Source of the DNA: an uncultured Pseudomonadota bacterium
GTDB lineage: Bacteria > UBA10199 > JADFYH01
Direction: 5' to 3'
Assembly: GCA_964384365.1 (NCBI GenBank)
Contig: CAYLKF010000002.1
Coordinates: 98,840-162,839, forward strand
Length of the DNA stretch: 64,000 nucleotides
In this document: piece by piece, positions 1 to 64,000 of the stretch
Numbering within the stretch: position 1 is the first letter of the stretch
Layout of the letters: each line of letters begins with the position of its first letter
Notes under the pieces: model-generated
Database searches by the model: none
Seen by the model: the letters and a program-made list of their open reading frames with translations, nothing else
What the model was told of the DNA's origin: nothing
Program-made: the position numbers and the translations under genes

Positions 1-4
1 TCTT

Positions 5-478
5 TTGGGAGATTCTTTAGTGGCTTTTCAAGGCCCTTGCCGTGTGGATCTTTCTCAAATGGTGGATTTAGAAGATGTAAAACGCAAAAGCCCTATTTTT
101 TCTGAGAATATGCTGCACTTTTTAGGGGAGTTTTATCAAATTTCTTTAGAAACCACAGTTTTATATCAGCGAATTTTGATCGCCTTAATGCTTGAAGAAT
201 TAAGAAATCAAACTGGTTCGCTCAAAATTTTTAGGCAGGGTGACGATCTTTACGACGAAAACTATAAACTGAGTGTTTCAATTGCCACGGTAAGCTCTGT
301 TTCTACCTTGATTCATGCAGGCATCAATATTTCTTCTCGGGGTACTCCCGTTCTAACGCGCGGCCTAGAAGATTATAAAGTTTCGGTCGTTCCTTTTGCG
401 CAAAAGATTTTAAAGCGATTCGAAGAAGAATTTTTGGGAACCTCAAAAGCCCTTGCCAAAGTGAGGGGAGTTCCATGA
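5..478 (+). CDS. Conserved hypothetical protein, possibly 5'-truncated by the window edge; its stop overlaps the queE start (ATGA)
   Basis: ORF runs from the window start and is translationally coupled to queE by a 4-nt overlap. I recognise no catalytic motif; the QueD CxxxHGH motif is absent. Confidence 0.4.
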   Translation: MGDSLVAFQGPCRVDLSQMVDLEDVKRKSPIFSENMLHFLGEFYQISLETTVLYQRILIALMLEELRNQTGSLKIFRQGDDLYDENYKLSVSIATVSSVSTLIHAGINISSRGTPVLTRGLEDYKVSVVPFAQKILKRFEEEFLGTSKALAKVRGVP

Positions 479-1209
479 CGGCACGCTTGGTTGAAATTTT
501 TTCATCGATTCAAGGCGAAGGTTTAAGGGTAGGAGAAAAACAGACCTTTGTGCGCTTTCAGGGCTGTGCTTTACGGTGTTGTTGGTGTGATACGCCTGAA
601 AATTTTTCAGCAAAGCCTCAGTATCGGGTTGAAGAAGAAGCCTGGAGTGGAGTTTGGACCAAGCATCAAAATCCTGTTAGCCCAGAAAAATTAAGAGAAT
701 GGCTCTGTTTTTTTAAAAATAAAACAGTGAGTTTAACCGGTGGAGAGCCTTTGCAACAGGTGGAGTTTTTAAAGGAATGGTTACCGAGCTTGAATGGTAA
801 TTTTCATATTTTTCTGGAGACCAATGGAGTCTTACCCCAAGCCTTAGAGCAAGTTTTACCCTGGATTCATACCGTGAGTATGGATTTTAAACTCGAAAGC
901 TCTGCCCACACGGGGCGATTTGAAAAGTTGCACACCGAATTTTTAAAGATCGCGAAAAAGGCCCCGGAATGTTATGTGAAAATAGTACTTACTCAAGATA
1001 CGGAAGAAGAAGAACTCGAAGAAGCCTTGCATTGTATTCGTGAAATCGATTCTGGTATTGCCGTCATTCTTCAACCGGTGAGCCCCACATCCGATTTTAA
1101 ACAAGAGTTGTCGTTGAGTAAGCTTTCACAATTTGAGAAACTTTCGTCCGGTCTTTGTGCACGTTTAAGAGTGATTCCACAAACGCATAAGGTTTTGGGA
1201 GTTTTATAA
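475..1209 (+). CDS. queE: 7-carboxy-7-deazaguanine synthase (radical SAM), QueE
   Basis: N-terminus IFSSIQGEGLRVGEKQTFVRFQGC-ALRC-CWC matches the QueE signature with a CX3CX2C radical-SAM cluster. About 244 aa, typical for QueE. Confidence 0.8.
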   Translation: MTARLVEIFSSIQGEGLRVGEKQTFVRFQGCALRCCWCDTPENFSAKPQYRVEEEAWSGVWTKHQNPVSPEKLREWLCFFKNKTVSLTGGEPLQQVEFLKEWLPSLNGNFHIFLETNGVLPQALEQVLPWIHTVSMDFKLESSAHTGRFEKLHTEFLKIAKKAPECYVKIVLTQDTEEEELEEALHCIREIDSGIAVILQPVSPTSDFKQELSLSKLSQFEKLSSGLCARLRVIPQTHKVLGVL

Positions 1210-1256
1210 TTCGCCCTCTTATTTGAGAAGGGGAGATAAAGGCTAGGGTTTATTGT

Positions 1257-2408
1257 ATGCGTAATCGTGAAGAGTTTGAACTTCTCGAAGAAAAAAATTT
1301 AGCGCCCTATGCTTGCCATTCGGGAACTTCTGCAGGGCGGGAGTATGAGGAAGAAGAGCACCCTTTTCGCACCCGTTTTCAACGCGATCGCGATCGTATT
1401 ATCCACAGTAAAGCCTTTCGTCGTTTAGAATACAAAACCCAGGTTTTTGTAAATCATGAAGGCGATCATTACCGTACGCGTCTGACGCATAGCCTCGAAG
1501 TGGCTCAGATTTCGCGTACCATTGCCCGAGCTTTGCGCTTGAACGAAGATTTGTCTGAAACCATTGCACTGGCCCACGATCTGGGGCATCCGCCGTTTGG
1601 ACATTCCGGCCAAGATGTGATGAACGAGCTCATGCAGGGCCACGGCGGGTTTGAGCATAATCGACAATCGCTTCGAGTGGTCACCTTACTCGAAAAGCCT
1701 TACGTGAATTTTCCGGGATTGAATCTCACTTACGAGGTGCTCGAGGGAATTTCCAAACATTTTACTGAATATGATTTGCCTGAAGGACGTGGGTTCATCC
1801 GCGAAGGAGCGCCTAGCTTAGAGGCGCAACTTGTGAATTTAGCCGATGAGATTGCCTATAATAATCACGATCTCGATGACGGCTTGCGTTCTCAGATGAT
1901 CAGCTTTGAACAGCTCCAAGAAATCGAGATTTGGCAGACTCACTTTGAGAAAGTCTGCAAAAAATTTCCAAATATTTCCGACGAACTGAAAGCCCGTGCA
2001 ACGATTAAAGAATTGATTAATTTATTGGTTACCGACTTATTAATTCAGAGTGAGAAAAACATTGCCGAGAAAAACATTCAAAATTTAAAGGACGTGCGTG
2101 AAAAAGGAGCCCAGCTTATTGGTTTTAGCGAAAAGGTGAAAAAACAAACCACCCAACTCAAGCGCTTTTTATTTTCGAATCTTTATCGTCAATATCGTGT
2201 AGAACGCATGGCCGTGAAGGCTGGGCGAATTTTAACCGATCTGTTTAACACTTATTTGAATAATCCAAAAATTCTCTCTCCTGAGGTTTTTGAAAAATCT
2301 ACCGAAGCCGATAAACACCGTGCGATCTGCGATTATATTGCTGGTATGACCGATCGATTTGCTTTAGAAGAACATGAGAAGCTGTTTAACCCGCATTCGA
2401 AAGTGTAG
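1257..2408 (+). CDS. dgt: dGTP triphosphohydrolase-like HD-domain phosphohydrolase
   Basis: HD motif region THSLEVAQISRTIA ... LAHDLGHPPFGHSGQ, 383 aa, typical of the Dgt-like family. Confidence 0.8.
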   Translation: MRNREEFELLEEKNLAPYACHSGTSAGREYEEEEHPFRTRFQRDRDRIIHSKAFRRLEYKTQVFVNHEGDHYRTRLTHSLEVAQISRTIARALRLNEDLSETIALAHDLGHPPFGHSGQDVMNELMQGHGGFEHNRQSLRVVTLLEKPYVNFPGLNLTYEVLEGISKHFTEYDLPEGRGFIREGAPSLEAQLVNLADEIAYNNHDLDDGLRSQMISFEQLQEIEIWQTHFEKVCKKFPNISDELKARATIKELINLLVTDLLIQSEKNIAEKNIQNLKDVREKGAQLIGFSEKVKKQTTQLKRFLFSNLYRQYRVERMAVKAGRILTDLFNTYLNNPKILSPEVFEKSTEADKHRAICDYIAGMTDRFALEEHEKLFNPHSKV

Positions 2409-2419
2409 AGAGGAAATGT

Positions 2420-2668
2420 ATGAAAGATCGACAAGTTGAGATTCTTCTTCAAACACCGTTGCTCGTGATTAGTGACCGGGAAGTCTTAAAACAAAAACCT
2501 GTTTTAGAACATGTAATCCGCGTGATTGGGAAAATCGCTCATGAAAATACGGCTGGCATTCTCATTGAAGTTAAAACTATCGGTTCCGAACGTGCCTTAG
2601 ATCGTTCTCCTCCATGGAAAGAAATTTTTATCCCTTTCCACAAAATTGATCATGTGGTGTTTTCTTAA
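2420..2668 (+). CDS. Small hypothetical protein
   Basis: 82-aa ORF with an RBS-like gagaggaaatgtATG; no recognisable motif. Confidence 0.25.
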   Translation: MKDRQVEILLQTPLLVISDREVLKQKPVLEHVIRVIGKIAHENTAGILIEVKTIGSERALDRSPPWKEIFIPFHKIDHVVFS

Positions 2669-3960
2669 TTCCAATAATATCCCAATACCTTCCGCACATA
2701 ATTATTGGTTTCGCGGTAAGGAATCATTTCAATAAATTCATCGCAGTTGTTTTTATCGCGGAGCTTGGTCCAGCGATCTACCGCATCGGGGCCGGCATTG
2801 TAAGCGGCAATGGTATAAGGAAGATTGCCCGAGAATTTTTCGAGAAGTACTGCCAAATAATGCACACCCAAATGAATATTCAAAGAGGGGTTGGTTAAAT
2901 CATCCGGATCGAACGGACTAATTTCAAGCGCTTCGGCCATATCGTAACCAGTTTCGGGCATGAGTTGTAGAAGGCCTGAAGCCCCCACTGGCGATTTCGC
3001 TTCGGCTCTAAAACGACTTTCTTGATACATGATCGCCCAGATTAATTTTTCGGGAACTTTTTCCTTTTTCGAAAAACGTTGGACGAGTTCTTGAACTCCC
3101 GGATCTGACGAAGTGAGCCCCGCGTAAGAACTGTGGTCGATCAGATTTTTCGATGGGCATTCACTCTTGCCTTTTTGTTGTTTAAGCCATTCGGCATAAA
3201 AATGATCTTGGTTGATTAAGTTTTGTCTTTCTCTTTCGGCTTCATTTTTTTTACCGGCTGCTTCTAAAAATCGCATTCTCCAATAAGAAACTCTTCCTGG
3301 GTTTGTTTTTGCTCCATACATTGCTTCGTAGCTATTGAGTGTGGCCAAGGCCCGCTCGGGTTTTTTGAGTTGATACTCACACCACAGTTTTTGCCAAAGG
3401 GCTTCATCTGCTTTTTGGCTTTTGGGATAAGCATCTAAATATCGATCAATAAGGGGGATTGCCGTTTCGCAACGGTTGGCATCGACCAAAATAAATATAC
3501 GGCGATATTCTAGGCTCGGTGCACTTTTGCTCGAAACACCTTCGAGTTGATCGAGTGCAGCCAAGGCCGCATCAAATTGATTGGAGCGCACATACGATGA
3601 AACGAGCTTATCTAAAACTTCGGCATTGGGGGAGCGCTCTGCCAATTTTGCATAATAAGTAGCCGCATCAGTATAAAGGCGGGCCTTAAAAAAGATTTCG
3701 GCGGCTTCTGCTTCGCGTCGGCGTTGCTCATCGGGAGAGAGAGTTTCTAGAAATTTTTTGTATTCTAAAGCAGCTTTAATCCATCGTTCTTGTTTTCTTA
3801 AACTAAAAATAGTTCTTTCAGCTTCAGAAGAAGGAATGGGCTGTTCAATCACAGGCGCTGGGTTTGATTTTTTTTTCTTGGTTTTGGCAAAGCTTGCAGA
3901 ATGAAAACTGAGAATTAATAGAACAACACCCAAAACAGTAAAAGTTTTTCTCATAAACAT
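2665..3960 (-). CDS. Soluble lytic murein transglycosylase (SLT domain) with N-terminal signal peptide and TPR-like helical repeats
   Basis: Signal peptide MFMRKTFTVLGVVLLILSFHSASFA. SLT catalytic region ESRFRAEAKSPVGASGLLQLMPETG ... AYNAGPDAVDRW. Confidence 0.8.
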   Translation of the reverse strand: MFMRKTFTVLGVVLLILSFHSASFAKTKKKKSNPAPVIEQPIPSSEAERTIFSLRKQERWIKAALEYKKFLETLSPDEQRRREAEAAEIFFKARLYTDAATYYAKLAERSPNAEVLDKLVSSYVRSNQFDAALAALDQLEGVSSKSAPSLEYRRIFILVDANRCETAIPLIDRYLDAYPKSQKADEALWQKLWCEYQLKKPERALATLNSYEAMYGAKTNPGRVSYWRMRFLEAAGKKNEAERERQNLINQDHFYAEWLKQQKGKSECPSKNLIDHSSYAGLTSSDPGVQELVQRFSKKEKVPEKLIWAIMYQESRFRAEAKSPVGASGLLQLMPETGYDMAEALEISPFDPDDLTNPSLNIHLGVHYLAVLLEKFSGNLPYTIAAYNAGPDAVDRWTKLRDKNNCDEFIEMIPYRETNNYVRKVLGYYWN

Positions 3961-4057
3961 TTCCGATAAATGCTGTTCCCCAGTTTGATTGGGGAATCTA
4001 AATTTTGGTTTAAAATGGATCCCAGATCAAGTCTGAGATGTGAAAATAGATATTTTT

Positions 4058-7000
4058 CTAAAAAGAACTTCCTACCTGTAAAATGAGTGTCCCATATTTC
4101 AGGCTTGCTTGGGTAATCGGATCATGAAGCCCTGAAAGGAATTCGCGACCCTTCACGATGATTCCATAACCCAAGCGTGCTGTTAAAGGTAAACCGTAGC
4201 CAATGGTAAAATCGCCTCGAAGTTCAAACCCCACACCCCATAAGAATTCATCCCAGTTGGGTGCATTATTGAAAATGGTTCCTAAATCACTAAAAAAGAC
4301 GGTGTAGAAATTTTTCAAAAAGATGGGGCCCGTACCTAAGCCTCGATCAACCAAGAGCAAGGGTAAACGATATTCGGTTGAGAAAAGCATCGCCCTTTCT
4401 CCTGAAAAAGTAATTTCGGGCAAGCCTCGAAGAGGGTAGAGCAGGGGCGTATCTTCGGAGAAAACTCCTTCTCCTAAATCACTTCCCATTCGGAAAACAC
4501 CCTGAAAGAGTTTATCGCCAAAATTCACGCCACCCATGAAGCGAAAGGCCAGCACGTGATGATCGGCCCACGGAAGCTCGGTATATTTTCGAACATCAAC
4601 TTCGGCAATCTTTGTTTCGTTTCGTGGACTCGAGCCCAAGGCTTGATCGTTGATTTGCAAAGTGAAACGGAAACGCATGCCTTCTTCGGGGCTAATCGAG
4701 GCCGGGTAGCGCTCAGCGCTCCGATAATTGTAAGTAAGACCGAAGCCTGAAAAGTTTCCGAGGTTTAAAAGGGGTTCAAAACCGCCTAAAAGGCCCGATT
4801 CATCATCGCGATGTAAAAAAGAATAGTAAAGGTTGAAACGGTGTTTGCGGAGTGGAAGAAGAACCCCAGCCGAAGCGCGTCGCCATTCTTCGTAGTAATT
4901 TTGCCCTACGCCGAAGATGTTTCCGTAGTTTACCACAAGATCATTAAAACTTACGTAGAAGGGGGTCCACCAACGATTATAGGTGTAGAGAAAATCGCCT
5001 CCCAAAAAATTGGCATCGGTTCGATAAGTAACATCGCCCGACCAAATATGACGGCCCAACGGATCGGCATTGTTGATTCCTAACGATAAGATTGCGCCTC
5101 CCTGACCAAAAACAAAACCGGGCATGAGATAACGTGGGAGAAAGAGTTTTTCGAAAGGGTTGTATTTTTGAATCTTGTAATCGATTGGGGGAGGGGCTTC
5201 GAGTGCTGCTGCATTCTGTTTTTCGGATAAGTTATTTTCAGAATATAAAGGGGAGTGAACGCAAGGCGCTGGGCAAGTTGCCCCCGTTGAAGCTTTGCGG
5301 GCTATTTTTGTTTTCTTAGTTTTTTTATTCTTCTTTTTTGTTTTTTGAATGTCTTTTATTTTTGAAGGAGGATTTTCAAATTTGATGAGCTCGTAGCCTC
5401 TGCCGAAATAATGCTGGGCATAAATATTTCCGTTGGAATCGAGTTGCGGTTGAAAAAGTCCGCTCAACACATTGGAAAGTTTTTCTGCTCGGTAAGAATT
5501 TTTGTTTTCAAGATCGATACGATAAATATTGGTAATCCCCGATTCATCTGAAGAGTAATAAATCCATTTTGAATCTTTGCTCCAAACGGGGTTGTTTTCG
5601 AGGGCTACATTGTTTGTGAGTTGGGCCAAAACCTTGCCTTCGAGATCGTAAAGATACAAATCGCGCGTGCCGTTTATCCAAACAGAAACGGCAATTTGTT
5701 TTCCATCGGGTGAAAACCGAGGGTTTGAGAATTGGGTATAAGCCGGAGAATGGGTAATTTGCCGAGCCTCTTTGCTCGCACGATCAAAGAGAAAAAGCTC
5801 GGTGCTACCAGTTAAATCTCCTACATAAAGAATAGATTTTCCATCGGGAGAATAATCGGCATCGGAGGCTCGTTTGCCATGAGTAAGCCTTGTTTTTTTC
5901 TTGCTTGCGAGATCCACTTCAAAAAGATCGTTGTAGTAATAGAAAAACTTATGGAATTTCGGGATGCTAAATAAGAGCTGTGTGCCATCGGGAGAAAAGC
6001 TTAACTGTTGGCTATCTTCTTTGCGAAGCAAGAGTTCATCTTTCGAAGACGCTAAATCGAGTAAACGAATTTCAGCAGGGCCATCAATGCCGGTGGTTAC
6101 ATAGGCGATTTTTGTTTGATCGGGCGAAAGTATTGCGGCCTTCACCACATCTTTTTTATGAAGAATGGGTGTTAAGGGGGTTAGCCCGGCGGCAGAAACT
6201 TTTTGGGCCACCGCTTGATACTGAGTTTGAAGAAAACTTTTCCATTCGGCCCAGAGCTTGAAAAAATTTTTATCGTCGTAGGTTTTGCGTGCTTTGTTAT
6301 TCAAAGAAAAAAACCACATCGAGTCGCCATAACGATTAATGAATTCGGTGATTTTTTCTTCGCCGTAGGTAGTAGCCATATATTGCCAGAAGGATCCACC
6401 ATACACGTAAGCAGCGGTGCCCGAAGGCCATTCAATGCGTTCTCCCGAAAGCATGTCGACTTTTAAGAATTGATCGTTGAGGATGTCGGTCCTGAGAATC
6501 ATATCGGCATAGCTGCTATGATTTCGGCCTTTGCCACCCTGGCTTTCTTCAAAAACGGCGATGCCTTCTTGGATCCATTTGGGGCTTAAGGCATTGGGGG
6601 CAATAAGTTTTCCGAATATCCAATGGAAAGGATTGGTAATGCTTCCGTGTTGATCCATGTGAAGAATGTGGGTGAATTCATGGGTAAAAAGAATTTCGAG
6701 CCAGTTATCATAATAACTGAGTGCGGAGTTTCCATCGGGCGGGGCCACGAAAAAAATCATGTAATTGTAGGGCAAAATTGTGGCTAAGCCGTTGGCTTTA
6801 TCGACTTGATCGGTTACTACGATTTCGGTGCGGCCCCAGGGCTTCCAATTTAATTTTTTGGTGAGTACCTGATATTTTTGTTCGGCAATAGGAGCCAGTT
6901 TGAGGGCGATTTCTTCTTCGGCTTCGTAGAAATGGATATTAAAGTGCTCAGTTTTTAAAGTTTTCCATTTTAAACGAGGGTCAGTGAAGGCAGCTTGTAA

Positions 7001-7060
7001 GTTGAAGCTGCTTGTGAGAAAAAGGCAGAGGCAAAAAAAGAAAAAAATTTTTTTGAGCAT
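4058..7060 (-). CDS. Large outer-membrane protein: N-terminal HExxH metallopeptidase-like domain, PD40/TolB-type beta-propeller repeats, C-terminal beta-barrel
   Basis: Signal peptide; HEFTHILH zinc-binding-like motif; repeated SPDG(T/K)(Q/S)(L/I) propeller blades; Lys-rich linker; C-terminal alternating hydrophobic beta-strands ending ...VGSSF (terminal Phe typical of OM barrels). Confidence 0.6.
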   Translation of the reverse strand: MLKKIFFFFCLCLFLTSSFNLQAAFTDPRLKWKTLKTEHFNIHFYEAEEEIALKLAPIAEQKYQVLTKKLNWKPWGRTEIVVTDQVDKANGLATILPYNYMIFFVAPPDGNSALSYYDNWLEILFTHEFTHILHMDQHGSITNPFHWIFGKLIAPNALSPKWIQEGIAVFEESQGGKGRNHSSYADMILRTDILNDQFLKVDMLSGERIEWPSGTAAYVYGGSFWQYMATTYGEEKITEFINRYGDSMWFFSLNNKARKTYDDKNFFKLWAEWKSFLQTQYQAVAQKVSAAGLTPLTPILHKKDVVKAAILSPDQTKIAYVTTGIDGPAEIRLLDLASSKDELLLRKEDSQQLSFSPDGTQLLFSIPKFHKFFYYYNDLFEVDLASKKKTRLTHGKRASDADYSPDGKSILYVGDLTGSTELFLFDRASKEARQITHSPAYTQFSNPRFSPDGKQIAVSVWINGTRDLYLYDLEGKVLAQLTNNVALENNPVWSKDSKWIYYSSDESGITNIYRIDLENKNSYRAEKLSNVLSGLFQPQLDSNGNIYAQHYFGRGYELIKFENPPSKIKDIQKTKKKNKKTKKTKIARKASTGATCPAPCVHSPLYSENNLSEKQNAAALEAPPPIDYKIQKYNPFEKLFLPRYLMPGFVFGQGGAILSLGINNADPLGRHIWSGDVTYRTDANFLGGDFLYTYNRWWTPFYVSFNDLVVNYGNIFGVGQNYYEEWRRASAGVLLPLRKHRFNLYYSFLHRDDESGLLGGFEPLLNLGNFSGFGLTYNYRSAERYPASISPEEGMRFRFTLQINDQALGSSPRNETKIAEVDVRKYTELPWADHHVLAFRFMGGVNFGDKLFQGVFRMGSDLGEGVFSEDTPLLYPLRGLPEITFSGERAMLFSTEYRLPLLLVDRGLGTGPIFLKNFYTVFFSDLGTIFNNAPNWDEFLWGVGFELRGDFTIGYGLPLTARLGYGIIVKGREFLSGLHDPITQASLKYGTLILQVGSSF

Positions 7061-7200
7061 GAAGATAATTTAAGAAAAGCCTACGGGACAAATTTTTTAA
7101 AGCTTTCGAACGTTGCGTTGTGCTTCATAAAACTAAATAGGCGATTTACCACTCGAAATCTTTTCAAAATTGTCCCGTAGGCTTATAAGAAAAGCATACA

Positions 7201-9030
7201 ATGCGCCTTAATCGCAAGAATCTAATTTTTTTATTTGGTTTTTTAGGGCTCTTTAGCATTTTTGCCCTACTTTTCTACATTTCAAACAAGATCGAGAATA
7301 TCAAAGAACCTTTAATTACTTTCTTGAAAAGCCAGATCGCTGGAAATTTAGTTATTCAAGAAGCCAAAGTTTCGTTTTTTCCTCCCGGAATCGATTTGCA
7401 AAATATTTCTGTGTTTGCCCCGGGTGAAGAAAAACCTTCTGTGACTGCCCAAAGCGGCAAGCTTCGGTTTCATTACATTCCCTGGCTTCAAGATAAAATT
7501 CAAATCACGCTCTATATTAATAAGCCCGAGGTGATTTTTTATAAACAGGCCAATGGGCAGAGTAATATGGAGCAAATTTTTGCGCCTTTGTTAAAAGGGG
7601 CAGGTCAATCTTCTTCATTTTTTTCTAAGTTTTGGCGGGGAAAATTAGAAGTAGACGGCATTCGAATTAAACAGGGAAAATTTTTAATCGAATCGCAGGG
7701 CGAAGAAACAGAGATTAAAAATATTCAGCTCAAAGCCGATCAAATTCAGTTTGAAAAAAATAAGCCCGCACAGATACAAGCTCAGTTTTTGGTGCCGCGT
7801 TGGGGATCTAAAGACTTATCACTGGAGTTCCCCCTCCTTTTAGAAAAAGAAAAAACCCTAAAGGTGGCGGCCGGAAATATTCGGTGGGATGAGCTTAAAG
7901 CCGAATTTCAAGGGCAGATTGGGCTTCCGGATTCCGATCAAAAAGATCCGAGTTTAAATATTGAATTGAAGAGCTCGCCCGATTTTAAAACCCTTGCCAG
8001 TTTGGCGGGTTTACCTCCGGGAGAGGGAAATTTAAATTTATCGGTGCATTTAAAGGGTTCGGTTTTTGCTCCAGTAATTTCCTTTGAAGTAGATTCCCCT
8101 CAATTAAAGATTAAAGAAAAAAAGCTCACCAATATAAAGCTCATGGCCCAGAAGAAAGAAGAACCCTTTGAAATTGAAAAAGCCTCCTTTCATATTTTGG
8201 GAGGAGATATTCAAAGTAGCGGCACAGTTCTTTTAAAAGCGCCTTCTGCCCAGCTCAAGGTACAAGCAAATAATTTAAGCTTAGCCGAAATTTCGGGCGA
8301 TAAAACCCAGCGGGCACGATTGAGTGCGAATCTGAATCTTGAAAATAAAAATTTGAAGAATGAATCGGGTTGGACGGGCGCGGGCGCGGTGAATTTAGGC
8401 CCTTTTCCGATTCCGGCCACCGATTTAAGCCAAAAAGTGCGAGTGGCCGAAATTTTGGCCATGGCCACCAGTCTCGATCAGAAAATTAATATTGGAATGC
8501 TTAAATCGAGTTCGAATGTGGTGGGAACTCAAATCGATCAAATCCGTGCGAACATTAATTTTGCAGGCGATACAGTGAATATTACTTCTTTTAATCTCGG
8601 AAATTCTCATTTTACGGCCTCAGGTTCTGGCACTTTGGTTCAACAAAAACGAATCAACGCTTCGGGAGTAGCGGTTTTGAGCTCGGCGGTTACGGCCGAG
8701 CTTTTTCCGGATGCTCCATTTCGAAATGCCTTAACTGAGGGCAAAGGAAGTTTCTCGGTGCCTTTTCGCGTGACTGGGAATTTACCCGATCCAGAAGTGT
8801 TGGTGGATCAAGAAGCCTTAAAACAGATTATTCATCGGGCGACTTTGCTTACCGTAAAAGATGTTTTGCTAGGCGGTGTTCGTCCTCAAAAATTAATTGA
8901 TTCGGCGATTCAAAATAGCCCCTTGGGAAAAATCTTCAAGAAACAAGATCCAAACGCGCCTCCACCCCCTCCGGCGCAAAACCCGCCGCCGCAGCGTAAT
9001 CCAATTCAAGAATTATTGTTTGGGAGATAG
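7201..9030 (+). CDS. AsmA-like membrane-anchored envelope assembly protein with Pro-rich C-terminus
   Basis: N-terminal TM anchor LIFLFGFLGLFSIFALLFYI, about 600-aa mostly soluble beta-rich body, C-terminal PPPPPAQNPPPQ. The AsmA assignment is by architecture only. Confidence 0.4.
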   Translation: MRLNRKNLIFLFGFLGLFSIFALLFYISNKIENIKEPLITFLKSQIAGNLVIQEAKVSFFPPGIDLQNISVFAPGEEKPSVTAQSGKLRFHYIPWLQDKIQITLYINKPEVIFYKQANGQSNMEQIFAPLLKGAGQSSSFFSKFWRGKLEVDGIRIKQGKFLIESQGEETEIKNIQLKADQIQFEKNKPAQIQAQFLVPRWGSKDLSLEFPLLLEKEKTLKVAAGNIRWDELKAEFQGQIGLPDSDQKDPSLNIELKSSPDFKTLASLAGLPPGEGNLNLSVHLKGSVFAPVISFEVDSPQLKIKEKKLTNIKLMAQKKEEPFEIEKASFHILGGDIQSSGTVLLKAPSAQLKVQANNLSLAEISGDKTQRARLSANLNLENKNLKNESGWTGAGAVNLGPFPIPATDLSQKVRVAEILAMATSLDQKINIGMLKSSSNVVGTQIDQIRANINFAGDTVNITSFNLGNSHFTASGSGTLVQQKRINASGVAVLSSAVTAELFPDAPFRNALTEGKGSFSVPFRVTGNLPDPEVLVDQEALKQIIHRATLLTVKDVLLGGVRPQKLIDSAIQNSPLGKIFKKQDPNAPPPPPAQNPPPQRNPIQELLFGR

Positions 9031-9034
9031 AGTA

Positions 9035-9886
9035 TCAGAAATTTTGTTGGCTCAACCACTCCACCCATTCGCTGTGTTTCTGGCCATTGCTGGCGAATGT
9101 TTTGGTGCCGTGAGAATAGGGGGCTTTGAGCTCCGAATAGTTCAGAGCTTGTCCATCCAAGCGCGTGAAAATTCCGCCCGCTTCTTCTAAGATAATTTGT
9201 GGAGCACAGGTATCCCAAAGGCTTACATCGTGATGATTAATATAAAGATCGGCATTTTTTTGAACTAAGGCCGCAACTTTGATGCCCACGCTATTGATGG
9301 GAGTGCAAATCGGCGAAGAAAATTGAGTGTTAATTTTTTCTAAGAGATCTTTTGGAAAACCTGGAGAAGTAATGAGGGGCATTTCGCTGGCTTGGGTGCG
9401 CGAAGAAACGTGAAGGGTTTTTCGAAACGGCCCCTGAATTTTTTGAGTGCCTTCGCCTTTCAAGGCAAAATAAATGCTTTTTTCGAGAGGATCGGCGACC
9501 ACGCCCAGATGCGGTATTCCGCCACGAAGAAGGCCGATCATCACACAAAAGCCCGGAATTTTTTTGGCAAAGGCTTTGGTGCCATCTAACGGATCAATCA
9601 ACCAGGTGTATTCTGATTTTTCATTTCCGATCAGTCCATTTTCTTCGGTAAGAATTGCATGGGTGGAGAAGCGTTGTAACAAGCCGTCTCTTAAGATTTG
9701 ATCGGCTTGAAGATCGGCCACGGTTACCGGGCTACTATCTTCTTTTTTTTCGGTCTTAAAATCGGTTTTTAAAATTTCGAGAATTTTTTCGCTGGCTAAT
9801 TCGGCGAGCTCAATTGCTTTTTCTAAAAGTAAGGTTTCATCGGCTAAGGTCATTAGTCTTCCTTTTTCGGAGCATGTAAACCGCAT
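9035..9886 (-). CDS. cysQ: Inositol monophosphatase family; likely 3'(2'),5'-bisphosphate nucleotidase CysQ
   Basis: WLIDPLDGTKAF metal-binding motif of the IMPase/CysQ family. Overlaps and is co-oriented with cysH. Confidence 0.65.
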   Translation of the reverse strand: MRFTCSEKGRLMTLADETLLLEKAIELAELASEKILEILKTDFKTEKKEDSSPVTVADLQADQILRDGLLQRFSTHAILTEENGLIGNEKSEYTWLIDPLDGTKAFAKKIPGFCVMIGLLRGGIPHLGVVADPLEKSIYFALKGEGTQKIQGPFRKTLHVSSRTQASEMPLITSPGFPKDLLEKINTQFSSPICTPINSVGIKVAALVQKNADLYINHHDVSLWDTCAPQIILEEAGGIFTRLDGQALNYSELKAPYSHGTKTFASNGQKHSEWVEWLSQQNF

Positions 9887-10605
9887 TCTTTATTGGCATC
9901 GGGATCTAGCGCATTAAACCAGCGCCAACGGCCAGCCCGCCTAGGCTCATTTGGGCCAATGGGTGTGGTGCATAAAATGCAACCGAGTGATTCATAATAC
10001 CAACCGTTTTGATTCCAGTTGAGCAAAGCGTGAATGGGCACTTGGTGATCTTTCGCGTATTCTCGCAGTTGTTTTTCGGTCCAGCTTACCAAAGGAGCCA
10101 CTTTCAAAATGGGGCGTTTGTCTTTGCCGTGCTCGATAATTTCAAAACGCGAGGTATTTGCCCGTGCCTTCGATTGATCGGCGCGCAGGCCCGTGAGCCA
10201 AACATCCACAGTCTCTAAAACACGCTCGTTCGGTTCGACTTTACGAAGATGGCAGCAGAATTCTTGTTTTTCTTTGCTATCAAAAAAAAGATATTCACCG
10301 TGCTCTGAAACCATCTGATTAAGCTTATGAGCATCGGGCTGGATGCGCTCGACTTTTAGATGATATTTTTTTTCGATCGCGTCGAAGAGTTCGTAAGTTT
10401 CTTTGAAAAGCCGTAGGGTATCGATCGTGAATATGCGAGGCTTAACACCCGTTGAGCAGGCCAGATCAATCATCACCGAACCGGTGAGTTGGCCACTGGT
10501 TCCAATTGCCGCTCGATTTCCGAAACGGGTAAAAATTTCCTTCATCAGATCTTTAGGGTCTGAGAATTTTTCAAGATCGGTGATGAGAGAGGGGGTAATT
10601 TGCAT
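9853..10605 (-). CDS. cysH: Adenylylsulfate/phosphoadenylylsulfate reductase (thioredoxin-dependent), APS-reductase-type cysteine pairs
   Basis: PAPS-reductase fold (AIGTSGQLTGSVMIDL, WLTGLRADQS) plus CC...CxxC cysteines (EFCCHL, LGCILC) characteristic of Fe-S APS reductases. Confidence 0.8.
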   Translation of the reverse strand: MQITPSLITDLEKFSDPKDLMKEIFTRFGNRAAIGTSGQLTGSVMIDLACSTGVKPRIFTIDTLRLFKETYELFDAIEKKYHLKVERIQPDAHKLNQMVSEHGEYLFFDSKEKQEFCCHLRKVEPNERVLETVDVWLTGLRADQSKARANTSRFEIIEHGKDKRPILKVAPLVSWTEKQLREYAKDHQVPIHALLNWNQNGWYYESLGCILCTTPIGPNEPRRAGRWRWFNALDPDANKECGLHAPKKED

Positions 10606-10610
10606 GATTT

Positions 10611-10695
10611 ACCTCCCCTCCTTACAAAGGAGGGGATTTAAGGGGAGGTCTCCAATAGGACCTCTCCCTCACCCTCTCCTTTGTAAGGAGAGGGA
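10611..10695. repeat. Tandem GC-rich palindromic hairpin repeats between cysC and cysH
   Basis: cccctcctt-acaa-aggagggg; ggaggtc..gacctc; ccctctccttt-gtaa-ggagaggg. Same family as the copies at 12872-12962, 14230-14252, 16240-16264, 41055-42305 and 59545-59625. Confidence 0.7.
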
Positions 10696-10702
10696 ATAAT
10701 AA

Positions 10703-11308
10703 TTAAATAATCCCTTTTTCCTGAAGCAAGTTTAGCACTTTTTGGGTGCTTTGTTCTAATGTTTCCTTGCCGGTTTCGAGGACGAGCTCGGGCTTATCGG
10801 GGGCTTCATAAGGAGCGGAAATGCCCGTAAATTCAGGAATCTGCCCGGCACGTGCTTTTTTGTATAAGCCTTTGGGGTCGCGGGCTTCGCATTCTTCAAC
10901 ACTCGCCGCACAATAAATTTCGAAGAATTGTCCTTCGGGTACTAATTTGCGGGCTAAATCGCGGTCTGCCTTATAAGGGGAGATGAAAGCGGTGAGAGTC
11001 ACCACATTTGACTCGCAGAAAAGTTTTGCTACTTCGCCAATGCGCCTAATATTTTCTTTTCGATCTTCGGGAGAAAATCCAAGATTTGAATTTAAGCCTT
11101 GGCGGATATTATCGCCATCGAGCACATAAGAATAGAGGCCATTTTCAACGAGGGCCAGCTCTACTTCGCGAGCGACGGTGGATTTTCCCGAAGCGGAAAG
11201 TCCGGTGAACCAGATCACTGCGCCTTGTTGCCCTAAACATTCTTGACGTTGGGCCGCGGTAAGTTTGCCATGGTGCCAGGTGAGATTTTTTGATTTGGGT
11301 TGAGTCAT
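10703..11308 (-). CDS. cysC: Adenylylsulfate kinase
   Basis: P-loop GLSASGKST and overall APS kinase length and sequence pattern. Confidence 0.85.
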   Translation of the reverse strand: MTQPKSKNLTWHHGKLTAAQRQECLGQQGAVIWFTGLSASGKSTVAREVELALVENGLYSYVLDGDNIRQGLNSNLGFSPEDRKENIRRIGEVAKLFCESNVVTLTAFISPYKADRDLARKLVPEGQFFEIYCAASVEECEARDPKGLYKKARAGQIPEFTGISAPYEAPDKPELVLETGKETLEQSTQKVLNLLQEKGII

Positions 11309-11345
11309 ATTTGCTCCTTTATTTTGAGGGCGCTGTTTAAGCCAA

Positions 11346-11930
11346 TTAAGAAGCCGGCGTCAAGGTCGTCTTCAAAAGATTTGCTTCTTCTGCCGAAAAA
11401 GGGAGTTTTAGAGCCAATAGGCGTGCTTTTTCGCTCATCTTGGCCCAAGTTTTTTGAATAATCGCGGGCATTTTTTCAGGAGGAGTTTTTTTCACAAAAT
11501 CCGAGAATTGGTATTCTAAGAAGACCAAGCAGAGGGCATCTTCCATGGTTTGGGTGTCCGGATCTTTTAAGTTTTTCTTGAGATTGATCGCTTTTACTTT
11601 TTCGATGATCTCTGAATTGTAGTTTAAACTCTTCAAAATTTTTTCGGCTTCGTCCGCATGAAATTGGTAAAGATATTTACGCCATTTTAAATACCCTATT
11701 TTTCCTTCTTCAAAATCCGTACGCGGAATCTCCCAACGTTTAAGGTGCTGACAGCGCGAGGCTAAAAGGAGGGCTTCCGAGGCTTGCGGATTCAATTTTT
11801 TCACCCATTCCGTCAGCCGCTGGGCATAAAGCAGTTCACGCGGATATTTTTTCCCCTGAACGAGTTCTAAATGGGGATCTTGTGAGTTTGCTTCATCGAA
11901 TTTTTCAAAGGCAATGCTAAGATTGGTCAT
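11346..11930 (-). CDS. Conserved hypothetical protein
   Basis: 194-aa ORF upstream of and co-oriented with the cys operon; no motif recognised. Confidence 0.45.
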   Translation of the reverse strand: MTNLSIAFEKFDEANSQDPHLELVQGKKYPRELLYAQRLTEWVKKLNPQASEALLLASRCQHLKRWEIPRTDFEEGKIGYLKWRKYLYQFHADEAEKILKSLNYNSEIIEKVKAINLKKNLKDPDTQTMEDALCLVFLEYQFSDFVKKTPPEKMPAIIQKTWAKMSEKARLLALKLPFSAEEANLLKTTLTPAS

Positions 11931-12016
11931 AGTTTCCCAATAGATTTTAGAGGCAACTTATTCATTCTCATTCCGATAATAGATTAAGGGCATACTTAAA
12001 ATATTCGGAGATTTCA

Positions 12017-12595
12017 ATGAAAGTGAATGATAATTCCCTTATTTCAAAAATTCCAAACTCAATGAATGTGGCTGCTTCTCCTCCCACGCCTGCATCTACT
12101 ATAGGGTCAAAAGATTCTTACGTTTTGTCCGAACAACGTGCTGATTTTTCCGCGCGTCTTAGGCCTGCTCCTAGGCCTCATCCTCGAATTCCTCGTCCCG
12201 TACCCGCACCAACACCTGTCCCAGGTCCTTCTGAAACTCAATGTCCAGAGGGATTGCCAGCCGGGTTTTGGCACGGAGATTTGCAGGTCGATGGACAAAG
12301 TCATCCTCTGATTGTGACTGAAGTCGATATGAGGACCGCAGAAGATGTGTTGCGACAATTACAAGTTTGCGAAAGTACTCCAATGATTGCATTCCGCCAT
12401 ACAGTGTTGGGCCATTCTTATTGGCTCATTATGCCACGTTCCGAATTTCCTGTTTCTTATTCACAAATTTGCAATGGTCAAATCCACAGTATTCGATTGC
12501 TTGGAGCAGGACCAATTCTTACTTTACCCATATCAGGTGCTCAATGTCCTGCGTTATCGGCTTTTGAAGCAAGGGGAGTAGTGTTAAGAAATTAA
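12017..12595 (+). CDS. Hypothetical protein with Pro-rich N-terminal region
   Basis: 192-aa ORF; RPAPRPHPRIPRPVPAPTPVPGP low-complexity stretch, then Cys-containing C-terminal domain; no signal peptide. Confidence 0.4.
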   Translation: MKVNDNSLISKIPNSMNVAASPPTPASTIGSKDSYVLSEQRADFSARLRPAPRPHPRIPRPVPAPTPVPGPSETQCPEGLPAGFWHGDLQVDGQSHPLIVTEVDMRTAEDVLRQLQVCESTPMIAFRHTVLGHSYWLIMPRSEFPVSYSQICNGQIHSIRLLGAGPILTLPISGAQCPALSAFEARGVVLRN

Positions 12596-12639
12596 CTTGG
12601 TATGAGTTTTTTTTAGCCTCCCGCATCGAAACTGTACCC

Positions 12640-12670
12640 TTGACAAGATTAACAAAGAAATTTTATACCC
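12640..12670 (+). promoter_or_regulatory. Putative sigma70-type promoter for the riboswitch-controlled operon
   Basis: TTGACA at 12640-12645, 17-nt spacer, TTATAC -10-like element, about 15 nt before the riboswitch P1. Confidence 0.35.
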
Positions 12671-12685
12671 ATTACACAATTTGTT

Positions 12686-12794
12686 GTCTTATCCAGAGTG
12701 GGTGAGGGAATGGCCCGATGACCCCACAGCAACCGCCTGTAAAGGAAGGTGCTAAATCCATCTCTTCGACGTTGAGTTGAAGGGGAAGATAAGG
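12686..12794 (+). promoter_or_regulatory. SAM-I (S-box) riboswitch aptamer
   Basis: cttatccAGAGtGGgtGAGGGAatGGCCCGATGAcCCCacaGCAACC...GGTGCTAAaTCC...gataag matches the conserved S-box core, with P1 closing pair cttatc/gataag. Confidence 0.75.
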
Positions 12795-12798
12795 AGAA

Positions 12799-12861
12799 AA
12801 CCTCTTCTTGTTCTACGGAGATTCTGGAAAGAAATCTTCGGAATAAGAAGAGGTTTTTTTT
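12799..12861 (+). terminator. Riboswitch expression-platform intrinsic terminator (attenuator)
   Basis: Long imperfect hairpin aacctcttcttgttctacggagattc...gaaatcttcggaataagaagaggtt followed by a T9 tract. Confidence 0.7.
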
Positions 12862-12871
12862 TACCATTATC

Positions 12872-12962
12872 TCCTCCTCTTAAGATTAAGAGGAGGTTGG
12901 GAGGAGTTGTGATCAATGAGTTTTCACAACTCCCCCTGACCCCCTCTTGATCTCAAGAGGGG
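12872..12962. repeat. Three palindromic hairpin repeats in the leader between the riboswitch terminator and the ThrC-like start codon
   Basis: cctcctctt-aagatt-aagaggagg; ggagttgtga..tcacaactcc; ccccctctt-gatc-tcaagaggggg. The last overlaps the RBS. Confidence 0.7.
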
Positions 12963-12984
12963 GAAGTAAAAGGAAAAAGTATTT

Positions 12985-14217
12985 ATGACACTGGTTAAAG
13001 GTTTAAAATGTCGGGAATGTGGCCACGGTTATCCAGTCACTCCTACCCATGTGTGTGAGTTTTGCTTTGGTCCGCTTGAAGTCGATTATAATTACGATGA
13101 AATCAAGAATGCTATTTCTCGGGAGAAAATTCTCTCTCGCCCCAAAACCATGTGGCGTTATAAAGAACTGCTTCCCATTGATCAAGAGCCGACGGTAGGC
13201 CGCTTAGCGGGCTTTACTCCTTTAGTGAAGGCCGATCGCTTGGCCAAGGCTTTGGGGGTGCAAGAACTTTATATTAAAAACGATGCGGTCTGTTACCCCA
13301 CCCTTTCTTTTAAAGATCGGGTGGTTTCAGTCGCACTTTCGAAAGCGAAGGAGTTCGGTTTTAAGGTAGTGGCTTGCGCCTCTACAGGTAATCTTGCAAA
13401 TTCTGTGGCGGCCAATGCAGCCAGTGCGGGCTTAGAAAGCTATGTATTTATTCCCCATGATTTAGAAGCGGGTAAGGTTTTAGGAACTCTCGTGTTTGGC
13501 TCCCACGTGGTGGGTATTCGGGGTACTTACGATGAAGTGAATCGCCTCTGCAGTGAAATTGCCGCCAAATATAAATGGGCGTTTGTGAATATTAACGTTC
13601 GACCTTTCTATGCCGAAGGTTCGAAGAGCTTATTTTTTGAAGTGATTGAGCAATTGGGTTGGAAAGTGCCCAAACATGTGGTGGTGCCGATGGCGAGTGG
13701 TTCTTTGCTTACGAAGGTGCACAAAGCCATTAAAGAATTTCAAAAAGTAGGTTTGATTGACTCCAGCGAGTGTAAAATCTATGGTGCCCAGGCTACCGGT
13801 TGCTCGCCCATTGCAACGGCTTTAAAAAGTGGATGGGATTTGTTTAAACCGGTTCGCCCGAATACAATCGCGAAATCTTTAGCGATCGGAAATCCGGCTG
13901 ATGGGTTTTATGCCATGCTCTCGATGAAAGAGACTGGCGGCTGGAGCGAAGATGTGTCGGATGATGAAATAGTTGACGCCATTAAACTTTTAGCTTCGAC
14001 TGAAGGGATCTTTACCGAAACCGCGGGTGGAGTCACTTTAGGGGTGACTAAAAAATTGATTGAACAAGGGAAAATCCCTAAAAATGAGTCTATCGTGATT
14101 TGCATTACCGGTAACGGACTTAAAACCCAAGAAGCGATTGCCGATAAAGTGGGTAAGACGACGATCATTAATGCCAAGCTTGCAGATTTCGATGCGGTTG
14201 TAGAAACGATGAAATAG
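12985..14217 (+). CDS. Threonine-synthase-family PLP enzyme with N-terminal zinc ribbon; candidate homocysteine-forming MetM-like enzyme
   Basis: N-terminal CxxC..CxxC ribbon (CRECGH...CEFC), fold-type II PLP lysine motif SFKDR, 410 aa. Sits behind a SAM riboswitch next to sulfur-carrier genes, so probably not a housekeeping thrC. Confidence 0.75.
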   Translation: MTLVKGLKCRECGHGYPVTPTHVCEFCFGPLEVDYNYDEIKNAISREKILSRPKTMWRYKELLPIDQEPTVGRLAGFTPLVKADRLAKALGVQELYIKNDAVCYPTLSFKDRVVSVALSKAKEFGFKVVACASTGNLANSVAANAASAGLESYVFIPHDLEAGKVLGTLVFGSHVVGIRGTYDEVNRLCSEIAAKYKWAFVNINVRPFYAEGSKSLFFEVIEQLGWKVPKHVVVPMASGSLLTKVHKAIKEFQKVGLIDSSECKIYGAQATGCSPIATALKSGWDLFKPVRPNTIAKSLAIGNPADGFYAMLSMKETGGWSEDVSDDEIVDAIKLLASTEGIFTETAGGVTLGVTKKLIEQGKIPKNESIVICITGNGLKTQEAIADKVGKTTIINAKLADFDAVVETMK

Positions 14218-14229
14218 ACCTCACCCCAA

Positions 14230-14252
14230 CCCTCTCTTTTGTAAGGAGAGGG
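14230..14252. repeat. Palindromic hairpin repeat
   Basis: ccctctcttt-tgta-aggagaggg, preceded by cctcacccc as in the 10611-10695 copy. Confidence 0.6.
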
Positions 14253-14270
14253 AGATTAGAAGGAGATAAA

Positions 14271-14522
14271 ATGTCTCACAACATTCGACGAAAAGTTTAT
14301 TTAACCTTTCCGGCTACCAAAACCAAAGAAGCGATTATTTGCGATATGTACGATAAATATAAAGTACGATTTAACATTCGCAATTCTTCGGTGACTCAAG
14401 AAGTTGGGATCATTGCACTAGAACTCGAAGCGCCGGAAGATAAGATGAATGAAGCGCTCAAATATTTTGAAAGTCGGGGCGTTTTAGTGGAGCCGGTGGA
14501 GATGGATGTTATAGCGGGTTAA
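14271..14522 (+). CDS. Small conserved protein (ACT/NIL-like ferredoxin-fold domain?)
   Basis: 83-aa ORF with good RBS (aggagat), alternating beta-alpha pattern; function uncertain. Confidence 0.4.
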   Translation: MSHNIRRKVYLTFPATKTKEAIICDMYDKYKVRFNIRNSSVTQEVGIIALELEAPEDKMNEALKYFESRGVLVEPVEMDVIAG

Positions 14523-14533
14523 TCCTCTTACAT

Positions 14534-15412
14534 ATGCAAAAAACAATTCTCGATCATATTGGCAATACGCCCCTTTACCAAGTGAGGATGTTTGAAAAAG
14601 AATTTCCGAAAGTAAAAATTTTCGCGAAGCTCGAATTCAATAATCCCGGTGGTTCGGTAAAAGATCGTCCGGCTGCGCGTATGGTTTTAGAAGGAATCAA
14701 GCGGGGCGACTTGAAACCAGGAAAAATCATCATGGATCCGACCAGCGGAAACACGGGCATTGCTCTTGCAATGATTGGTGCGGCGCTCGGTTATCCGGTC
14801 GAATTGGTAGTGCCTAAAAACGTGAGCCCGCGGCGTAAGGCCGTTGCTCAAAGTTTTGGGGCGAAGCTTACTTTTTCATCCGAGATGGAAGGCTCCGATG
14901 GTGCCATTCGCTTGGCGCAAAAACTCAAAAAAGAAAACTCTGAAAAATATTTTTGCCCCGATCAATATAATAATCCGTTGAATCCTCAAGCGCATGCCGA
15001 AACCACGGCCGTTGAAATCTGGAAACAAACCGATGGGAAAGTTACTCATTTTGTAACGGGGATCGGAACGAGCGGAACTCTAATGGGCACTTCGCGGGGT
15101 TTAAAAGGGTTCAATCCAAAAATTCAAACCTATGCGGTGGAGCCCGCCGATGCGCTCCATGGCTTAGAAGGTTTGAAGCATATGCCCAGCTCCATAGTGC
15201 CCGGAATTTATAAACGCGAAACGGTCGACGGGCTTTTTTCGATTCCCACCGAGCCTGCGTGGGAAGTTTGCGAGCGTTTGGCAAAAGAAGAGGGTATTTT
15301 AGTGGGCCATTCTTCGGGCGCTAATTTATTGGGGGCCGTTGAAGTTGCAAAACAAATTCAAGAAGGAATTGTGGTGACTGTTTTTTGTGATTCTGGGGAA
15401 AGATATTTATGA
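14534..15412 (+). CDS. cysM: Cysteine synthase family (CysM/CysK-like O-phosphoserine/O-acetylserine sulfhydrylase)
   Basis: PLP-lysine motif GGSVKDRPA, Gly-rich PLP loop GIGTSGT. 292 aa. Confidence 0.85.
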   Translation: MQKTILDHIGNTPLYQVRMFEKEFPKVKIFAKLEFNNPGGSVKDRPAARMVLEGIKRGDLKPGKIIMDPTSGNTGIALAMIGAALGYPVELVVPKNVSPRRKAVAQSFGAKLTFSSEMEGSDGAIRLAQKLKKENSEKYFCPDQYNNPLNPQAHAETTAVEIWKQTDGKVTHFVTGIGTSGTLMGTSRGLKGFNPKIQTYAVEPADALHGLEGLKHMPSSIVPGIYKRETVDGLFSIPTEPAWEVCERLAKEEGILVGHSSGANLLGAVEVAKQIQEGIVVTVFCDSGERYL

Positions 15413-15873
15413 TTCAAATTTCGGAGTACGTTTTAAAACAAATTTGTCTGCATGCCGAACGCGAATATCCCAATGAAGCTTGCGGAATGATTATTGGCCC
15501 CGAGCATAAAGAAAACGCGATTGGAGTTTTTCCGATTCGCAATATTCAAGAGGAGTTGCATCAGAAAGATCCTCAAAAATATCCGCGTACTGCCAAAACC
15601 GCTTATTATATGGATCCTGGCCAATTAAAAATCGTGGAAAAAGAAGCGAAGAGTAAAAACTTCGATACCAAAGTGATTTATCATTCGCACCCCGATCATG
15701 AAGTTTATTTTTCAGATGAAGATAAATTAATGGCTGCCCCTTGGGGAGAACCCAATCATCCGGGAGTTTCTTGGATTGTCATTTCAGTTCAGAATGGAAG
15801 AGCTCAGGCCGCCAGTGAATTTTTTTGGGAAGAAGAAAAAAAAGAATATGTGGAGAAGAAATTAAAAATTTGA
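15409..15873 (+). CDS. JAMM/MPN+ metalloprotease (Mec+/CysO-hydrolase-like)
   Basis: JAMM motif YHSHPDHEVYFSDED (HxHx7Sx2D) plus upstream Glu; 4-nt overlap with cysM. Confidence 0.8.
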   Translation: MIQISEYVLKQICLHAEREYPNEACGMIIGPEHKENAIGVFPIRNIQEELHQKDPQKYPRTAKTAYYMDPGQLKIVEKEAKSKNFDTKVIYHSHPDHEVYFSDEDKLMAAPWGEPNHPGVSWIVISVQNGRAQAASEFFWEEEKKEYVEKKLKI

Positions 15874-15917
15874 ATGCTTCGACAAGATCGCCGTGCCCAA
15901 TCGGGGCATCTTAAGGC

Positions 15918-16223
15918 TTGTTGGAGAATGAAAAGGAGAACCTTATGTCAATCAAAGTGAGAATCCCCACCCCCTTACAAAAACTCACTCAAAATCAATC
16001 GGAAGTATCGGTGGAGGCCAAAACTGTTCGTGAAGTGATTCAAAATCTCGAAAAAAACTTTCCGGGAATCCAAGAACGTTTGTGTGATGAAAAAGGAAGT
16101 TTACGACGCTTCGTGAATTTTTATGTGAACGAAGAAGATATTCGTTTTCTTCAAGGAGATGCGACTGCTCTTAAAGCAGGGGATGAAGTGTCTATCGTTC
16201 CTGCGATAGCTGGGGGGAAATAG
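15918..16223 (+). CDS. ThiS/MoaD/CysO-type sulfur-carrier protein
   Basis: About 100-aa beta-grasp-like protein ending ...PAIAGGK. A Gly-Gly plus one residue suits JAMM trimming to expose the GG thiocarboxylate terminus. Confidence 0.7.
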
Positions 16224-16239
16224 TCACAACTCCTCCCCA

Positions 16240-16264
16240 CCTCCTCTTAATCTTAAGAGGAAGG
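16240..16264. repeat. Palindromic hairpin repeat
   Basis: cctcctctt-aatctt-aagaggaagg, preceded by tcacaactcctcccc (compare 12925-12940). Confidence 0.6.
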
Positions 16265-16266
16265 AT

Positions 16267-17448
16267 GTGCAGCGTTGTGAAGTTTTCATGCTTAACCCCG
16301 CACTACTCAAGCTTGAGCTCATTGCGTATGGAATTCATACCGAAGGCGAGGTTCCGCGGCCTTTGGCGAATCCGTTTGGCTTGGTTCATCTTGTTTTGCC
16401 CGAGACTACTGCAGTGAGTGTGCACGAAGTGAAAAGCGAAACGCCTTTTACTCTTTTTAAGAAAAAAGATCGGTTTTATTTAAGAGATAGCCGAAATAAA
16501 AAAGAGATTTCGATTTCGTGGACGCCCCCGCTTCAGAGTTATCAGAAAAAAACTTCTTCTGGGGTTTTGGTTTCCGATATTTTAACTGTTCACGGAGGCT
16601 ATATCGCCGTGCATCCTAAAGGGGCCTGCCGATTTGGAATGAGCGGACTCTCCTGCCGTTACTGCGGTTCTACGCGTGAGCTTTATAAGCATCCTCCCTT
16701 TACGAAAAAAGATCTCATCGAAGCTGTTGAAATTGTCTTGAAAGAAAAGAAATGTGAATTTTTGAATTTTTCATCGGGTCGTGTCGAAACCGAAGATGGC
16801 GGAGTACTCTGGCTTAAACCTTGGGTTGAAGAGATTCGACGTCACTTAGATCTTTTGATTTCACTCGATTTAGTTCCGCCCAAAACCAATGATTGGATTG
16901 ATCAAACTTATGCCATGGGAGTTGATGCGCTTTATTATGATCTCGATTTTTTTAACCCATTAGAAATGGAATCGACCCGGCAATTTCATCTTCAAGAAGA
17001 ACGGCACCTAGAAGCTTTAGCTTATGCCGCCAAGATTTTTCCGAAAGGCGCTGTGCTTTCGCACGTGGTGGTGGGCTTGGAGCCGGTGAAAGAAACCAAA
17101 AAAAAGGTTGATCTTTTATTGCAGCGCGGGGTGGTGCCGGTGCTGGCGTATTTTCCACCCGATTCAACTTCCGATTTAGTAAAAGTTTGGAAAGTAGAAC
17201 CCAAAGAACTCACTTCACTTTATGCGCATCTCTTTGAAGGCTTAGCCAAAACCAAAAACACTCCACATTGGGTGCAACAGCAAGATGTGGTGCTCACTCC
17301 TCTCGAAGGGCGATTTTTTTCCATTCGCTCGCCGGGTCTGCATCTCGCTCTAAAAGAATTTTATCAAACTTCTTTTGGAAGGGGCTTGAGAAGAAGCTTG
17401 GTAGGGGTGCGGCGAAAGTTCAAAAATCCCGCTAAAAATAAGAATTAG
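16267..17448 (+). CDS. Hypothetical protein with Cys-x8-Cys-x2-Cys motif (possible Fe-S/radical-SAM-like), last gene of the riboswitch operon
   Basis: GACRFGMSGLSCRYCGS motif; 393 aa; no canonical CX3CX2C. The start may be the downstream Met (MLNPALL). Confidence 0.5.
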   Translation: MQRCEVFMLNPALLKLELIAYGIHTEGEVPRPLANPFGLVHLVLPETTAVSVHEVKSETPFTLFKKKDRFYLRDSRNKKEISISWTPPLQSYQKKTSSGVLVSDILTVHGGYIAVHPKGACRFGMSGLSCRYCGSTRELYKHPPFTKKDLIEAVEIVLKEKKCEFLNFSSGRVETEDGGVLWLKPWVEEIRRHLDLLISLDLVPPKTNDWIDQTYAMGVDALYYDLDFFNPLEMESTRQFHLQEERHLEALAYAAKIFPKGAVLSHVVVGLEPVKETKKKVDLLLQRGVVPVLAYFPPDSTSDLVKVWKVEPKELTSLYAHLFEGLAKTKNTPHWVQQQDVVLTPLEGRFFSIRSPGLHLALKEFYQTSFGRGLRRSLVGVRRKFKNPAKNKN

Positions 17449-18238
17449 ATTTTCCTTTTGCATTGAGGCTGGCCGTGTAGCGTTTGTTTTTTTCTTTCAC
17501 TCGAATGGAATGCCCAAACGCCTTCGAAAGATTTTTTGTGGTTAAGATCTCTCTCTTTTTTCCTGCCGCCGCGACTTTTCCTTTGCTCAGTAAAAGAATA
17601 TGAGTAAAGTTTTTTGGAATTTCTTCTACATGGTGAGTGACTAAAATCAAAGTGGGTGGTTTTTGCGAAGAAACGAGCTCGTTTAAGAAATTCAAAAATT
17701 CTTCTCGAGCCACCAAATCTAGGCCCGCGCAGGGTTCATCCAATATCAAAATTTTGTAATCTGCCATGAGGGCACGGCCAATCAAAATGCGCTGGCGTTC
17801 TCCTTGAGAGAGTTGAATCCAGGTTCTTTCAGCAAGATGTGTGGCCTTAATTTTTTTGAGAATGCTCTTTGCTTTTTTTAAATCTTCTTTCGAAATTTTG
17901 CCCCAGTGATTGATCATCGCCTCTTTGCCGCTGAGCACGAGTTTGAGGGCTGTTTCATCGGCCTGAATCATCGAATGAATCACCGTGCTGACTAACCCCA
18001 CTTTTTTGCGAAGTTCCCGCCAATCACTTTGACCATACGTTTGATCTAAAACAGTAAGTTTGCCGGAGCTCGGAGTGACGTAACCTGTTAAGGCCCCCAA
18101 AAGAGTGCTTTTACCGGAGCCATTGGGGCCCAAGATTACCCAATGCTCTCCGGCATGAAAAATCCAATTCAAATCTTGAAGAATTGCTTGTTCTCGCCAG
18201 AGTTTTAGGTGTTTAATCTCAATGATTTTTTGTTTCAT
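17432..18238 (-). CDS. ABC transporter ATP-binding protein
   Basis: Walker A GPNGSGKST, signature LSQGERQR, Walker B ILILDEP. Confidence 0.8.
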   Translation of the reverse strand: MKQKIIEIKHLKLWREQAILQDLNWIFHAGEHWVILGPNGSGKSTLLGALTGYVTPSSGKLTVLDQTYGQSDWRELRKKVGLVSTVIHSMIQADETALKLVLSGKEAMINHWGKISKEDLKKAKSILKKIKATHLAERTWIQLSQGERQRILIGRALMADYKILILDEPCAGLDLVAREEFLNFLNELVSSQKPPTLILVTHHVEEIPKNFTHILLLSKGKVAAAGKKREILTTKNLSKAFGHSIRVKEKNKRYTASLNAKGKSNSYF

Positions 18239-18249
18239 GTCTGCATTCT

Positions 18250-18678
18250 ATGAAAGGAAGGGCTATGGTCAAAATAATTCTTCTTACTTTTGTTTTGCTC
18301 CTATTTTGTTTTTTGATGGATGGAATTTGGCTAGGAGTTGTAGCGAATAAATTTTACCGCCAAGAAATTGGTGTGATTATGCGCAGTTCTCCTTTATCCG
18401 ACCCCAAAATCTTGGCCTCGATTGTGATGGTTTATTTGCTCATGATCAGCGGAATTTTATATTTTATTGTTCTTTCTCCTGCGGCTTCTTCCGGAGTTTT
18501 TCTAAAAGGGGCCCTCTTGGGTTTAGTGGTTTACGGGGTTTATGATTTTACCAATTACGCTATTTTAAAAGATTGGACCTTCAAGGTTTTGGTGGCTGAT
18601 GTGCTTTGGGGTGTTTTTCTGTGTGGAATGATTGCACAAGTGGGTAAAGTTTTATCCAAATTTTTTGGATTGGCTTAG
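18250..18678 (+). CDS. Small integral membrane protein (DUF2177-like)
   Basis: 142 aa with four predicted TM helices. Confidence 0.5.
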   Translation: MKGRAMVKIILLTFVLLLFCFLMDGIWLGVVANKFYRQEIGVIMRSSPLSDPKILASIVMVYLLMISGILYFIVLSPAASSGVFLKGALLGLVVYGVYDFTNYAILKDWTFKVLVADVLWGVFLCGMIAQVGKVLSKFFGLA

Positions 18679-18762
18679 CGTTTCTGAAGCTGAGCAAAAA
18701 AGCACCGAACTCTCGATCTTAAAATCAGTAACTTTAAATTTGTCTCCCAATATTTCCTTACG

Positions 18763-19458
18763 GTGCGTTTTTTTTTGCGAACATCAGAAATGCTAAGCCA
18801 TTCTGATTCTTTTCATATGCTTTCTGCTTCTCGAAAAGATTTTCAGTGGCAGCGAAAACTTTTCCATCTCTTCAATGGAACTCTAGGTTTTTGTTTGTAT
18901 GTGTATTCGGGGCTCTCGCATACCGTTGTTCTTTCGATTTTAGGTTTTTGTGCGCTGGTGTGCTTGATCTTAGATGTAATTCGTTTTTGCTCGCCCGTTT
19001 TTAATGCTTGGCTGAGCCAAAAAACAGCGGGTGTGATTCGGCAAGAAGAATCCAATCGCCTTACATCGATGACGAAGGGCTTGAGCCTGGCCTTTTTCGT
19101 TTTAGTTCTTTTCCCCGAAAAAGTAGGAATTTTAATTATGCTTTACATGACCTATGCCGATGCGGCGGCTGGAATTGTGGGAAGTCTGTGGGGGCGGCAT
19201 CGCTTGAATCGTCATGCCAGTGTTGAAGGAAGCTCAGCGTTTTTCATTATCGCTTTTTTAAGTTCTCTTTTTGCCTTCTTTTTTATCTTTCACTTTCCAC
19301 TCCATTCTGCTGTTTTTGTTTTTGCGGTCATTGCATCTTTACTCATGACAGTGATTGAAGGACTATTCCCTAATCTTGATGATAATGTGACGATTCCTCT
19401 ATTTGGAGCATCCGTTCTTTACCTTCTCTTTAAGTTTTTTCCTTTAAACCTTGGTTGA
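18763..19458 (+). CDS. Polytopic membrane protein (CdsA/dolichol-kinase-like cytidylyltransferase family?)
   Basis: Multiple TM helices; YADAAAGIVGSLWGRHRL loop. The annotated GTG start lies in a T-run; the true start is probably the ATG near 18790. Confidence 0.4.
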   Translation: MRFFLRTSEMLSHSDSFHMLSASRKDFQWQRKLFHLFNGTLGFCLYVYSGLSHTVVLSILGFCALVCLILDVIRFCSPVFNAWLSQKTAGVIRQEESNRLTSMTKGLSLAFFVLVLFPEKVGILIMLYMTYADAAAGIVGSLWGRHRLNRHASVEGSSAFFIIAFLSSLFAFFFIFHFPLHSAVFVFAVIASLLMTVIEGLFPNLDDNVTIPLFGASVLYLLFKFFPLNLG

Positions 19459-19529
19459 CAGCCCCCCTTTAATCTCGCTAAAAGCCTGGAACCTTATGAC
19501 TGAATCCGGCTACCCCGTATGCGGGGCGG

Positions 19530-21203
19530 ATGAAGAAATGGTTAAAAACGGAGTTGAAAATCATGAATACCACTCAAGCGCTTGAAGCAGCGAAAAAGCT
19601 TCTCAATCATGTTGGAAAACACTTGGCTCAAAAAGCCTCCGATGGAAAAGATATTTCTACCGCGAAGCTCGATACCTTTCAAAATGTAGCCTACGATTTG
19701 GCCTGGATCGCTTCTGAAGTATATGCAGCCGGCGAATTGATCGCGTATGCCGAAAAAAATTCAGGAGAAGTTGAAAAAGCTTTGGCTGAAATTTTTACGG
19801 CAGAAATGGTGAGCAATTTTTCCAATAAAGTGAGCTATCGCTTTCACGATTTTGGGGTTGATCAAAACATTCTTCACGAAACAATCTGGAAACCCGAAGT
19901 GACCAAAGATATTGAAACCGCCCTCAGTTCACAAAACTATTCTCGCGTGGCAAAACTGGTGCACGATCAAGGCGCTGGCACCTATGGTTTGGATGAAAAC
20001 CATTCGATGTTTCGCGAAAGCTTCAAAAAATTTGCCGAAGATGTGGTGATGCCCTTGGCTGAAAAGGTGCATCGTCACGATGATTTAATTCCGGCTCAAA
20101 TTATGGATGGCTTAAAAGAAATGGGCTGTTTCGGGCTCTCGATTCCCCAAAAGTTTGGGGGCTTTCAAGATGATGCCAAGCCCGATAATACTGGAATGTG
20201 CGTGGTCACCGAAGAGCTTTCTCGCGGAGGCTTAGGAATTGCGGGCTCACTCATTACTCGCCCCGAAATTTTATCGAAGGCGATTTTAAAAGGAGGAACC
20301 GAAGAACAAAAAGCAAAGTGGCTTCCGTTACTCGCCACGGGTGAAAAAATGGCTGCGGTTGCCGTTACCGAACCCGATTTTGGTTCAGACGTTGCCGGTA
20401 TGAAAGTGACTGCCAAGCCGCAAGAGCACAATGGCAAAAAAGGTTATGTAATTAATGGCGTGAAGACTTGGTGCACCTTTGCGGGTTATGCCGATACCTT
20501 GATGGTATTGTGCCGAACAAATCCGGATATGAGTTTGAAACACAAAGGGATGTCGATTCTCATCGCTGAAAAACCAAGTTTCGATGGCCATGAATTTAAA
20601 TACGATCAACCTGAAGGTGGGCACATCGAAGGAAAAGCGATTGCCACCATTGGTTACCGGGGCATGCATTCGTATGAAGTTGCCTTTGAAAATTATTGGG
20701 TGCCTGAAGAAAATCTGGTGGGTGGAGAAGCCGGGCTTGGAAAAGGTTTCTATCTTCAGATGGAAGGGTTCGCCGGTGGACGTTTGCAAACTGCCGCTCG
20801 CGCGATTGGTGTGATGCAAGCGGCACTTGAAGCCGCCGTTCGTTATTCGAATGAGCGAAAAGTTTTTGCTAAACCCATTTTCGAATATGGCATGACTCAA
20901 TATAAAATTGCCCGCATGGCGGCCCTTATTCAAGCGTGCCGTCAAGCCACTTACCATGCCTGCCAACTCATGGATGAACATAAAGGCGCCATGGAAGCCT
21001 CTCTGGTGAAATTCTACGCCTCCAAAGTGAGCGAATGGGTAACCCGAGAAGCGCTTCAAATTCATGGGGGCTACGGTTATGCCGAAGAGTATGCGGTGAG
21101 CCGCTATTTTGTGGATGCCCGCGTGTTTTCGATTTTTGAAGGGGCGGAGGAAGTTTTAGCCCTTCGCGTGATTGCGCCCGCCTTGTTGAAGCAGTATCTT
21201 TAA
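19530..21203 (+). CDS. Acyl-CoA dehydrogenase (long N-terminal extension form)
   Basis: ACAD middle and C-terminal domains (GSDVAGMKVTA, YRFFVDARVFSIFEGAEEV). The likely true start is ATG at 19563 behind ggagttgaaaatc. Confidence 0.85.
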   Translation: MKKWLKTELKIMNTTQALEAAKKLLNHVGKHLAQKASDGKDISTAKLDTFQNVAYDLAWIASEVYAAGELIAYAEKNSGEVEKALAEIFTAEMVSNFSNKVSYRFHDFGVDQNILHETIWKPEVTKDIETALSSQNYSRVAKLVHDQGAGTYGLDENHSMFRESFKKFAEDVVMPLAEKVHRHDDLIPAQIMDGLKEMGCFGLSIPQKFGGFQDDAKPDNTGMCVVTEELSRGGLGIAGSLITRPEILSKAILKGGTEEQKAKWLPLLATGEKMAAVAVTEPDFGSDVAGMKVTAKPQEHNGKKGYVINGVKTWCTFAGYADTLMVLCRTNPDMSLKHKGMSILIAEKPSFDGHEFKYDQPEGGHIEGKAIATIGYRGMHSYEVAFENYWVPEENLVGGEAGLGKGFYLQMEGFAGGRLQTAARAIGVMQAALEAAVRYSNERKVFAKPIFEYGMTQYKIARMAALIQACRQATYHACQLMDEHKGAMEASLVKFYASKVSEWVTREALQIHGGYGYAEEYAVSRYFVDARVFSIFEGAEEVLALRVIAPALLKQYL

Positions 21204-21230
21204 AGTATAGTAGCCCAAGATCAGTAGTGA

Positions 21231-22412
21231 TTGATTCAGAAAGGCTTAAATATGTCTCCAAAAATTCCTTACCCTAAATTCATTGAAAAAGCGCCTGGAA
21301 TGGCCGCCAATTTAAATCAGGTGAAAAAACTTGAATACGGCCGCGTTTTAGAAGATCTCGACGAAGGTGAAGTGTTTTGTCATCCTCGCGGAATCACCAT
21401 TACCAAGGCCTTTGCCATCGATTTCGCGACCACTTTCATGGAAACAAATCCGCTTTACTTAAATGAAGTCTACGCGAAAGCCCATGGTTTTAAAGATCTC
21501 GTTGTTTCCCCGCTCATGGTCATGAATATTGCGCTCTCCCTCGGAGTTCAAAACGATTCCGAAAAGGCTGTGGCCAATTTGGGTTATTATAATGTGTGTT
21601 TTGTGAAGCCGACTTATCCAGGAGACACCCTTCGCGCGATGACCAAAGTTTTAAAGCGCGAGATGAAAGAGGGGGGTAAACCGGGCATTGCCACGATTCG
21701 CACCATTGCTCTCAATCAAAATGAGGAGCTTGTGCTTCAATACGATCGAAAAATCATGGTGGCGCCAGCGGGTAAGAAAACAGAGGCGTCCACAATTGCG
21801 AATCAGCCTTTCCCGGAAATGGCAGAACTCAGCATGGAGTTGCCGAATTTCCCCAAATCGTTTCCTAAAAATTTAACCGGTGTTCGTACCTATTTTGAAG
21901 ATTTCAAAGTGGGCGATATTTTAGTGCATGCCAACGGCCGCACCATTACCGATGAGCACTATGCCTGGACTTATAAAGTAATGAATACGCATCCGCTTCA
22001 TTACGATCGTTTGTATTCCACTGCCCGGACGGGTGCCATGAGTGGTGAGCCCATTGTGTATGGAGGGCTTGTTTTTGCTTGGTTGGCTGGTCTCGCGAGT
22101 AGAGATACAACGGAGAATGCGCTAATCGATTTCGGTTACACCGAAGGTTATCACACTCAACCTGCCGTGAGTGGCGATACCGTGGGCGCGATTTCTCGGG
22201 TACTCTCCGTAGAAGAAGGCCCTGACGGAATCCCTGCCGGCATCGTCACCTTTCAACTCATTGGCGTGAAAAATATCCGTGCTGCTCAAGCGCTTGAAAA
22301 GTTTGGCGCAGATTTGTTCATTAAAGAAAATGATAAAAAGAAATTGGGTAAAGAAAAAATTCCCGAGAAAATTTTTGAGATTGAACGAAGAATCCTGATT
22401 AAAAAGAGATAA
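21231..22412 (+). CDS. Tandem-hotdog MaoC-like (R)-specific enoyl-CoA hydratase/dehydratase
   Basis: Two MaoC/hotdog halves in one 393-aa protein; adjacent to the ACAD. Confidence 0.7.
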
Positions 22413-22415
22413 TCT

Positions 22416-22829
22416 TTAACTAATCTCTTTTGAACTTATCATAAAAGAACCCGAACCATTCGCGATCAATCGCGAATCTTTGGAATACACTTCCATTTGG
22501 CAAACGATCAGGCGTTTTTCTAAGCGTACGAGATGCCCAATTGCTTTTAGATCTTGAGTGAGTGCCCCTTCTAAGATTCGAATATTGAGATCGGAGGTGA
22601 CCACCCATTTCCCCGCGTGGGCGGCGGCGGTAAACCAACCGGCATTATCTAGCAAGGTGGCGATGATTCCTCCGTGCACATCCCCCATCCCATGATTGAA
22701 TTTCTCTTGATAAGGCATATCGAAAATGGCCTCTGTTTTTTCGTTATAAGAGAGGATCATGCCCGTTGAAGCTTGGATGGGCGCCCGATTAAAGAGGGCA
22801 ACTAATTTTTTGCAAGTTTCTTGACTCAT
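22416..22829 (-). CDS. PaaI/YbgC-type hotdog thioesterase
   Basis: HGGIIATLLDNAGWF active-site region of the PaaI family. Confidence 0.75.
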   Translation of the reverse strand: MSQETCKKLVALFNRAPIQASTGMILSYNEKTEAIFDMPYQEKFNHGMGDVHGGIIATLLDNAGWFTAAAHAGKWVVTSDLNIRILEGALTQDLKAIGHLVRLEKRLIVCQMEVYSKDSRLIANGSGSFMISSKEIS

Positions 22830-22835
22830 AATTGT

Positions 22836-23228
22836 TTAATGAAAATATCCGGATCGATATAAGTAAATCACTCCTACTAAGAGGAAGATTCCTATTATCA
22901 ATACTCCGAGTGTGAAGAGTAAGCTACTACTGGATTCAGAAGGGGTAACAAGGGGTAGCGGAGCGTGTTGAGGGGGATTTGGGGTGGTTTGAGGCCGATT
23001 AGTCTCGGAACTGGGCTGCTTACCCTGAATGCGTTGAGCAATTTCTCGAAGTTGTTCGATTTTTTCCGGATTTAGTTTTCCCAGTTTGCCTTCAAAAATA
23101 TCCGGCAGGCCATCTCCATTTTTATCTCCTAATACTTGATTCATTTCTTGATAAAGCTCGCGTAATTCCACAGGGACTTCTTCTAATGAAGTGTATTCTT
23201 TGCCGAGAATGATGATTTTTGGGCTCAT
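22836..23228 (-). CDS. Tail-anchored small membrane protein with EF-hand-like Ca-binding loop
   Basis: DKNGDGLPD (DxNxDGxxD) loop; Pro-rich linker; C-terminal TM LLFTLGVLIIGIFLLVGVIYLY. Confidence 0.45.
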   Translation of the reverse strand: MSPKIIILGKEYTSLEEVPVELRELYQEMNQVLGDKNGDGLPDIFEGKLGKLNPEKIEQLREIAQRIQGKQPSSETNRPQTTPNPPQHAPLPLVTPSESSSSLLFTLGVLIIGIFLLVGVIYLYRSGYFH

Positions 23229-23276
23229 TCTTTTTTTCTAATAAAAATACGGATTAAACGCAACCTTTTCGGCCCC

Positions 23277-24617
23277 TTGCCGATAGTGCAAGGCATGTGG
23301 TCTATTGGTTTATTAGCTTATCAACCGCGGGTTATATCCAGTGGTGCCGTTACATTGACTGAGGTCGATGCGGCTGCTCCTGCAGATTCTTTTTTTGTTC
23401 GAGAAGACCTCGTGTCTTCTTTTGAGCCGTTGGGCGATTCACTTTTTAGAACTTCTCAAGTTTTTAATCCTGCATATCAAAGAAGAATCGGAGATTATTC
23501 TGTTCGAATTTATCCTGTTCAAAATGACTTTCAATGGAATTCTCTACGCGTTTTTTTTGATCCTCATTATTCCCCTGAAAAAGAAGGAATTTTTTGTAGA
23601 CTACCCCGAGAGCGATTTGACTTCGGAGCGGCGAATCGCAATGGAGCTCCGAGCGCCCCTGCCGAAGATTGTGGCACTCTAAAATTGTTTCAGCAATTTG
23701 GGTGGTTTGAGTCGAGCCAGCCGGTTTCTCCGGGAGTAAGTCGTGTCTTTCTTACTTATCGCCCTGATTCTCGAGGCCGCTGTCAGGACGCTGATTTTCG
23801 TTATCCGGTAGTGGTTATTTTTCACGGCACCGATGGTGATTCGGGCAGTGTGAGGCACGATTTATTTGACCAGCATGAAATTGACAGAGTGTTTCAGGGG
23901 CGGGTGATCGTTTTTATTCTGCAGGCAAGAGATCTTATGAGCCCTGAAGATTGGGAACATTATGGCACCCAGAGTCGTGCTTTTTGGAATACAACCGATG
24001 ATCATTCTAACCGGGATATGCTTTTCGTAAGGGCTTTAGTGCGCAGTGCCATTCAGCAATATCAAGCAGACCCGGGTCGAATTTTTTTTATGGGTCATTC
24101 GAATGGGGCCTTTGCCGCCTTAAGTTATGGAATGGCATTGGGAGTGCGGGGGATTGCAATGAGCGCGGGTGGATGGGTAGAACATCCTCCCAAACGTTTT
24201 TTTACTTCCCTCTCGGTGAATTGTGATGAAATTTTGAGAGAGGGGGAAGGTAGAATGCAAGAGCCCTTCAATAATTGGGATCGCTACGACATAAGAAGAG
24301 AAGAAAATTTTCCTTATTTTGCTGTAAATGATCTCAATGCTCTTTTCCCGGCACCTCGCCCAATTGGTGATTTCTCGGCTAGTTGCCCGCCTGCACTTTA
24401 TTCAGTTTCCGATCATGAAGATCCAAAAATTTCTGTGTATTACACTTGCGCTTTAGATCGTCGGGCTCGTCAGCTCGGTTATAGAGAGGTGATAACCCAG
24501 ATCACGAGTGGGGTTGACCCTCGCCATCCCGAAGATGGGCATCATTATCTCAGCCCTAATTTTACACCGGGGGCTTGGGAATTCTTTAGACCTTTGCCCG
24601 CCCGTGTTTGCGAATAA
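23277..24617 (+). CDS. Alpha/beta-hydrolase (esterase/PHB-depolymerase-like), GHSNG nucleophile elbow
   Basis: IFFMGHSNGAF serine-hydrolase motif. The annotated start is TTG; an ATG lies 18 nt downstream. Confidence 0.55.
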   Translation: MPIVQGMWSIGLLAYQPRVISSGAVTLTEVDAAAPADSFFVREDLVSSFEPLGDSLFRTSQVFNPAYQRRIGDYSVRIYPVQNDFQWNSLRVFFDPHYSPEKEGIFCRLPRERFDFGAANRNGAPSAPAEDCGTLKLFQQFGWFESSQPVSPGVSRVFLTYRPDSRGRCQDADFRYPVVVIFHGTDGDSGSVRHDLFDQHEIDRVFQGRVIVFILQARDLMSPEDWEHYGTQSRAFWNTTDDHSNRDMLFVRALVRSAIQQYQADPGRIFFMGHSNGAFAALSYGMALGVRGIAMSAGGWVEHPPKRFFTSLSVNCDEILREGEGRMQEPFNNWDRYDIRREENFPYFAVNDLNALFPAPRPIGDFSASCPPALYSVSDHEDPKISVYYTCALDRRARQLGYREVITQITSGVDPRHPEDGHHYLSPNFTPGAWEFFRPLPARVCE

Positions 24618-24774
24618 CCCTGCGACTTAAAAAAACTTAAACAATCCTTAACTTTTCTTTTCAATTTTTTCAGCCTTTTCAAAAATAATCCGCTCGAATT
24701 AATAAAGATTGGCCTTCGGCTTGAATCCCCGTTAAAATTTCGGATCGACCTTTTTTCAACAGGACAAACTTAAA

Positions 24775-26991
24775 ATGTTTCGACATCGCTCTACCTTTCG
24801 ATTGGGAATTTTTTCTTTCATCTATTTTTTCCTTTCTTTAAGTCTCAATCTGGTTTTTTTCGCGACTGATGCCTTGCTCATTACTCAAGCGGGCCCTTCT
24901 TTCCTTTTTTATGTCTACTTTGGTGGCAGCCTTTTTTCGCTCGTCTTAAGTTTTATCTTTTATTTCTTTAAGCAAGACGGAAGTAGTTCGAAAAAAATCG
25001 ATTCTTACTTTTTATCACTCAGCATTTGGCTCTTTGGCGGATGGTTTCTCCTTACCTTGCCCAATATTAATTCGCATTTTTATGTGATTTTTAATGGATT
25101 TTTTTACGGGATTTATTTGCTTGCGAATTTGAGATTTTGGATTTCGGCGAGTGAATGCTTCAGTAGTTTTGAAGCGCAACGCAAATACCCTATTTTACTG
25201 ATTGCGGGTTTATTGGGAGATATCGCTGCGGGTGCCTTTGCCAGTTTATTTGCCAATTACTTTCAGCCCAGCACCTTCGTGCTTTTTTGTGCTGTGGTTC
25301 TTCTCATTATTCCTTTTTTGATTGCCGGGGTACCCAAACAAGATACGGTGCTTCCTCCAGACAAACTCAAAACCGAGACTACTTCATTTAATTTCTTAAA
25401 GAGCCGAAAAACTTTATTGGTTTTAGGTTTTACGCTCTCTTTATTTTGGTGTTTCTACTCTTTCTCTTCTTATAGTGTTGATTACTTGTTTAACGTTGAA
25501 ATTTTGAAACACTTTGCCACCCAAGATAAAATTATTTCTTATTTGGGCAAACTTTCTTTTTGGGCGAGTTTAGGAATTTTAGGATATCAGATCTTTTTGC
25601 TTAGCCCAATAGGTAGACGTTTTGCCTCTGAAAAAACAATCTATTTAATTTCATTTCTCTTATTCGGATTTTTTAGTTGGATTTATTTTAGCCCGTCTCT
25701 CATGACTTTAACGCTCACTCAAGCTTTGCTGCATTACTTTGTGGAGTATGGAACCGCCAACTTCATGCAACCGGTCTTGAATGCGATTCCCCCGGCACGT
25801 AAAAAAGCATTTAAACTTTTCACCGAAGCGATTGCCCAGCCTATCGGCACCGTCATTCTCCTTTTACTAGCACTTTTTTATGGTTTGAATATTCCACTTG
25901 AAGTTCTCACTTTGATTTTATTTTTGAGCTCCTTGATTTTATTGGTTTATCCTTTTTGGTTTCAGCGCGTTTATCGGCAGTATTTGATTGAGTGTCTTCA
26001 CTCGGATGACACCTTGCTGGTGGTGAATGCGATTCAGGCCTTAGGGGGTACTCACAATGTTCAAGCTGTGCCTGCTTTACTCGAGTTACTTCATCATACA
26101 AAAGAGATTCATCTCCAAAAAAGTTTGGTTTTGAGTTTGGGGCAAATTCAAAGCCGAGAGGCCTTTCGCGAAATTCTCTCTTTATTTTCAACGCGTCAAG
26201 AATCGTTGCAGCTGGCCGTCGTGGAATCCCTTGGAAATTATCAAAATTACGAAAGCATGTTTGCGTTACTGCGACTTTTAAAATCAAAAGAGAGTGTGAG
26301 TTTGCAGGTGCGGATGAATGCCACTCAGATTTTAACACGTTTGATTGGTAACAAGATGATTCCCTTTTTGATGGAAGCCTTAGATGAAAATCAAGATTTG
26401 CGTATACGTGCCAATGCCGTTGAATCGATTGGCTTGCTCCACGATGTGAAAACTATTCCGATTTTGGTGGCTTATTTGAAAAACCCAAATCATCGTTTAA
26501 AAGCGAATGCCTTGATTGCGCTATATCCGTTTCGATCTACGCGAAGAAAGGCACTGCAAGCGCTTCGAGAACTTTCTGCATCGTCTGAAAAAAATGCGCA
26601 GTTAGCAGCGTTGTATGCGGCTGCTTATTTAAAGTTAAAATCTTACCGAAAAATGATGCTGGGTTTTTTACATTCGCCTGATGCGTCATTTCGCTTAATG
26701 GCTTGCTTAGGTTTAGCGCGCCTTCAAGACAAACGCTTTTGCGATGTATATATGCAACTTCTTTTGGGCAAAGAAGAAAAACAGGCCTTGGAGTGTGTGC
26801 GGCGCATGGCCGATTTCCCTCGAACGAGCCGGTACTTAATTTTTGAACATTTTTTAGCGCTGGATGATTTGCAAAAACACCTCTTTAAGAAACGCCTCGA
26901 TCAAAGTCCACTCGACTTTTCAAATGAATGGTGGATGACCCGCAATAAGACTCGCCTTTGGGGTTTGGGAAAAGAGGCTTGGATAGGCTAG
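24775..26991 (+). CDS. Polytopic membrane transporter-like domain fused to C-terminal HEAT/PBS-lyase repeat domain
   Basis: About 400-aa N-terminal region with about 10-12 TM helices, then repeated ALGxxxxxxAVPxLxxLL HEAT-like units (ALGGTHNVQAVPALLELL, IGLLHDVKTIPILVAYL, ANALIALYPF). Confidence 0.6.
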   Translation: MFRHRSTFRLGIFSFIYFFLSLSLNLVFFATDALLITQAGPSFLFYVYFGGSLFSLVLSFIFYFFKQDGSSSKKIDSYFLSLSIWLFGGWFLLTLPNINSHFYVIFNGFFYGIYLLANLRFWISASECFSSFEAQRKYPILLIAGLLGDIAAGAFASLFANYFQPSTFVLFCAVVLLIIPFLIAGVPKQDTVLPPDKLKTETTSFNFLKSRKTLLVLGFTLSLFWCFYSFSSYSVDYLFNVEILKHFATQDKIISYLGKLSFWASLGILGYQIFLLSPIGRRFASEKTIYLISFLLFGFFSWIYFSPSLMTLTLTQALLHYFVEYGTANFMQPVLNAIPPARKKAFKLFTEAIAQPIGTVILLLLALFYGLNIPLEVLTLILFLSSLILLVYPFWFQRVYRQYLIECLHSDDTLLVVNAIQALGGTHNVQAVPALLELLHHTKEIHLQKSLVLSLGQIQSREAFREILSLFSTRQESLQLAVVESLGNYQNYESMFALLRLLKSKESVSLQVRMNATQILTRLIGNKMIPFLMEALDENQDLRIRANAVESIGLLHDVKTIPILVAYLKNPNHRLKANALIALYPFRSTRRKALQALRELSASSEKNAQLAALYAAAYLKLKSYRKMMLGFLHSPDASFRLMACLGLARLQDKRFCDVYMQLLLGKEEKQALECVRRMADFPRTSRYLIFEHFLALDDLQKHLFKKRLDQSPLDFSNEWWMTRNKTRLWGLGKEAWIG

Positions 26992-27052
26992 CGTTTTTAC
27001 TACCCATTATTCCGCTCTTGACCCACTGCGTAAAAATTTCTAGAACACGATC

Positions 27053-29008
27053 ATGCAAACTAAACGTGATGATCCTTGGCTGATGCGTACCTACTCCGGG
27101 CATAGCTCCGCGAAAGCCTCGAACGAACTCTACAAAACCAACCTTTCGAAAGGCCAAACGGGTTTATCGGTTGCCTTCGATTTACCCACCCAAACGGGCT
27201 ATGATTCCGATCATATTTTGGCCCGTGGAGAAGTGGGCAAAGTGGGAGTTCCGATTTCGAATATTGGCGATATGAAGATGCTTTTCCAAGATATTCCTTT
27301 GGAGAAGATGAATACCTCCATGACGATTAATGCCACGGCTGCTTGGTTGCTAGCGCTTTATATCGCCACGGCTGAAGACCAGGGCGCCAATACCAAGCTT
27401 CTTCAAGGCACGACTCAGAATGACATCATCAAAGAATATCTTTCACGCGGCACTTACGTGTTTCCGCCTGAACATTCGCTGCGTTTGATTGTCGACATGA
27501 TTTCGTATACGGTGAATGAAGTCCCGAAATGGAATCCCATCAATATTTGTAGCTACCATCTTCAAGAAGCAGGTGCCACGCCGGTTCAAGAAATTGCCTA
27601 CTCGATTTGCAATGCCATGGCCGTGCTCGATGCGGTAAAGGCCTCCGGAAAAGTTCCGGCCGATGTTTTTCCTAAAGTGGTGGGGCGTATTTCCTTTTTC
27701 GTGAATGCGGGGATTCGTTTTGTTGAAGAAATGTGCAAGATGCGCGCTTTTGTGAAGCTTTGGGATGAGCTCACGCGTACGCGCTATGGGGTAGAAGATC
27801 CGAAATATCGAATTTTCCGCTATGGAGTCCAAGTCAATTCTTTGGGCTTAACCGAACGCCAGCCCGAGAATAATATTGCCCGAATTATTTATGAAATGTT
27901 GGCGGTGACTTTATCGAAAGATGCGCGCGCGCGGGCGATTCAGCTTCCGGCCTGGAACGAAGCTTTAGGTTTGCCTCGTCCCTGGGATCAACAACTCTCA
28001 CTGCGCATGCAGCAAATTTTAGCCTATGAAACCGATCTTTTAGAATGCGGAGATATTTTTAATGGCTCCACGGTGATTGAAGCGAAGGTGAATGAGCTGA
28101 TAGAAGGTGCCAAAAAAGAGATTGAAAAAGTGCAACAAGCAGGGGGTGCCATTAAGGCGATTGAGATGATGAAGCAGGCCTTGGTGACTTCGCATGCCGA
28201 ACGGGTTCGCCGCATTGAAGCGGGAAATTTAAAAGTGATTGGTGTGAATTGTTTTCAAGAAGCAGCCCCTTCTCCCTTGATGGCTGGAGAAGACGAAGGC
28301 ATTTTAAAAGTCGATGCGCGCGCTGAAAAAGATCAGATCGAAAGTCTTAAAAAATTTAAGGCCTCGCGAAATGAAGAAACCGTGAAAAAAGCTTTAGAGG
28401 CTTTGAAAAAAGCGGCAAAAGGAAATGAGAATATCATGCCTCCTTCGATTGCCTGTGCCCATGCCGGGGTGACCACCGGTGAATGGGGCACGGCCCTTCG
28501 TGAAGTGTTTGGAGAATTTCGTGCACCCACCGGCGTTTCGGGCGTGAAGCTGGCCAGCACCACCGAAGCGATTGAGAAAGTGCGAGAAAAAGTAAAAGAG
28601 TTTGAAAAAAAGACGGGCGAAAAACTGCGTATTCTCGTCGGTAAACCCGGTTTAGATGGGCATAGTAATGGGGCCGAACAAATTGCTGTGCGGGCTCGCG
28701 ATGTAGGTATGGAAGTCATTTATCAAGGGATTCGCTTAACGCCTGAGCAAATTGCAGAGTCGGCCTTGCAAGAGGGGGTGCACTTGGTGGGGCTTTCGAT
28801 TCTTTCAGGGTCGCATCTAGAATTGATTCCCGAAGTGTTACGGCTTTTAAAAGAAAAAGGGCTTTCGAATGTGCCTGTGGTTGTGGGTGGGATTATCCCT
28901 GATTCCGATGCCAAAATGCTTGTCCAGCAAGGTGTTGCACGGGTTTACACGCCTAAGGATTTTGAGCTCAATCGTATCATGAGTGAAATGGTAGATTTAG
29001 CAGGCTAG
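27053..29008 (+). CDS. Fused B12-dependent acyl-CoA mutase (methylmalonyl/ethylmalonyl-CoA mutase family), catalytic TIM-barrel plus C-terminal cobalamin-binding domain
   Basis: [18 protein letters not shown] substrate-barrel signature; C-terminal DxHxxG B12-binding motif LDGHSNGAE. 651 aa single-chain size matches Ecm-like enzymes. Confidence 0.8.
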   Translation: MQTKRDDPWLMRTYSGHSSAKASNELYKTNLSKGQTGLSVAFDLPTQTGYDSDHILARGEVGKVGVPISNIGDMKMLFQDIPLEKMNTSMTINATAAWLLALYIATAEDQGANTKLLQGTTQNDIIKEYLSRGTYVFPPEHSLRLIVDMISYTVNEVPKWNPINICSYHLQEAGATPVQEIAYSICNAMAVLDAVKASGKVPADVFPKVVGRISFFVNAGIRFVEEMCKMRAFVKLWDELTRTRYGVEDPKYRIFRYGVQVNSLGLTERQPENNIARIIYEMLAVTLSKDARARAIQLPAWNEALGLPRPWDQQLSLRMQQILAYETDLLECGDIFNGSTVIEAKVNELIEGAKKEIEKVQQAGGAIKAIEMMKQALVTSHAERVRRIEAGNLKVIGVNCFQEAAPSPLMAGEDEGILKVDARAEKDQIESLKKFKASRNEETVKKALEALKKAAKGNENIMPPSIACAHAGVTTGEWGTALREVFGEFRAPTGVSGVKLASTTEAIEKVREKVKEFEKKTGEKLRILVGKPGLDGHSNGAEQIAVRARDVGMEVIYQGIRLTPEQIAESALQEGVHLVGLSILSGSHLELIPEVLRLLKEKGLSNVPVVVGGIIPDSDAKMLVQQGVARVYTPKDFELNRIMSEMVDLAG

Positions 29009-29071
29009 GTGATGGGGTTTTATAGAATGAAAGAGTTTTCTATAGAATCGTGCGAAATCGAGATTTCATTT

Positions 29072-29968
29072 TTAGAATAATTTCTCGCGGGCAGATTCGG
29101 TGATCGCAAGCACTCCTGGGTGTTTAATTTTTCTATCCATTGTAACGGCATAGAATTTTTCGCTTATTTCTTTGGTTTTCCCTACGAGTACTAAATCATA
29201 TTGGTTGATAATTTCTCTTTCTAAAACAGAGGGCGCTGCAAAAAAACCTTTGCTGCTTTGGCCAAACACCTTCATTAGAGCGCTGTCGTCAAACTCTGCA
29301 GTGAATTGCGGATAAATTTTTTTTTCTTCAAACCATTGTTCTAGATTTTTTCTAAGCAAATTCATTTTTCCGGGGAGTAGAAAGGGGGCTTGGTGTAGGC
29401 ATTTTGGAAATTTTGAAGAATAATTCTTACGAATTTTTTTTGAGCAGAAAAAACTGACTCCACACTCACCTAAAAGATGATTAAAAGCTTTCATCGGAAA
29501 ATTGGGGGGTAGGGGAATCTCCGAAAGAACAAGATCAATCTCATGTTTTATAAGCGAATCAATTAAATTATTAAAATGATCTTCTTTAGAAACAAGATAA
29601 AGAAACTCGATTTTTCTGAATGCAGGTTCGATCAGTTGATGGGCAATGAGTTTTGGCAAGGAGTTTGTGATTCCTACGATCAAATTAAGATTTCTCCCAC
29701 TGGGCTTGCCCCTGAGTGTTTCTTTCATTTCTTTTCCTAAAAGAAAAATCTCCTCGCAATATTTTAATGCAATCTTTCCAGATTCGGTTAGGCGGATATT
29801 TCTCCCCACTTTTTCAAACAGCTTTTCACCGATATTTTTTTCGAGGCATTTGATTTGAAAGCTGATCGTTGATTGTGAAAGGCGCATTTTTTCTGCTGCT
29901 CTTGAAATGCCTCCTTCTGTAGCAACAAGGTAAAAATAAAAGAGATGATTATAGTTTTGCCATTCCAT
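29072..29968 (-). CDS. LysR-family transcriptional regulator
   Basis: N-terminal HTH HLFYFYLVATEGGISRAAEKMRLSQSTISFQIKCLE; 298 aa. Confidence 0.8.
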   Translation of the reverse strand: MEWQNYNHLFYFYLVATEGGISRAAEKMRLSQSTISFQIKCLEKNIGEKLFEKVGRNIRLTESGKIALKYCEEIFLLGKEMKETLRGKPSGRNLNLIVGITNSLPKLIAHQLIEPAFRKIEFLYLVSKEDHFNNLIDSLIKHEIDLVLSEIPLPPNFPMKAFNHLLGECGVSFFCSKKIRKNYSSKFPKCLHQAPFLLPGKMNLLRKNLEQWFEEKKIYPQFTAEFDDSALMKVFGQSSKGFFAAPSVLEREIINQYDLVLVGKTKEISEKFYAVTMDRKIKHPGVLAITESAREKLF

Positions 29969-30044
29969 AATTGTTCGATTTAATCGAAGTGTTATTGATT
30001 AATTATCTTATTTTTAAAATAAATAGAAAGTATATTATTTACTA

Positions 30045-30398
30045 ATGAAACCAATAAATTTAAAAGGAGAGTTTATGAGAATAAATATAAAGCAGTTTAA
30101 TCAATATTCAAATCACCTTTCCGAATATATTGAAAAAAGAGTTAGGTTTGCGTTGGGTCGTTTCGCGCAAGTTCTGCGAGAAGTAAAAATTAGTCTGAGG
30201 GATTTAAATGGTCCTAAAGGAGGTATAGATAAAAGTTGCAAGTTTATTATCCTATTAAAGGACAGGGTTCTTGTGCTGGAAAGTGTTGAAGAAGATTTTT
30301 ATAGAGCAGTCGATAGGGGAGTTGAGAGAGTGAGAAATGTGATTTCTCGGGAAATGAGGAAAAGAGTAAGTCTAAGGCATAAAATAATAACCATTTGA
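30045..30398 (+). CDS. hpf: Ribosome hibernation-promoting factor / RaiA family
   Basis: INIKQFNQYSN..L.EYIEKRV...L.RF fits the HPF/YfiA beta-alpha-beta-beta-beta-alpha pattern at about 100 aa. Confidence 0.65.
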   Translation: MKPINLKGEFMRINIKQFNQYSNHLSEYIEKRVRFALGRFAQVLREVKISLRDLNGPKGGIDKSCKFIILLKDRVLVLESVEEDFYRAVDRGVERVRNVISREMRKRVSLRHKIITI

Positions 30399-30417
30399 AG
30401 ATTGAGAGAGATAATTA

Positions 30418-31431
30418 ATGGAACAAATATATTTTTTCCCTTTTGAACAGTATTGGTGGTTTTATCTAGGATTTATTTTGTTTGTTGTAGGAATGCTCGT
30501 GTTAGATCTTGGTGTATTCCACCGCAAAGCGCATGTGGTTGGTATAAGAGAATCGGCATTGTGGTCAGTTGTATGGGTGGGGTTGGCGTTAACTTTTAAT
30601 TATCTTCTCTACCAATATGCTTTGTGGGAGTTTCCTCAAAAGGAACATTTAATTGCGATTCCTGGGTTTGACTCTGTGGAAGCCGCTCGCAAAGTAAGCC
30701 TCGAATTTCTCACTGGGTTTATTGTCGAAAAATCACTTGCGGTAGATAATATATTCATTTTCGTGATTGTATTCTCCTACTTTGCAATACCCCCTCAATA
30801 TCAACATCGCATTCTATTTTATGGGATTGTTGGTGCACTCTTATTCAGGACAATTTTTATCGCGATGGGTTCTGTGCTGATGCAGTATCAGGCAATTATA
30901 ATTCTATTCGGAGTATTTCTGATTCTCACAGGGTTGAAAATGTTCTTCACAAATAATCAGAAAATAGATCCTGAGAAAAATTTTGCGGTCCGGTTTCTGA
31001 AAAAAGTTGTTCGAATAACGCCCCAAATTGAAGGTGAAAAATTCTTCATTAGAAAAAATGGTTTGTTATTCGCTACCCCCTTATTCGTTTGTTTGGTTTT
31101 TATTGAGATTACCGATATCATTTTTGCCGTTGATTCTGTTCCCGCGATATTCGCCTTAACCAAAGAACCTTTCATTGTTTTTACCTCGAACATATTTGCT
31201 ATGTTGGGCTTAAGATCCCTCTATTTCATGCTAGCTGGCATTATAGATAAATTTTATTTGTTGAAATATGGTTTGGCTCTTGTGCTCATTTTCGTGGGGC
31301 TGAAAATGGCATGGTTAAATGACTGGTTCGGCGGAAAGTTTCCAATCCATTGGTCGTTGATGATTATTGGTTCAGTTATAGGAGTATCGGTGATCGCCTC
31401 TTTACTTATTCCTAAAAAAGAAACTCATTAG
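30418..31431 (+). CDS. TerC/Alx-family integral membrane protein
   Basis: Conserved TerC motifs EKSLAVDNIFIFVIVF and ITDIIFAVDSVPAIFALT. Confidence 0.8.
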   Translation: MEQIYFFPFEQYWWFYLGFILFVVGMLVLDLGVFHRKAHVVGIRESALWSVVWVGLALTFNYLLYQYALWEFPQKEHLIAIPGFDSVEAARKVSLEFLTGFIVEKSLAVDNIFIFVIVFSYFAIPPQYQHRILFYGIVGALLFRTIFIAMGSVLMQYQAIIILFGVFLILTGLKMFFTNNQKIDPEKNFAVRFLKKVVRITPQIEGEKFFIRKNGLLFATPLFVCLVFIEITDIIFAVDSVPAIFALTKEPFIVFTSNIFAMLGLRSLYFMLAGIIDKFYLLKYGLALVLIFVGLKMAWLNDWFGGKFPIHWSLMIIGSVIGVSVIASLLIPKKETH

Positions 31432-31790
31432 GTCGAGTTGTTAATTAAAAGCCTATGTTTGTTATTTCATTGGTTTTTGTGGTGGATGATCCTGATTTTG
31501 TTAAAAGAGTGTGTGATGGCATAGTTGTTTAGCAGATGCCCCAACCTAGAATAAAAAATAAAAAGTGATTTGCTAAATTTAGAGGCCAGAGGCTATACCC
31601 CCAAAGGGGCTTAGGGTCAGGGCTGGAGAAGATCGGCCACTAGCAAGGCGCGTGGTTTAAGTGAGGCCTTGGTTCTTCGATGAGGAAGCTGTGAGTAAGT
31701 TGCTGTTTTTGAAGTGATTTTAAATAATCCAGACTTGACGGATAAAAAATCTTTTAATAGGCCAAGTGACTCAAAATAAAGGAGAGATAT

Positions 31791-33050
31791 ATGTCAAAAG
31801 AACTTTATGAACTCGGGGAAATTCCCCCTTTAGGAGAAGTTCCTAAAAAGATGCACGCGCAAGTGATTCGCCCTTCGCGTTTCGGTGAACCTAAAACTGC
31901 TTTTCAAGCAGAAGTAATCGATGTGCCTGAAATTGGCGATGACGAAGTTTTGGTTTACGTGATGGCTGCCGGAATCAACTACAATAACGTTTGGGCTGCT
32001 TTAGGAATCCCGGTGAATGTGATTGGAGCCCGAAATAAAGCCGGCGAAAAAGAAGAATTTCACATTGGTGGCTCCGATGCGAGTGGTGTGATTTATAAAA
32101 TCGGAAAAAATGTAAAAAATGTGAAAGTGGGCGATGAGGTGGTCATCCACTGTGGAATGTGGGATATTCATGATCCTGCGATTAAGAATGGCACCGATCC
32201 CATGTATCTTCCTTCTTACCGAATTTGGGGTTACGAAAGTAACTGGGGAAGTTTTGCCCAGTTTACCAAAGTTCAGGCCCACCAATGCGTACCCAAACCT
32301 AAGCATTTAAGTTGGGAAGAATCCGCTGCATATATGTTGGTGGCGGCCACGGCTTATCGCATGCTCACACGTTGGAGAGAGCACGAAGTGCGCAAAGATG
32401 ATGTGGTGCTTGTTTGGGGAGGCGCCGGTGGTTTGGGTTCGATGGCCATTCAAATCTGTAAAGCCTTTGGTGCAAAAGCGATCGCGGTGGTTTCAGGCGA
32501 AGATAAAGTGGAATATTGCAAAAAATTAGGCGCGGTCGGTTGCATTGATCGCCGAAAATTCAACCATTGGGGAATGCTCCCGCACTGGAAAGATAACGAA
32601 AAGTATAATGCTTGGTTAAAAGGCGCCCGCGATTTTGGGAAAGCGATTTGGGATGTTTTGGGTGAGAAGAAAAGTCCTCGCATTGTTTTCGAACATCCCG
32701 GTGAAGATACCGTTCCAACCTCGATCTTTGTTTGCGATACCGGCGGTATGGTGGTGATTTGTGCAGGAACCACGGGCTATAATGCTACCGTGGACTTGCG
32801 CTATCTCTGGATGCGTCAAAAACGTTTACAAGGTTCTCATTTTGCCAACGATGATCAAGCTATTGGCGTGAATAATCTCGTTCTCGAAGGAAAGATTGAT
32901 CCTTGCCTTTCTCGGGTATGGGAATTTAAAGAAACGGGCGATGCCCATCAACTTATGCGCGAAAATAAACATCCGCACGGAAATATGTCGATCTTGGTGA
33001 ATGCCAAGAAAAAAGGCCTGAAAAACCTCGAAGAATCAAGGAAGGCTTAA
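31791..33050 (+). CDS. ccr: Crotonyl-CoA carboxylase/reductase family enoyl-CoA reductase
   Basis: 419 aa; N-terminus [28 protein letters not shown] and MDR-superfamily GGAGGLG NADPH motif typical of Ccr. Confidence 0.8.
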
Positions 33051-33076
33051 AAAAACAAATCAGTTCAAACAAAAAA

Positions 33077-33103
33077 AGGCAGCGAAACGCTGCCTTTTTT
33101 ATT
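33077..33103 (+). terminator. Rho-independent terminator after ccr
   Basis: ggcagcg-aaa-cgctgcc stem-loop followed by a T8 tract. Confidence 0.8.
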
Positions 33104-33124
33104 GTAATTGCAGAGACTCTCTTT

Positions 33125-33481
33125 ATGAAAAAAATTCCCCTCTTCCTTTTTGCTTTAATGTTCTTTCTTCCTCAAATTTCTTTTTCTGCCAGCAGTTGTG
33201 GCTTAAGCCCTCAAGATTGGTGTCGGTCTGCACCGGGAGATATTTGTGGAAAGTATCGAGATAAAAGATCTTGCCAAGGTGATTTTCAGTGCGAGGCACT
33301 GCCTTATCGCGGCGAATCCATGGTAACCTGTCAAAAAGATGAAAGGGGATTTGCGAGCAATTGTCCGACGGTAGGTTGTCGCTTGCGATCGGAGCTCTTG
33401 CAAAAGAGTGATTGTGTATTTTACGAAATCCAATACGGGATTACGAAATGGGAGAATGAACGCTGTCGCTCTCGTTTTTAG
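33125..33481 (+). CDS. Small secreted cysteine-rich protein
   Basis: Signal peptide MKKIPLFLFALMFFLPQISFSA; about 12 Cys in the 96-aa mature part. Confidence 0.5.
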   Translation: MKKIPLFLFALMFFLPQISFSASSCGLSPQDWCRSAPGDICGKYRDKRSCQGDFQCEALPYRGESMVTCQKDERGFASNCPTVGCRLRSELLQKSDCVFYEIQYGITKWENERCRSRF

Positions 33482-33495
33482 AAAAGGATATTTTT

Positions 33496-34167
33496 ATGGA
33501 TCTTCTCTATTTTTATAGTCCTGGTACCTGCGCTTTGGGAGGCATGGTGGTTTTAGAGTGGCTGGGCTTGCCGTATCACCTTTGTAAGGTCGATCGTCCT
33601 TTGAGGGCCACAAAAGCCTTTAAAAAAATTAATCCTTGGGGAAAAGTTCCTGCCTTACAACACCGTGGGCAGTTGATTGCCGAAAGCAGTGCCATTGTTT
33701 TACATCTGCTTCAGCAAAAACCGAAATCAAATTTTGCCCCTCAGGCTGGAGAAGTTAAATGGGATGAAATGAATCAGTGGTTTTCTTATTTAGCGAGTGG
33801 TTTTCATGCGGCGTTTTATCCTTATTATGCCCCGTTTCGATATATCCAAGATGCAGAACTCTATAAACCTGTGAAAGAAGCGGCGGTGGAGCAAATTAAA
33901 AATCATCTTCAATATGTAAACGTGCATCTTTCGAAGAACAAATGGGTTTTAGGTGATTCGAAAACGGCGCTTGATCCGTGTTTGTATGCCATGAGCCGTT
34001 GGGCCAATGGTTTTTTGAAGATGTCCGAAGAGTTTCCGGCCATTGCCCGGCACCAAAAAAATCTCGAGCAAGATCCAGCCCTCCAATTTGCACTCGCGTT
34101 GGAAAAAGAAGAGATTAAAGAGCCGAAGGGGAATTTTAAAGGTTTGGTGGATTTGGAGAAGATATAG
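33496..34167 (+). CDS. Glutathione S-transferase
   Basis: N-terminal thioredoxin-like GST domain (LLYFYSPGTCALG...WGKVPAL) and helical C-terminal domain. Confidence 0.75.
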   Translation: MDLLYFYSPGTCALGGMVVLEWLGLPYHLCKVDRPLRATKAFKKINPWGKVPALQHRGQLIAESSAIVLHLLQQKPKSNFAPQAGEVKWDEMNQWFSYLASGFHAAFYPYYAPFRYIQDAELYKPVKEAAVEQIKNHLQYVNVHLSKNKWVLGDSKTALDPCLYAMSRWANGFLKMSEEFPAIARHQKNLEQDPALQFALALEKEEIKEPKGNFKGLVDLEKI

Positions 34168-34306
34168 TTCTGAACAGGGTTTCTTCCGTTTGCGAAAAAA
34201 CGCGCCGTAAGGAAACCGTTCAGGAAAAGTGTTAACCGGCACTTGTCTAGAATCGATAGTTCGGCGCTTTTTCTTTCACTTCAGAAACCTTGTTCAGAGG
34301 CTCTTA

Positions 34307-34756
34307 TCACTTCTTTTGAGAGTAAATATTGTAAGTTCCGAGTGCCACGGCGATATCTTTTTTATCTTTCTCTTTTTCACGAAATACGTGGCATTCCATC
34401 ACCGCATGAGATTTTCCGAGGTATTTAATCTTGGCTTCTCCAAAAATGGTTTCTCCAAGTTTCACGGGCGAGATATAGTTGATCTTGAATTCAATGGTCG
34501 AGCATCGATCGCCTTTTTTAAGGCTTTTAAATAAGGCAGCTCCCATCGAAAAATCCACAAACGTCGAAAGTACCCCCCCATGAGTCATTCCCGAAGGGCT
34601 AATGTGTTTTTCTTCAATAGTGAGAGAAGTTTTTGCACGCCCCGAGCCTATTTCATCGACCCGATAACCAACCAACATTCCAAAGTTGTCGGGGTGGTTG
34701 AAAACGCCTTTGTAAGATTCGAAGAGGTTTTTCATTTTAGGCTTTGGTAGGATCAA
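34307..34756 (-). CDS. PaaI-family hotdog thioesterase (second copy)
   Basis: SPSGMTHGGVLSTFVDFSMGAA motif. Confidence 0.7.
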   Translation of the reverse strand: MILPKPKMKNLFESYKGVFNHPDNFGMLVGYRVDEIGSGRAKTSLTIEEKHISPSGMTHGGVLSTFVDFSMGAALFKSLKKGDRCSTIEFKINYISPVKLGETIFGEAKIKYLGKSHAVMECHVFREKEKDKKDIAVALGTYNIYSQKK

Positions 34757-35282
34757 GTGTTTTTAGAAAATTGGCCAAATCGTCGGCATGTTCTTCTTCC
34801 ATGGCTAAAATTCCTTCGAGCATGCGTCTGGTTGTGGGATCGTTGTTCCCCACATAGCGGATCATTTCACTGTAAGAATCGATCGCCACGCGTTCTGCAA
34901 CCAAATCTTCTTTGATCATATCAACCAGGCTTTCTCCTTCGACATATTCGGAGTGGCTGCGGCTTAAGAGTCCTTCTGGATTAAAATTGGGTTCTCCGTC
35001 GAGTTGGGTGATGCGTTCGGCGATAAGATCGGCATGGCCTTGTTCTTCATTAGCGTGTTGTAAAAATTCTTGGGCCACGGGCTCGGCGTGAATGCCTTGC
35101 GCCATGTAGAAATGGCGTTTGTAGCGTAACACGCAAACAATCTCGGTGGCCAAGGCTTCGTTTAAAAGTTTAATCACAGTTTTGCGATCGCCTTGATAAG
35201 CTTCGGTAACAGCTCCATTTTCAATATGTTTGCGGGCGCGGGCGCGAAGAGCTTTGATATCGGTTAAAAAGGGTTTTGCCAT
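34737..35282 (-). CDS. bfr: Bacterioferritin / ferritin-like di-iron protein
   Basis: Ferritin-like four-helix-bundle ligand pattern E...ExxH repeated (HANEEQGHADL, LAMEEEHADDL). Confidence 0.7.
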   Translation of the reverse strand: MAKPFLTDIKALRARARKHIENGAVTEAYQGDRKTVIKLLNEALATEIVCVLRYKRHFYMAQGIHAEPVAQEFLQHANEEQGHADLIAERITQLDGEPNFNPEGLLSRSHSEYVEGESLVDMIKEDLVAERVAIDSYSEMIRYVGNNDPTTRRMLEGILAMEEEHADDLANFLKTLDPTKA

Positions 35283-35296
35283 AAGGGTCTCCTTTA

Positions 35297-35899
35297 TTAT
35301 TTTAAGAGTTGAAGCAGTTGCTCCGAATGGGTTTTAGGATCAACTTTGCGCAATACTTTTTTTATTTTTCCTTCTTTATCGATCACGATGGTGTCACGGG
35401 CGGCATATTGTGCACCGCTTACCCCATAAGCCGCCGCAATTTTCTTATCGGAATCGACGAGGAGCGGAAAATTTAAGTGAAACTTTTCTTTGAACGCTTG
35501 ATGACTTTTCGCATCATCGAAACTTACGCCTAAGATTTGGGTTTCGGCATTCTGGAATTGATTTAAATTGTCGCGAAAATTACAGGCCTCGATGGTGCAG
35601 CCGGGTGTGTCGTCTTTTGGATAAAAATAGAGAATTACGTTTTTCTTTCCTTTAAAATCCGAAAGCTGCACGGTATTTCCTAATTCGTCTTTTGCGCTAA
35701 ATTCAGGGGCGGGACTTCCTTCTAATAATTCACTCATAAATTGCTCCTTTTCTTGAAAATAAAACCAAGCTAATAAGATTAACGAAAATGCAAAAACAAC
35801 CCAAAATCGTTTTTTTGGATACCGCGACTGTAGATCGCCAGGACCTTGAGCTTGGAGATTTTCTTTCATTAGGACAGGTGACTTGTTACCCACAAACAA
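35297..35899 (-). CDS. bcp: Bcp-type peroxiredoxin (AhpC/TSA family), possibly with N-terminal membrane anchor
   Basis: FYPKDDTPGCTIEAC peroxidatic/resolving Cys motif. The long ORF start overlaps the next gene; a downstream Met (MSELLEGSPAPEF, about 35737) would remove the overlap. Confidence 0.8.
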   Translation of the reverse strand: MFVGNKSPVLMKENLQAQGPGDLQSRYPKKRFWVVFAFSLILLAWFYFQEKEQFMSELLEGSPAPEFSAKDELGNTVQLSDFKGKKNVILYFYPKDDTPGCTIEACNFRDNLNQFQNAETQILGVSFDDAKSHQAFKEKFHLNFPLLVDSDKKIAAAYGVSGAQYAARDTIVIDKEGKIKKVLRKVDPKTHSEQLLQLLK

Positions 35900-36756
35900 T
35901 TCCTTCTCAGATTATCTCTCGGTGCAAAAAAGCCGATATCATCGTTACCAATAAATGTATTTTGAGTGAAAAAGAACTGGGCGCTTTACCTAATCTTCGA
36001 TTCATCGCCGTAACCGCGACAGGCTACAATAATATCGATGGGATTGCAGCAAAAAAGAAGGGAATTGGGCTAAGCAATGTGGCGGGTTATTCTACTTCGA
36101 CAGTTGTTGAACAGGCCCTCCTTTTTTTGCTCGCCTTTTCTCATCGTTTTCTCGAGCATCGTGAAGCCGCCTTCGGCCGCTGGAATCGTTCAAAGCTCTA
36201 TGCCATTCTCGATTATTCTTACTCGGAGCTCGATGGAAAAACTTTGGGAATTATCGGCTACGGAACGATTGGACGAAAGCTTGCAGGGCTTGCTCAAGCT
36301 TTAGGAATGCGGGTTTTGATTGCGAGGTTACCTGGGCGCAAATATTCTTCTTCGTTGAGGCGTCATTCCCTTCGAGAGGTTTTGGAAAAAAGCGATTATG
36401 TGAGTTTGCATACAGCCTTGCATGCGAATACTCACAAAATCATCAATGAAAAAAGCTTACGTTTTCTGAAACCCAGCGCTTATCTCTTGAATTTGAGTCG
36501 AGGTCCGCTTGTAGATGAAAAAGCAATTGCGAAAGCTTTGCTTCGAAACAAGTTGGCGGGTTATGCGAGTGATGTAATGGAGCAAGAGCCCCCTCCGCTA
36601 AAACATCCTTTTTGGAATTCAAAATTGAAAGATAAACTGATTTTGACTCCGCACATCGCCTGGGCCAGCCGTGAGGCACGGCAACGTTTGATGGATGAAG
36701 TTACAAAAAATATTGAGGCTTTTTTAAAAGGGAAGAAAAGGAATCGGGTGGTGTAG
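35788..36756 (+). CDS. D-isomer-specific 2-hydroxyacid dehydrogenase (glycerate/hydroxypyruvate reductase-like)
   Basis: NAD-binding GIIGYGTIGRKLAGLAQALGMRVL; catalytic R/E/H region LTPHIAWAS. Confidence 0.8.
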   Translation: MQKQPKIVFLDTATVDRQDLELGDFLSLGQVTCYPQTIPSQIISRCKKADIIVTNKCILSEKELGALPNLRFIAVTATGYNNIDGIAAKKKGIGLSNVAGYSTSTVVEQALLFLLAFSHRFLEHREAAFGRWNRSKLYAILDYSYSELDGKTLGIIGYGTIGRKLAGLAQALGMRVLIARLPGRKYSSSLRRHSLREVLEKSDYVSLHTALHANTHKIINEKSLRFLKPSAYLLNLSRGPLVDEKAIAKALLRNKLAGYASDVMEQEPPPLKHPFWNSKLKDKLILTPHIAWASREARQRLMDEVTKNIEAFLKGKKRNRVV

Positions 36757-36758
36757 CT

Positions 36759-37103
36759 TTATTCCCGAGTGGAGGCTTCGGCATGCGGCATGCTCAAGAT
36801 GGCCAAGAAGATTCCGTAATAAGCAATGGGAGTGACTACTCCCCAGTTAAACCGAAGTTGCAATAAGGGTTGAATCACTTGAATCACGATCATTCCAATG
36901 CAGGCAAATCGTAAAACGCGGCGAGCCCATTCTTGAAGTAATAAAAGGCCTAAACCGCCAATGAAGAAGATGAGATTGGTTCCATCGGCCAAAGTGATGG
37001 AGGTTTGAAACTTTGTTTGGACGATGATAAGAAGTTTTTCAGCAACGGGCTTACCGGAATAAAGTAGGAAAAAAAGTCCCATGGCGCGAAGTAAATAGGC
37101 CAT
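36759..37103 (-). CDS. Small membrane protein, hypothetical
   Basis: 114 aa, three predicted TM helices. Confidence 0.4.
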   Translation of the reverse strand: MAYLLRAMGLFFLLYSGKPVAEKLLIIVQTKFQTSITLADGTNLIFFIGGLGLLLLQEWARRVLRFACIGMIVIQVIQPLLQLRFNWGVVTPIAYYGIFLAILSMPHAEASTRE

Positions 37104-37287
37104 TTAAAATCCTTTCTTTTGTCGAAAACTGGAATTTGTGAGCACTTCTTCAGTTCGAGAAAAAACGCACCGTAGGGAAAATTTTTCAGAGAAATTAAAA
37201 AATTATAGAATTCAATAATTAAGAACTCGGTGCTTTTTCTCTTACTTCAGAAGTATTCACAAATTCTGAAATATTGAGGAATGAATT

Positions 37288-38217
37288 ATGATCGCATTTT
37301 TTACCCTGCTTTTCAATCTTCTGTTTGTTTTTTCTGTTTTTGCTCAAACCCCTTTGCAAAATTGCAAAGATGAAAGTTGTTTGAGGGCTGCGGTGCCTTA
37401 CAACTCAAAAACACCGCCCTCTGTGGAGTCTTGTAAAGCGTTAGACGGAAAAAAATCGCCCGGTGATTTTGATGAAGATTTGGGTGTTTTGTGCCGTTTG
37501 GTGATTAGTCGGGCAATCGCTTCGCAGCGAAGTGTGGAAGCTTGTTTGGCGAAAGAAGGTGATCCAAATCCCGATTGGGAGATGGATTTAGATCAAAAGG
37601 CCCTACTCCAATACTATAACAAAACTTTAAGAGAAGCAGCGCTCGCTAAAAAAGGAGTGGGGGCTTTATCGAGTACCAGTGGAGCCAATAACAGCACGAT
37701 TCATGGGAGCTATGTTTATGATCACCAATCGCGCGAAGAGGCTGGGGCCAAGCGAGAGGTTTCTTTTGCCACTTATTTTTGCATTACCGCTTCTCCTCAA
37801 AAACACTATACCCCCTATTTTTCGGTTTTGAAGGTTTCGGGAAAACCGGTGGAACAAAACTCGATTGCAAATCCTCCGAAAGCGGAGCCTGTTCTTTTTC
37901 AGCTTCCTAAAACCGATTTCGATGCGGCTTATGAATTTTATGATTTGAATGGTGATGGAAATAAAGACATCGTGATTTTAAATCGCGATATATTCGAAGG
38001 ATTTGGCTTAAGTGCTTGTTTGTATAAGGCGGGTCAGGCTTCTTGCCAGGAAGTAAAGTCTCCCGATTTTATAAAAGTGGATGAAATGTTTGCCAAAGGA
38101 AAATTAGAAATCAAATCTCCTCGAGAAATTAAGGTTCAATTCAGCAAAGATGGCAAAGTGCTTTCCGATGCGGTTTATGAATATTCGGGGAATAGTTTGA
38201 AGTTAAAGAAGCCCTAA
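37288..38217 (+). CDS. Secreted hypothetical protein with FG-GAP-like Ca-binding loop
   Basis: Signal peptide MIAFFTLLFNLLFVFSVFAQT; DLNGDGNKD loop; several Cys pairs. Confidence 0.5.
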   Translation: MIAFFTLLFNLLFVFSVFAQTPLQNCKDESCLRAAVPYNSKTPPSVESCKALDGKKSPGDFDEDLGVLCRLVISRAIASQRSVEACLAKEGDPNPDWEMDLDQKALLQYYNKTLREAALAKKGVGALSSTSGANNSTIHGSYVYDHQSREEAGAKREVSFATYFCITASPQKHYTPYFSVLKVSGKPVEQNSIANPPKAEPVLFQLPKTDFDAAYEFYDLNGDGNKDIVILNRDIFEGFGLSACLYKAGQASCQEVKSPDFIKVDEMFAKGKLEIKSPREIKVQFSKDGKVLSDAVYEYSGNSLKLKKP

Positions 38218-40580
38218 AGATTAGGTACCACGAAAGGTTCACGACCTTCACGCGCAGCAATTTCTCGTGCAAGCGGTAGCAAGAGTCGATACGCATAAAC
38301 TTTATCGGGGTCTGCCCCATTTTCTTGAAGCTCTAATTGGATCGTGCTCACGAGTGGATTCCAAAAATTTATAAACGAATCTTCTAAACGCGGGTATTCG
38401 CGGCAAAGCTGCCGTAACTTTTCTGCTAAGGCAGGTGTCCAATCTCTCCAGTGAGAGCCATGAGAAAAGAGCAGATACACGACATAGGTTTCCATTCGCA
38501 CAAAACGGGGATCATTCAAACGAGAGCCATCCACTAAAAAAACCTGTAAACCCGAAGGCGACGGTTCTGTAGGAAAATGATTTGTAAGGGGCGGCGGGTT
38601 TCTTAAAGGTCGTCTATAATCTAATCCGTTAAAATAGATTTCTAAAGCCGATCTAAATTCGTTCAAGTGATGCCTAGCCAGGGAGCTCATATCTTCAAGG
38701 AAAAAACCCAAGATTCTATTTTTTTCTCGGAGCGGAATGCTATCGAGAATCCTAAAAAATTCTCCAGGATTTTGACGGAAGTGAGAATAAAAAGAATCGA
38801 TCGCTTGTTTGATTTCTCTTAAGCGTTGTTCATAGATGGGGTATAGGGGCGGGAGATTTCTAAAATTTTGATCGGACCATCGTGCCATCATTCCTAAAAT
38901 AGATCCTTGAAAAGGATATTGATGAGAGTCTGTCGTTAGAAAATCCATTGTGTTCCATAAATCCATATAATTTTCTTGGCTCAGGTGTCTTAATTGTTCT
39001 GGATTTTGGAGAATTCGCAGAAAGGTCTGAAAACCCGGGCTGAATAAACCCTGAAGCGCCTGTTCTGTTCGGTGTCGAATCAGAAGACTATGTTCTTGGC
39101 TTCTGGGGTTATATAATCCAAGAAAAGTTCTCCGTTCTCCCTTATTCAGGAAAACCCAGCCCTGAATTGGCCTTCTTTGTTCATCGAGAAGAGGCAAGAT
39201 GGGAAAAGAGAGCTTCTCCATGATTTTTCTATAAAGATTTCCATTTTCCTCAAGTTCCGAGACGAGCAGGGTAGGATAGGGAGGTGTTTCAGGTGCCTCC
39301 GAGTTTCCAGCTCCATTTATAAAATCAGGAATCGATAGACGAGTTCTCTCAGGCGGTAATCTTCCCGTGGGGTTAAAAAGTCGCGCGGAATATGGGAGCC
39401 AGAATAATTCCCCTCGCGGAGTGTGGCTTACTTCTAAAGGAACATCGCCTTGATGAGGAAGCCGGCAAGGCGCAAGTAGAAGTGCTTCTTCTTCAATCGG
39501 AGGAACGATCCCCTGAGAAAGTAAAAAAGCATAGGCAAAAATTTCTTCTGCGTAGGTGGGTGCTTGAATTTCTGTATTTTCTTCTCCACTCATTAAATTG
39601 GTATTGAAAGAAGTATCGCCTTGTAAACTTACCGGCTGAATATGATCGGCGAAAAGATTTAAGGCGCGTGTTTCTCCGGGAACGTCTGCGTGTTGCCGGT
39701 GGAGTGTAGCCACCATGAATTGGCTATTGGCCTGACAAGCTCCCCCGATTGGAATCCCCAAAGCGGGAGGAAATAGAAAACCCCGCATATAAGGATTATC
39801 GCGCTCGTAAGAATCAATCGAAGAATTCAAGAAAAGTTGAATGATGATTTGATTGCGGCGCTCTAAAGAAGTTAATCCCGGAGCGGGGCGAATTCTAGCC
39901 AAAATTTGATCAAAGTCGCTGGAGAAAGTGAAGTTTTGGCCTGCAGGGAGTTGTGGCAAATTGGCTAGATATTGGGTCTCTAAAAAAAATCGACCATAAT
40001 CAAAAGAGGGATCTCGTCGATGACGACTGTAATTGATAAGTAATCGTCTCGCTTGTTCAATTTGCCTTGCATAACGGGAAGGACTCGGAGCTGTTTCTTC
40101 GGGCTGAAGTCCTCCCGAAGCCAATGCCACGGTGCCTGCTCCCCCTACAAAAGCGGCTAAGATTCCGACTCCGACTTCGAGAGCAACGGCAAATCCTCCT
40201 CCCACCCCTCCCGTTGCGCAAGTGAGGGCGATGCCCACTTGTGCACGCTCGGCACCATTTTGAGTGAGCTCGGTGTAACGATTCCAAAGCTTTTGGGCTT
40301 CCAAAAGGTGTTGATAGCTTGTGTTTAAATGGAGGGCCACTTCGTTGAGGTGGTTTCCTGCTAGATCAGCTTGAAGTGATCTAATTTCTCGCCTGCTTTG
40401 ATCAAGTAGATGCCGTAATGCAGCGGCATTATCTGCATTTTCTCCAAACGTGAAAAAATCAGAGACTTGTTGAACAAAAGATGGATGAGCGACGTAACGC
40501 GCTTCAAGTTCTTCTAATCCCTGTAATTCGTGCTGTAGAGCTTCCACACGATGGGTCAAAATTTGACGTAAAGTAACCAT
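38214..40580 (-). CDS. Large (788 aa) hypothetical protein with internal glycine-zipper hydrophobic segment
   Basis: Long uninterrupted ORF; G/A/V-rich segment GIALTCATGGVGGGFAVALEVGVGILAAFVGGAGTVALASGG; no enzymatic motif recognised. Confidence 0.6.
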   Translation of the reverse strand: MVTLRQILTHRVEALQHELQGLEELEARYVAHPSFVQQVSDFFTFGENADNAAALRHLLDQSRREIRSLQADLAGNHLNEVALHLNTSYQHLLEAQKLWNRYTELTQNGAERAQVGIALTCATGGVGGGFAVALEVGVGILAAFVGGAGTVALASGGLQPEETAPSPSRYARQIEQARRLLINYSRHRRDPSFDYGRFFLETQYLANLPQLPAGQNFTFSSDFDQILARIRPAPGLTSLERRNQIIIQLFLNSSIDSYERDNPYMRGFLFPPALGIPIGGACQANSQFMVATLHRQHADVPGETRALNLFADHIQPVSLQGDTSFNTNLMSGEENTEIQAPTYAEEIFAYAFLLSQGIVPPIEEEALLLAPCRLPHQGDVPLEVSHTPRGELFWLPYSARLFNPTGRLPPERTRLSIPDFINGAGNSEAPETPPYPTLLVSELEENGNLYRKIMEKLSFPILPLLDEQRRPIQGWVFLNKGERRTFLGLYNPRSQEHSLLIRHRTEQALQGLFSPGFQTFLRILQNPEQLRHLSQENYMDLWNTMDFLTTDSHQYPFQGSILGMMARWSDQNFRNLPPLYPIYEQRLREIKQAIDSFYSHFRQNPGEFFRILDSIPLREKNRILGFFLEDMSSLARHHLNEFRSALEIYFNGLDYRRPLRNPPPLTNHFPTEPSPSGLQVFLVDGSRLNDPRFVRMETYVVYLLFSHGSHWRDWTPALAEKLRQLCREYPRLEDSFINFWNPLVSTIQLELQENGADPDKVYAYRLLLPLAREIAAREGREPFVVPNL

Positions 40581-40639
40581 GGAGAGTGTCTGCTTTTCGG
40601 TTATGTTTTGACAAAGTTGCTTTATTTTTTAGGGCAATT

Positions 40640-42436
40640 TTACGGCTGTTTTTCTAGAATTTTATGCCGTTGGAGTTTCCCATTCGCCGTTTTAGGGAGA
40701 CTTTTTACGAAATAAATCTGTTTCGGGCATTTATAGGCCGAGAGTTTTTTTTCGCATTCTTTTTTGATTTGTATTTCTAAATTTTCATCGGCTTCAAAAT
40801 CGGATTTCAAAACTAAAAAAGCCGTGACTAAAGTTTTGCCTGCTTCGATTTCTTTTCCAATCACGGCGGATTCTTCAATTTCGGGCATTGCATTCAAAAC
40901 CGTTTCGACTTCGAGGGGAGAGATGCGATAGCCGCCTGCCGTAATCACCTCATCGCGCCGGCCTAAGAAAAAGAAATTTCCGCTCTCGTCTTTTTGGGCG
41001 AGATCGCCGCTGAGGAAGTAATCATTTTTAAATCCCTCCACACCTCCCTTTACAAAGGGAGGGGGGGAAGTGTTTCCTCCTTTTGTAAAGGGGGATTCAG
41101 GGGGATTTTTTCGATAATATCCTAACATCAAGCCCGTGCAGGAAACATGCGTAGCGAGAATCCCAGGAGTATGGGGAGGTAGTTCTTTTCCTTCTTCATC
41201 CACAATCTCTATTTTCTGATCGGGCAAGGCTTTACCACAGGAGCCTTTCACAATTTCTTCGCCCACGCGCTGTACCAGATAAACACTATGTTCACTCATG
41301 CCTAAGCCTTCGTAAATCTCAAGTTCGGTGTAATTTTTAAATTTTTCACGAATTTCTTCGGGCAGTTTTTCGCCGGCGGAATTGCAAATGCGAACTCCAT
41401 CAAACCCCACCTTTATCCTCCCCTTGATCTCAAGGGGAGGTGGGGAGGGGTTTAGCTCAAAATATTCGACCAAGCGTCGATAAATTCCGGGCACGCTCAT
41501 GAAGGTTGTGATTCCAAATTGTTTGATGAGTTGGCAAATTTTTTCGGCGTTTAAAGGGCCATTGTAAATTAAGGTGGGGAGCCCGTGCCGCCAAACATCG
41601 AGCAGGCCTGCGGTGAGGGCGTAGCTCCAATTGAGGGTACTGGTGTTAAAAATTACATCATTGAAACGGAAATCGTTCCAAAGCTTTGCGCGTGTATCGT
41701 GAGCGGGAATACTGCGGTGCGCATGAATCACTGCTTTGGGTTTTCCTTCGGTGCCGCTCGTATAAAGCCAAAAGGCAGGGTCGTTTGCCTGAGTGGGTTC
41801 CGTTTGAAATTGAGAAGAAGAATTTTTTAAGAGATCTTGGAAACGGAGGACAGACCGCCCCCCGTCCCCCTTCTTGGTAAGGAGGGGGAGGAGAGACGCC
41901 GGAGTAATGCAAAGAATGTATTTTAAAGAAGGGAGAGAATTTTTCAGAATTTCTTTGGGGAATAATTCTTCCGTTGTAACCAGCACACTCGCTTCACTAT
42001 CTTCCAAAATAAATTTTAATTCATCTTCTGTCGCTTGAACGGAACTTGGAATCGGAATGATGCCTGCTTTGATTGCTCCTAAAAAAGTGATGGGAAATTC
42101 GGGAGAATTCGGAAGTCGCAAAACAAGCCTTTCTCCTTTTTGAAGCCCTAAATTTTTTAAGGCATTCGCAATTCGATTGGTCAGGCCTTCAAGATTTGAA
42201 AATGTGAATTTTTTGATTTCCAAGCTTCCTCCCTTTTGTAAAGGGAGGTCAGGAGGAATTTTTTGATCGAGAAATCCCCCTGTATCCCCCTTTTCCAAAG
42301 GGGGAGAGAGATCTTTCACATAAATCAATGCAGGCTTATGTTTGTTGTGGGGCGACTGCGCGTTTTTATCGATGCAATCGAGCGCAATGTTGTAAGAATT
42401 GAGCATAGCTCCCTCTAGCGGGCTTTGGGCTTGCAT
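40640..42436 (-). CDS. AMP-dependent synthetase/ligase (acyl-CoA synthetase) carrying four in-frame palindromic-repeat insertions
   Basis: Adenylate-forming motifs YTSGTEGKPKAV, GYY..P, SGDL, GRRDEVI..GGYRI, PKTANGKLQR. Extra peptides TKGGNTSPPPFVKGG, PSPPPLEIKGRIKVG, TKKGDGGRS and EKGDTGG...LPLQKGGS coincide with the DNA palindromes. Confidence 0.85.
   Translation of the reverse strand: MQAQSPLEGAMLNSYNIALDCIDKNAQSPHNKHKPALIYVKDLSPPLEKGDTGGFLDQKIPPDLPLQKGGSLEIKKFTFSNLEGLTNRIANALKNLGLQKGERLVLRLPNSPEFPITFLGAIKAGIIPIPSSVQATEDELKFILEDSEASVLVTTEELFPKEILKNSLPSLKYILCITPASLLPLLTKKGDGGRSVLRFQDLLKNSSSQFQTEPTQANDPAFWLYTSGTEGKPKAVIHAHRSIPAHDTRAKLWNDFRFNDVIFNTSTLNWSYALTAGLLDVWRHGLPTLIYNGPLNAEKICQLIKQFGITTFMSVPGIYRRLVEYFELNPSPPPLEIKGRIKVGFDGVRICNSAGEKLPEEIREKFKNYTELEIYEGLGMSEHSVYLVQRVGEEIVKGSCGKALPDQKIEIVDEEGKELPPHTPGILATHVSCTGLMLGYYRKNPPESPFTKGGNTSPPPFVKGGVEGFKNDYFLSGDLAQKDESGNFFFLGRRDEVITAGGYRISPLEVETVLNAMPEIEESAVIGKEIEAGKTLVTAFLVLKSDFEADENLEIQIKKECEKKLSAYKCPKQIYFVKSLPKTANGKLQRHKILEKQP
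41055..41115. repeat. Palindromic repeat pair inside the acyl-CoA synthetase CDS
   Basis: cctcccttt-acaa-agggaggg and cctcctttt-gtaa-aggggg. Confidence 0.7.
41404..41445. repeat. Nested palindromic repeat inside the acyl-CoA synthetase CDS
   Basis: ccccacc...cctcccctt-gatc-tcaaggggagg...ggtgggg. Confidence 0.7.
41850..41895. repeat. GC-rich palindromic repeat inside the acyl-CoA synthetase CDS
   Basis: ccgccccccgtcccccttc-ttggtaa-ggagggggaggag. Confidence 0.6.
42228..42305. repeat. Palindromic repeat pair inside the acyl-CoA synthetase CDS
   Basis: cctccctttt-gtaa-agggagg and tccccctttt-ccaa-aggggga. Confidence 0.7.
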
Positions 42437-42506
42437 TCAACCGGTAAAACAAAAACCTCCTGGTCGGATGACGCAGGAGGTTTTTAGGGTAGGGAGGGTA
42501 GATGAG

Positions 42507-43946
42507 TTATCGTTGTTCTTGAATTCCTTTGTAATGAAAGTCTTTGCCTAGGCTTTTTAAGCTTTCCTCTTTATTCGGACTACTAAAGGCTCGTTGCATG
42601 GCGCCTTCTGCCTTTTTGGCTTCTGCTACTTGCCCAGAAAGTGCAGAGGAGGGAGCCATGGCGTTGGCTTCTCCTACTTTTTCTCGGTAATCATTCATCA
42701 CCTTTGCAGCACCGGCCGGATCGCCACTGGCCACTTTACGAGCACTTTCTTTTAGGGCTTTTCCGTAATTATTTTTTGTCCAGGCTTCTTCATAGACCTT
42801 TTGATTGATCGAATCGCTCACCTCATAACGCTGCGAGGCGGGGAGACACGACACATAGAGATCGGAATTAATGACGGGTACTCGATAGAAGTTTCCTTGA
42901 ACATAGAATGATAAATCGAGCTGACCTAAAGGCCGCGCAGAATAGGTGTAGGTGCTGGGGAGTGCGAGCGTTAAATAAACGACTTTCTTTTGATTTTGGT
43001 AAATGTGCCCTGGTTGAACAATATAATGATTGCCTTGACGTTGAATCGGGTAGCCCGAGGCATCCGTGAGAGTAATATCCGGGGGAAGGTCGAAATTGAT
43101 TTCTGTATTTGACGCATAAATTTCACTCGCGCCCCGGAATTCTTGAGCCAAAATACTAAACATTCCATTTGGATTTTGGAGGTAATAATAACTTCCTTGA
43201 CCACGGTCTGCTAAATTAGAAAGAAGATTTTCATTAAAATCTAAGCCCACCCCGATGGTTGAGAGTGCAAAGGGTGAAGAGGCTTTGCCCATTCCGTAGT
43301 TTTGAGAAGCGGCGATTACCATATTGCTCAAAGCAGCGGGGTCGGTAATGCCTTGATTGGCCAAGCCGTCTGAGATCAAAATAATTCTTTCAGAACGAGC
43401 AACGGAATTATTCTCACGCATCATTTGAATGGCAGTTTGAAGGCCACTGGAAATATTGGTGCTTCCACGCGGTTGGATGCCCGATATTTTTTGCTGAAGA
43501 TAATTTTTATCTTGAGAAGAAACATAACTCAAATAATGATTAATCTCGGCCTTATCGTCAAAAGAAACCAAGCCGAAACGATCTTGCGGAGAAAGCTGTT
43601 GGATCAGGGTTCTTAAACCTTGATGCGCATACTCCATTTTTTGCGCGGCCGACATGCTGCCACTGCGATCGAGCACCACAATTAAATCGGTGGGTTTGCG
43701 TGTTTCAACCGAATCAGTTTGGCGTGGGGCTTCGATATCCATCTGTAAATAAACCAGGCCATCGGAACCTTGTAAAATCTTGCCTTGTGAAAGCGAGGCC
43801 TGAACTCGAATTTGAGGTGTTTGCTTCTTTAAGATAGGAGAACCCGACTTTGCGCCCGCGCTGCAAGCGGGGGCTAAGATTTGAAGCGTTAAGAGCACGA
43901 GTATTGTGATTTGATGTTTTAAATTTTTCATAAATTTTCCTTTCAT
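42507..43946 (-). CDS. Secreted von Willebrand factor type A (vWA) domain protein
   Basis: Signal peptide; MIDAS motif DLIVVLDRSGSM; 479 aa. Confidence 0.75.
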   Translation of the reverse strand: MKGKFMKNLKHQITILVLLTLQILAPACSAGAKSGSPILKKQTPQIRVQASLSQGKILQGSDGLVYLQMDIEAPRQTDSVETRKPTDLIVVLDRSGSMSAAQKMEYAHQGLRTLIQQLSPQDRFGLVSFDDKAEINHYLSYVSSQDKNYLQQKISGIQPRGSTNISSGLQTAIQMMRENNSVARSERIILISDGLANQGITDPAALSNMVIAASQNYGMGKASSPFALSTIGVGLDFNENLLSNLADRGQGSYYYLQNPNGMFSILAQEFRGASEIYASNTEINFDLPPDITLTDASGYPIQRQGNHYIVQPGHIYQNQKKVVYLTLALPSTYTYSARPLGQLDLSFYVQGNFYRVPVINSDLYVSCLPASQRYEVSDSINQKVYEEAWTKNNYGKALKESARKVASGDPAGAAKVMNDYREKVGEANAMAPSSALSGQVAEAKKAEGAMQRAFSSPNKEESLKSLGKDFHYKGIQEQR

Positions 43947-44115
43947 GGATGAAGCACAAATGCTCCATCTGCTCCCACAATGCTGGAAATCTCCTTTGAA
44001 AAAGAGGCCTTAGTCTGTAAAAAAATGGGGGAGATCTTTTACAAATGTTTTACAGAATTTGTGTTTGGAATTCGGTATAGTGAGAGGAATGACTGAGGTC
44101 TCGGGTAAGTTTTTC

Positions 44116-44130
44116 TCCGCCTAAGGCGGA
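44116..44130. promoter_or_regulatory. 15-nt palindrome TCCGCCTAAGGCGGA in divergent promoter region (candidate operator/hairpin)
   Basis: Perfect 6-3-6 palindrome; near-identical copy at 58478-58492. Confidence 0.4.
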
Positions 44131-44226
44131 CAAACGTTACATTTTCTTTCAAAGGGAGTTAAAGCCTGTGCCCCACTTGAAATCTTCTCAAAGTTCACCA
44201 GAAACCTTAAAGTAAGAGAGGAAATT

Positions 44227-44925
44227 ATGGATGCTGGAAAAAGTAAAATTCTAATTGCTGAAGACGAAGAGAGCATTCGAAAAGGTTTGGTCGATGTTTT
44301 TGTTTATCATGGCTATCAAGTGAATGCCGTAGAAACGGGGTCTGCGGCATTAAAAGAAGCTCTTACCGGAACGTATCATTTGATTATTTTAGATGTGATG
44401 TTGCCCGAATTAGATGGCTTTAAAATTTGCGATGCCATTCGAAAAAAAGATCGTGCGCAACCCATTATTCTTCTCACTGCAAAAGGCGATGAAGAAGATA
44501 TTATTCAGGGTTTAAAATTAGGTGCCGATGATTATGTAACCAAGCCTTTTTCAATTCGAGAGCTTTTAGCCCGATGTGAGAGTGTTTTGCGGCGAAGCCC
44601 AAAGCTTCAAGTAGCCAAGCAAAAGATTGAATGGGGGAAATTTGTGATCGATCCACTCAATCTGATTTTTGAAGGGCCCCAGGGAAATATCGAGCTTACG
44701 CGTCGGGAGGTTGATTTGCTCCGTTATCTTATTCAAAATTCTGAACGGCCGGTTTCGCGGCAGGAATTATTAAAAGAAGTTTGGGGTTACCAAAATCCAC
44801 AGATGGATACCCGCACGGTCGATATTCACATGACGAAGCTGCGACGAAAAATTGAAGAAGATGCGGAAAATCCAAAAATGATTCTGACGATTCGAGGAGA
44901 AGGCTACAAAATCGTTTCGTTTTGA
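44227..44925 (+). CDS. OmpR-family two-component response regulator
   Basis: Receiver domain (ILIAEDEE...LDVMLPELDGF...TAKGDEED) and winged-helix output domain. Confidence 0.85.
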   Translation: MDAGKSKILIAEDEESIRKGLVDVFVYHGYQVNAVETGSAALKEALTGTYHLIILDVMLPELDGFKICDAIRKKDRAQPIILLTAKGDEEDIIQGLKLGADDYVTKPFSIRELLARCESVLRRSPKLQVAKQKIEWGKFVIDPLNLIFEGPQGNIELTRREVDLLRYLIQNSERPVSRQELLKEVWGYQNPQMDTRTVDIHMTKLRRKIEEDAENPKMILTIRGEGYKIVSF

Positions 44926-46913
44926 TTTTTATGACAAAACTTCGCCTTCAATTTTTAGCTTTCTTTATCTTGCTCCAATTAGGGGTGATTTTTCTTTTGG
45001 GGAATTCTTATCGGCAGATGAGAATTGAAGAAAAAAGTTTGTGGGAAGGCGAAAGCGCCAAAGTTTATAATCAAATGCAGGCGCAGATTAGTGATTTTCT
45101 AAATTTAGAAGATGCACGTTCTTTTAAAGATTACCGTTTTTCCCAATCAAAAGAAGGAGAGGCTTTTACCACACGCTCTCCGCTCTCGGAGATTTCTCCC
45201 GTGGGTTTGCCCAAAGGGTGGCTAGGATATTTTCAAGTTGAGCCCGATGGAGGTTTTTCGACTCCCTATCTTCCTCCCGAAAATCCGAAATCTTTAAGTG
45301 ATTATTCCGAGCGTTTTCGCAAGCAAACAGAATTAGAGAAAAGTACCCTTCGTTTTCGAAAAGAGATGCAAGGTGCTTTGGCCGAGCGCGTGTCTCCAAA
45401 AGATGTTTCTATTCCCCACTTAAAGCCGCCCCCTGCGCCCGCCAAAGTTTTTGATGCAAAAGAAAAGGCTAAATCGGCACCGAATGTTTATCCAAACCCC
45501 ATTGCCGAAAAAAAGCAGGAAGCTAAATCGGGAGAAATGGAAAGCCCAAAAATGGCAGCTCCTGCGGCCGATTATTCTTCTCAGCTCGGCCGACGAGAAG
45601 AAACGGTGCAAGAAGGTTCTATACAAAATTTCCGACAAACTCAGTCTTCTGCTTCTTCTGCAGCGGGCCCCACCCTTAAGAAATCAAGAGCTGCTCCTCT
45701 CAAAGAATCTTCGCAGAGGCCGATAGAGCCGGTGCCCGCAGGCGCTCCAAAACCCTCTTCTTTCGCTCAAAGCTCTGAGCTCAATAAAACCACTTCGATT
45801 GTTTGGCTCGATCCTTTTCAGGCAAAAGTCTCGGGGCAGTTTTTGATTTTTTTTAGACGAGTTTCGGTTGATCAAAAAATGTATTTGCAGGGCTTTGTTT
45901 TAGAGACTCAGAAATTTTTTGAAGCCCTGATGCAGAATAGTTTTGAAAATTCGGAGTTGCCAAAATTTTCTTGGGTGCGTTGGGTCTGGGAAGACGAATT
46001 GATTGCGCAATATGGGCAAGTTCAGTCGGCTTCCAATAAACAAAATACCTTGTTTTGGCGCTGGATGGCCTATCCTTTAAATTCGATTCGTTGGAAAGTA
46101 GTGGGGGAGGCTTGGCCGCAAGTCTCAACGCGTTTGTATTTAAATATTCTCTCTGCCGGGCTCTTCTTATTTTCAACTCTTGGCTTGTTTTGGATTTACC
46201 GTTCGTCGGCTGCTCAGATTCGGCTCTCTCAAAAGCGCCAAGATTTTGTGGCAGCGGTGAGCCATGAATTGAAAACACCACTCACCTCCATCCGTATGTA
46301 TAGCGAAATGCTCGAAGATGATTGGGTAAAAGATGAAGCGAAGAAAAAAGAATATTATCAAAACATTCATCAAGAAAGTGAGCGCTTATCACGCTTGATT
46401 GAAAATGTTTTGCAAATGGCAAGGCTCGAAAAACAAAACCACCCCGTTCATCTCATTAAACAAAACCCAGAAGCTGATTTAAAACATTGGGCTCTACAAT
46501 TTGAGACTCTCGCCCAAAAAGAAGGTTTTGAATTTGTTTTGAAACTTCCGGATTCTCTTCCTTCTATTGAATATGATCCGGATGCCCTGAAAGAAATTTT
46601 TCTAATCTTCATGGAGAATAGTATTAAATTTTCTAAAAATGCTTCGAAGAAATTATTAGAATTGATTGTGAAGGTAGATGGATCTTTTCTGAATTTTGTG
46701 TGGAGAGATTATGGCCCTGGAGTGCCCGAGGCTGAACTCCGAAAGATTTTCGAGAAGTTTTATCGAATTGAAAATGAGCTTACCCGCAAAACCAAAGGGA
46801 CTGGTATTGGGCTAGCCATTGCAAAAATGACGATGGAGTCTATGAGGGCAAGCATTGAGGCAAAAAACCGAGAAGAGGGGTTAGATATTCTCTTAAAATT
46901 TCCTATTTCTTAA
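44922..46913 (+). CDS. Sensor histidine kinase with large low-complexity extracytoplasmic region
   Basis: Two TM segments; H-box AAVSHELKTPLTSI; HATPase N/G boxes (FMENSIKFS, GTGIGLAIAK). 4-nt overlap with the regulator. Confidence 0.85.
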   Translation: MIFMTKLRLQFLAFFILLQLGVIFLLGNSYRQMRIEEKSLWEGESAKVYNQMQAQISDFLNLEDARSFKDYRFSQSKEGEAFTTRSPLSEISPVGLPKGWLGYFQVEPDGGFSTPYLPPENPKSLSDYSERFRKQTELEKSTLRFRKEMQGALAERVSPKDVSIPHLKPPPAPAKVFDAKEKAKSAPNVYPNPIAEKKQEAKSGEMESPKMAAPAADYSSQLGRREETVQEGSIQNFRQTQSSASSAAGPTLKKSRAAPLKESSQRPIEPVPAGAPKPSSFAQSSELNKTTSIVWLDPFQAKVSGQFLIFFRRVSVDQKMYLQGFVLETQKFFEALMQNSFENSELPKFSWVRWVWEDELIAQYGQVQSASNKQNTLFWRWMAYPLNSIRWKVVGEAWPQVSTRLYLNILSAGLFLFSTLGLFWIYRSSAAQIRLSQKRQDFVAAVSHELKTPLTSIRMYSEMLEDDWVKDEAKKKEYYQNIHQESERLSRLIENVLQMARLEKQNHPVHLIKQNPEADLKHWALQFETLAQKEGFEFVLKLPDSLPSIEYDPDALKEIFLIFMENSIKFSKNASKKLLELIVKVDGSFLNFVWRDYGPGVPEAELRKIFEKFYRIENELTRKTKGTGIGLAIAKMTMESMRASIEAKNREEGLDILLKFPIS

Positions 46914-46918
46914 GAGCC

Positions 46919-47632
46919 TTATCTTCTGCGGCCAAAAAGACGCAATAAACTTAAAAACAGATTAATGAAATCAAGATAAAGCGTTAACGCGCCGCTAATC
47001 GCTTCTTTTTGATTTTCATCGGTTCCTTCATTTCCAATAATATTCATCTGCTTGATTTTTTGGGTATCGTAGGCCGTTAACCCTGCAAAAACAATCACTC
47101 CTACAATCGCATAGACTTTGCTGCTTGTCTCGGTCCACAAGCTCGAAAAGAAAAGGCTTAAAAGTCCAAAGCCTACCAAACCAAAAAGTCCCATGGTGCA
47201 AAAAGTACCGATGGGCCCTAAATCTTTTTTGGTAAAATATCCGATGGCTCCTAAGCCCGCAAAAGAGAAAGCGGTGAGTAAGAAAATAGAGGCGATACTA
47301 TCCTGAGTAAAAATAAGAAAAATGATAGAAAAAGTTACTCCATTGAGCGCGGAGTAAGTCATAAATAAGGCCAAGGCAGTGAGTGAATTAATTTTCGGGA
47401 GAAGAAACGAGAAAGCCAAGACCATTCCAAATTCGGCGAAGAGTAATCCGTAAAACAGAACCTTATTTTGAACAATTTTTACAGCTAAGTCTTGGTTATT
47501 TCCGATGAAATAGCTGATCAGCGCCGTGAGGAGAATCCCCAGCGTCATCCAAGAATACACCTTCGACATAAATCGTGCATTTTCTTCGGCGATGGCCTGA
47601 GTGGAAAGATTTTGTGGAAAAGAAGTGTGCAT
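46919..47632 (-). CDS. Bax-inhibitor-1/YccA-family membrane protein
   Basis: Seven-TM 237-aa protein with N-terminal FMSKVYSWMTLGILLTALISYF, typical of the BI-1/YccA family. Confidence 0.75.
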   Translation of the reverse strand: MHTSFPQNLSTQAIAEENARFMSKVYSWMTLGILLTALISYFIGNNQDLAVKIVQNKVLFYGLLFAEFGMVLAFSFLLPKINSLTALALFMTYSALNGVTFSIIFLIFTQDSIASIFLLTAFSFAGLGAIGYFTKKDLGPIGTFCTMGLFGLVGFGLLSLFFSSLWTETSSKVYAIVGVIVFAGLTAYDTQKIKQMNIIGNEGTDENQKEAISGALTLYLDFINLFLSLLRLFGRRR

Positions 47633-47652
47633 TTGGATCTCCTATAGCGTTT

Positions 47653-47727
47653 CAACTTTTAATGAGTACGAATGTGCTCATTAAAAGTTAGAAATACTTA
47701 CCGCATAAAGAGCGGCCCCTCTTTATG
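47653..47727. promoter_or_regulatory. Two palindromes in the divergent promoter region upstream of the Pls-like gene
   Basis: aacttttaatgagtac-gaat-gtgctcattaaaagtt (16-nt arms) and cataaagag-cggccc-ctctttatg. Confidence 0.4.
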
Positions 47728-47891
47728 GGGTGGTTTGTGAATGTAAAGTTGTCCTAATTGGAAGTTAATAAACCATAAAAGATAAAAAATCTTAGAACCC
47801 ATAGTACACCAAAGAAGTTTCAGAGATAAAGGTTGTTTTTGGGGAAATACTTGAAACGAGTCTAAAATCTAGTGTAATCCCCGTTTCGTCC

Positions 47892-50800
47892 TTGAGGACA
47901 CCTTGTGAATTTGTGAATATTGGAATTCCAAAAACTGAAAAGCGGTTGAGTTGGGTGCTGGGAGATTCTCGGCCCGATTTGTTGCGAGAAGAAACCCTTG
48001 CCCAAATCTTCCGAGAGACAGCCCAGGCTTATCCTGCCAAGACCGCCCTTTTTTTTCAGGAGAAATCTTTAACTTATGAAGAGCTCGATCGTTGGAGCGA
48101 TACGGTTGCGTTGGAGCTTGCGAGGCGAGGGGTTGGTCGGGGTGCGACAGTAGGGGTGTGGTGGCCTCGGAGCTTAGAGCTCCACGTGGCGATTTTGGGA
48201 ATCGTCAAGTCAGGAGCGGCTTATGTGCCTCTTGATCGTGAAATGCCCGCTGACCGCGTTTTGACCGTGCTGGCCGAAGTGGGGGCCGCCGCATGTTTTA
48301 GCGATGAAATTCTAGAGAGTGTTTGCCCGGTTTTGAAAGTGCCTGAGCCGTCTCCTCAAATTACGAAAGCAGAGCTTCCTGTAGGACCTTCTCCAGAAGA
48401 TTGGGCTTATGTCCTTTATACGTCGGGGAGTACGGGCAAGCCCAAAGGGATTCCCATTACTCAACGGCAAATTTGTCATCTCGTTCGTTCCGAACAAAGT
48501 ATTTTAAATATTCAAAACCAAGATAAGGTTTACCAGGGTTTTTCGGTTTCTTTCGATATGTGGTGCGAAGAAACCTGGATCAGTTTTTTGGTGGGAGCTA
48601 CACTTTGGGTGGCCGATTCAACCACAGCCAAATCGCTAGATGAGCTGGGCGAAATTCTCCGTAAAAATCAGATTACCGTGCTTCATGCGGTTCCAAGTTT
48701 ATTGGCGATCATTGACGATCAAATTCCTTCGATTCGTTTAGTCAATGCGGGAGGGGAGGCCTGCACTCCACAGGTTTTGGCAAAATGGGCCAAATCGTCG
48801 CGTCAATTTTTTAATACATATGGCCCCACCGAAACAACAGTTACGGCGACTCTTGCGCCCTTGAAAAGGGGAGATGAAATTACCATCGGCAAACCCTTGC
48901 CCAATTATGGTTTGGCCGTGGTGGACGAACAACTGAATCTTCTTCCTTGTGGAGAGCGCGGAGAATTAGTCATTTCGGGCCCAGGAGTGGGGGGGGGCTA
49001 TATCAACAGGCCCGAGCTTACTCGAAATTGTTTTCTCCCAAAACCGGAGGCGCTTCATTTACTTCCTGGAAATAAAATTTATCGAACCGGCGATGCAGCT
49101 TTCATCAATGAACAAGGCGATATTTTTGTGCAGGGGCGCTTTGATGATCAGATTAAGCTTCGTGGCTATCGAATTGAACTCGGTGAGATAGAAGTCTGTT
49201 TAAATCAACTCCCTTTTGTTTCAAGTGCAGCGGTCGCCGTAAAAAAAGATAAAGAATCGACCGATCATTTGGTGGCCTATCTTGTTTTGGAAACGGGAAA
49301 AACTTTTGATGAAATTCAGGCCCGTCATCTACTTGCCGAGCATTTGCCGGTTTATATGATTCCCAATTTGTTTGTGACGCTGAGCAAGATGCCTTATTTG
49401 CCCAGCGGAAAAATCGATCGTAAATCGCTTCCGGCTCCCGAAGTGCTTAATCAAGCCCAAGAGAAGACGAAAAATTTTGAGGCGAATGCTTCTGTTCAAG
49501 AACGGGTGCTGTGGGTTTTAAATCAAATGTTTCCAAATCGGCCTATAGAGTTAGAAGAAGATTTTTTCGATGATTTAGGCGGACACTCCCTTTTGGCGGC
49601 CGAATTTGTTTCTCGGCTTCGTGAGGCGAAACTGAATTATGCTTCGATTAAAGATGTTTATCTCCACCGCCCTCTGTCGAATCTTTTGAAAGAATGGGAG
49701 ACGAAAAAAACAGATTCTAAAATCTCAGGTGCCGCTTACCAGAAAATTTCGAATGGGCGTTATCTTTTTTGCAGCATCGCTCAAACTTTTGCCTTGCTTT
49801 TTGTTTATGGGCTCTTCGCTTTTCAAATTTTCTTACCTTATGTTTCTTATTATTATGTTTTGCAAGATACTTCGAGTCATGTGTGGGGCATTGTTGCTGC
49901 ACTTTGCTCTTTTTGCTTGGTCCCTCCGATTTTTATTACCATTACCATTCTAACAAAGTGGCTAGTAATTGGCCGAATTCGCCCTGGAGATTATCCGCTT
50001 TGGGGCTGGTATTATTTTCGCTGGTGGCTTTTCAAAGCCGTCCAAAAACTCACACCAGTTGAGTATATTAATGGAACGCCGATCTATCCCCTGTATTTGC
50101 GTTTGCTTGGAGTGAAGGTGGCATCCGATGCCCAATTAAGTGCGTTTATCATTGGCGCAGAAGATTTGGTTACCCTTGGAAAAGATGTGAGTATTAGCTC
50201 AGGAGTTGTTTTAAATAATGCGGTGGTTGAAGGCGGGCTTTTAAAACTGCGCTCCGTTCATCTTGCCGACCATGCCTATATTGGAACCAGTTCAGTGATT
50301 GGCGGAGACTGCAAAATTGAAGAATGGGGAGAGCTCAAAGATTTAAGTTTTTTGCGTCCGGGTACTCGGGTAAAAACTTGTGAAGTTTGGGGAGGAAGTC
50401 CGGCAGAACGGGAATGCACGAAAACGCTTGAAGAATTGCCTCAGCCTTTAGAAGTTTCTTTTCAAACACGTCTGAAATATAGCGCCATTTTTTTGCTTCT
50501 TCTTCTTTTGTTTCCTTTCAATGTTTTGCTTCCCCTTTTGCCGAGCATCATTATTTTGAATGAACTCGATACTGCAGCTCCCGATTATAATTTCAATTAT
50601 TTGGTGATTACGCCTCTCTTAGCAGCGAGCTACGTTTTGCTCTTTGCTTTGGAGGTGGTGATTTTTTCGCGGATCATTCTCAAAGACTTAAAACCAGGAA
50701 CCTATTCTCTCTATAGCAAGCTTTATATTCGTAAGTGGTTTGTAGATCAGTTAATCACTTTATCGCTCTATGTGCTGCATCCTGCCTACGCGACGGTCTA

Positions 50801-51878
50801 TGTTTCGAGCTTTTACCGAGCCCTGCGTGCGAAGATTGGAAAGCGCACCGAGATTTCAACGGCCAGTGAAGTGACTCATTGTCTTTTAGAGGTTGGAGAA
50901 GGAGCTTTTGTGGCCGATGCGGTTACTTTGGGTGAAGATGATGTGCGAGCTCAGCAATTTACCCTCAGCCAAACAACGATTGGAAGCAATAGCTTTGTAG
51001 GAAATAGTGCGCTGATTCCCCAAGGCTATCATTTACCCAGCGATATGTTGGTGGGAGTTTTATCGGTACCGCCCACGCCAGAGCAACTTCGCAACTCTTC
51101 GGCAAAAAATTGGTTTGGTTCTCCGGCGATTCCGCTTCCGAGGCGCCAGGAGAGCGGAAATTATCCGGCAAGTTTAACGACGCATCCTTCTCACAAAAGA
51201 AAAATTGTTCGTGGAGTGATTGAGTTTCTACGGCTTTTGGTTCCTTCAACGGTCTTGATGTGTTTGAGTGTGGTTTTTATTGCGTATGTGCATGATTTGG
51301 TTGTTGATGGGAGCTGGTTGGAATTATTTTTACAATTTCCTTTTTACTATATTGGTTTCGTGGGGCTTCCTTGTTTCTTGGTTGTGGTGCTTCTTAAATG
51401 GATTTTGATTGGAAAATATAAAGTGCTTCAAACCCCCATGTGGACTTCAAAAGTCTGGCGAACAGAAGCCATTACTGCCATCTACGAGGCGCTTTCGGTG
51501 CCTTTTCTCCTTGAATATTTAAAGGGGACCCTCTGGCTGCCTCTTGCCTTGCGTTTGCTGGGAGTTAAAGCTGGAAAACGGGTTTGGCTGAATACGACGG
51601 ATATCACCGAATTTGATTTGGTAAGTATTGGAGACGATGCGGCTCTCAATGAAGATAGTGGCCCCCAAACTCATTTGTTTGAAGATCGTGTGATGAAAAT
51701 AGGATCGGTGGATATTGGTGAAAGAGCTAGTGTCGGGGCTCGAACTGTGGTTTTATACGAGAGTAAAGTGGGCAACGAAACGGTTTTGGAGCCTTTGTCT
51801 TTGGTGATGAAGGGTGAAAATCTTCCTTCACAGTCTCGTTGGGGCGGAAGCCCCGTAAGGCCCGTTTCAGCTTCTTAG
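47892..51878 (+). CDS. Single-module NRPS-like homopoly(amino acid) synthetase with epsilon-poly-L-lysine-synthetase (Pls)-type architecture: A domain, T domain, then three tandem soluble repeats each flanked by TM pairs
   Basis: A-domain cores LKSGAAYVPLD, LYTSGSTGKPKG, NTYGPTETT, YRTGD, GRFDDQIKLRGYRIELGEIE, PSGKIDRK. PCP core FFDDLGGHSLLA. The C-terminal half shows a triplicated unit (KWLVIGRIRPGDYPLWGWYYFRWW, KDLKPGTYSLYSKLYIRKWF, KWILIGKYKVLQTPMWTSKVWRTE, each followed by a hexapeptide-like beta-helix segment) separated by pairs of TM helices. No C or TE domain. TTG start. Confidence 0.8.
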   Translation: MRTPCEFVNIGIPKTEKRLSWVLGDSRPDLLREETLAQIFRETAQAYPAKTALFFQEKSLTYEELDRWSDTVALELARRGVGRGATVGVWWPRSLELHVAILGIVKSGAAYVPLDREMPADRVLTVLAEVGAAACFSDEILESVCPVLKVPEPSPQITKAELPVGPSPEDWAYVLYTSGSTGKPKGIPITQRQICHLVRSEQSILNIQNQDKVYQGFSVSFDMWCEETWISFLVGATLWVADSTTAKSLDELGEILRKNQITVLHAVPSLLAIIDDQIPSIRLVNAGGEACTPQVLAKWAKSSRQFFNTYGPTETTVTATLAPLKRGDEITIGKPLPNYGLAVVDEQLNLLPCGERGELVISGPGVGGGYINRPELTRNCFLPKPEALHLLPGNKIYRTGDAAFINEQGDIFVQGRFDDQIKLRGYRIELGEIEVCLNQLPFVSSAAVAVKKDKESTDHLVAYLVLETGKTFDEIQARHLLAEHLPVYMIPNLFVTLSKMPYLPSGKIDRKSLPAPEVLNQAQEKTKNFEANASVQERVLWVLNQMFPNRPIELEEDFFDDLGGHSLLAAEFVSRLREAKLNYASIKDVYLHRPLSNLLKEWETKKTDSKISGAAYQKISNGRYLFCSIAQTFALLFVYGLFAFQIFLPYVSYYYVLQDTSSHVWGIVAALCSFCLVPPIFITITILTKWLVIGRIRPGDYPLWGWYYFRWWLFKAVQKLTPVEYINGTPIYPLYLRLLGVKVASDAQLSAFIIGAEDLVTLGKDVSISSGVVLNNAVVEGGLLKLRSVHLADHAYIGTSSVIGGDCKIEEWGELKDLSFLRPGTRVKTCEVWGGSPAERECTKTLEELPQPLEVSFQTRLKYSAIFLLLLLLFPFNVLLPLLPSIIILNELDTAAPDYNFNYLVITPLLAASYVLLFALEVVIFSRIILKDLKPGTYSLYSKLYIRKWFVDQLITLSLYVLHPAYATVYVSSFYRALRAKIGKRTEISTASEVTHCLLEVGEGAFVADAVTLGEDDVRAQQFTLSQTTIGSNSFVGNSALIPQGYHLPSDMLVGVLSVPPTPEQLRNSSAKNWFGSPAIPLPRRQESGNYPASLTTHPSHKRKIVRGVIEFLRLLVPSTVLMCLSVVFIAYVHDLVVDGSWLELFLQFPFYYIGFVGLPCFLVVVLLKWILIGKYKVLQTPMWTSKVWRTEAITAIYEALSVPFLLEYLKGTLWLPLALRLLGVKAGKRVWLNTTDITEFDLVSIGDDAALNEDSGPQTHLFEDRVMKIGSVDIGERASVGARTVVLYESKVGNETVLEPLSLVMKGENLPSQSRWGGSPVRPVSAS

Positions 51879-51886
51879 GAGGGATC

Positions 51887-52588
51887 ATGCCAGAAATTTC
51901 TTACCGAAAAGGGGCGATTCAGCCTCTCGTTTGTTATCGTTTAGCGTGGCAATTCATTAAAGATGACTATTGGACTTTTTTGCTTATTGCTCTGGTGGGC
52001 CTAGTCTTAGGGAGTTTGGCGCCTTTAGGTATTTTGATGGGGCCCATGATGTGCGGGATCTATCTTTGTTTGTTCGGAAAACTCAATCAAGAAAAAATTA
52101 CTTTTGATAAGCTCTTAAAAGGCTTTGATTTCTTTTTGCCGAGCTTTATCGCAACGCTGATTCAAATGATTCCGGTTATTATTCTCATTGTCCCGATGAA
52201 TTTTTATTTCATCTTCGTGATGATGCAAGACATTCAAATGCTTCAACAAAATTCCGACCCGGCCTTTGCTCAAGCTTGGCTCGTTAGTTTTTTCCTGAAG
52301 ATGATTCCTGGAGTAGGAATTATGATGCTTCTGATGTTAATCGCGACAGCCCTTTTCATGTTTAGTTATCCTTTGATCGTCGATAAAAAACTCTCGGCTT
52401 GGGAAGCCATTCAAACCAGCGCCCGATCTGCCTTAGCGAATTTAGGGGGAGTTTTGGGTTTGGTGTTTTTAAATATGTTTTTGGGAGTGATTGGTGTTTG
52501 TTGCTGTTATGTAGGTGCAATCTTTATTCTTCCGATTACCCTGGCCGCTAATTTTATGGCTTATCGCCAAGTTTTTGGAGAAATCTAA
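51887..52588 (+). CDS. Polytopic membrane protein translationally coupled to the Pls-like gene
   Basis: ATG 8 nt after the pls stop, behind GGAGGG; about 6 TM helices. The longer upstream ORF start at 51839 overlaps pls and is less likely. Confidence 0.5.
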   Translation: MPEISYRKGAIQPLVCYRLAWQFIKDDYWTFLLIALVGLVLGSLAPLGILMGPMMCGIYLCLFGKLNQEKITFDKLLKGFDFFLPSFIATLIQMIPVIILIVPMNFYFIFVMMQDIQMLQQNSDPAFAQAWLVSFFLKMIPGVGIMMLLMLIATALFMFSYPLIVDKKLSAWEAIQTSARSALANLGGVLGLVFLNMFLGVIGVCCCYVGAIFILPITLAANFMAYRQVFGEI

Positions 52589-52630
52589 TTTTTTCTTCGC
52601 TGCACTAACCCAGATAAACTGGATAAGAGA

Positions 52631-54700
52631 CTAATGGCTCCGCACCTTTGAGAGATGCACCATCGGAAAAGGTTCCATCGGAATTTGAATCTCTAAATTA
52701 TCTCCTCTACAAGTATAGTGAAGTTGGGCTGGATGGGTTGATGGCGGAGTTGGAAGATTTGTACTTCGAGTTCTTCCCGCAATAGAGATGGTAGCCTGAC
52801 CACTTGAGTTTACTGCAAAATTCCAAATATTTAAGGTGGAACCACCCGCTGCATAATTTCCCTGTGCATTCATTTGCATGTTGATGTTCATGATCATATT
52901 CATTCCTCGATCCATGGGCGTATTTGTGCCCACGCTATAATCGAGTGTGCCATTTGCGATTCCATTCCGTTTCATGCAGAGATCCGCGTTGATCGAAAAA
53001 TTCGTGATTTGAGTTCGTTGAGTCGCCTGATGCCCTGAGAAGAGGGCTTGCAAAGCACTCCGATCACTTGCAGGGTCGATATGCCATCGGCCAATCAGAC
53101 AGTTGTCGCGAGAGCTTGCATCGACCCCTGCCGGAGCGCTTTCAGTACCCCCTCCTGCGTTTTCTGCTCTTACATCCACCGTCAGTTGATATTCTGTATG
53201 TCCGGATCGGGTATTCGTCAGCAATACTTTATAGGTTGAGGATTCGGAATCTCCGTCACAAGAAAAATTACCGATTGTTTCGGGTAAATTTCCCCAGGTG
53301 GTTTCACCTTCTTTTTCTGCACTATATTTCCCAGGATTTTCGTCGCGAGTCTGAATGTGAAATTGTTTGTTATCAGGATCAAAAACCATTTTTTTGCGGG
53401 TGATCACGAAAGGTTGGGAGCTGTAGCGATAAGTGTGAGTATCGGTTACTCGATCCACATCCGAAAAAGTTGGATTGAGAGGGCGATTTCCCCCGCCGGT
53501 ATCGTGAATTTGATTATCTAAATAATGCTCTCCAAAACGGTGAAAGAGATCATTCATGTTGGAATAAGCCGAGAGCGCGGCTTCTTGCTCGTCGAAAGAT
53601 CCGCTCGTAGGGAGTGAAGCAAACAAGCTTAAGACACCCGCATTTCCTGTTTCGTTGGCGAGATATTGGAGAAAAACATTCGCCTCATAGCTCATGCGAT
53701 GAATGGGCGTTGTGGGAGATTCAGAATCAAAATCGCTGTTGTAGTAATCTTCTTCATTGGTAGAAGGATAAACCACGTTGCTGAAATATTCTGCACCGCC
53801 TTCGGCCCACCATTCGGTGGCAGCCACTGAAGGACCCCGGTTTTGCATCATATAATTATCATCTTCGACACAATGAAAAACTTCGTGGGCAAGAATTTGT
53901 TTGAAGACCGCCGGATTTTCGATGAAACTTTGGATTCCCGCATACCACACCTGAACCCGACAGACCTCTTCTCCTAAAACATTGGCGTTTACGGCACTGG
54001 CGTCTGCACCGAGAGCCGCAGGGTTTGACATGGGAATCACTAAAACATAGGTTTTGCGAGTTCGAAGCCCCAAGCCTCTGTAAGTGCGTAGAGAATCGCT
54101 GACTGCCTCGCTCACGGCAGAACGAAAATTGTCTTCTGCATTCACAAGGGTGTGGATGAGGAGTTTGTTTTCAAAACCTTGAGAGGGAATATTGTATTCC
54201 AGATAGCAATCCGAATCGATGCAACGTCGTTCTTGTGCAGATGCAGGGGGAACTAAGATATTTTGGAGAGAAAGAGAAGGAGGTGTTGATGAATTCGCAG
54301 AGCTCGATTTTTTTAAAATTTTATTCAAATCTGGAAATACTTTATCGATCAAGCGTTGGATTTCTTTTTTGGCTGCTTCATCGTCACCATACTGAAGGTA
54401 GTGTTGGGCACGACGCTGAAGAGGGGTAAGCTCTCGGGCCCTGATTTTTTTGATGCCATAAACTTGTTCTGGAGTTTTTTCTCCGGCAAAAATTTTCAGG
54501 TTTTCGATAATGAGAGTTTTTTCGTCCCAGGTTCCGGATAATTCCTTTTCTCGATAGAGATTATAAAGAACAGGAATCGTTGTGTCTGGGCCGGTGATTT
54601 TTTTAGAATTTGTTTTATAGAGAAATAAAAGTGCTGCACCAAATCCGAGGAGAATGATAAAAAGCCCCACGAGAGCAAAAAGAATTTTATTGGATTTCAT
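52631..54700 (-). CDS. Membrane-anchored putative zinc metalloprotease (HExxH)
   Basis: N-terminal TM anchor ILFALVGLFIILLGFGAALLFLY; HEVFH motif with downstream Glu (WWAEGGAEYF); 689 aa; convergent with the pls operon. Confidence 0.55.
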   Translation of the reverse strand: MKSNKILFALVGLFIILLGFGAALLFLYKTNSKKITGPDTTIPVLYNLYREKELSGTWDEKTLIIENLKIFAGEKTPEQVYGIKKIRARELTPLQRRAQHYLQYGDDEAAKKEIQRLIDKVFPDLNKILKKSSSANSSTPPSLSLQNILVPPASAQERRCIDSDCYLEYNIPSQGFENKLLIHTLVNAEDNFRSAVSEAVSDSLRTYRGLGLRTRKTYVLVIPMSNPAALGADASAVNANVLGEEVCRVQVWYAGIQSFIENPAVFKQILAHEVFHCVEDDNYMMQNRGPSVAATEWWAEGGAEYFSNVVYPSTNEEDYYNSDFDSESPTTPIHRMSYEANVFLQYLANETGNAGVLSLFASLPTSGSFDEQEAALSAYSNMNDLFHRFGEHYLDNQIHDTGGGNRPLNPTFSDVDRVTDTHTYRYSSQPFVITRKKMVFDPDNKQFHIQTRDENPGKYSAEKEGETTWGNLPETIGNFSCDGDSESSTYKVLLTNTRSGHTEYQLTVDVRAENAGGGTESAPAGVDASSRDNCLIGRWHIDPASDRSALQALFSGHQATQRTQITNFSINADLCMKRNGIANGTLDYSVGTNTPMDRGMNMIMNINMQMNAQGNYAAGGSTLNIWNFAVNSSGQATISIAGRTRSTNLPTPPSTHPAQLHYTCRGDNLEIQIPMEPFPMVHLSKVRSH

Positions 54701-54812
54701 AAGGTCTTGAAATGGGCATAAGTTCGCTCAGAAAACAAGTTTTATGATGGGTTCGCTGAGCAACTTGAAATATCTTTGCAGGGTGTGAGAGGCTAAATAC
54801 ATTTCTATAATT

Positions 54813-55562
54813 TTGAAAAATTGGTTAGCGGTGAAAAAAACTCAGATCACATTTCAATTACAGGCACCTCATCTTTGGACCCTCGAAAGCTTGATGCAAA
54901 TCCAGGGCATCCCTTCTGTTTTTGTGCCTCCGTTACCTGCCTGGATTGAGCAAATGCCTATTCGGATGACCGTTGTTGAGCTTCCCGAGAAGAAATTGTT
55001 TTTACATTCTCCTGTTCCCCTCACGGAAGAGGTAAAACAAGAACTGGATTCTTTAGGAGAAGTTGCTTTTGTGGTGGCGCCGAGTCTACTTCATCATGTG
55101 AATGTTTTGTCTTATGCCCAAAATTATAAAAAAGCCTTATGTCTCATGCCTCAAAATTTAAAAAAGAAACGGCGAGATTTAGAGAGTTTTTCTTATTTAG
55201 AAGATCATCCACGCTTTGCTGCTCCTCATCTCGAGCAGATCTTGCTTGCCGGGCATCGTTCCGAAGAAACAGCTTTTTTTCATCCTTCAACTCGCACCCT
55301 CATTGTGGCGGATCTTTGCTATAACCCGGGGATGGAGCAGGGTTTCTTAGGAAGGACTTTTTTTAAAATAGTTGGTGCTTATGGCAAGCCGAGTTTACCT
55401 TTCTATCATCGCTTCGCGGTGAGCGATGCCAAAGCTCTAAAACAATCTTTAGAAAAAATTCTCAGTTGGGATTTTGACCGAATCATTCTCTCTCACGGAA
55501 CAATCATCCCCAATAATGGGAAAGAAATTTTTCAGAAAATATGGGCCTGGGCGTTGAAATAG
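54813..55562 (+). CDS. Conserved hypothetical protein
   Basis: 249-aa ORF, several His-rich positions (SLLHHVNV, LAGHRSEE, ILSHGT) suggesting a metal-dependent fold; not assigned. Confidence 0.45.
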   Translation: MKNWLAVKKTQITFQLQAPHLWTLESLMQIQGIPSVFVPPLPAWIEQMPIRMTVVELPEKKLFLHSPVPLTEEVKQELDSLGEVAFVVAPSLLHHVNVLSYAQNYKKALCLMPQNLKKKRRDLESFSYLEDHPRFAAPHLEQILLAGHRSEETAFFHPSTRTLIVADLCYNPGMEQGFLGRTFFKIVGAYGKPSLPFYHRFAVSDAKALKQSLEKILSWDFDRIILSHGTIIPNNGKEIFQKIWAWALK

Positions 55563-55564
55563 CC

Positions 55565-55984
55565 TTAACGGGTGCTGACGAGACGAATTTCAATATCTTG
55601 TTGGGGGGCGAGCACCGAAATAAATTCTTGTAGCTTAGAGAGGCTGGGCTCGGAGCGCCCTTGTTCGTATTGAGCGTAGGCATTTTTTGATTTTGTTTTG
55701 AGTTTTTTTGCCATTTCACTCAAGCTGATATTTTTCAGGGCTCGCTGGCGTTTTAGCATTAAAGACAGGAGAGAAATCGGATTGTTAGAGCTTAAGAAGA
55801 ATGTGTTTTTACTGTGTGGGATGATTTTAATTCTCAATCCTTTGTCATTTAAAAGGAGTTCGAGAGCATTCCCGAGCATGAAATAGGCTTCTTTCTTAGA
55901 TTTTGCTTGGGTGAGTAAGTCTAATACAGGGATTTCAATTAACCACCACTTTTTGTGTTTACGAATTTTGCCTTCCAAAATCAT
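55565..55984 (-). CDS. hicB: HicB-family antitoxin with C-terminal XRE-type HTH
   Basis: N-terminal HicB fold region (WWLIEIPVLDLLTQAKSKKEA); C-terminal HTH NISLSEMAKKLKTKSKNAYAQYEQGRSEPSLSKL; 4-nt overlap with hicA. Confidence 0.7.
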   Translation of the reverse strand: MILEGKIRKHKKWWLIEIPVLDLLTQAKSKKEAYFMLGNALELLLNDKGLRIKIIPHSKNTFFLSSNNPISLLSLMLKRQRALKNISLSEMAKKLKTKSKNAYAQYEQGRSEPSLSKLQEFISVLAPQQDIEIRLVSTR

Positions 55985-56199
55985 AAAATTCCCCTCGAGT
56001 GATATTTAGCTTTTTTCAGAATTTTTTTTGCCAAGAGCTCATTGATTTCTTTGTGCCTTGGAATGGGTTCTTCTAATTCTCCATTCGACCAAATTTCGTG
56101 TTTGGATCCCTGGCGAAGAAGATACCATCCTTTTGATTTTAATTTGTAGATAAGCTCTTTATACTTCATAAGTATACATAAATTAATGTACGATGTCAA
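55981..56199 (-). CDS. hicA: HicA-family mRNA interferase toxin
   Basis: KELIYKLKSKGWYLLRQGSKHEIW matches the HicA GW.L.RQ.GSH core. The true start is probably the internal Met (MKYKEL). Confidence 0.7.
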   Translation of the reverse strand: MTSYINLCILMKYKELIYKLKSKGWYLLRQGSKHEIWSNGELEEPIPRHKEINELLAKKILKKAKYHSRGIL

Positions 56200-56326
56200 T
56201 GAGGGGTGGCGATTGGAAACCTATGAAGCAAAAGAGAGGCCAATATTTTTATTCTATTTAATGGGAGATGAAAGGCGTGGGGTCTGGTTTTCGGACATTT
56301 GAGGGTCCGATTTCCGGAATTGAAGT

Positions 56327-56731
56327 CTAACTCATTTTCCGCAATTTTCCTAAAGTAAGAAGGCTTAAAAACAGAAGAGGGGCAAGGGCGATCAGATAAA
56401 AAAGCCCCAAAGCAAAAGCGAAGGGGAGAAATAAGGTTAAGAGAGCACTCAGTGCCGCCAAAACATACAGAAGAAGAAAGAGAGAATGAAGAATCTTGGC
56501 AAGTTTGAGACTTGTAGGCGATTGGAGGAGTAGCAAAACTCCGGTTAAGCTTAAAAAAATGAGAATTCCAATTGTTGCGGGAGATAAAGAGAAGCCAGTA
56601 GAAACTTGAATTTCTTGATCTTGCGGGTAGACGTTGATGAAGTGTTGAAAAAAGTAAGCGAAGAATAGCAATGCTAGCCCAAGTGTGAAGTGGGCGAAGG
56701 CTAAATATTTGAGGTGTGGGTTTTTATTCAC
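56327..56731 (-). CDS. Small membrane protein, hypothetical
   Basis: 134 aa, 4 TM helices. Confidence 0.4.
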   Translation of the reverse strand: MNKNPHLKYLAFAHFTLGLALLFFAYFFQHFINVYPQDQEIQVSTGFSLSPATIGILIFLSLTGVLLLLQSPTSLKLAKILHSLFLLLYVLAALSALLTLFLPFAFALGLFYLIALAPLLFLSLLTLGKLRKMS

Positions 56732-56743
56732 CGGAGCCCTAAT

Positions 56744-58402
56744 CTACACCACAATCCGCTCGCGATACAGCCCAAAAACCTCACGCATCGTATCGCTAAT
56801 TTCTCCGAGAGTGGTGTAGCAACGAACCGCATTCAAAATATGCGGCATCAAATTTTCGTTTCCTTTGGCGGCTTGAGTGAGTCTTTCTCGCGCCGCTTTT
56901 ACAGCCCCGTTATCGCGTTTTTCACGAAGTTTTTTCAAGCGCTCGCACTGCTTAATTTCAATCGAGGGGTCGACCCGTAAAATATCTTTTACGGCTTCTT
57001 CCTTCTTTTGAAATTTATTCACGCCCACAATAATAATTTTTTCCTCTTCGATCGCTTTTTGATATTGATACGCCGCTTCTTGGATTTCGCGTTGTTGAAA
57101 GCCGGCTTCAATTCCTTTTACGGCGCCGCCCAGTTTATCGATTTTCTCAATGTATTCTAAGGCGCGTTTTTCGATTTCGTCCGTCAACGATTCCACCACG
57201 TAAGATCCGGCGAAAGGATCAATCGTATCGGTTACGCCCGTTTCATAAGCAATCAATTGTTGAGTGCGCAGCGCCAGGGTTGCCGAGGCTTCGGTGGGGA
57301 GGGCTAGGGCTTCGTCGCGTCCATTGGTGTGAAGACTTTGAGTTCCACCAAAAACCGCAGAAAGCGCCTGGAAAGCCACGCGAATTCCATTGTTATCGAT
57401 CTGCTGCGCGGTGAGTGTAGAGCCCCCGGTTTGGGTATGAAAACGAAGCATGCAGCTGCGATCGGTCGCGTTGAAGCGCTGCTTCATCAATTTTGCCCAA
57501 AGACGCCGAGCCGCGCGAAACTTTGCCACTTCTTCAAGAAAATTATTGTGCGAATTAAAAAAGAAAGAGAGGCGCGAGGCGAAGTCATCCACCTTCAAGC
57601 CTTTATCAACCGCGGCTTTCACGTAAGCCAAGCCATTTGCCAAAGTGAACGCAACTTCTTGCACGGCCGTCGATCCGGCTTCGCGAATATGATAGCCCGA
57701 GATTGAAATCGTATTCCATTTGGGAACAGAATCTTTGCAGAAGGCAAACATATCGGTAATGATTCGCATCGAGTGTTCGGGCGGGTAGATATAGGTACCC
57801 CGGGCGATGTATTCTTTGAGTAAATCGTTTTGAACGGTGCCCGAAATTTTATCGGCAGTGACGCCCTGTTTTTCGGCAACAGCCATGTAGAGAGCCAAAA
57901 GAATAGAAGCGGTGGAATTAATCGTCATCGAAGTCGAAACTTTATCGAGGGGGATTTGGTTAAACAAAATTTCCATATCTTCGAGCGAATCGATGGCAAC
58001 TCCGGCCTTTCCCACTTCGCCCTTTGAACGCGGCGAATCGGAATCGTAACCCATTTGAGTGGGCAGATCGAAAGCGACCGAAAGCCCTGTTCCACCATTT
58101 TCAATCAGATAGCGGTAACGTTTGTTCGATTCTTCAGCGGTCGCAAAACCGGCATACATGCGCATGGTCCAGTAGCGCCCACGATACATGGTGGGTTGAA
58201 CGCCGCGGGTGAAGGGAAATTGGCCGGGAAAATTCAGTTCTTCAAGATAGCTCGGATCAGGATTTTCAGGAAGATACAGTCTTTCAAGCTCGATTCCCGA
58301 AGAATTCGTAAACTGTTTTTTACTTTCCGGATCGCGTGCTAACGATTTTGCTAAAGTGGTTTCTTCCCATTTTTTGAAGGCTTCTTTGGTTTTGTCAGAC
58401 AT
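56744..58402 (-). CDS. B12-dependent acyl-CoA mutase large (catalytic) subunit without fused B12-binding domain (IcmA/McmA-like)
   Basis: [50 protein letters not shown] signature; 552 aa; no C-terminal DxHxxG domain. Confidence 0.8.
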
Positions 58403-58477
58403 ATGAAGTTCCTGTTTAAAAATAACTTTGTCATCCTCCGACTTGATCGGGGGATCCAGTTTGAATAAATAGATTCC

Positions 58478-58492
58478 TCCGCCTCAGGCGGA
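58478..58492. promoter_or_regulatory. 15-nt palindrome TCCGCCTCAGGCGGA in divergent promoter region
   Basis: Second copy of the 44116-44130 palindrome with matching flanks (cTCCGCCTnAGGCGGAc). Confidence 0.4.
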
Positions 58493-58606
58493 CGGGAATG
58501 ACACAAATTCTGGACCCTATTCAATAATAAGGGTCAATTCAACGGCTTTTTCATTTTGAGAAAAACGCAAAATAAGCTAGCGCTCTAGCCTTATCGAGGA
58601 GGGTTT

Positions 58607-59533
58607 ATGTCACTTCCCATTGGAAAAGCCACAGCCATTACCTTTAAAACAATTCCCTACATTTTTTTGCGTTTCTTTGTTTATTTTTTGTTTGGTTTAG
58701 GAATTTTGTTTTATGGCCTTTTTGTCTATTGGATTGGGCAGGCTGCGGCCCACCTTCACGAAAATGCACGCGTGATCGTTTGGATTTTAGGCTTTATCCT
58801 TTCTTTCCCAATTACCCGCTTGCTCCGAGAATATGTCATTTACATCATTAAGGCTGGGCATGTGGCAGTGATTACCGAGCTTGCTACCGTGGGGCGTTTG
58901 CCCGAAGGGCAGAGTCAAATTAGCTGGGGGAAAGATCAAGTTACAAAAACCTTTAAAGAAGTTTCGGTTTTATTTGTAATGGATCGTCTCGTGGTGGGGG
59001 TGATTCGAAGTATTAATGCCATGATGCAGCGGGTGGGTAGCATGTTTTCTGCCATTCCCGGTATGGAGACGATTGCGAAATTTGCAGGATTAGTTTTGCG
59101 TTTTTCACTCACGTATGTCGATGAAGCGATCTTGGCCCGAAATTTTAAAATGAAAAATGAATCGGTTTGGGAATCGGCCAAAAAAGGTTTGGTGCTTTAT
59201 GCGCAGAGTTGGCAAGAAATTTTAAAGACGGCTCTTTTTTTAGGGGCTGTTGCTTTTTTCTCTTATGTTTTTTTGGTGATTTTATTTTTGATTCCTCTTT
59301 GGGGTATTTCAACGGCGTATCCGCATTATCAGTGGGTATTTATTTTGGCGGCCTTTGTTTTTGCAGGCGTCTTAAAGCTCGCTTTTTTTGATCCTTGGGC
59401 AATGACGATTTTAATTTTGACCTATTTAGAAGCGACCGAAGGAAAGATTGCAGACCCCGCTTGGGAAGAAAAACTTCAAGGCCTGTCTTCTTCTTTTCAA
59501 AAAATTCGAGATCGAGCGTTGCAAAGTTCTTAA
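58607..59533 (+). CDS. Integral membrane protein, hypothetical
   Basis: 308 aa with about 6 TM helices. Confidence 0.5.
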   Translation: MSLPIGKATAITFKTIPYIFLRFFVYFLFGLGILFYGLFVYWIGQAAAHLHENARVIVWILGFILSFPITRLLREYVIYIIKAGHVAVITELATVGRLPEGQSQISWGKDQVTKTFKEVSVLFVMDRLVVGVIRSINAMMQRVGSMFSAIPGMETIAKFAGLVLRFSLTYVDEAILARNFKMKNESVWESAKKGLVLYAQSWQEILKTALFLGAVAFFSYVFLVILFLIPLWGISTAYPHYQWVFILAAFVFAGVLKLAFFDPWAMTILILTYLEATEGKIADPAWEEKLQGLSSSFQKIRDRALQSS

Positions 59534-59544
59534 TTTTTTTAATG

Positions 59545-59625
59545 AACCCCTCACCCTACCCCTGGTTCGACAGGCTCACCACGCCGTCTCCCCAGAGGGG
59601 AGAGGGTGAAGGGGAAAGGTATGTC
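59545..59625. repeat. Palindromic repeat element upstream of the Kir channel gene
   Basis: cccctcaccctacccc ... tctcccc-aga-ggggaga-gggtgaagggg; related to the cctcaccc/ccctctcc family. Confidence 0.55.
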
Positions 59626-60487
59626 TCAACGTTTACTCAATCCCGATGGCAGTTTTAATATTTACCATAAAAAGCGCCCCGGGCTTGTGTTTTCTGATTT
59701 ATATCATTTTCTTCTTTCTCTTTCGTGGCCCCGCCTCATTTTGGTTTTGGTGGGTGTTTTTTTGATTACCCATTTTTTCTTTGCTTCTCTGTATTATCTT
59801 TGTGGGCCTTCGAGCTTGCAAGGTTTGGGCGCAGAGCAGGGCCTAGGTTTTTATCTCGATTGTTTTTTCTTTAGTGTGCAAACCTTGGCCACCATTGGTT
59901 ATGGCCATATTGCCCCGCGCGGTTTTTGGCCCAATATACTGGTTACTTTCGAATCGTTTTTAGGGCTTTTTGGCCTCGCACTCATGACAGGGCTCCTCTT
60001 TGCCCGTTTTTCGAGGCCTAATTCGCGCGTGATTTTTAGCCGCGTGGCCTTAATGACCCATTATCAAAATCAACCCGCTTGGATGTTTCGAATTGCCAAC
60101 GAACGCATGAATCAAATCATCGAGGCAAAAGTTTCGGTGATTGTGGTGAAAGATGAAGCAGCCGAAGATGGAAAAGTTTTCCGCAAAGTCTATAATATGA
60201 AGCTCCTTCGGGAAACCACGCCCATTTTTGCATTGAGCTGGACGGTGGTGCATCCCATTACTCCCGATAGCCCCATTTACGGATTAAATGCAGAAGATTT
60301 CGAAAAAGGCAGCGCCGAGATTTTTGTTTCGGTTACCGGAATCGATGAAGTTTTTTCACAAACCATCCATGCGCGTTATTCTTATGCGGGCAGCGATATT
60401 CTGTGGAATAAACAATTTAAAGATGTGCTGATTCCTTCTGAGCGCGGCATTGAGGTGGATCTCGATCCGTTTCATGAGGTGGAGTAA
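59606..60487 (+). CDS. Prokaryotic inward-rectifier K+ channel (KirBac family)
   Basis: Selectivity filter TIGYGH, two-TM pore architecture (slide helix, M1, pore helix, M2) and cytoplasmic Ig-like C-terminal domain. Confidence 0.8.
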   Translation: MKGKGMSQRLLNPDGSFNIYHKKRPGLVFSDLYHFLLSLSWPRLILVLVGVFLITHFFFASLYYLCGPSSLQGLGAEQGLGFYLDCFFFSVQTLATIGYGHIAPRGFWPNILVTFESFLGLFGLALMTGLLFARFSRPNSRVIFSRVALMTHYQNQPAWMFRIANERMNQIIEAKVSVIVVKDEAAEDGKVFRKVYNMKLLRETTPIFALSWTVVHPITPDSPIYGLNAEDFEKGSAEIFVSVTGIDEVFSQTIHARYSYAGSDILWNKQFKDVLIPSERGIEVDLDPFHEVE

Positions 60488-60488
60488 T

Positions 60489-60761
60489 CTAATTCTTTAA
60501 GGAATTGGTAAACTCTTCATAAATTGTTTTTCGCAGACCTAGCGTGTGAATGTAAATTTTTTTGGAAGAATTTTCAACTTTGTAAAGTACGCGATGCTTT
60601 TTGACACGAAGAGAATAAAAACCAACTAACTCGCGTTGAAGAGCCTTACCTGCCCAAGGATTCTCTTTTAAAGATTCAACAGCCAATTTTAAAGCAGATT
60701 TTATGGAAGGATGAAGTTTAGAGATTCGAGTCTTTGCTTCTTTGGAATAGACCAAGGTCAT
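60489..60761 (-). CDS. parE: RelE/ParE-family toxin
   Basis: 90 aa; 4-nt overlap with the upstream Phd/YefM antitoxin gene; conserved C-terminal pattern typical of RelE/ParE. Confidence 0.6.
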   Translation of the reverse strand: MTLVYSKEAKTRISKLHPSIKSALKLAVESLKENPWAGKALQRELVGFYSLRVKKHRVLYKVENSSKKIYIHTLGLRKTIYEEFTNSLKN

Positions 60762-61027
60762 TCGCCGAAGACCTCTTTATGAGTGAAGGTGCGGCCTGCT
60801 TTAAAATCTTCCGAAGATTTTTTTAGACTCTTGATTAGATTTTGGTCACTTAAAATCTCTAAAGTTTCGATTAAACCTTCGTATTCTTCGCTACTGAGCA
60901 AGACTCCTGCTGCAAATCCATCTTTTGTAATAATCAAAGGATCTCTTTCGTTCTGAACCCTTTTTAAGAGTTTCATCAGATTTTTTTTTACGGTGGTAAC
61001 GGGTAAAATGTTCTTAGAGGGTATCAT
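60758..61027 (-). CDS. Phd/YefM-family antitoxin
   Basis: 89 aa; N-terminal VTTVKKNLMKLLKRVQNERDPLIITKDG matches the Phd/YefM fold. Confidence 0.65.
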   Translation of the reverse strand: MIPSKNILPVTTVKKNLMKLLKRVQNERDPLIITKDGFAAGVLLSSEEYEGLIETLEILSDQNLIKSLKKSSEDFKAGRTFTHKEVFGE

Positions 61028-61092
61028 AAAGGCTCCTTTTAAAAGCCCTTTAAAGATACCTTTATTGATATCAAGAGGTCAAGAGGCTTTAA

Positions 61093-62148
61093 TTACGGAA
61101 GTTTAGGCTCGGCAATCGTAGGATAAGGGCTCCCGTTCAAGGCTTTCATAAAATTCACCAGATCGGTTTTTTCTTGAGGCGTTAAATTAAGCTTTCGCAC
61201 GAGAGGATCTAACTGCGGATTCGCTTCTCCCCCTTGATCGTAAAATTCAATCACTTCTTCGAGAGTTTTTTGAGAACCATCGTGCATGTAAGGGGCACGC
61301 AAGGCTACATCGCGGAGGCCCGGGGTTTTGAAAGCGCCTTTATCTTTTTCTTGTTTGGTTTGGGTGTAGCGGCCGAGATCGGGATTAGGCTTATTCATTC
61401 CCACGCCTAAGTTGTGAAATTGGCTATCCGAAAAAGTGGGGCCGTTGTGGCAAGTGACGCACATCGCTTTGCCAAAGAATAAATCTTTTCCGCGTTTTTC
61501 CGATTCATTCAAAGCATTTTGATTTCCCGCCACAAACTGATCATACTTTGAATTTCCGGAAAGCACCGTGCGTTCAAAACTTCCAATCGCTTGGGCAATA
61601 TTTTCTTTATTGGGCGGTGCACCAAATGCCTTTTGAAATAAGTCGACATAGGCGGGGATTTTTCGAATGCGTTCAACCACCACATCGTGATTGGGGTTTC
61701 CCATTTCGATTGGATTAATCATGGGGCCTAAGGCTTGTTCCTCTAGATTTTTTGCGCGGCCATCCCAAAACTGAGAAATGAAATAGGTAGAATTGATAAC
61801 GCTAGGAGCCCGGCGCGTGCCTTTTTGGCCTTTGATTCCAGTGGAGACGGGGCCTTCGTCGCTCCAACCCGTTTTGGGATTATGGCAAGTGGCGCAAGAA
61901 ACGGTGCCATCGAGCGAAATGCGTTTATCGAAATAAAGTAAATGACCGAGCATGACCTTCTCAGGCGTGAGCGGATTTTCTGCCGGAATTTTCAAATCTT
62001 CGGAGAGCCCGAGAGGCACCTTAATGAAAGGGGCATCTTTGGCGGGTTTGCCTTGAGCCGTTTCAGAATGAGCGAGGGTGTTCGAGGGATTGGGTTTGCT
62101 GCAAGCAGTGAGAGAAAGTATAAGACATGCTAAGACAAGTTTTTTCAT
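61093..62148 (-). CDS. ccp: Di-haem cytochrome c peroxidase (CCP/MauG family), lipoprotein-type signal
   Basis: Two CxxCH haem-binding motifs (CATCHNP, CVTCHNGPTFSD); signal peptide with lipobox-like LTAC. Confidence 0.85.
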   Translation of the reverse strand: MKKLVLACLILSLTACSKPNPSNTLAHSETAQGKPAKDAPFIKVPLGLSEDLKIPAENPLTPEKVMLGHLLYFDKRISLDGTVSCATCHNPKTGWSDEGPVSTGIKGQKGTRRAPSVINSTYFISQFWDGRAKNLEEQALGPMINPIEMGNPNHDVVVERIRKIPAYVDLFQKAFGAPPNKENIAQAIGSFERTVLSGNSKYDQFVAGNQNALNESEKRGKDLFFGKAMCVTCHNGPTFSDSQFHNLGVGMNKPNPDLGRYTQTKQEKDKGAFKTPGLRDVALRAPYMHDGSQKTLEEVIEFYDQGGEANPQLDPLVRKLNLTPQEKTDLVNFMKALNGSPYPTIAEPKLP

Positions 62149-62162
62149 AGGAGTTTTCGTAT

Positions 62163-62570
62163 TTAAATTGTTTCTATTTTTAAAGCAGAAGCCAATTTCT
62201 TAAGCTTTTTATCCAGTGTCCAAAGAGACACTTTGTTCTTTAATGCCACTAAAATCAGAATGCGATCAATTACACCCGGTATTCCCAAAGATTCTTTACG
62301 CGCTTTTCTTCCAAGTTCAATTAAATCTTCCCAAAAACTCTCTTCTTCCCACTTGGGGTCGAGGTGAGAGAGCGTTGCAAAAATACTTCGAACTTCTTTT
62401 TCAAGAGAAGAGGAAAGTTGACCGGGCAAGAGTTCTGCTTCGATGGCTCGAATAATCGAGACTCGGTCTTCGAGAATAAGTGAATCTAAGAGTTGAAAAG
62501 ATTCTGGGGAAAGTTTGGAGGGTGAACGAAAGTATTCAATCCAAACGGACGTATCAACCAATACCTTCAT
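62163..62570 (-). CDS. vapC: PIN-domain VapC toxin
   Basis: MKVLVDTSVWIEYF N-terminal PIN acidic motif; 4-nt overlap with the upstream antitoxin. Confidence 0.75.
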   Translation of the reverse strand: MKVLVDTSVWIEYFRSPSKLSPESFQLLDSLILEDRVSIIRAIEAELLPGQLSSSLEKEVRSIFATLSHLDPKWEEESFWEDLIELGRKARKESLGIPGVIDRILILVALKNKVSLWTLDKKLKKLASALKIETI

Positions 62571-62767
62571 CTTTTTCTCATTTCCTTGAGCTGGCTCTGA
62601 GTGAGTTTAAAGATATTGGATTTCTTGAGTTCTACGAGGCGACGTAGTTTTTTCTTTCGAATGAGTTCTTTTAATCCGAGTACGACGGCATCCGTTTGAG
62701 TGGAAGCACCACTCGCCTTGATGGCTTCATTCAGTAAGTCTTTCGGAAGATTCATGGAGGTACGCAC
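62567..62767 (-). CDS. vapB: VapB-type antitoxin (ribbon-helix-helix-like)
   Basis: 66 aa, immediately upstream of and overlapping vapC. Confidence 0.55.
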   Translation of the reverse strand: MRTSMNLPKDLLNEAIKASGASTQTDAVVLGLKELIRKKKLRRLVELKKSNIFKLTQSQLKEMRKR

Positions 62768-62870
62768 GATGAAATAATATATGCATGAATCACTAAAAAC
62801 AAGACATATTTATTTATTGAAAAATATGCTTACTTTAAAAGGCACCTGCCTCAAACAGATGCCTTTAATA

Positions 62871-63977
62871 TTATTCCACGTTAAACTCTGTCACTTCGCC
62901 TGTTTCACTAGGCGCAGGGTTAGCAAGAGTAGGTACAAGATTAAGAGTGCTAGGGGTGTTGAGTTGCCGCAAAAGGTCTCTCACTCCCCGATCGCCCTCA
63001 CGGGCGGGGCGAGTTACGCTTCTTCCGTTTACAGTTTCTGAAACGGTTGCCTGCAGCACCACAATTCTAACGCGATTTGTGGTGCCGGGTTCATAATGAA
63101 TGCCAATACGGGCACTCATAAGCCCTGAGCCGGGGGTGTGGATGATCCGTCCAATTTCGCCATGAAGTGGAGCGAGAGCACCACCATTAAAATTGGAGAT
63201 CTGTCTGCCCATGGCTGTTGCAGCACTATTGGCGCCAAGGTTTTGGTTCAAAGAAGGGGGAAGTTGTCCCGCACTTCGGAGAGTTACATTTGCAGGACCG
63301 CCTCCTCCTACTACTGCGCCCGTTCCTCCCACGTCGATACGACCCTGAGCATCTCGTCTTGGTTCAGGAGAAGATGAGCCGAATCCCCCGAGATTGACTG
63401 CTGCAGTGTTTCTCTGAATGGAAGAAGCTGCTACTCCAGATGACTGCGCGTTTGGGTCTGCCGGTGGCGCAGGCGCTACTGCCTGAGGTCGAACCGGTTG
63501 AGGTGCTTCGGGAGCGGGTGGTGAAGGTGGTTGAGGCGCTGGTGCCTGCGGTGCAGGGTTTGCAGCTCGCACTTCTGAAGTTACATTTGGAAAAGCCTGA
63601 CGAAGAAAACCCATCCAAGGTCTCCCCAAGCTTTCAAAAACGCCTTGTGCACTTGCGGGCGCACGATTTGCACCTTGAATTCGAGCGGTTTCCGCTTGCC
63701 GAAATAATCGTTCGGCGTTTGCTAATAATCTACGAGAAGGGGAGCCTGAATGGGCATAAGCCTGTGCTAAAGTTGCAGCGGCTTGATGACTCAAACTAAG
63801 AGCGCGCCTCAGAGTGGGTTGTAGAGTAGGGGCTTGAATTCCTACGATTGCTTGTTCAGCACCAAGGCTAGTTTGTAGAAGAGAGCTTCTCAGTGAGGCT
63901 AATTCACGAGTAGATAAAGTTGGTCCCGTATCGGAATAATCTTCTCCCGGAGCAAGATCTGTATCAATATCTCCCAA
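62871..63977 (-). CDS. GC-rich Pro/Ala/Gly-rich hypothetical protein (possibly extends beyond window end)
   Basis: Long ORF with locally elevated GC (about 60% vs about 44% background); PAPQPPSPPAPEAPQPVRPQAVAPAPP low-complexity core; no signal peptide. Confidence 0.5.
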   Translation of the reverse strand: MGDIDTDLAPGEDYSDTGPTLSTRELASLRSSLLQTSLGAEQAIVGIQAPTLQPTLRRALSLSHQAAATLAQAYAHSGSPSRRLLANAERLFRQAETARIQGANRAPASAQGVFESLGRPWMGFLRQAFPNVTSEVRAANPAPQAPAPQPPSPPAPEAPQPVRPQAVAPAPPADPNAQSSGVAASSIQRNTAAVNLGGFGSSSPEPRRDAQGRIDVGGTGAVVGGGGPANVTLRSAGQLPPSLNQNLGANSAATAMGRQISNFNGGALAPLHGEIGRIIHTPGSGLMSARIGIHYEPGTTNRVRIVVLQATVSETVNGRSVTRPAREGDRGVRDLLRQLNTPSTLNLVPTLANPAPSETGEVTEFNVE

Positions 63978-64000
63978 GCCGTCGGCTCGATCCGGTTGAG

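Follow-up and report, generated by a model that had tools for sequence, protein, structure and literature searches.

Repeats of the BoxC, PIT and TM kind have been known since the 1990s. To our knowledge, neither a function nor a mode of spread has been established for them. The comparison presented here relies on the descriptions of BoxC, PIT and TMECO elements by Bachellier, by Hoyne and Maher (2000, 2002) and by Holder et al. (2015; PMC4666352), the latter reporting triplex formation only for TMECO oligonucleotides as isolated single strands in vitro, neither duplex DNA nor footprinting in vivo having revealed it. Another related system is that of the Rickettsia palindromic elements (RPEs; Ogata et al. 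2000), which are about 100-150 bp long, encode family-specific conserved peptides, and are found in Rickettsiales hosts (PMC10969869).

The repeats described below were identified in a window of 64 kb (the whole stretch of DNA analysed) and in related loci, all sequences compared being MAGs or metagenome contigs. Judged on sequence, they are probably structure-defined, non-coding potential intrastrand triplex motifs of the BoxC/PIT/TM kind, a reading to which we assign a probability of roughly 0.75.

Architecture of the repeat unit

The unit is ~33-40 nt long and has three parts: a C-rich pyrimidine arm, a complementary purine arm with which it forms a hairpin, and a third block mirroring the purine arm. 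This third block adjoins almost every hairpin in the window, with a loop of 1-6 nt between them, and accounts for the shared 5' flanks reported by the initial annotation, which are real and turn out to be a structural domain. On the opposite strand, the order becomes third domain, pyrimidine arm and purine arm, which is compatible with a pyrimidine-motif triplex; some third domains contain an A (CCTCACCC) and fit the purine motif on the other strand, not the pyrimidine motif. As single-stranded DNA, the third block could occupy the major groove of the hairpin (G.G-C, A.A-T, T.A-T).

The arms are strictly homopyrimidine or homopurine and occur in one polarity only, their sequence varying while their complementarity is kept. 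The ends (TCACAAC/GTTGTGA and GACC/GGTC) are conserved beyond structural need. Some units are solitary, but more of them form inverted pairs of about 85-130 nt, which combine two different stem variants, a T-variant and a C-variant, with the third domains directed inward (19 of 27 pairs face inward). Taken together with the adjacent arm, the third domain is a homopyrimidine or homopurine mirror repeat, as in H-DNA. Unlike H-DNA, the units combine this mirror repeat with an inverted repeat located on the same strand, so that a single strand could supply all three triplex strands.

The closest resemblance is to TMECO of E. coli (PMC4666352), which has the same pyrimidine arm, purine arm and reverse-Hoogsteen block, with a second loop of ~3 nt. 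The GACC-type stems (CCCTCTCC, GGAGAGGG and GGGTGAGG) are near-identical to those of TMECO (CCCTCTCCC, GGGAGAGGG and GGGTGAGGG). Both systems have conserved stems and variable loops, inverted pairs that are always heterotypic (type A with type B in E. coli, T-variant with C-variant here) and mostly inward-facing, and a patchy occurrence among close relatives with no link to phages or plasmids. The TMECO consensus (CCCTCNCCC-N3-6-GGGNGAGGG-N3-GGGNGAGGG) had no exact match in the window, the nearest sequences (10660-94, 14218-52 and 59584-618) being 3-4 substitutions away. The window units differ from TMECO in having stems lengthened by T/A pairs near the loop, the additional conserved ends TCACAAC and GACC, and a host belonging to an uncultured lineage with about 43% GC.

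Enrichment and third-domain matching

Palindromes with a perfect 7-nt pyrimidine arm (at least 4 C) and its reverse complement within 2-14 nt were found 12 times in the window in the pyrimidine-first polarity, compared to a mean of 0.34 (maximum 3) in 200 dinucleotide shuffles, while the same count returned no purine-first hairpin. One of the 12, at 28269-28292, is probably a chance match. The initial annotation had described a dispersed family present both between and within genes, and these counts show it to be over-represented, palindromes being present at all the loci named there. Its literal consensus, CCCTCYYTT-N(2-8)-AAGGAGGG, was too narrow, with a single match in the window.

A scan based on triplex rules recovered 14 three-domain motifs in the window, compared to a mean of 0.06 (maximum 2) in 100 dinucleotide shuffles. 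Their stems measured 7-10 nt, their first loops 2-9 nt and their second loops 1-5 nt, with both loops of at most 6 nt in 12 motifs; they agree with the PIT/TM definition for the G/C-rich classes II-IV, which asks for pyrimidine, purine and reverse-Hoogsteen blocks following one another on the same strand, stems no shorter than 6-8 nt, short loops and no more than one triad mismatch. Applied with the same settings (pure-pyrimidine arm) to 23 published E. coli TMECO sequences, the scan recovered 10, and 21 when the pyrimidine-arm rule was relaxed.

An origin of the repeats by chance, composition or assembly artefact, i.e. SD-like AGGAGG strings with accidental partners, could draw on the low complexity of the arms and on the hairpin at 28269-28292. 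It was ruled out by the two shuffle controls and by the recurrence of the same units in independent assemblies from JGI, ENA and NCBI, and the in-frame copies moreover keep the reading frame of a conserved enzyme, leaving this explanation a negligible probability.

At least 7 consecutive valid antiparallel triads were found for 47 of 162 unique hairpin sides, compared to 8 in the parallel-register control. Permuting the purine-rich flanks gave a mean of 8.5 third-domain matches (maximum 19) against 40 observed, these match counts not being independent events because many copies are related. Mirror matches outnumbered direct-repeat matches (41 vs 13), with low-complexity C/T and G/A runs raising both counts. 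A matching third domain accompanied 13 of the 21 distinct purine-arm 7-mers, and the three-way match was kept across at least 13 stem sequences from the window and related loci.

Intergenic copies

The intergenic copies of the window and the associated riboswitch are as follows.

10614-10650, + strand: class II triplex motif, TCCCCTCCTT-aca-AAGGAGGGGA-ttta-AGGGGAGGTC
10659-10694, - strand: class II triplex motif, CCCTCTCCTT-aca-AAGGAGAGGG-tga-GGGAGAGGTC, inverted partner of 10614-10650
12686-12795, + strand: SAM riboswitch aptamer (Rfam)
12873-12912, + strand: T-variant unit, CCTCCTCTT-aagatt-AAGAGGAGG-ttg-GGAGGAGTT, with the conserved end GTGA
12924-12963, - strand: C-variant unit, reading on the + strand TCACAACTCCCCCT-ga-CCCCCTCTT-gatctc-AAGAGGGGG
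14217-14252, - strand: single unit, GACCTCACCCC-aa-CCCTCTCTTT-tgt-AAGGAGAGGG, starting at the thrC-like stop codon
16224-16264, - strand: single T-variant unit, TCACAACTCCTCCCC-a-CCTCCTCTTAATCTTAAGAGGAAGG, starting directly after the ThiS-like stop codon
59547-59614, + strand: interrupted unit upstream of a Kir-type channel gene, third domain CCCCTCACCC (59547-56) and hairpin CCGTCTCCCC-aga-GGGGAGAGGG (59584-59606)

The first pair fills the cysC/cysH spacer (10606-10702), Pfam supporting APS kinase and PAPS reductase genes on either side of the repeats at 10611-10695. Read on the mRNA (-) strand, the 10614-10650 unit has its third domain first, followed by the pyrimidine arm and then the purine arm, and 8 nt separate its end from the cysH ATG (10605). 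Its partner at 10659-10694 is 3 substitutions away from the E. coli TMECO pattern. The units at 12873-12912 and 12924-12963 are the left and right halves of an inverted pair, which comes downstream of the SAM-riboswitch terminator, outside the aptamer, and ahead of the thrC-like start (ATG at 12985). The single unit at 14217-14252, 4 substitutions off the TMECO pattern, is followed by an SD and the ATG of a NIL-domain gene at 14271. Downstream of the 16224-16264 unit, the sequence GTTGTGA at 16272-16278 resembles what would be left of an inverted partner. In the unit preceding the channel gene, for which Pfam supports an IRK-type channel, a small repeat (GGTTCGACAGGCTCACCACG, 59564-83) separates the third domain from the hairpin, which is followed by TGAAGGGG and by the channel ATG at 59621.

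In-frame copies

Half of the 14 scan motif calls lie in frame in a single acyl-CoA synthetase gene (5 hairpins and 1 degenerate). The intragenic copies of the initial annotation were found again, at six sites rather than four (41043, 41075, 41417, 41865, degenerate, 42228 and 42285).

40640-42436, - strand: acyl-CoA synthetase host gene, AMP-binding and AMP-binding_C, with six in-frame copies
41031-41069, unstranded: in-frame unit, hairpin CCTCCCTTT-ac-AAAGGGAGG (41043-41062) with third-domain matches on both sides, translated as ..SPPPFVKGGVEGF..
41075-41106, + strand: in-frame unit, TCCTCCTT-ttgta-AAGGGGGA-ttc-AGGGGGAT, translated as ..NPPESPFTKGG..
41403-41452, unstranded: in-frame unit, hairpin CCTCCCCTT-gatctc-AAGGGGAGG (41417-41440) with third domains on both sides (GGAGGGGTT, GGTGGGGTT), translated as ..NPSPPPLEIKGRIKVG..
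41865-41889, unstranded: degenerate in-frame hairpin, TCCCCCTTCTT-ggt-AAGGAGGGGGA, translated as ..LLPLLTKKGDGG..
42228-42260, + strand: in-frame unit, CCTCCCTTT-tgt-AAAGGGAGG-tca-GGAGGAATT, translated as ..PPDLPLQKGGS..
42273-42305, - strand: in-frame unit, TCCCCCTTT-gga-AAAGGGGGA-tac-AGGGGGATT, 9 of 9 triads valid, translated as ..SPPLEKGDTGGF..

The last two units form an inverted pair. In the relative L001, a different palindrome occupies the position of 41075-41106, the 41403-41452 unit is absent (87% nucleotide identity), and the third domain of 41865-41889, mutated in the window, is intact (GACCTCCCCCC-g-TCCCCCTCC). In orthologs of the synthetase, these positions are occupied by other inserts of the triplex type, and the inserts coincide with alignment gaps relative to orthologs and a solved homolog, i.e. 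with indel-prone positions. In a structure model of modest quality, they fall in coil segments with pLDDT <50. Further in-frame copies were found in the LigA, Lnt, Ppx and WaaA genes of other MAGs.

These copies depart from TMECO, described as always intergenic (PMC4666352), and recall the RPEs, which are also palindromic, occur between and within genes, and are inserted in frame in unrelated housekeeping genes at fold-compatible positions (PMC10969869). Unlike RPEs, which lack a triplex-type third domain, the window units are 33-40 nt long (about 90-130 nt as pairs), are unrelated in sequence, and translate to Pro/Ser...Lys/Gly/Glu loops.

Occurrence and turnover among relatives

The family had been considered specific to this genome, which does not hold: a 40-nt subfamily (TCACAACTCC...) was recovered in 26 stretches from at least 9 MAGs, whose labels span several phyla. 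Of 35 copies of the 40-nt unit, 33 have the purine arm, although the search pattern did not demand it. The GACC-type pair (~95 nt) was found at four different loci or genomes. Compared with L001, L003, L084 and L005, the loci are hypervariable, their occupancy turning over fast between syntenic relatives, and L001, L003 and L084 lack copies or have different ones. The riboswitch-to-ATG spacer measures 122 nt in the window and 9-11 nt in the syntenic L003 and L084, both devoid of the pair, while the L084 ortholog of the 14217-14252 unit has an extra inverted partner.

The units could also be ordinary REP/REPIN or MITE hairpins, moved in trans by a RAYT (IS200/IS605-like) or another transposase, with the third domain serving as a conserved terminal recognition sequence and not as a triplex strand. 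They share with REP/BIME/REPIN elements the character of short GC-rich extragenic palindromes located between operon genes, forming mRNA hairpins and commonly arranged as inverted doublets; these REPIN-like doublets, the ends conserved beyond structural need, the copies at unrelated loci, and a REP-like GTAG...CTAC palindrome replacing two units in L001 are all in keeping with this origin. However, all units begin with TCACAAC or GACC and none with a GTAG-type head, no terminal inverted repeats or IS-like ends were seen on them, and no transposase-like, RAYT or Y1 domain had a Pfam match among the about 58 ORFs of the window. No target-site duplication was demonstrable, apart from a possible AATA repeat at the extra L084 unit, the insertion junctions being ambiguous at the 73-87% identity shared by filled and empty sites. 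In at least 13 variants, moreover, the third domain covaries with the homopyrimidine/homopurine stem according to triplex rules, the register being that of a mirror repeat and not of a direct or inverted one; a fixed protein-recognition end would not covary. Given their three-domain unit, the repeats are placed with the BoxC/PIT/TM intrastrand-triplex motifs rather than with the classic REP or MITE elements suggested initially, and a REP/MITE origin appears improbable.

Association with start codons

An ORF start (at least 80 aa) was found 3-20 nt after the purine arm for 23 of 96 units in the third domain-pyrimidine arm-purine arm orientation, compared to 8 of 96 in the other orientation, whereas no orientation preference has been reported for TMECO. 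Part of this bias arises because pairs face inward. It hints at function or targeting, which a purely selfish or neutral picture would not predict. As noted initially, several copies overlap ribosome-binding sites, with an AGGAGG-like arm 2-20 nt before the start (cysH, Kir channel, radical-SAM gene), and the copies fold into stable RNA hairpins. With folding programs that consider Watson-Crick pairs only, single units reached -12 to -20 kcal/mol and inverted pairs -59 and -66, with no sense-strand asymmetry, the pair energy being equal on both strands.

A role of the repeats as RBS donors or mRNA stabilisers is plausible from these features. Taken further, they would be selected cis-acting RNA elements tuning operon expression, as portable ribosome-binding modules, intercistronic mRNA stabilisers, or SD-sequestering hairpins, the last perhaps pH- or temperature-sensitive via C+.G-C RNA triples. 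Besides the orientation bias and the stable hairpins, this explanation is favoured by the four GACC-type pairs, all of which end just before a start codon, and by cysH, whose start is preceded by a unit both in the window and in L084, from a different subfamily in each but with the same third domain-pyrimidine arm-purine arm orientation, and in L003 by no unit and no obvious SD. RNA can, in addition, form pyrimidine-motif triplexes (Holder et al., introduction; PMC4666352). Yet copies occur in both orientations and within coding sequence, close relatives lack units at the same genes, pair folding does not distinguish the strands, the inward-facing architecture accounts for part of the bias, and E. 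coli PIT elements, relatives of these repeats, show no promoter or terminator activity (Holder et al. 2015 and work cited therein; PMC4666352). We consider selection for such a regulatory role unlikely.

Proposed mode of spread and significance

As intrastrand triplex motifs, the units may be gained and lost through events on transiently single-stranded DNA during replication or repair. They may home to arm-like sequences, such as Shine-Dalgarno sites or Pro/Gly codon runs, and would survive where harm is small: in operons, within the spacers that separate genes, and in proteins, within surface loops. An arm consisting of pyrimidines or purines alone can never include a stop codon, which would help in-frame colonisation of such loops. 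As a side effect, mRNAs would gain stable hairpins and strong AGGAGG-like ribosome-binding sequences.

Taken jointly, these elements lead us to a tentative picture, possible though some way short of even odds. In this uncultured lineage, triplex-motif repeats would be a short-unit counterpart of the Rickettsia RPEs, inserted in frame in surface loops of housekeeping enzymes thanks to arms without stops, and settling in a single orientation immediately ahead of start codons, their purine arm then serving as Shine-Dalgarno sequence. Runs of purines or pyrimidines that resemble an arm may attract them, and the three-way covariation over at least 13 stem variants would be the first comparative evidence of a triplex-forming ability maintained in vivo, which experiments on E. 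coli TMECO were unable to provide.

The many stem variants of this lineage make the third-strand match testable by covariation, which is not possible with the near-identical E. coli copies. Repeats that can become protein parts also affect MAG annotation, through spurious 'PSPxGEG'-like peptides and odd insertions, and they can cause wrong start-codon calls (e.g. at 16267) or replace native ribosome-binding regions. If the targeting idea is true, these repeats would help to explain the movement of triplex-prone DNA and its destabilising effect on bacterial genomes.

Hairpin repeats in the window and their gene context

The dispersed, GC-rich repeat family proposed in the initial annotation is real, and its description was largely accurate: read directly, the named loci carried the palindromes as described. 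Scanning the window for arms of 7 pyrimidines (4 or more of them C) with the reverse complement 2-14 nt further on returned 12 sites (10614, 10672, 12873, 12940, 14230, 28269, 41043, 41417, 41865, 42228, 42285 and 59587, with 28269 a doubtful member), a count above composition expectation (mean 0.34 and maximum 3 in 200 dinucleotide-preserving shuffles). Imperfect palindromes at 16242 and 41075 came in addition, and no hairpin of opposite polarity (purine arm first) was found in the window. The hairpin centres were of few types (TTTGTAA/TTACAAA; TTGATCTCAA; TTAAGATTAA/TTAATCTTAA). The consensus first given for the family matched only one site when taken literally, because stems vary between copies yet remain complementary; as plain motifs, this consensus and the flanks CCTCACCC and TCACAACTCC were too narrow or, alone, not significant. 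Two further hairpins with A and T runs, at 33072-33100 and 42446-42482 (AAAAAAGGCAGCG-aaa-CGCTGCCTTTTTT; AAAAACCTCCTGGTCGGATGACGCAGGAGGTTTTT), were ordinary terminator-like structures and were not retained as family members.

Pfam supported the gene context previously assigned to the repeats (APS kinase, PAPS reductase, ThiS-like, radical SAM and IRK-type channel). The two genes bordering the first copies are:

9853-10605, PAPS reductase gene (cysH; Pfam)
10703-11308, APS kinase gene (cysC; Pfam)

Other copies had been placed in a riboswitch leader; a SAM riboswitch is indeed present (Rfam, 12686-12795, +), and the copies at 12873-12963 lie after its terminator, outside the aptamer. Only this riboswitch reached the gathering score in Rfam, with no known RNA family over the repeats, and no tRNA lay near them. 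The riboswitch and terminator head an operon (12686-17448) encoding a thrC-like PLP enzyme with an N-terminal zinc ribbon, a NIL-domain protein, a CysK/M-like PLP enzyme, a Prok-JAB protease, a ThiS-like sulfur carrier and a radical-SAM protein, a gene set resembling a route to homocysteine or methionine by way of a sulfur-carrier protein.

Three-domain architecture of the unit

A 40-nt unit was defined as TCACAACTCCTCCC-NN-CCTCCTCTTAATCTTAAGAGGAGG, with a C variant TCACAACTCCCCCT-NN-CCCCCTCTT..AAGAGGGGG. The block preceding the hairpin mirrors the pyrimidine arm, as in CTCCTCC with CCTCCTC and CTCCCCC with CCCCCTC, and likewise at 10660-94 (CCTCTCCC with CCCTCTCC) and 10614-60 (CCTCCCCT with TCCCCTCC). 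On the opposite strand this third domain is a purine block antiparallel to the purine arm, with G facing G and A or T facing A, a pattern that matches the rule of the purine-motif triple helix. A scan under this triad rule (stems 7-12 nt, first loop 2-12 nt, second loop 1-6 nt, at most one bad triad) yielded 14 window motifs, located on 12 hairpins; 100 shuffles gave 0.06.

The third-domain match was further assessed on 162 unique hairpin sides pooled from the window and 111 related loci, the pooled counts including related copies. At least 7 consecutive valid triads occurred on 47 of the 162 sides, compared with 8 in a wrong-register control. For purine-rich flanks, 40 matches were observed, against a mean of 8.5 (maximum 19) on swapping among hairpins (1000 permutations), and 13 of the 21 different purine-arm 7-mers had a matching third domain. 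Mirror matches exceeded direct-repeat matches (41 vs 13), and readings of the flank as a direct repeat or an alternative hairpin scored below the mirror reading. The triplex architecture is assigned from sequence, and triplex formation itself is predicted.

Relationship to BoxC, PIT and TMECO repeats

This architecture has already been published: as BoxC in E. coli in the 1990s, as the potential intrastrand triplex (PIT) elements of Hoyne and Maher, and as the intrastrand-triplex motifs (TM/TMECO) of Holder et al. 2015 (PMC4666352). The TMECO consensus is CCCTCNCCC-N3-6-GGGNGAGGG-N3-GGGNGAGGG, with CCCTCTCCCTTGAGGGAGAGGGTTAGGGTGAGGGT as a typical copy (PMC4666352); the window has, for example, CCCTCTCCTTACAAAAGAGAGGGTTGGGGTGAGGT at 14252-14218 (minus strand). 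The literal consensus had no match in the window, and three window copies differed from it by 3-4 substitutions. As a control, our scanner recovered 10 of 23 published TMECO with the pure-pyrimidine arm used on the window and 21 of 23 with the arm rule relaxed.

Both families have conserved stems with freely varying loops, a patchy presence among relatives and no association with phages or plasmids. In both, the two members of an inverted pair are always of different types (A plus B in TMECO, T plus C here), and third domains face inward in most pairs (19/27 here; 4/5 in TMECO, from the Table 1 coordinates of PMC4666352). TMECO loci are unusually variable from strain to strain and showed neither promoter nor terminator activity; their triplex was seen with isolated single strands in vitro but not in duplex DNA or by in vivo footprinting (PMC4666352). 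Whereas TMECO were reported as always intergenic, the window family also occurs in frame within genes. On sequence grounds, the elements thus belong with the known BoxC/PIT/TM intrastrand-triplex repeats rather than with a classic REP or MITE family, as had been suggested; since the literal TMECO test failed, they are classed as a new sequence family or variant within that kind.

Dispersal and turnover across genomes

The family had also been regarded as specific to this genome, but units recur in several other MAGs. Searching one GTDB genome per species with the pattern TCACAACTCCYCCYNNCCYCCYCTT (about 0.3 chance matches expected) gave 35 copies in 26 stretches, all from MAGs or metagenome contigs, and the purine arm, which the pattern did not demand, was present in 33 of the 35. 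Most copies lay in four MAGs labelled uncultured Pseudomonadota, including that of L104, a stretch 98% identical to window 12671-14069; single copies occurred in MAGs labelled Gallionella, Thermodesulfovibrionales (3.6-Mb chromosome), Omnitrophota, Deltaproteobacteria and Chitinophagaceae. The 96 motifs found over about 994 kb of loci were clustered in a minority of them. Searches of viral contigs, phage records and plasmids gave no match; nor did BLAST on E. coli genomes, an outcome to be expected when the query is short and of low complexity. In L104, the 0.74 kb at window 11932-12671 (an unannotated 192-aa ORF) corresponds to about 2.7 kb (1403-4165) adjoining the riboswitch and repeat pair, with a flank 98% identical over 1.4 kb.

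Turnover was followed by syntenic comparison of window 9-16 kb with L003 (thrC-like protein 91% identical, DNA ~75%) and L084 (~73%). From terminator to ATG, the riboswitch-thrC spacer measures 122 nt with two units in the window, 11 nt in L003 and 9 nt in L084. The cysC-cysH spacer holds a GACC-type pair in the window, TCACAAC-type units before the cysH ATG in the same orientation in L084, and no recognisable unit in L003, while the single unit of the window thrC-NIL spacer has in L084 an ortholog plus an inverted partner. The window pair of the cysC-cysH spacer (GACC type, 95 nt) shares 86% identity with a pair lying upstream of thrC in another related locus (L005) and can also be aligned to pairs from L084 and L091; pairs therefore reappear as units in unrelated places. 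For target-site duplications, the alleles compared were only 73-87% identical and their junctions were not clean.

Translation starts and RNA folding

An ORF of at least 80 aa began 3-20 nt after the purine arm for 23 of 96 motifs in the third domain-pyrimidine-purine orientation, against 8 of 96 in the other. A start codon closely follows each of the four aligned GACC-type pairs, and in the window units precede the starts of cysH (8 nt), the NIL-domain gene, the radical-SAM gene and the thrC-like gene. This bias is suggestive, the copies not being independent, and arises in part because pairs face inward. Near the radical-SAM start, GTTGTGA at 16272-78 (within 16265-16290) is complementary to TCACAAC at 16224-30 and resembles what is left of an inverted partner; the ORF-finder GTG start at 16267 is therefore doubtful, and ATG 16288 more likely.

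Single units had RNA folding energies of -12 to -20 kcal/mol, and each pair folded into a single long hairpin (-59 and -66 kcal/mol; z = -6 and -9). As the opposite strands of the pairs folded equally well (-57 and -64 kcal/mol), folding gives no pointer to a sense-RNA-specific constraint, and sense-strand RNA structure was rejected as the constraint.

The copy upstream of the Kir-type channel gene is split between third domain and hairpin by a second small repeat, GGTTCGACAGGCTCACCACG (59564-59583), which recurs with 2 mismatches at 1834-1853 of a related locus (L065). Downstream of the channel, ParE-like toxin and PIN-domain genes (60489-60761 and 62163-62570) are likely toxin-antitoxin modules.

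In-frame copies in protein-coding genes

The gene for a 598-aa acyl-CoA synthetase (AMP-binding plus AMP-binding_C) contains six in-frame copies, translated as SPPLEKGDTGG, PPDLPLQKGG, LLPLLTKKGDGG, PSPPPLEIKGRIKVG, PESPFTKGG and SPPPFVKGGVEG. Its orthologs are 522 to 588 aa long, and the length differences fall exactly at the insert positions. In three ortholog loci (L108, L109 and L110), four or five of these positions are occupied by different triplex-type sequences (for example CCCTCACCCC-a-CCCCTCTCCC-ctcga-GGGAGAGGG), L111 carries none in this gene, and L001 (87% nucleotide identity) has three sites in common with the window (four motif calls) and lacks one. The insert positions look permissive: they coincide with gaps relative to the solved acetyl-CoA synthetase 9g79, and in an AlphaFold model, supporting only given its mean pLDDT of 67, the inserts are coil with pLDDT below 50.

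Other repeats occupy the same gene. At ~11270-11300 of L001 (ortholog of window 41040-41110), a perfect 28-nt in-frame palindrome with REP-like GTAG...CTAC ends, GTAGGGGCAAATAATTATTTGCCCCTAC, replaces two triplex units. L110 has at ~6035-6105 (residues 348-371 of its protein P0017) an in-frame insert of a further palindromic type (..CCCTGCGAAAGCAGGGG..GGATTCCCGCTTTCGCGGGAATGAC..; peptide PAKAGGQ...SRFRGND), so the synthetase gene collects several kinds of small palindromes. No report of such repeat-derived peptides (SRFRGND and similar) was found in the literature.

Genes for an NAD-dependent DNA ligase, a Ppx/GppA phosphatase, a PD40-repeat protein, an apolipoprotein N-acyltransferase and a Kdo transferase also carry in-frame triplex-type units in other MAGs, at the following loci:

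L091, 4143-4188, in-frame triplex-type unit
L006, 20062-20143 and 5370-5404, in-frame triplex-type units
L090, 5789-5819, in-frame triplex-type unit
L099, 1509-1554, in-frame triplex-type unit

Because a stop codon requires T followed by purines, arms made only of pyrimidines or only of purines contain none in any frame, which helps explain the in-frame copies. For palindromic inserts kept in frame, the Rickettsia RPE family offers the nearest precedent (PMC10969869).

Proposed mechanism and significance

These results establish the three-domain anatomy, enrichment, third-domain/stem covariation, dispersal, rapid turnover and in-frame tolerance. The constraint may act on transiently single-stranded DNA in replication or repair, and units would spread by recombination or by a route acting in trans; the ~58 ORFs of the window include no transposase or RAYT-like domain. 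Empty sites often already hold an arm-like run: L111 has gCCCCCTTG where the window has the arm TCCCCCTTT, another empty site reads AAGGGGGA where the window has AAAGGGAGG, and the Shine-Dalgarno sequence GAGGAGTTGAT of L003 corresponds to the window third domain GGAGGAGTTGTGAT. Such runs suggest that units may be targeted by arm-like homology. Heterotypic pairs may persist because perfect long palindromes would not survive, while mRNA hairpins and Shine-Dalgarno sequences would be by-products, sometimes used by selection. The features worth following in this family are its in-frame occupation of protein loops, its placement and orientation before start codons and its rich stem covariation.

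Follow-up and report, generated by a model that had tools for sequence, protein, structure and literature searches.

The locus examined here raises the question of what a threonine-synthase homologue is doing at the head of an operon that is preceded by a SAM-I riboswitch. Within the window, by which is meant the whole 64-kb stretch of DNA that was analysed, the riboswitch is followed by six tightly packed plus-strand open reading frames (Table 1), which lie where the original prediction placed them and whose Pfam and NCBIfam families agree with the co-directional six-gene operon that it described. It is likely, in our judgement, that this is a SAM-repressed operon which converts reduced sulfur to homocysteine, and probably to cysteine, by way of a protein thiocarboxylate.

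Table 1. Positions of the operon, its leader elements and the divergent neighbouring genes in the window.
Feature	Position	Strand	Length	Remarks
Promoter-like site	12640-12669	+		TTGACA 12640-12645, 18-nt spacer, TATACC 12664-12669; consensus match only
SAM-I (S-box) riboswitch aptamer	12686-12795	+		Rfam RF00162
Predicted antiterminator helix	12788-12812	+	10 bp	P1 3' strand with terminator 5' strand
Intrinsic terminator	12797-12862	+		17-nt arms 12797-12813 and 12841-12857; T9 12854-12862
Nested palindromic element	12863-12975	+	113 nt	Between terminator and ribosome-binding site
MetM-like homocysteine synthase candidate	12985-14217	+	410 aa	PALP; N-terminal Cys4 zinc ribbon
Stand-alone NIL-domain protein	14271-14522	+	83 aa	Pfam NIL
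CysM-like O-acyl/phospho-serine sulfhydrylase	14534-15412	+	292 aa	PALP
JAMM/Mec-like metallopeptidase	15409-15873	+	154 aa	Prok-JAB; overlaps CysM-like gene by 4 nt
CysO/MetO-type sulfur-carrier protein	15945-16223	+	92 aa	Ends VPAIAGGK (AIAGG-K)
Inverted copy of part of leader palindrome	16224-16261		38 nt	97%; carrier-radical-SAM spacer; blastn
Variant radical-SAM-fold protein	16267-17448	+	393 aa	CX8CX2C (C121, C130, C133)
Divergent sulfate-activation operon	9035-11930	-		Pfam
DUF4202 gene	11346-11930	-		Pfam
cysC, APS kinase	10703-11308	-		Pfam
cysH, PAPS reductase	9853-10605	-		Pfam
cysQ-like phosphatase	9035-9886	-		Pfam

Results

The S-box aptamer, predicted at 12686-12794, is recovered by RF00162 over the full model (1-108) with a score of 84.0 bits, well over the gathering score of 44.4 (E 2.2e-18), and is the sole Rfam match within the 64 kb. 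The promoter-like site upstream of it was read off the sequence and is unlisted by the promoter scan because its last base is not T. The attenuator that had been proposed is present as a hairpin running into T9, with a folding energy of about -33 kcal/mol (-33.2, for 12796-12866) and arms that form inverted repeat I2, with 94% complementarity. In a fold of the leader that stops at 12815, when the 3' strand of the terminator has yet to be made, the antiterminator helix is predicted to emerge, and the antiterminator/terminator pair fits an OFF switch. A search with our own model (R1) places the same aptamer at the head of 25 of 29 related operons; a hairpin and T-run follow 18 of the 26 listed aptamers (that of the window and 17 of the 25 others), and no T-run was found in the Nonomuraea leader in the same survey. 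The palindromic element beyond the terminator comprises inverted repeats I1, I3 and I4 (-65.6 kcal/mol for 12863-12990), and a 38-nt piece of it recurs by blastn downstream of the carrier gene and in a related locus (L012).

The product of the first gene matches PALP with 222 bits. It also exceeds the cut-off of TIGR00260, the NCBIfam threonine-synthase equivalog (283 bits against 167). In a phylogeny of the kind proposed for separating bona fide ThrC from MetM-type enzymes, it falls in a MetM-like clade of 50 sequences which is monophyletic with respect to five solved ThrCs, to which it is 32-37.5% identical and with which it does not cluster. The MetM anchor of this clade is a Nonomuraea orthologue defined by gene context: it is 52.9% identical to the protein studied here, and its gene is flanked by a SAM-I riboswitch on one side and, on the other, by the gene for a 91-aa carrier that ends AVAGG, which is the layout reported for Streptomyces metM-metO. 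Four conserved motifs separate the clade from the solved threonine synthases, namely STGNL versus STGNT, NxNxRP[YF]Y.EG.K versus N-SVNPxR.EGQKT, PxA[SG]G[ST] versus PVGNAGN, and AIGNPADG versus RIGNPASW, while the PLP lysine motif SFKDR is kept. The replaced motifs presumably correspond to the sites at which ThrC, in the T. thermophilus structures, contacts the phosphate of its substrate. Together the separate clade, the motifs and the Nonomuraea relative support the earlier suggestion that this "threonine synthase" is better read as MetM-like. MetM is often misannotated as threonine synthase, and the published parts of its pathway are MetM, the MetO carrier, Mec and MoeZ (GapMind preprint, 10.1101/2024.10.14.618325).

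The carrier belongs to the ThiS family (67.3 bits); its best PDB match is M. tuberculosis CysO (3dwg_C, E 4.9e-22, full length), and it is 50% identical to the Nonomuraea carrier by tblastn. Its start is most likely ATG 15945, which lies 6 nt downstream of AAGGAG and gives the 92-aa length of the homologues, and which on both grounds displaces TTG 15918. Because of its extra C-terminal lysine the carrier needs trimming; one to three residues extend beyond GG in 36 of 49 carriers of related loci. The peptidase gene that overlaps the preceding gene, as had been noted, encodes a Prok-JAB protein (73.9 bits) in whose translation an intact JAMM motif, HSHPDHEVYFSDED (HxHx7Sx2D), can be read. The clade and context of the ThrC-like protein, together with the CysO-like carrier, point to a MetM/MetO plus CysM/CysO/Mec-type pathway as the core of the operon.

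The second gene, for which an ACT/NIL-like product had been suggested, encodes a NIL protein (Pfam, 47.8 bits against 24) that is kept across related clusters and is fused to the carrier C-terminus in three loci (L030, L034 and L043). NIL domains are found in the methionine importer MetN and in the methanogen NIL-ferredoxin needed for homocysteine synthesis, so that the same Pfam domain appears here once more in methionine/homocysteine metabolism; it differs in standing alone as an 83-aa protein, or in forming a C-terminal extension of the carrier in some species, with no ATPase or ferredoxin attached. Our best guess, held with low confidence, is that it may bind methionine or homocysteine and act as a partner to the carrier or to the enzymes.

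The cysC-cysH-cysQ operon expected upstream on the other strand is identified by Pfam and also includes a DUF4202 gene; all four genes hold the same position in L001, L012 and L013. More widely, MetM, carrier, CysM and NIL genes co-occur across metagenome-assembled genomes labelled Binatia, Myxococcota, Thermodesulfobacteriota, Nitrospirota, Acidobacteriota and others, and a true CysK stands at the operon head in some relatives.

The operon was predicted to lack an E1, and this extends to the whole 64 kb, in which no ThiF/MoeB/MoeZ-type gene was found by motif scan, by Pfam on 46 window ORFs, or by tblastn seeded with ThiF sequences of related loci. The 64 kb likewise yielded no sulfite reductase, ATP sulfurylase, sulfate transporter, homoserine kinase or housekeeping thrC, which leaves the pathway incomplete as far as the window goes. 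For this pathway an unlinked E1 is nothing unusual, MoeZ being counted as a step of its own (10.1101/2024.10.14.618325), and we infer that it is encoded elsewhere.

Discussion

In the proposed mechanism, scarcity of SAM would allow the 3' strand of P1 to pair with the 5' strand of the terminator, so that RNA polymerase reads through; bound SAM would lock P1, and the long terminator with its T9 would form and stop transcription before the first gene. The carrier would be made with one extra C-terminal lysine, which the JAMM peptidase would remove to expose Gly-Gly; a ThiF/MoeZ-type E1 from elsewhere in the genome would adenylate this end, which would then be converted to a thiocarboxylate whose sulfur would derive from sulfate that the divergent cysC-cysH-cysQ operon activates. 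The MetM-type enzyme would use the thiocarboxylate to displace the phosphate of O-phosphohomoserine, giving homocysteine, and the CysM-like enzyme would carry out the equivalent reaction on activated serine to yield cysteine. The peptidase may also, as Mec does, free any carrier-amino-acid adduct. Of the elements of this scheme, computation establishes the riboswitch, the gene families, the clade, the motif differences and the conserved synteny, while the substrates, the thiocarboxylate chemistry and the distant E1 are inferred.

The part played by the sixth gene is the point at which other readings fare best. Its product had been described as a Cys-motif protein; the motif, CX8CX2C, is present, and the protein is now identified as having a radical-SAM fold, nearest to lipoyl synthase, with the same cluster motif in 63 uncultivated species. 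An alternative start, ATG 16288, agrees with the homologues. Set against lipoyl synthase (LipA/LIAS) and the other radical-SAM enzymes that insert sulfur, it shows 11-18% identity, has CX8CX2C rather than CX3CX2C, and carries an additional beta-rich domain (about 110 residues) at its N-terminus as well as a basic helix at its C-terminus; the auxiliary-cluster cysteine set of those enzymes was not found in the protein. The suggestion that it might activate the carrier in place of an E1 is not supported: with the same architecture, it lies directly downstream of a true ThiF-family E1 in 21 of 49 related loci, and therefore accompanies E1s rather than replacing them.

It is possible, if somewhat unlikely, that the protein belongs mainly to an anion-uptake module with a DASS (SLC13-type) transporter, ATP sulfurylase and CysQ, where it would process or gate imports, and that it lies near the carrier genes simply as part of a large supra-operon for sulfur assimilation; a parallel would be YeeE, a thiosulfate importer with the cytosolic partner YeeD. 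A DASS gene lies at most 500 nt downstream in 48 of the 54 loci with enough sequence, often with overlapping stop and start codons, and two natural fusions join the proteins (P0288, P0335). In Terriglobia the gene occurs with DASS, TPR and CysQ-like phosphatase genes and no carrier genes nearby, which speaks for a role in anion uptake more than for one at the carrier, and the CysM-like enzyme of the window is of the enterobacterial, thiosulfate-capable type. Against this, there is no adjacent DASS gene in the window or in L013, L055, L060 and L061, a JAMM-radical-SAM fusion exists (P0252), the E1 neighbours noted above are frequent, and to our knowledge no chemistry ties a radical-SAM enzyme to sulfate or thiosulfate. 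The gene usually lies downstream of those for MetM, carrier, CysM and NIL. The E1s of related loci have no rhodanese domain, and an earlier comparative study found a SirA-type sulfur-relay protein alongside every E1 without rhodanese in sulfur-assimilation clusters (PMC1779556). Our low-confidence best guess is that the protein may be an Fe-S enzyme acting where sulfur, once imported or activated, is passed on to the carrier, as a relay of the rhodanese/SirA kind.

The trio of CysM-like enzyme, peptidase and carrier had been likened to the mycobacterial CysM-CysO-Mec route, which holds for the carrier, with CysO as its best solved relative, and for the peptidase, with its JAMM motif; the sulfhydrylase fits less well. 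It matches PALP with 234.7 bits and, as its best NCBIfam model, TIGR01138 cysM with 353 bits (cut-off 394); its top PDB matches are enterobacterial CysM (232 bits), nearer than other solved sulfhydrylases, and M. tuberculosis CysM entries are absent among its best 60 PDB matches. Enterobacterial CysM uses sulfide or thiosulfate. Given this resemblance the carrier is possibly not its sulfur donor, and to judge from sequence similarity the enzyme may not use the carrier at all. Homocysteine alone would then be made via the carrier, and the CysM-like enzyme would make cysteine from free sulfide or thiosulfate, or convert homocysteine and serine derivatives. We regard this as unlikely, however, because the CysM-like gene adjoins the carrier in most loci, its stop overlaps the JAMM start in the window, and operons of ThiS, JAB and cysteine-synthase genes are a recognised class (PMC1779556).

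That the first gene is a true or bifunctional threonine synthase lying in a sulfur operon by chance, with homocysteine made elsewhere, is very improbable: the equivalog score, the retained SFKDR and a related cyanobacterial protein reported to act in vitro as threonine synthase and as deaminase (PMC12172450) speak for it, but SAM-I control, a fixed place beside a CysO-type carrier in dozens of species, the separate clade and the motif replacements speak against it.

Comparison with known systems

One of the closest likenesses is to the MetM/MetO O-phosphohomoserine route of Streptomyces albulus (Hasebe et al. 2024, Appl Environ Microbiol 90:e01247-24, as cited in PMC12172450 and 10.1101/2024.10.14.618325). 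A SAM riboswitch upstream of metM (PMC12172450) is followed there by a threonine-synthase homologue and a ThiS-type GG carrier, and the route depends on a JAMM peptidase of the Mec type and on an E1, MoeZ, that is unlinked; the present operon adds CysM-like, JAMM, NIL and CX8CX2C radical-SAM genes, and its carrier has the extra lysine. The present host belongs to an uncultivated lineage of Gram-negative type, whereas S. albulus is an actinomycete.

With the CysM-CysO-Mec (+MoeZ) pathway of M. tuberculosis the operon shares a close CysO homologue as carrier, the presence beside it of a JAMM peptidase and of a PLP sulfhydrylase of type II, and an unlinked E1; it differs in its enterobacterial-like sulfhydrylase, in SAM-riboswitch control, and in that the same carrier apparently serves a MetM-type enzyme too. 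A further parallel is the HcyS-HcyD-HcyF-MetY methionine pathway of Wolinella succinogenes, reportedly described by Krishnamoorthy and Begley in 2011. The class 4e operons of Iyer et al. 2006 (PMC1779556) are a related system. In these systems a JAMM peptidase trims a C-terminal extension of the carrier, as is proposed here, and genes for sulfate assimilation lie in the same cluster; the E1 found in relatives of the present locus is likewise rhodanese-free. The homocysteine synthase here is instead a ThrC homologue rather than an O-acetylhomoserine sulfhydrylase, and there is no SirA/TusA protein, the invariant accessory position being filled by the variant radical-SAM protein.

Conclusions

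The core of the reading preferred here, a thiocarboxylate pathway of the MetM/MetO and CysM/CysO/Mec type that is switched off by SAM, is already known. What is new is the wider picture across uncultivated species, in which the NIL protein and the unusual CX8CX2C radical-SAM protein are two conserved accessories of the carrier pathway.

Predicted regulation by a SAM-I riboswitch

The six genes (Table) are headed by a SAM-I (S-box) aptamer, which matches Rfam model RF00162 over its full length (1-108 of 108) with 84.0 bits, compared to a gathering score of 44.4, and which is the single Rfam match in all 64 kb; the S-box assignment in the original prediction thus passes the covariance-model check that was proposed for it. 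Folding of growing transcripts predicts an expression platform in which an antiterminator that uses the 3' strand of P1 and a terminator are mutually exclusive. When the leader is folded to 12815 only, a different 10-bp helix forms at 12788-12812 between the P1 3' strand and the 5' strand of the terminator, and the terminator hairpin by itself folds with -33 kcal/mol. This layout is the classical S-box arrangement, in which the binding of SAM would stabilize P1 and block the antiterminator, so that the terminator would halt transcription. The terminator was located by folding and an inverted-repeat search; its loop is longer than the limit of the promoter/terminator scan, which therefore missed it. 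A SAM-I aptamer, detected with a covariance model of our own, heads 25 of the 29 related operons with upstream DNA, and a hairpin and T-run follow the aptamer in 18 cases out of 26.

The nested palindrome downstream of the T-run is best considered separately from the switch. A 38-nt piece of it is repeated in inverted orientation, with 97% identity, at 16224-16261, which is the spacer between the carrier gene and the sixth gene, and a piece is also found in the cysH-cysC spacer of a related locus (L012, 4616-4660 and 4771-4802). Because the 38-nt piece recurs elsewhere, the palindrome looks like a small, lineage-specific, REP-like intergenic repeat rather than a riboswitch component.

Features of the operon and its leader (positions within the window)
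Feature	Position	Strand	Characteristics
Divergent operon	upstream	-	DUF4202, cysC, cysH, cysQ-like phosphatase
Promoter-like site	12640-12669	+	TTGACA-N18-TATACC; consensus match only
SAM-I aptamer	12686-12795	+	RF00162
Terminator hairpin	12797-12813 / 12841-12857	+	17-nt arms, 94% complementary; runs into T9 at 12854-12862
Nested palindrome	12863-12975		113 nt, between T-run and ribosome-binding site; -65.6 kcal/mol folded with 3' flank to 12990
MetM-like candidate	12985-14217	+	410 aa; type-II PLP enzyme, PALP 222 bits; N-terminal CxxC...CxxC ribbon
NIL protein	14271-14522	+	83 aa; NIL domain 47.8 bits
CysM-like enzyme	14534-15412	+	292 aa; PALP; best NCBIfam model cysM TIGR01138, 353 bits, below cut-off 394
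JAMM peptidase	15409-15873	+	154 aa; Prok-JAB 73.9 bits, HxHx7Sx2D intact; 4-nt overlap with CysM-like gene
Carrier	15945-16223	+	ThiS family, ends VPAIAGGK; AAGGAG 6 nt before ATG 15945
Variant radical-SAM protein	16267-17448	+	393 aa; sub-threshold matches to Radical_SAM (22.7 bits) and to NCBIfam variant_rSAM (113.6 bits)

The threonine synthase-like enzyme

The first protein of the operon scores 283.3 bits with the NCBIfam equivalog model for threonine synthase (ThrC), TIGR00260, which is above the cut-off of 167.1. The authors of GapMind report that MetM is routinely misannotated as threonine synthase (10.1101/2024.10.14.618325). The same source describes the MetM/MetO route of Streptomyces albulus (2024), which is made up of MetM, a sulfur carrier (MetO), a peptidase (Mec) and an E1 enzyme (MoeZ), and a second source places a SAM riboswitch upstream of metM in S. 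albulus (PMC12172450). A comparable locus, obtained by tblastn of a plasmid collection, is present on the chromosome of Nonomuraea gerenzanensis, where the gene for a ThrC homologue with a ribbon lies downstream of a SAM-I riboswitch (68.7 bits) and upstream of the gene for a 91-aa carrier ending in AVAGG, which is the published actinomycete metM layout. This 11.85-Mb chromosome (NZ_LT559118.1, locus L010) is filed in PLSDB as a "plasmid" and is nearly unannotated; its riboswitch, MetM-like gene and carrier gene all lie at 11.81 Mb.

The Nonomuraea protein was among 50 relatives of the window protein from which, together with five solved ThrCs (Aquifex, Thermus, Bacillus, M. tuberculosis and Arabidopsis), an alignment and a tree were constructed. 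In the tree, the 50 MetM-like sequences form one clade apart from the five solved ThrCs, the MetM anchor being the Nonomuraea protein as defined by its genomic context. The window protein shares 52.9% identity with that protein and 32-37.5% with the solved ThrCs. Four conserved ThrC motifs are replaced across the whole MetM-like clade: STGNT by STGNL, N-SVNPxR(I/L)EGQKT by N(I/V)NxRP(Y/F)Y(A/T)EG(S/A)K, PVGNAGN by P(M/T/V)A(S/G)G(S/T), and RIGNPASW by AIGNPADG. The window protein itself has STGNL, NINVRPFYAEGSKS and PMASGSL in place of the ThrC active-site loops STGNT, SVNPxR.EGQKT and PVGNAGN. In the T. thermophilus ThrC structures these loops bind the phosphate of the substrate, which directs the reaction to threonine. 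The carrier encoded in the operon with the MetM-like gene is of the ThiS type and has the C-terminal Gly-Gly (it ends in AIAGGK). Taken together, the separate clade, the replaced motifs, the riboswitch and the carrier that invariably lies nearby support, at the level of sequence, a MetM-type homocysteine synthase. The original prediction that the "threonine synthase" is better read as MetM-like agrees with these results, and the phylogeny it called for groups the protein with the Nonomuraea MetM-layout protein, outside the solved ThrCs.

The carrier and the neighbouring proteins

The true start of the carrier was assigned to ATG 15945 because AAGGAG lies 6 nt upstream of it and because homologues are 92 aa long. 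The best solved relative of the carrier is M. tuberculosis CysO (3dwg_C, E 4.9e-22), with which it aligns end to end, and its tblastn identity to the Nonomuraea carrier is 50%. The JAMM protein, with its Prok-JAB match and intact motif, has the properties of the Mec-type zinc peptidase of the CysM-CysO-Mec pathway, so that the carrier and peptidase parts of the predicted likeness to the mycobacterial route are upheld. Trimming of carriers by a JAMM-type peptidase is found in the HcyS/HcyD system of Wolinella, and since one to three residues extend beyond the Gly-Gly in 36 of the 49 carriers of related loci, an analogous role in trimming the carrier C-terminus fits the peptidase encoded here. 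The likeness to the Wolinella HcyS/HcyD/HcyF/MetY system does not extend to the acceptor enzyme, which in Wolinella is MetY, an O-acetylhomoserine sulfhydrylase: the operon contains no Cys/Met-metabolism PLP enzyme of fold type I, and its two PLP enzymes are both of the PALP family. The closest solved relatives of the CysM-like enzyme are Salmonella and E. coli CysM (232 bits), and residues R210-R211 of E. coli CysM align with its K215-H216. Adjacency to the carrier gene is the one feature that argues for the use of a thiocarboxylate by this enzyme.

The NIL protein is conserved across the cluster in related loci, and no relative is detectable by sequence among solved structures. In three species the carrier and the NIL protein are encoded by a single ORF (L034, 8167-8676; L030, 8439-8948; L043, 7627-8136), in which the NIL portion begins directly after the carrier Gly-Gly (…IIPAIAGG-APIKKKIY…) and extends the carrier at its C-terminus. 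The fusion would be a cleavable precursor, by analogy with MoaD-MoaE fusions, which are functional only after cleavage. Other NIL domains occur in the methionine importer MetN and in a methanogen protein required for homocysteine synthesis, and the most reasonable guess is that the NIL protein binds methionine or homocysteine and acts as a partner to the carrier or its enzymes.

An E1 enzyme of the ThiF/MoeB/MoeZ type was sought throughout the 64-kb window, which was the extent of the search, and none was found, in line with the original prediction for the operon. One or two ThiF genes lie within the cluster in relatives that fall outside the clade of the window. Genes for a sulfite reductase, an ATP sulfurylase and a sulfate transporter were likewise not found in the window. 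Sulfate-activation genes are present upstream on the other strand, as predicted. The first gene of this cysC-cysH-cysQ operon encodes DUF4202 (11346-11930, - strand), and it occupies the same position in three relatives (L001, L012 and L013), which suggests that DUF4202 is connected with sulfate activation in a way not recognised before. Between DUF4202 and the riboswitch promoter is a 192-aa proline-rich ORF (12017-12595, + strand) that has no Pfam match; in L001, a close relative, this position is taken by a DCC1-like gene.

Conservation of the cluster across phyla

The same six-gene order surrounds close homologues (73-92% identity) in metagenomic contigs and MAGs, often with an anion symporter of the DASS/SLC13 type and an ATP sulfurylase downstream of it. 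A lookup of the window's MetM-like protein by its exact sequence matched no contig. Scanning a profile of the sixth protein against one genome per species identified 63 loci, all from uncultivated organisms, which are labelled Pseudomonadota/Deltaproteobacteria, Terriglobia/Acidobacteriota, Binatia, Myxococcota, Thermodesulfobacteriota, Nitrospirota, Nitrospinae and Actinomycetes. Mapping of the window proteins onto these loci revealed a recurrent layout: SAM-I riboswitch, (ThiF-type E1), MetM, carrier, CysM, NIL, (second ThiF-like), radical-SAM protein, DASS and ATP sulfurylase. The second ThiF-like gene is often short and degenerate, and a JAMM peptidase, CysK or a small sulfite reductase is added in some lineages. 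A DASS gene lies at most 500 nt downstream of the radical-SAM gene in 48 of 54 loci, the carrier gene is upstream of it in 36 of 45, and at most 150 nt separate its start from the end of a ThiF-like gene in 21 of 49. The window's clade differs from this layout in having the JAMM gene inside the operon and a locus without an E1, and the window itself lacks the DASS transporter and the ATP sulfurylase. Shadow ORFs in the high-GC loci introduced noise into an unbiased clustering of the neighbouring ORFs, which was of use only for spotting ThiF and sulfite-reductase genes.

Two lineages show further variation. In Binatia loci, including L054 (9411-9953) and L063 (9447-9989), a ThiF-like gene of about 180 aa lies directly upstream of the radical-SAM gene, in operons that have a full-length ThiF at their head. 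The short protein is recognisable as ThiF over its first 50 or so residues only and has no obvious nucleotide-binding glycine loop, and is possibly a degenerate relic of an E1 that no longer has catalytic activity. In two Thermodesulfobacteriota loci (L022 and L027, approximately 3700-10000), the interval between the JAMM and radical-SAM genes contains, as judged by eye, putative DsrE-, TusA-, GcvH- and lipoate-ligase-like genes together with two more radical-SAM genes, a set which resembles the one for maturation of lipoate-binding proteins in sulfur-oxidising Hdr-like systems. Elsewhere in the window are two genes of the methylmalonyl-CoA-mutase family (27053-29008 and 56744-58402), one with a fused B12-binding domain, and acyl-CoA dehydrogenase, MaoC/mesaconyl-CoA-hydratase-like and thioesterase genes (19530-22829); these belong to ordinary acyl-CoA metabolism and are unrelated to the sulfur operon.

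The variant radical-SAM protein

The sixth protein has the partial TIM-barrel fold of the radical-SAM superfamily in addition to its profile match. In an alignment of 16 homologues (42-92% identity), its only invariant cysteines are C121, C130 and C133, which form a CX8CX2C motif whose last cysteine is preceded by an aromatic residue, and the canonical CX3CX2C of the superfamily is absent from the protein. Variants of this kind are listed among the uncharacterised clusters of the superfamily (PMC9477430). Comparison with PDB folds returned a generic radical-SAM core with lipoyl synthase as the top match, and does not reveal the substrate. The protein has 88 relatives at E<=1e-30 among 1.8 billion representative proteins, and natural fusions join a JAMM domain to its N-terminus (protein P0252) or a DASS/SLC13 transporter to its C-terminus (P0288 and P0335). 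Many unfused members of 385-390 aa are named "sodium-dependent dicarboxylate transporter" in JGI annotation, which is probably an error inherited from the DASS fusions.

The ThiF proteins of related loci have no rhodanese domain. Rhodanese-less E1s in sulfur-assimilation clusters have been reported always to have a SirA-type relay protein alongside (Iyer et al., PMC1779556). Related loci have no SirA, and the radical-SAM protein is always present; a role in delivering sulfur to the activated carrier is therefore favoured, by analogy and with low confidence. The main rival is that the role of the protein is tied to the DASS transporter and not to the carrier, in favour of which Terriglobia loci hold only the radical-SAM, DASS, TPR and CysQ genes. 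Replacement of the E1, and with it the earlier suggestion that the sixth gene handles carrier activation, was rejected because the protein co-occurs with E1s and adjoins ThiF-like genes in relatives, keeps the same length and architecture with or without an adjacent ThiF, and has no adenylation domain. Replacement of a sulfite reductase was set aside because seven related loci carry both a small sulfite-reductase gene and the radical-SAM gene.

A more far-reaching form of the sulfur-delivery reading, which we regard as unlikely, is that the CX8CX2C protein and the NIL protein would together be an obligatory, hitherto unrecognised part of carrier-based sulfur assimilation, the former being a membrane-proximal Fe-S enzyme that would supply the adenylated carrier with sulfur obtained from sulfate or thiosulfate after import, in place of a rhodanese or SirA relay. 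To our knowledge, all characterised thiocarboxylate systems use a rhodanese or a SirA relay. If this proposal were true, it would represent a new type of reaction for the radical-SAM fold.

Significance

The core of the system is already known: the SAM-I switch, the MetM/MetO-type homocysteine branch, the CysO/Mec-type carrier and peptidase, and the CysM-like enzyme. We found no published description of a multi-phylum supra-operon that joins both predicted branches and sulfate uptake under one riboswitch, or of the NIL and CX8CX2C radical-SAM proteins as conserved accessories. The MetM/MetO route was first described in 2024, in Streptomyces only, and this locus and its 60-odd relatives indicate that a form of it under riboswitch control is common among uncultivated lineages of soil and groundwater. 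In these lineages one SAM-controlled module would combine the homocysteine route, a CysO-type branch to cysteine, and the uptake and activation of sulfate. The genes of such operons are now labelled "threonine synthase", "hypothetical protein" or even "dicarboxylate transporter"; the findings matter for their annotation and for tools that search for pathway gaps. The cluster offers two testable targets: the NIL protein, which is sometimes a cleavable extension of the carrier, and the variant radical-SAM protein, which is found fused to a JAMM domain or to an anion transporter and which is a concrete candidate for the delivery of sulfur to carriers that are served by rhodanese-less E1s.

Follow-up and report, generated by a model that had tools for sequence, protein, structure and literature searches.

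This locus raises the question of how the gene for an acyl-CoA synthetase can hold GC-rich hairpins at four places and still be read from end to end. The gene lies in a 64-kb stretch of DNA, the whole of which we analyzed and refer to as the window, and a sequence-only reading had proposed that the hairpins are in-frame insertions of a palindromic repeat that is also found between genes. Selfish palindromes that are translated as parts of proteins are best known from Rickettsia.

We looked first at the host gene. As had been proposed, it forms a single uninterrupted open reading frame, which counted from its first ATG encodes 598 aa. Translation probably starts at the second Met (42406), and the protein is then the 588-aa P0001, for which an identical record exists in two sources, NCBI and Logan. 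The product matched the Pfam families PF00501 (AMP-binding, E=4.6e-66) and PF13193 (AMP-binding_C, E=4.8e-18). Members of the ANL superfamily combine an N-terminal AMP-binding domain with a C-terminal domain and carry the P-loop (T/S)SG(T/S)xGxPK, the SGD motif, the hinge GRxD, and a C-terminal catalytic Lys. In the homolog alignment, residues T226, S227, G228, T229, G231, and K234, residues S476 and D478, residues G492, R493, and D495, and residue K587 of the ligase were invariant, and judged by its sequence the product is a member of this superfamily. The four inserts leave the P-loop, the SGD motif, the hinge, and the C-terminal Lys untouched. The closest match in the PDB was 9g79_B, a solved acetyl-CoA synthetase (E=9.7e-58), and none of the NCBIfam equivalogs passed its curated cutoff (the top one, NF003313, scored 282 bits versus a cutoff of 729). 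Values of dN/dS against syntenic orthologs were 0.18 and 0.14, and the ligase is therefore under purifying selection.

To count hairpins, we defined a perfect hairpin as one with a stem of at least 8 bp, a GC content of at least 50%, and a loop of 2 to 8, and we used 500 dinucleotide shuffles of the gene as the control. The gene contains four perfect hairpins, compared with 0.08 on average, and never more than 2, in the shuffles (0 of 500 reached 4); their number is beyond chance. The window as a whole contains 10, of which 8 are of the C-rich type, and half of these 8 lie in the ligase gene. The hairpins of the gene sit at or next to all four places named in the sequence-only reading (Table 1).

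Table 1. Coordinates of the ligase gene, its four inserts, and the intergenic copies of the repeat in the 64-kb window
Feature	Position	Strand	Architecture or context	Hairpins	Predicted added peptide
ANL acyl-CoA synthetase gene, hosting the inserts	40640..42436	-	Uninterrupted open reading frame		
Insert 1	42218..42311	-	Tail-to-tail doublet, units 42225-42262 and 42271-42308; central GGAGGAATTT...AAATCCCCC stem	42228-42248, 42285-42305	PLEKGDTGGFLDQKIPPDLPLQKGGSLE, +28 aa
Insert 2	41854..41892	-	Single unit TCCCCCTTCTT-GGT-AAGGAGGGGGA, one stem mismatch; nhmmer E=1.1e-5	41865-41889	Within LLPLLTKKGDGGRS, about +8 aa versus short homologs
Insert 3	41402..41453	-	Single 11-bp hairpin CCTCCCCTTGA-TC-TCAAGGGGAGG, both tails flanking (AAACCCCACC ... 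GGAGGGGTTT)	41417-41440 (outer stem 41402-41453)	NPSPPPLEIKGRIKVG, +11 aa
Insert 4	41030..41108	-	Head-to-head doublet AAATCCCTCC-aca-[CCTCCCTTT AC AAAGGGAGG] ... [CCTCCTTTT GTA AAAGGGGG]-attca-GGGGGATTT; arms of 33 nt, 79% complementary	41043-41062, 41076-41094 (outer stem 41030-41108)	KNPPESPFTKGGNTSPPPFVKGGVEGF, +18 aa, between the GYY (A6) and SGDL (A7) motifs
Intergenic doublet	10606..10702		Fills the spacer between PAPS-reductase and APS-kinase genes; nhmmer E=4e-7 and 2e-6		
Intergenic doublet	12866..12972		Flanked by the SAM riboswitch and the PALP-enzyme gene, which starts at 12985		
Intergenic single unit	14217..14254		E=1.3e-7		
Intergenic single unit	16227..16263		Same subfamily as 12866-12972; E=2e-5		
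Intergenic single unit, more divergent	59582..59616		Upstream of the K-channel gene starting near 59622; E=0.03		

Next, we asked whether the hairpins and the extra protein sequence coincide. The alignment gaps specific to the window fall on the hairpins: residues 46 to 73 correspond to 42218-42301, residues 186 to 188 to 41873-41881, residues 335 to 344 to 41405-41434, and residues 449 to 469 to 41030-41092. All of the extra peptides quoted in the sequence-only reading are present in the translation, and the four added segments stand. Their supposed uniform size of 14 to 20 aa does not (Table 1). Inserts 1 and 4 are two-unit doublets, and insert 2 lies in a linker whose length varies in many homologs.

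We aligned the protein with 21 and then with 115 homologs. The four segments are missing from most of the 115, which have short loops there, and inserts of at least 7 aa occur at just five sites, in 3, 16, 8, 1, and 9 of the 115 sequences; the 16 belong to the hypervariable linker that holds insert 2. Two orthologs share the gene neighborhood of the window: L001, a syntenic ortholog from a JGI metagenome contig, with 86% amino acid identity, and L002, with 71%. Insert 1 is present in L001 with 2 synonymous differences and corresponds to an 84-nt gap in L002. Insert 2 is common to the window and L001, where its stem is perfect; relative to L001, the stem in the window carries a disrupting nonsynonymous change. 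Insert 3 is present in neither ortholog, and insert 4 has a short, decayed form in L001 and is replaced at the same site in L002 by a different doublet. These comparisons bear out the expectation that the segments are lineage-specific insertions. The low divergence of insert 1 (2 differences in 31 codons, where the gene average predicts about 10) was considered as a sign of constraint and set aside as uninformative, because the window and L001 are just as alike across the entire 5' half of the gene.

The same loops hold other palindrome sequences in the orthologs L002, L202, L203, and L204, with folds far more stable than those of random segments of the same gene, and across lineages the loop occupants are not homologous to each other. 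Weak GC-rich palindromes are still there at the "empty" sites 3 and 4 of the closest orthologs, so that some of the differences may reflect replacement or decay of an old copy rather than fresh insertion.

In the AlphaFold2 model of the ligase (pTM 0.83), each of the four inserts is a stretch of coil lying between regular elements, as had been anticipated, and three of the four have a pLDDT of <50. The latter are residues 48 to 68 of insert 1, between strands 35-42 and 72-78; residues 332 to 341 of insert 3, between helix 316-328 and strand 349-352; and residues 437 to 466 of insert 4. Three of the four inserts also meet gaps against 9g79_B, of 10 residues at insert 3 and of 15 residues at insert 4. 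Two outcomes had been named in advance as fatal to the idea of insertion, namely, the same segments in unrelated orthologs and a failure of the DNA repeats to co-locate with the extra peptides; neither was observed.

We then characterized the repeat itself. Its unit, about 35 to 40 nt long, consists of a C-rich tail, 2 to 5 nt, a 9- to 11-bp CCYCCYYTT stem, and a loop of 2 to 4 nt; the tail repeats the 5' arm, and units are often arranged as inverted doublets of 85 to 95 nt. Units were searched for with a sequence profile (nhmmer). A single consensus structure (covariance model) was rejected as invalid, since MAFFT registers differ among hairpins of unequal loop length. The window contains 14 units at 9 loci, four of which are intragenic and five of which are the intergenic copies listed in Table 1. 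All four of the intragenic sites lie in one gene, far above what uniform insertion would lead one to expect. Units from inside the gene can be aligned with the intergenic ones over about 40 nt, and both groups include the subfamily loops TGT/ACA and TTGATCTCAA, the latter common to insert 3 and the doublet at 12866-12972, so the claim of a single family holds. Insert 1 has the module order of the doublets at 10606-10702 and 12866-12972, which in all three is hairpin, G-tail, spacer, C-tail, hairpin. Those two intergenic doublets have stop codons in all six frames, and the intragenic copies are open in 2 to 5 of the six.

No Rfam family covers the repeat, the sole match in the window being the SAM riboswitch; a protein database search with a 47-aa concatenated repeat-peptide probe returned no candidates; and neither a transposase (Y1_Tnp/RAYT or other) among the approximately 50 open reading frames of the window nor a parent insertion sequence in the window was seen. 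No GTAG/CGTC tag was present at 12 of the 13 hairpins (one CGTC adjoins insert 2), and comparison of filled with empty sites gave no clear target-site duplication, a clean one not being visible because the flanks have diverged. With neither a tag nor a clear duplication, mobility is deduced from the distribution of the copies only.

We compared the family with published palindromic elements. Intragenic REPs are GTAG/CGTC-tagged singles and dimers that encode 20 to 30 aa and sometimes occur two per open reading frame (Di Nocera et al. 2013, PMC3733652). The family resembles them in its short GC-rich stem-loops (REP stems are 6 to 13 bp and loops 2 to 5 nt), in its singles plus head-to-head and tail-to-tail dimers, and perhaps in being mostly intergenic, with a minority of copies wholly within open reading frames of known enzymes, some genes being hit repeatedly (PMC3733652). 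It is, like REPs, a 20- to 40-nt imperfect palindrome in many interspersed copies; unlike them, it lacks GTAG/CGTC at the foot of the stem at all but the one hairpin, and its C-rich tail repeats the 5' arm. Furthermore, the ligase carries four sites versus the two reported per open reading frame (PMC3733652), and the host is an acyl-CoA synthetase, not a DNA-repair gene, in an uncultivated lineage. The inverted doublets (insert 1, 10606-10702, and 12866-12972) are each predicted to form a long hairpin, as in REPINs, which are likewise REP doublets with a spacer, interspersed extragenically (Bertels and Rainey 2011, PMC3116915). However, REPINs are described as extragenic (PMC3116915), whereas doublets here are also predicted to be read as peptide; no RAYT gene was seen in the 64-kb window, and the RAYT recognition tetranucleotide is missing.

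The parallel with Rickettsia palindromic elements, which the sequence-only reading had drawn, is sound as an analogy. Those elements are also in-frame palindromes in unrelated metabolic genes, compatible with fold and function, and also occur in noncoding DNA (Ogata et al. 2000, 2002, as reviewed in PMC10969869). Membership does not follow, since they are about 100 to 150 bp long with one conserved peptide per family in a fixed frame (PMC10969869), whereas units of the ligase family are shorter, differ in tag, and use at least two reading frames (PPFxKGG and LPLxKGG), and the host is evidently not Rickettsia. MITEs with in-frame fusions (ERIC, QMITE1, and the Anabaena MITEs) are similarly small, nonautonomous, and mostly intergenic, with occasional in-frame peptide additions (PMC10969869), but the elements here are much shorter, and no terminal inverted repeats derived from insertion sequences or target-site duplication were recognized in them.

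On this evidence, the four segments are very probably repeats of the REP/REPIN type, which inserted into permissive loops of the ligase and are tolerated and passively translated there. The usual home of the repeat would be the short spacers between genes, and now and then a copy would land in coding DNA. Selection would purge insertions that shift the frame, add a stop codon, or strike structured protein, and the survivors would occupy permissive surface loops and be translated passively, their CCN, GGN, AAR, and TTY/CTN codons giving Pro/Gly/Lys/Phe-Leu peptides of the type PPFxKGG. The ligase would offer about five such loops, which related lineages would have filled over and over, with turnover of the occupants, and four of them are occupied in the window. 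Direct observation covers what the repeat is, its coincidence with added peptide, which orthologs have or lack it, its place in loops, the intactness of the motifs, and the purifying selection; the selective filter is inferred, and so is the view that the peptides are made and do no more than persist. Strong tolerance or neofunctionalization had been suggested for this gene; the former agrees with our results, and we found no evidence that the repeats have moved to a new role in the ligase.

The clustering may need more than tolerance to explain it. The ligase gene could be a hot spot, with the insertion machinery targeting older hairpin remnants or a strand exposed by transcription or replication, or the repeats could have been co-opted there, with a new role for the Pro/Gly/Lys loops or for the mRNA hairpins, such as a flexible lid, a site of regulation, or a means of translational pausing. 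Consistent with either, a single 1.8-kb gene accounts for all four intragenic sites of 64 kb and for about half of the window's family units, most or all C-rich hairpins of loci L001, L002, L003, L007, and L015 lie inside the orthologous gene, the same loops have been struck in many lineages, palindromic remnants persist at the "empty" sites of close relatives, and published work describes certain genes that acquire REPs time and again in different species (PMC3733652). However, the comparison of loci is biased, because every locus was chosen for carrying the ligase gene, and a chorismate-binding enzyme in L202 has two copies, so the ligase is not a unique target. Close relatives differ in the sequence of their inserts, in the type of repeat and its reading frame, and in whether an insert is there at all, which makes a conserved function of the peptide or RNA less likely. 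The disrupted stem of insert 2 also counts against this reading. We therefore regard a hot spot or co-option as improbable. A broader form, in which the ligase is a preferred landing site across the whole candidate phylum, guided by remnants or strand exposure, with some loops or mRNA hairpins co-opted, also seems unlikely to us; if true, it would make the ligase a natural archive of loop evolution driven by repeats, and its inserts something other than neutral passengers.

Two further explanations fare far worse. Ancestral protein sequence, palindromic in DNA by accident and lost elsewhere, would fit the presence of some insert at sites 2 to 4 in several relatives, but it is already contradicted by the short loops of most homologs, the nonhomologous occupants, the same DNA units in intergenic spacers, and the absence or decay of inserts 3 and 4 in the 86% ortholog, and is highly unlikely. 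An assembly or binning artifact, with repeats collapsed or chimerically joined in a metagenome-assembled genome, might be suspected of an uncultivated source known from assemblies, repeats being a classic cause of misassembly, but it is hardly credible given that the reading frame is kept at all four sites, that inserts 1 and 2 recur nearly base for base in an independent contig from a diverged strain (L001), and that two sources list the identical protein.

In-frame palindromes are thus known in kind, intragenic REPs and Rickettsia palindromic elements having been published, and the ligase is unusual mainly by density, which per gene is higher than in the published cases found. The repeat family lacks the known GTAG/CGTC tags, and its host lineage is uncultivated, with relatives labeled Deltaproteobacteria or UBA10199. 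The ortholog series provides a natural map of permissive sites in an adenylate-forming enzyme, in which five loops take 7 to 30 extra residues of unrelated origin, and such a map is useful for loop engineering and annotation. The case also carries a warning for annotation: what looks like a Pro/Gly-rich "low-complexity" insert in a protein of a metagenome-assembled genome can turn out to be repeat DNA, not evolved protein sequence.

Beyond the window, exact copies of one hairpin variant were found in at least 120 stretches of metagenome sequence. Among the matches listed, 114 of 124 are not deep in long open frames (in the window, 4 of 9 loci are intragenic), and 10 of 124 lie deep inside open frames of at least 150 codons. 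Two of the open-frame cases were rejected: that in L148 is an integrase with a chance match, and that in L171 has the hairpin upstream of the domain, not within it. A recognizable domain was hit in 1 of the 10, a HIT-domain protein in L158, and this is the only case of the 10 that looks like a true in-frame insertion of the hairpin.

The acyl-CoA synthetase (ligase) gene contained GC-rich hairpins at all four places where the sequence-only reading had reported them. Under a perfect-hairpin criterion (stem of at least 8 bp, GC of at least 50%), the gene held four hairpins against a mean of 0.08 and a maximum of 2 in 500 dinucleotide shuffles of the gene, none of which reached four. The entire 64-kb window held 10 perfect hairpins; 8 were of the C-rich type, and 4 of those 8 lay in this gene.

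Coordinates of the ligase gene, its inserts and repeat copies in other loci
Feature	Coordinates	Strand	Hairpins or repeats	Arrangement or product	Flanks in model
Host ORF	40640..42436	-		no interruption, 598 aa	
Insert 1	42218-42311		42228-42248, 42285-42305		strands 35-42 and 72-78
Insert 2	41854-41892		41865-41889	one unit	helix 180-187 and strand 195-198
Insert 3	41402-41453		41417-41440, outer arms at 41402-41453	single hairpin with both tails	helix 316-328 and strand 349-352
Insert 4	41030-41108		41043-41062, 41076-41094, enclosed by larger inverted repeat 41030-41108	head-to-head	strands 425-430 and 473-482
L202 ligase orthologue, fifth-site repeat	11040-11125		differing palindrome GTCACCCCTGCGAAAGCAGGGG ... 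ATTCCCGCTTTCGCGGGAATGAC	translates as SIVTPAKAGGQWSQRDSRFRGND	
L202 chorismate-binding enzyme	14203-15558	-	15021-15065, 15335-15380		
L158 HIT-domain protein	2323-2874	+	2641-2660	in frame within domain (NPSQPPFAKGGDKSHP)	

The ligase frame is uninterrupted over 598 aa, as had been claimed, and gene callers placed its start at the second methionine (42406), giving a 588-aa protein. Its Pfam matches (AMP-binding, E = 4.6e-66; AMP-binding_C, E = 4.8e-18) identify an adenylate-forming enzyme. The P-loop, SGD motif, hinge and C-terminal lysine are invariant in its alignment, and the closest solved structure is acetyl-CoA synthetase 9g79_B (E = 9.7e-58). No NCBIfam equivalog reached its cut-off, and therefore no substrate was assigned. 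The two closest relatives, at loci L001 (86% amino acid identity) and L002 (71%), have the window's neighbours (a VWA gene upstream and a two-component pair beyond) and are therefore orthologues; dN/dS was 0.18 and 0.14, respectively, values that indicate purifying selection rather than decay of the gene.

We aligned the ligase with 21 homologues and mapped the window-specific gap segments (42218-42301, 41873-41881, 41405-41434 and 41030-41092) back to the DNA, where they fell on the hairpins. The repeats thus coincide with the extra peptide, and the four segments are lineage-specific insertions, as the first interpretation supposed. In DNA alignments, insert 1 (84 nt) was present in L001 with two synonymous differences and corresponded to a clean 84-column gap in L002. 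L001 lacked inserts 3 (+11 aa) and 4 (+18 aa), with a short, weakly palindromic sequence remaining there, and L002 had its own, differing hairpins at sites 2 and 4. That close relatives retain palindromic sequence at "empty" sites suggests that older copies have been turned over or replaced, in addition to new insertion; no target duplication was recognisable at the insert sites in the alignments with these two loci. Divergence between the window gene (40640-42436) and L001 (10001-11671) was mosaic, with 0 to 5 differences per 90 nt at columns 91-810 and 14 to 22 per 90 nt near inserts 3 and 4, a pattern suggestive of recombination, or of local turnover, where the polymorphic inserts lie.

Across 115 full-length homologues, inserts of at least 7 aa occurred at just five positions (in 3, 16, 8, 1 and 9 homologues, respectively), and none of the 115 matched the window in having all four sites filled. 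Inserts of more distant orthologues were also palindromic DNA, of other sequences, and each folded much more stably than random segments from the same gene; among them are a long GC-rich hairpin (L204) and, at the fifth site, a TPAKAGGQ...SRFRGND-type element (L202).

In an AlphaFold2 model based on the alignment (pTM 0.83), all four inserts lay in loops, as coil between regular elements, and the stretches with confidence below 50 were precisely residues 48-68, 332-341 and 437-466 (inserts 1, 3 and 4). Against 9g79_B, sites 2, 3 and 4 were query-only insertions of 9, 10 and 15 residues. Because pyrimidines dominate the first arm of the repeat and purines the second, a stop codon is possible only near the loop. 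Intragenic copies had two to five of six frames open and were read in frames that differed by site (SPPLEKGD and SPFTKGG versus LPLQKGG); both full intergenic doublets (10606-10702 and 12866-12972) had stops in all six. This pattern of open intragenic copies, stopped intergenic copies and mixed frames speaks against a dedicated element-encoded peptide. It is the outcome expected if selection had filtered random insertions, and the insert peptides are probably translated and tolerated. We found no evidence of new function, the neofunctionalisation that had been suggested as one alternative.

The repeat unit consists of a C-rich tail (e.g., AAATCCCCC, ACCTCTCCC), 2 to 5 nt and a hairpin with 5' arm CCYCCYYTT(R) and a loop of 2 to 4 nt; its reverse complement reads as a hairpin and then a G-rich tail. 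Fourteen window units aligned across about 40 nt (mean column identity, 62%), and the only additional candidate that their profile picked up in the window, 1212-1239, was weak and not convincing. Insert 1 and intergenic copies 10606-10702 and 12866-12972 have the module order hairpin, G-tail, spacer, C-tail, hairpin, an inverted tail-to-tail doublet of 85 to 105 nt. Copies inside and between genes have subfamily loops in common: inserts 1 and 4 share TGT/ACA with the copies at 10672 and 14230, and insert 3 shares TTGATCTCAA with the copy at 12940. Unit alignment, common loops and module order thus bear out the proposal that the same family occupies intergenic regions. No Rfam family matched the repeat.

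Intergenic copies occupied short gene-gene spacers, four of the five clustering at 9853-17448, a sulfur-assimilation and cysteine-type gene cluster (PAPS reductase, APS kinase, two PALP enzymes and a JAB-domain protein). Doublet 12866-12972 lies within the leader of a riboswitch-controlled operon. It is preceded by a SAM riboswitch (RF00162 in Rfam, 84 bits) with its terminator-like T-run, and the regulated gene, which encodes a PALP enzyme, starts beyond it at 12985; riboswitch, T-run and doublet together span 12686-12972.

One metagenome-contig scan for the exact hairpin CCTCCCTTT-N2-4-AAAGGGAGG gave at least 124 matches in at least 120 stretches, those among the matches listed having GC contents of 0.31 to 0.63. 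Ten of the 124 matches listed lay deep in open frames of at least 150 codons and one of these ten within a recognisable domain, that of an HIT protein in metagenome stretch L158; the default location therefore appears to be intergenic. None of the other matches among the 124 listed was a convincing intragenic case. No other window gene held a repeat copy or PPFxKGG-type peptide. Around the ligase orthologues of relatives, C-rich hairpins lay mostly within the gene itself, a comparison biased because the loci were fetched for containing it. In L202, this hairpin family also occurs in frame at two places in a chorismate-binding enzyme, with the peptides KSPQPPFYKGGPRGIS and KNPPSCPPFIKGGLGGFENI (the pair also given as KNPPSCPPFIKGGLGGF and KSPQPPFYKGGPRGIS), and other genes have therefore been invaded too in related genomes.

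Both the observation of in-frame palindromic repeats in the ligase and its interpretation hold. Rickettsia palindromic elements (RPEs) were the first in-frame palindromic insertions to be described (summarised in PMC10969869). Di Nocera et al. reported REPs within genes in several phyla, present singly or as dimers and encoding 20 to 30 aa, with at most two insertions per ORF and particular genes targeted recurrently (PMC3733652), and in the REPIN concept a REP doublet is the replicating unit (PMC3116915). The window repeat behaves like all three, but it differs from RPEs in size and in lacking a fixed frame, and the GTAG/CGTC tags by which the two published REP super-families are defined are missing from its hairpins (PMC3733652). 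A new, untagged family of REP-like repeats is the best description of it. No transposase of any kind was identified among the approximately 50 ORFs of the window; a single-copy REP-associated transposase (RAYT) could lie elsewhere in the genome. What sets the case apart is that four loops of a single enzyme are occupied, that unlike palindromes have colonised the same loops repeatedly and that the canonical tag is missing. The source lineage is uncultivated, related genome records being labelled Deltaproteobacteria, "bacterium", uncultured Pseudomonadota or UBA10199, and none of the papers that we found on UBA10199 deals with repeats.

Directly downstream of the ligase lies a 788-aa ORF (38214-40580, minus strand) with no NCBIfam match; it is missing from the otherwise syntenic L001 and L002, where a 308-aa gene directly follows the ligase. 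A 1,328-aa protein (47892-51878, plus strand) has an adenylation domain and matches TIGR02353, the Pls/PosA-family non-ribosomal peptide synthetase terminal domain, above cut-off (635 bits).
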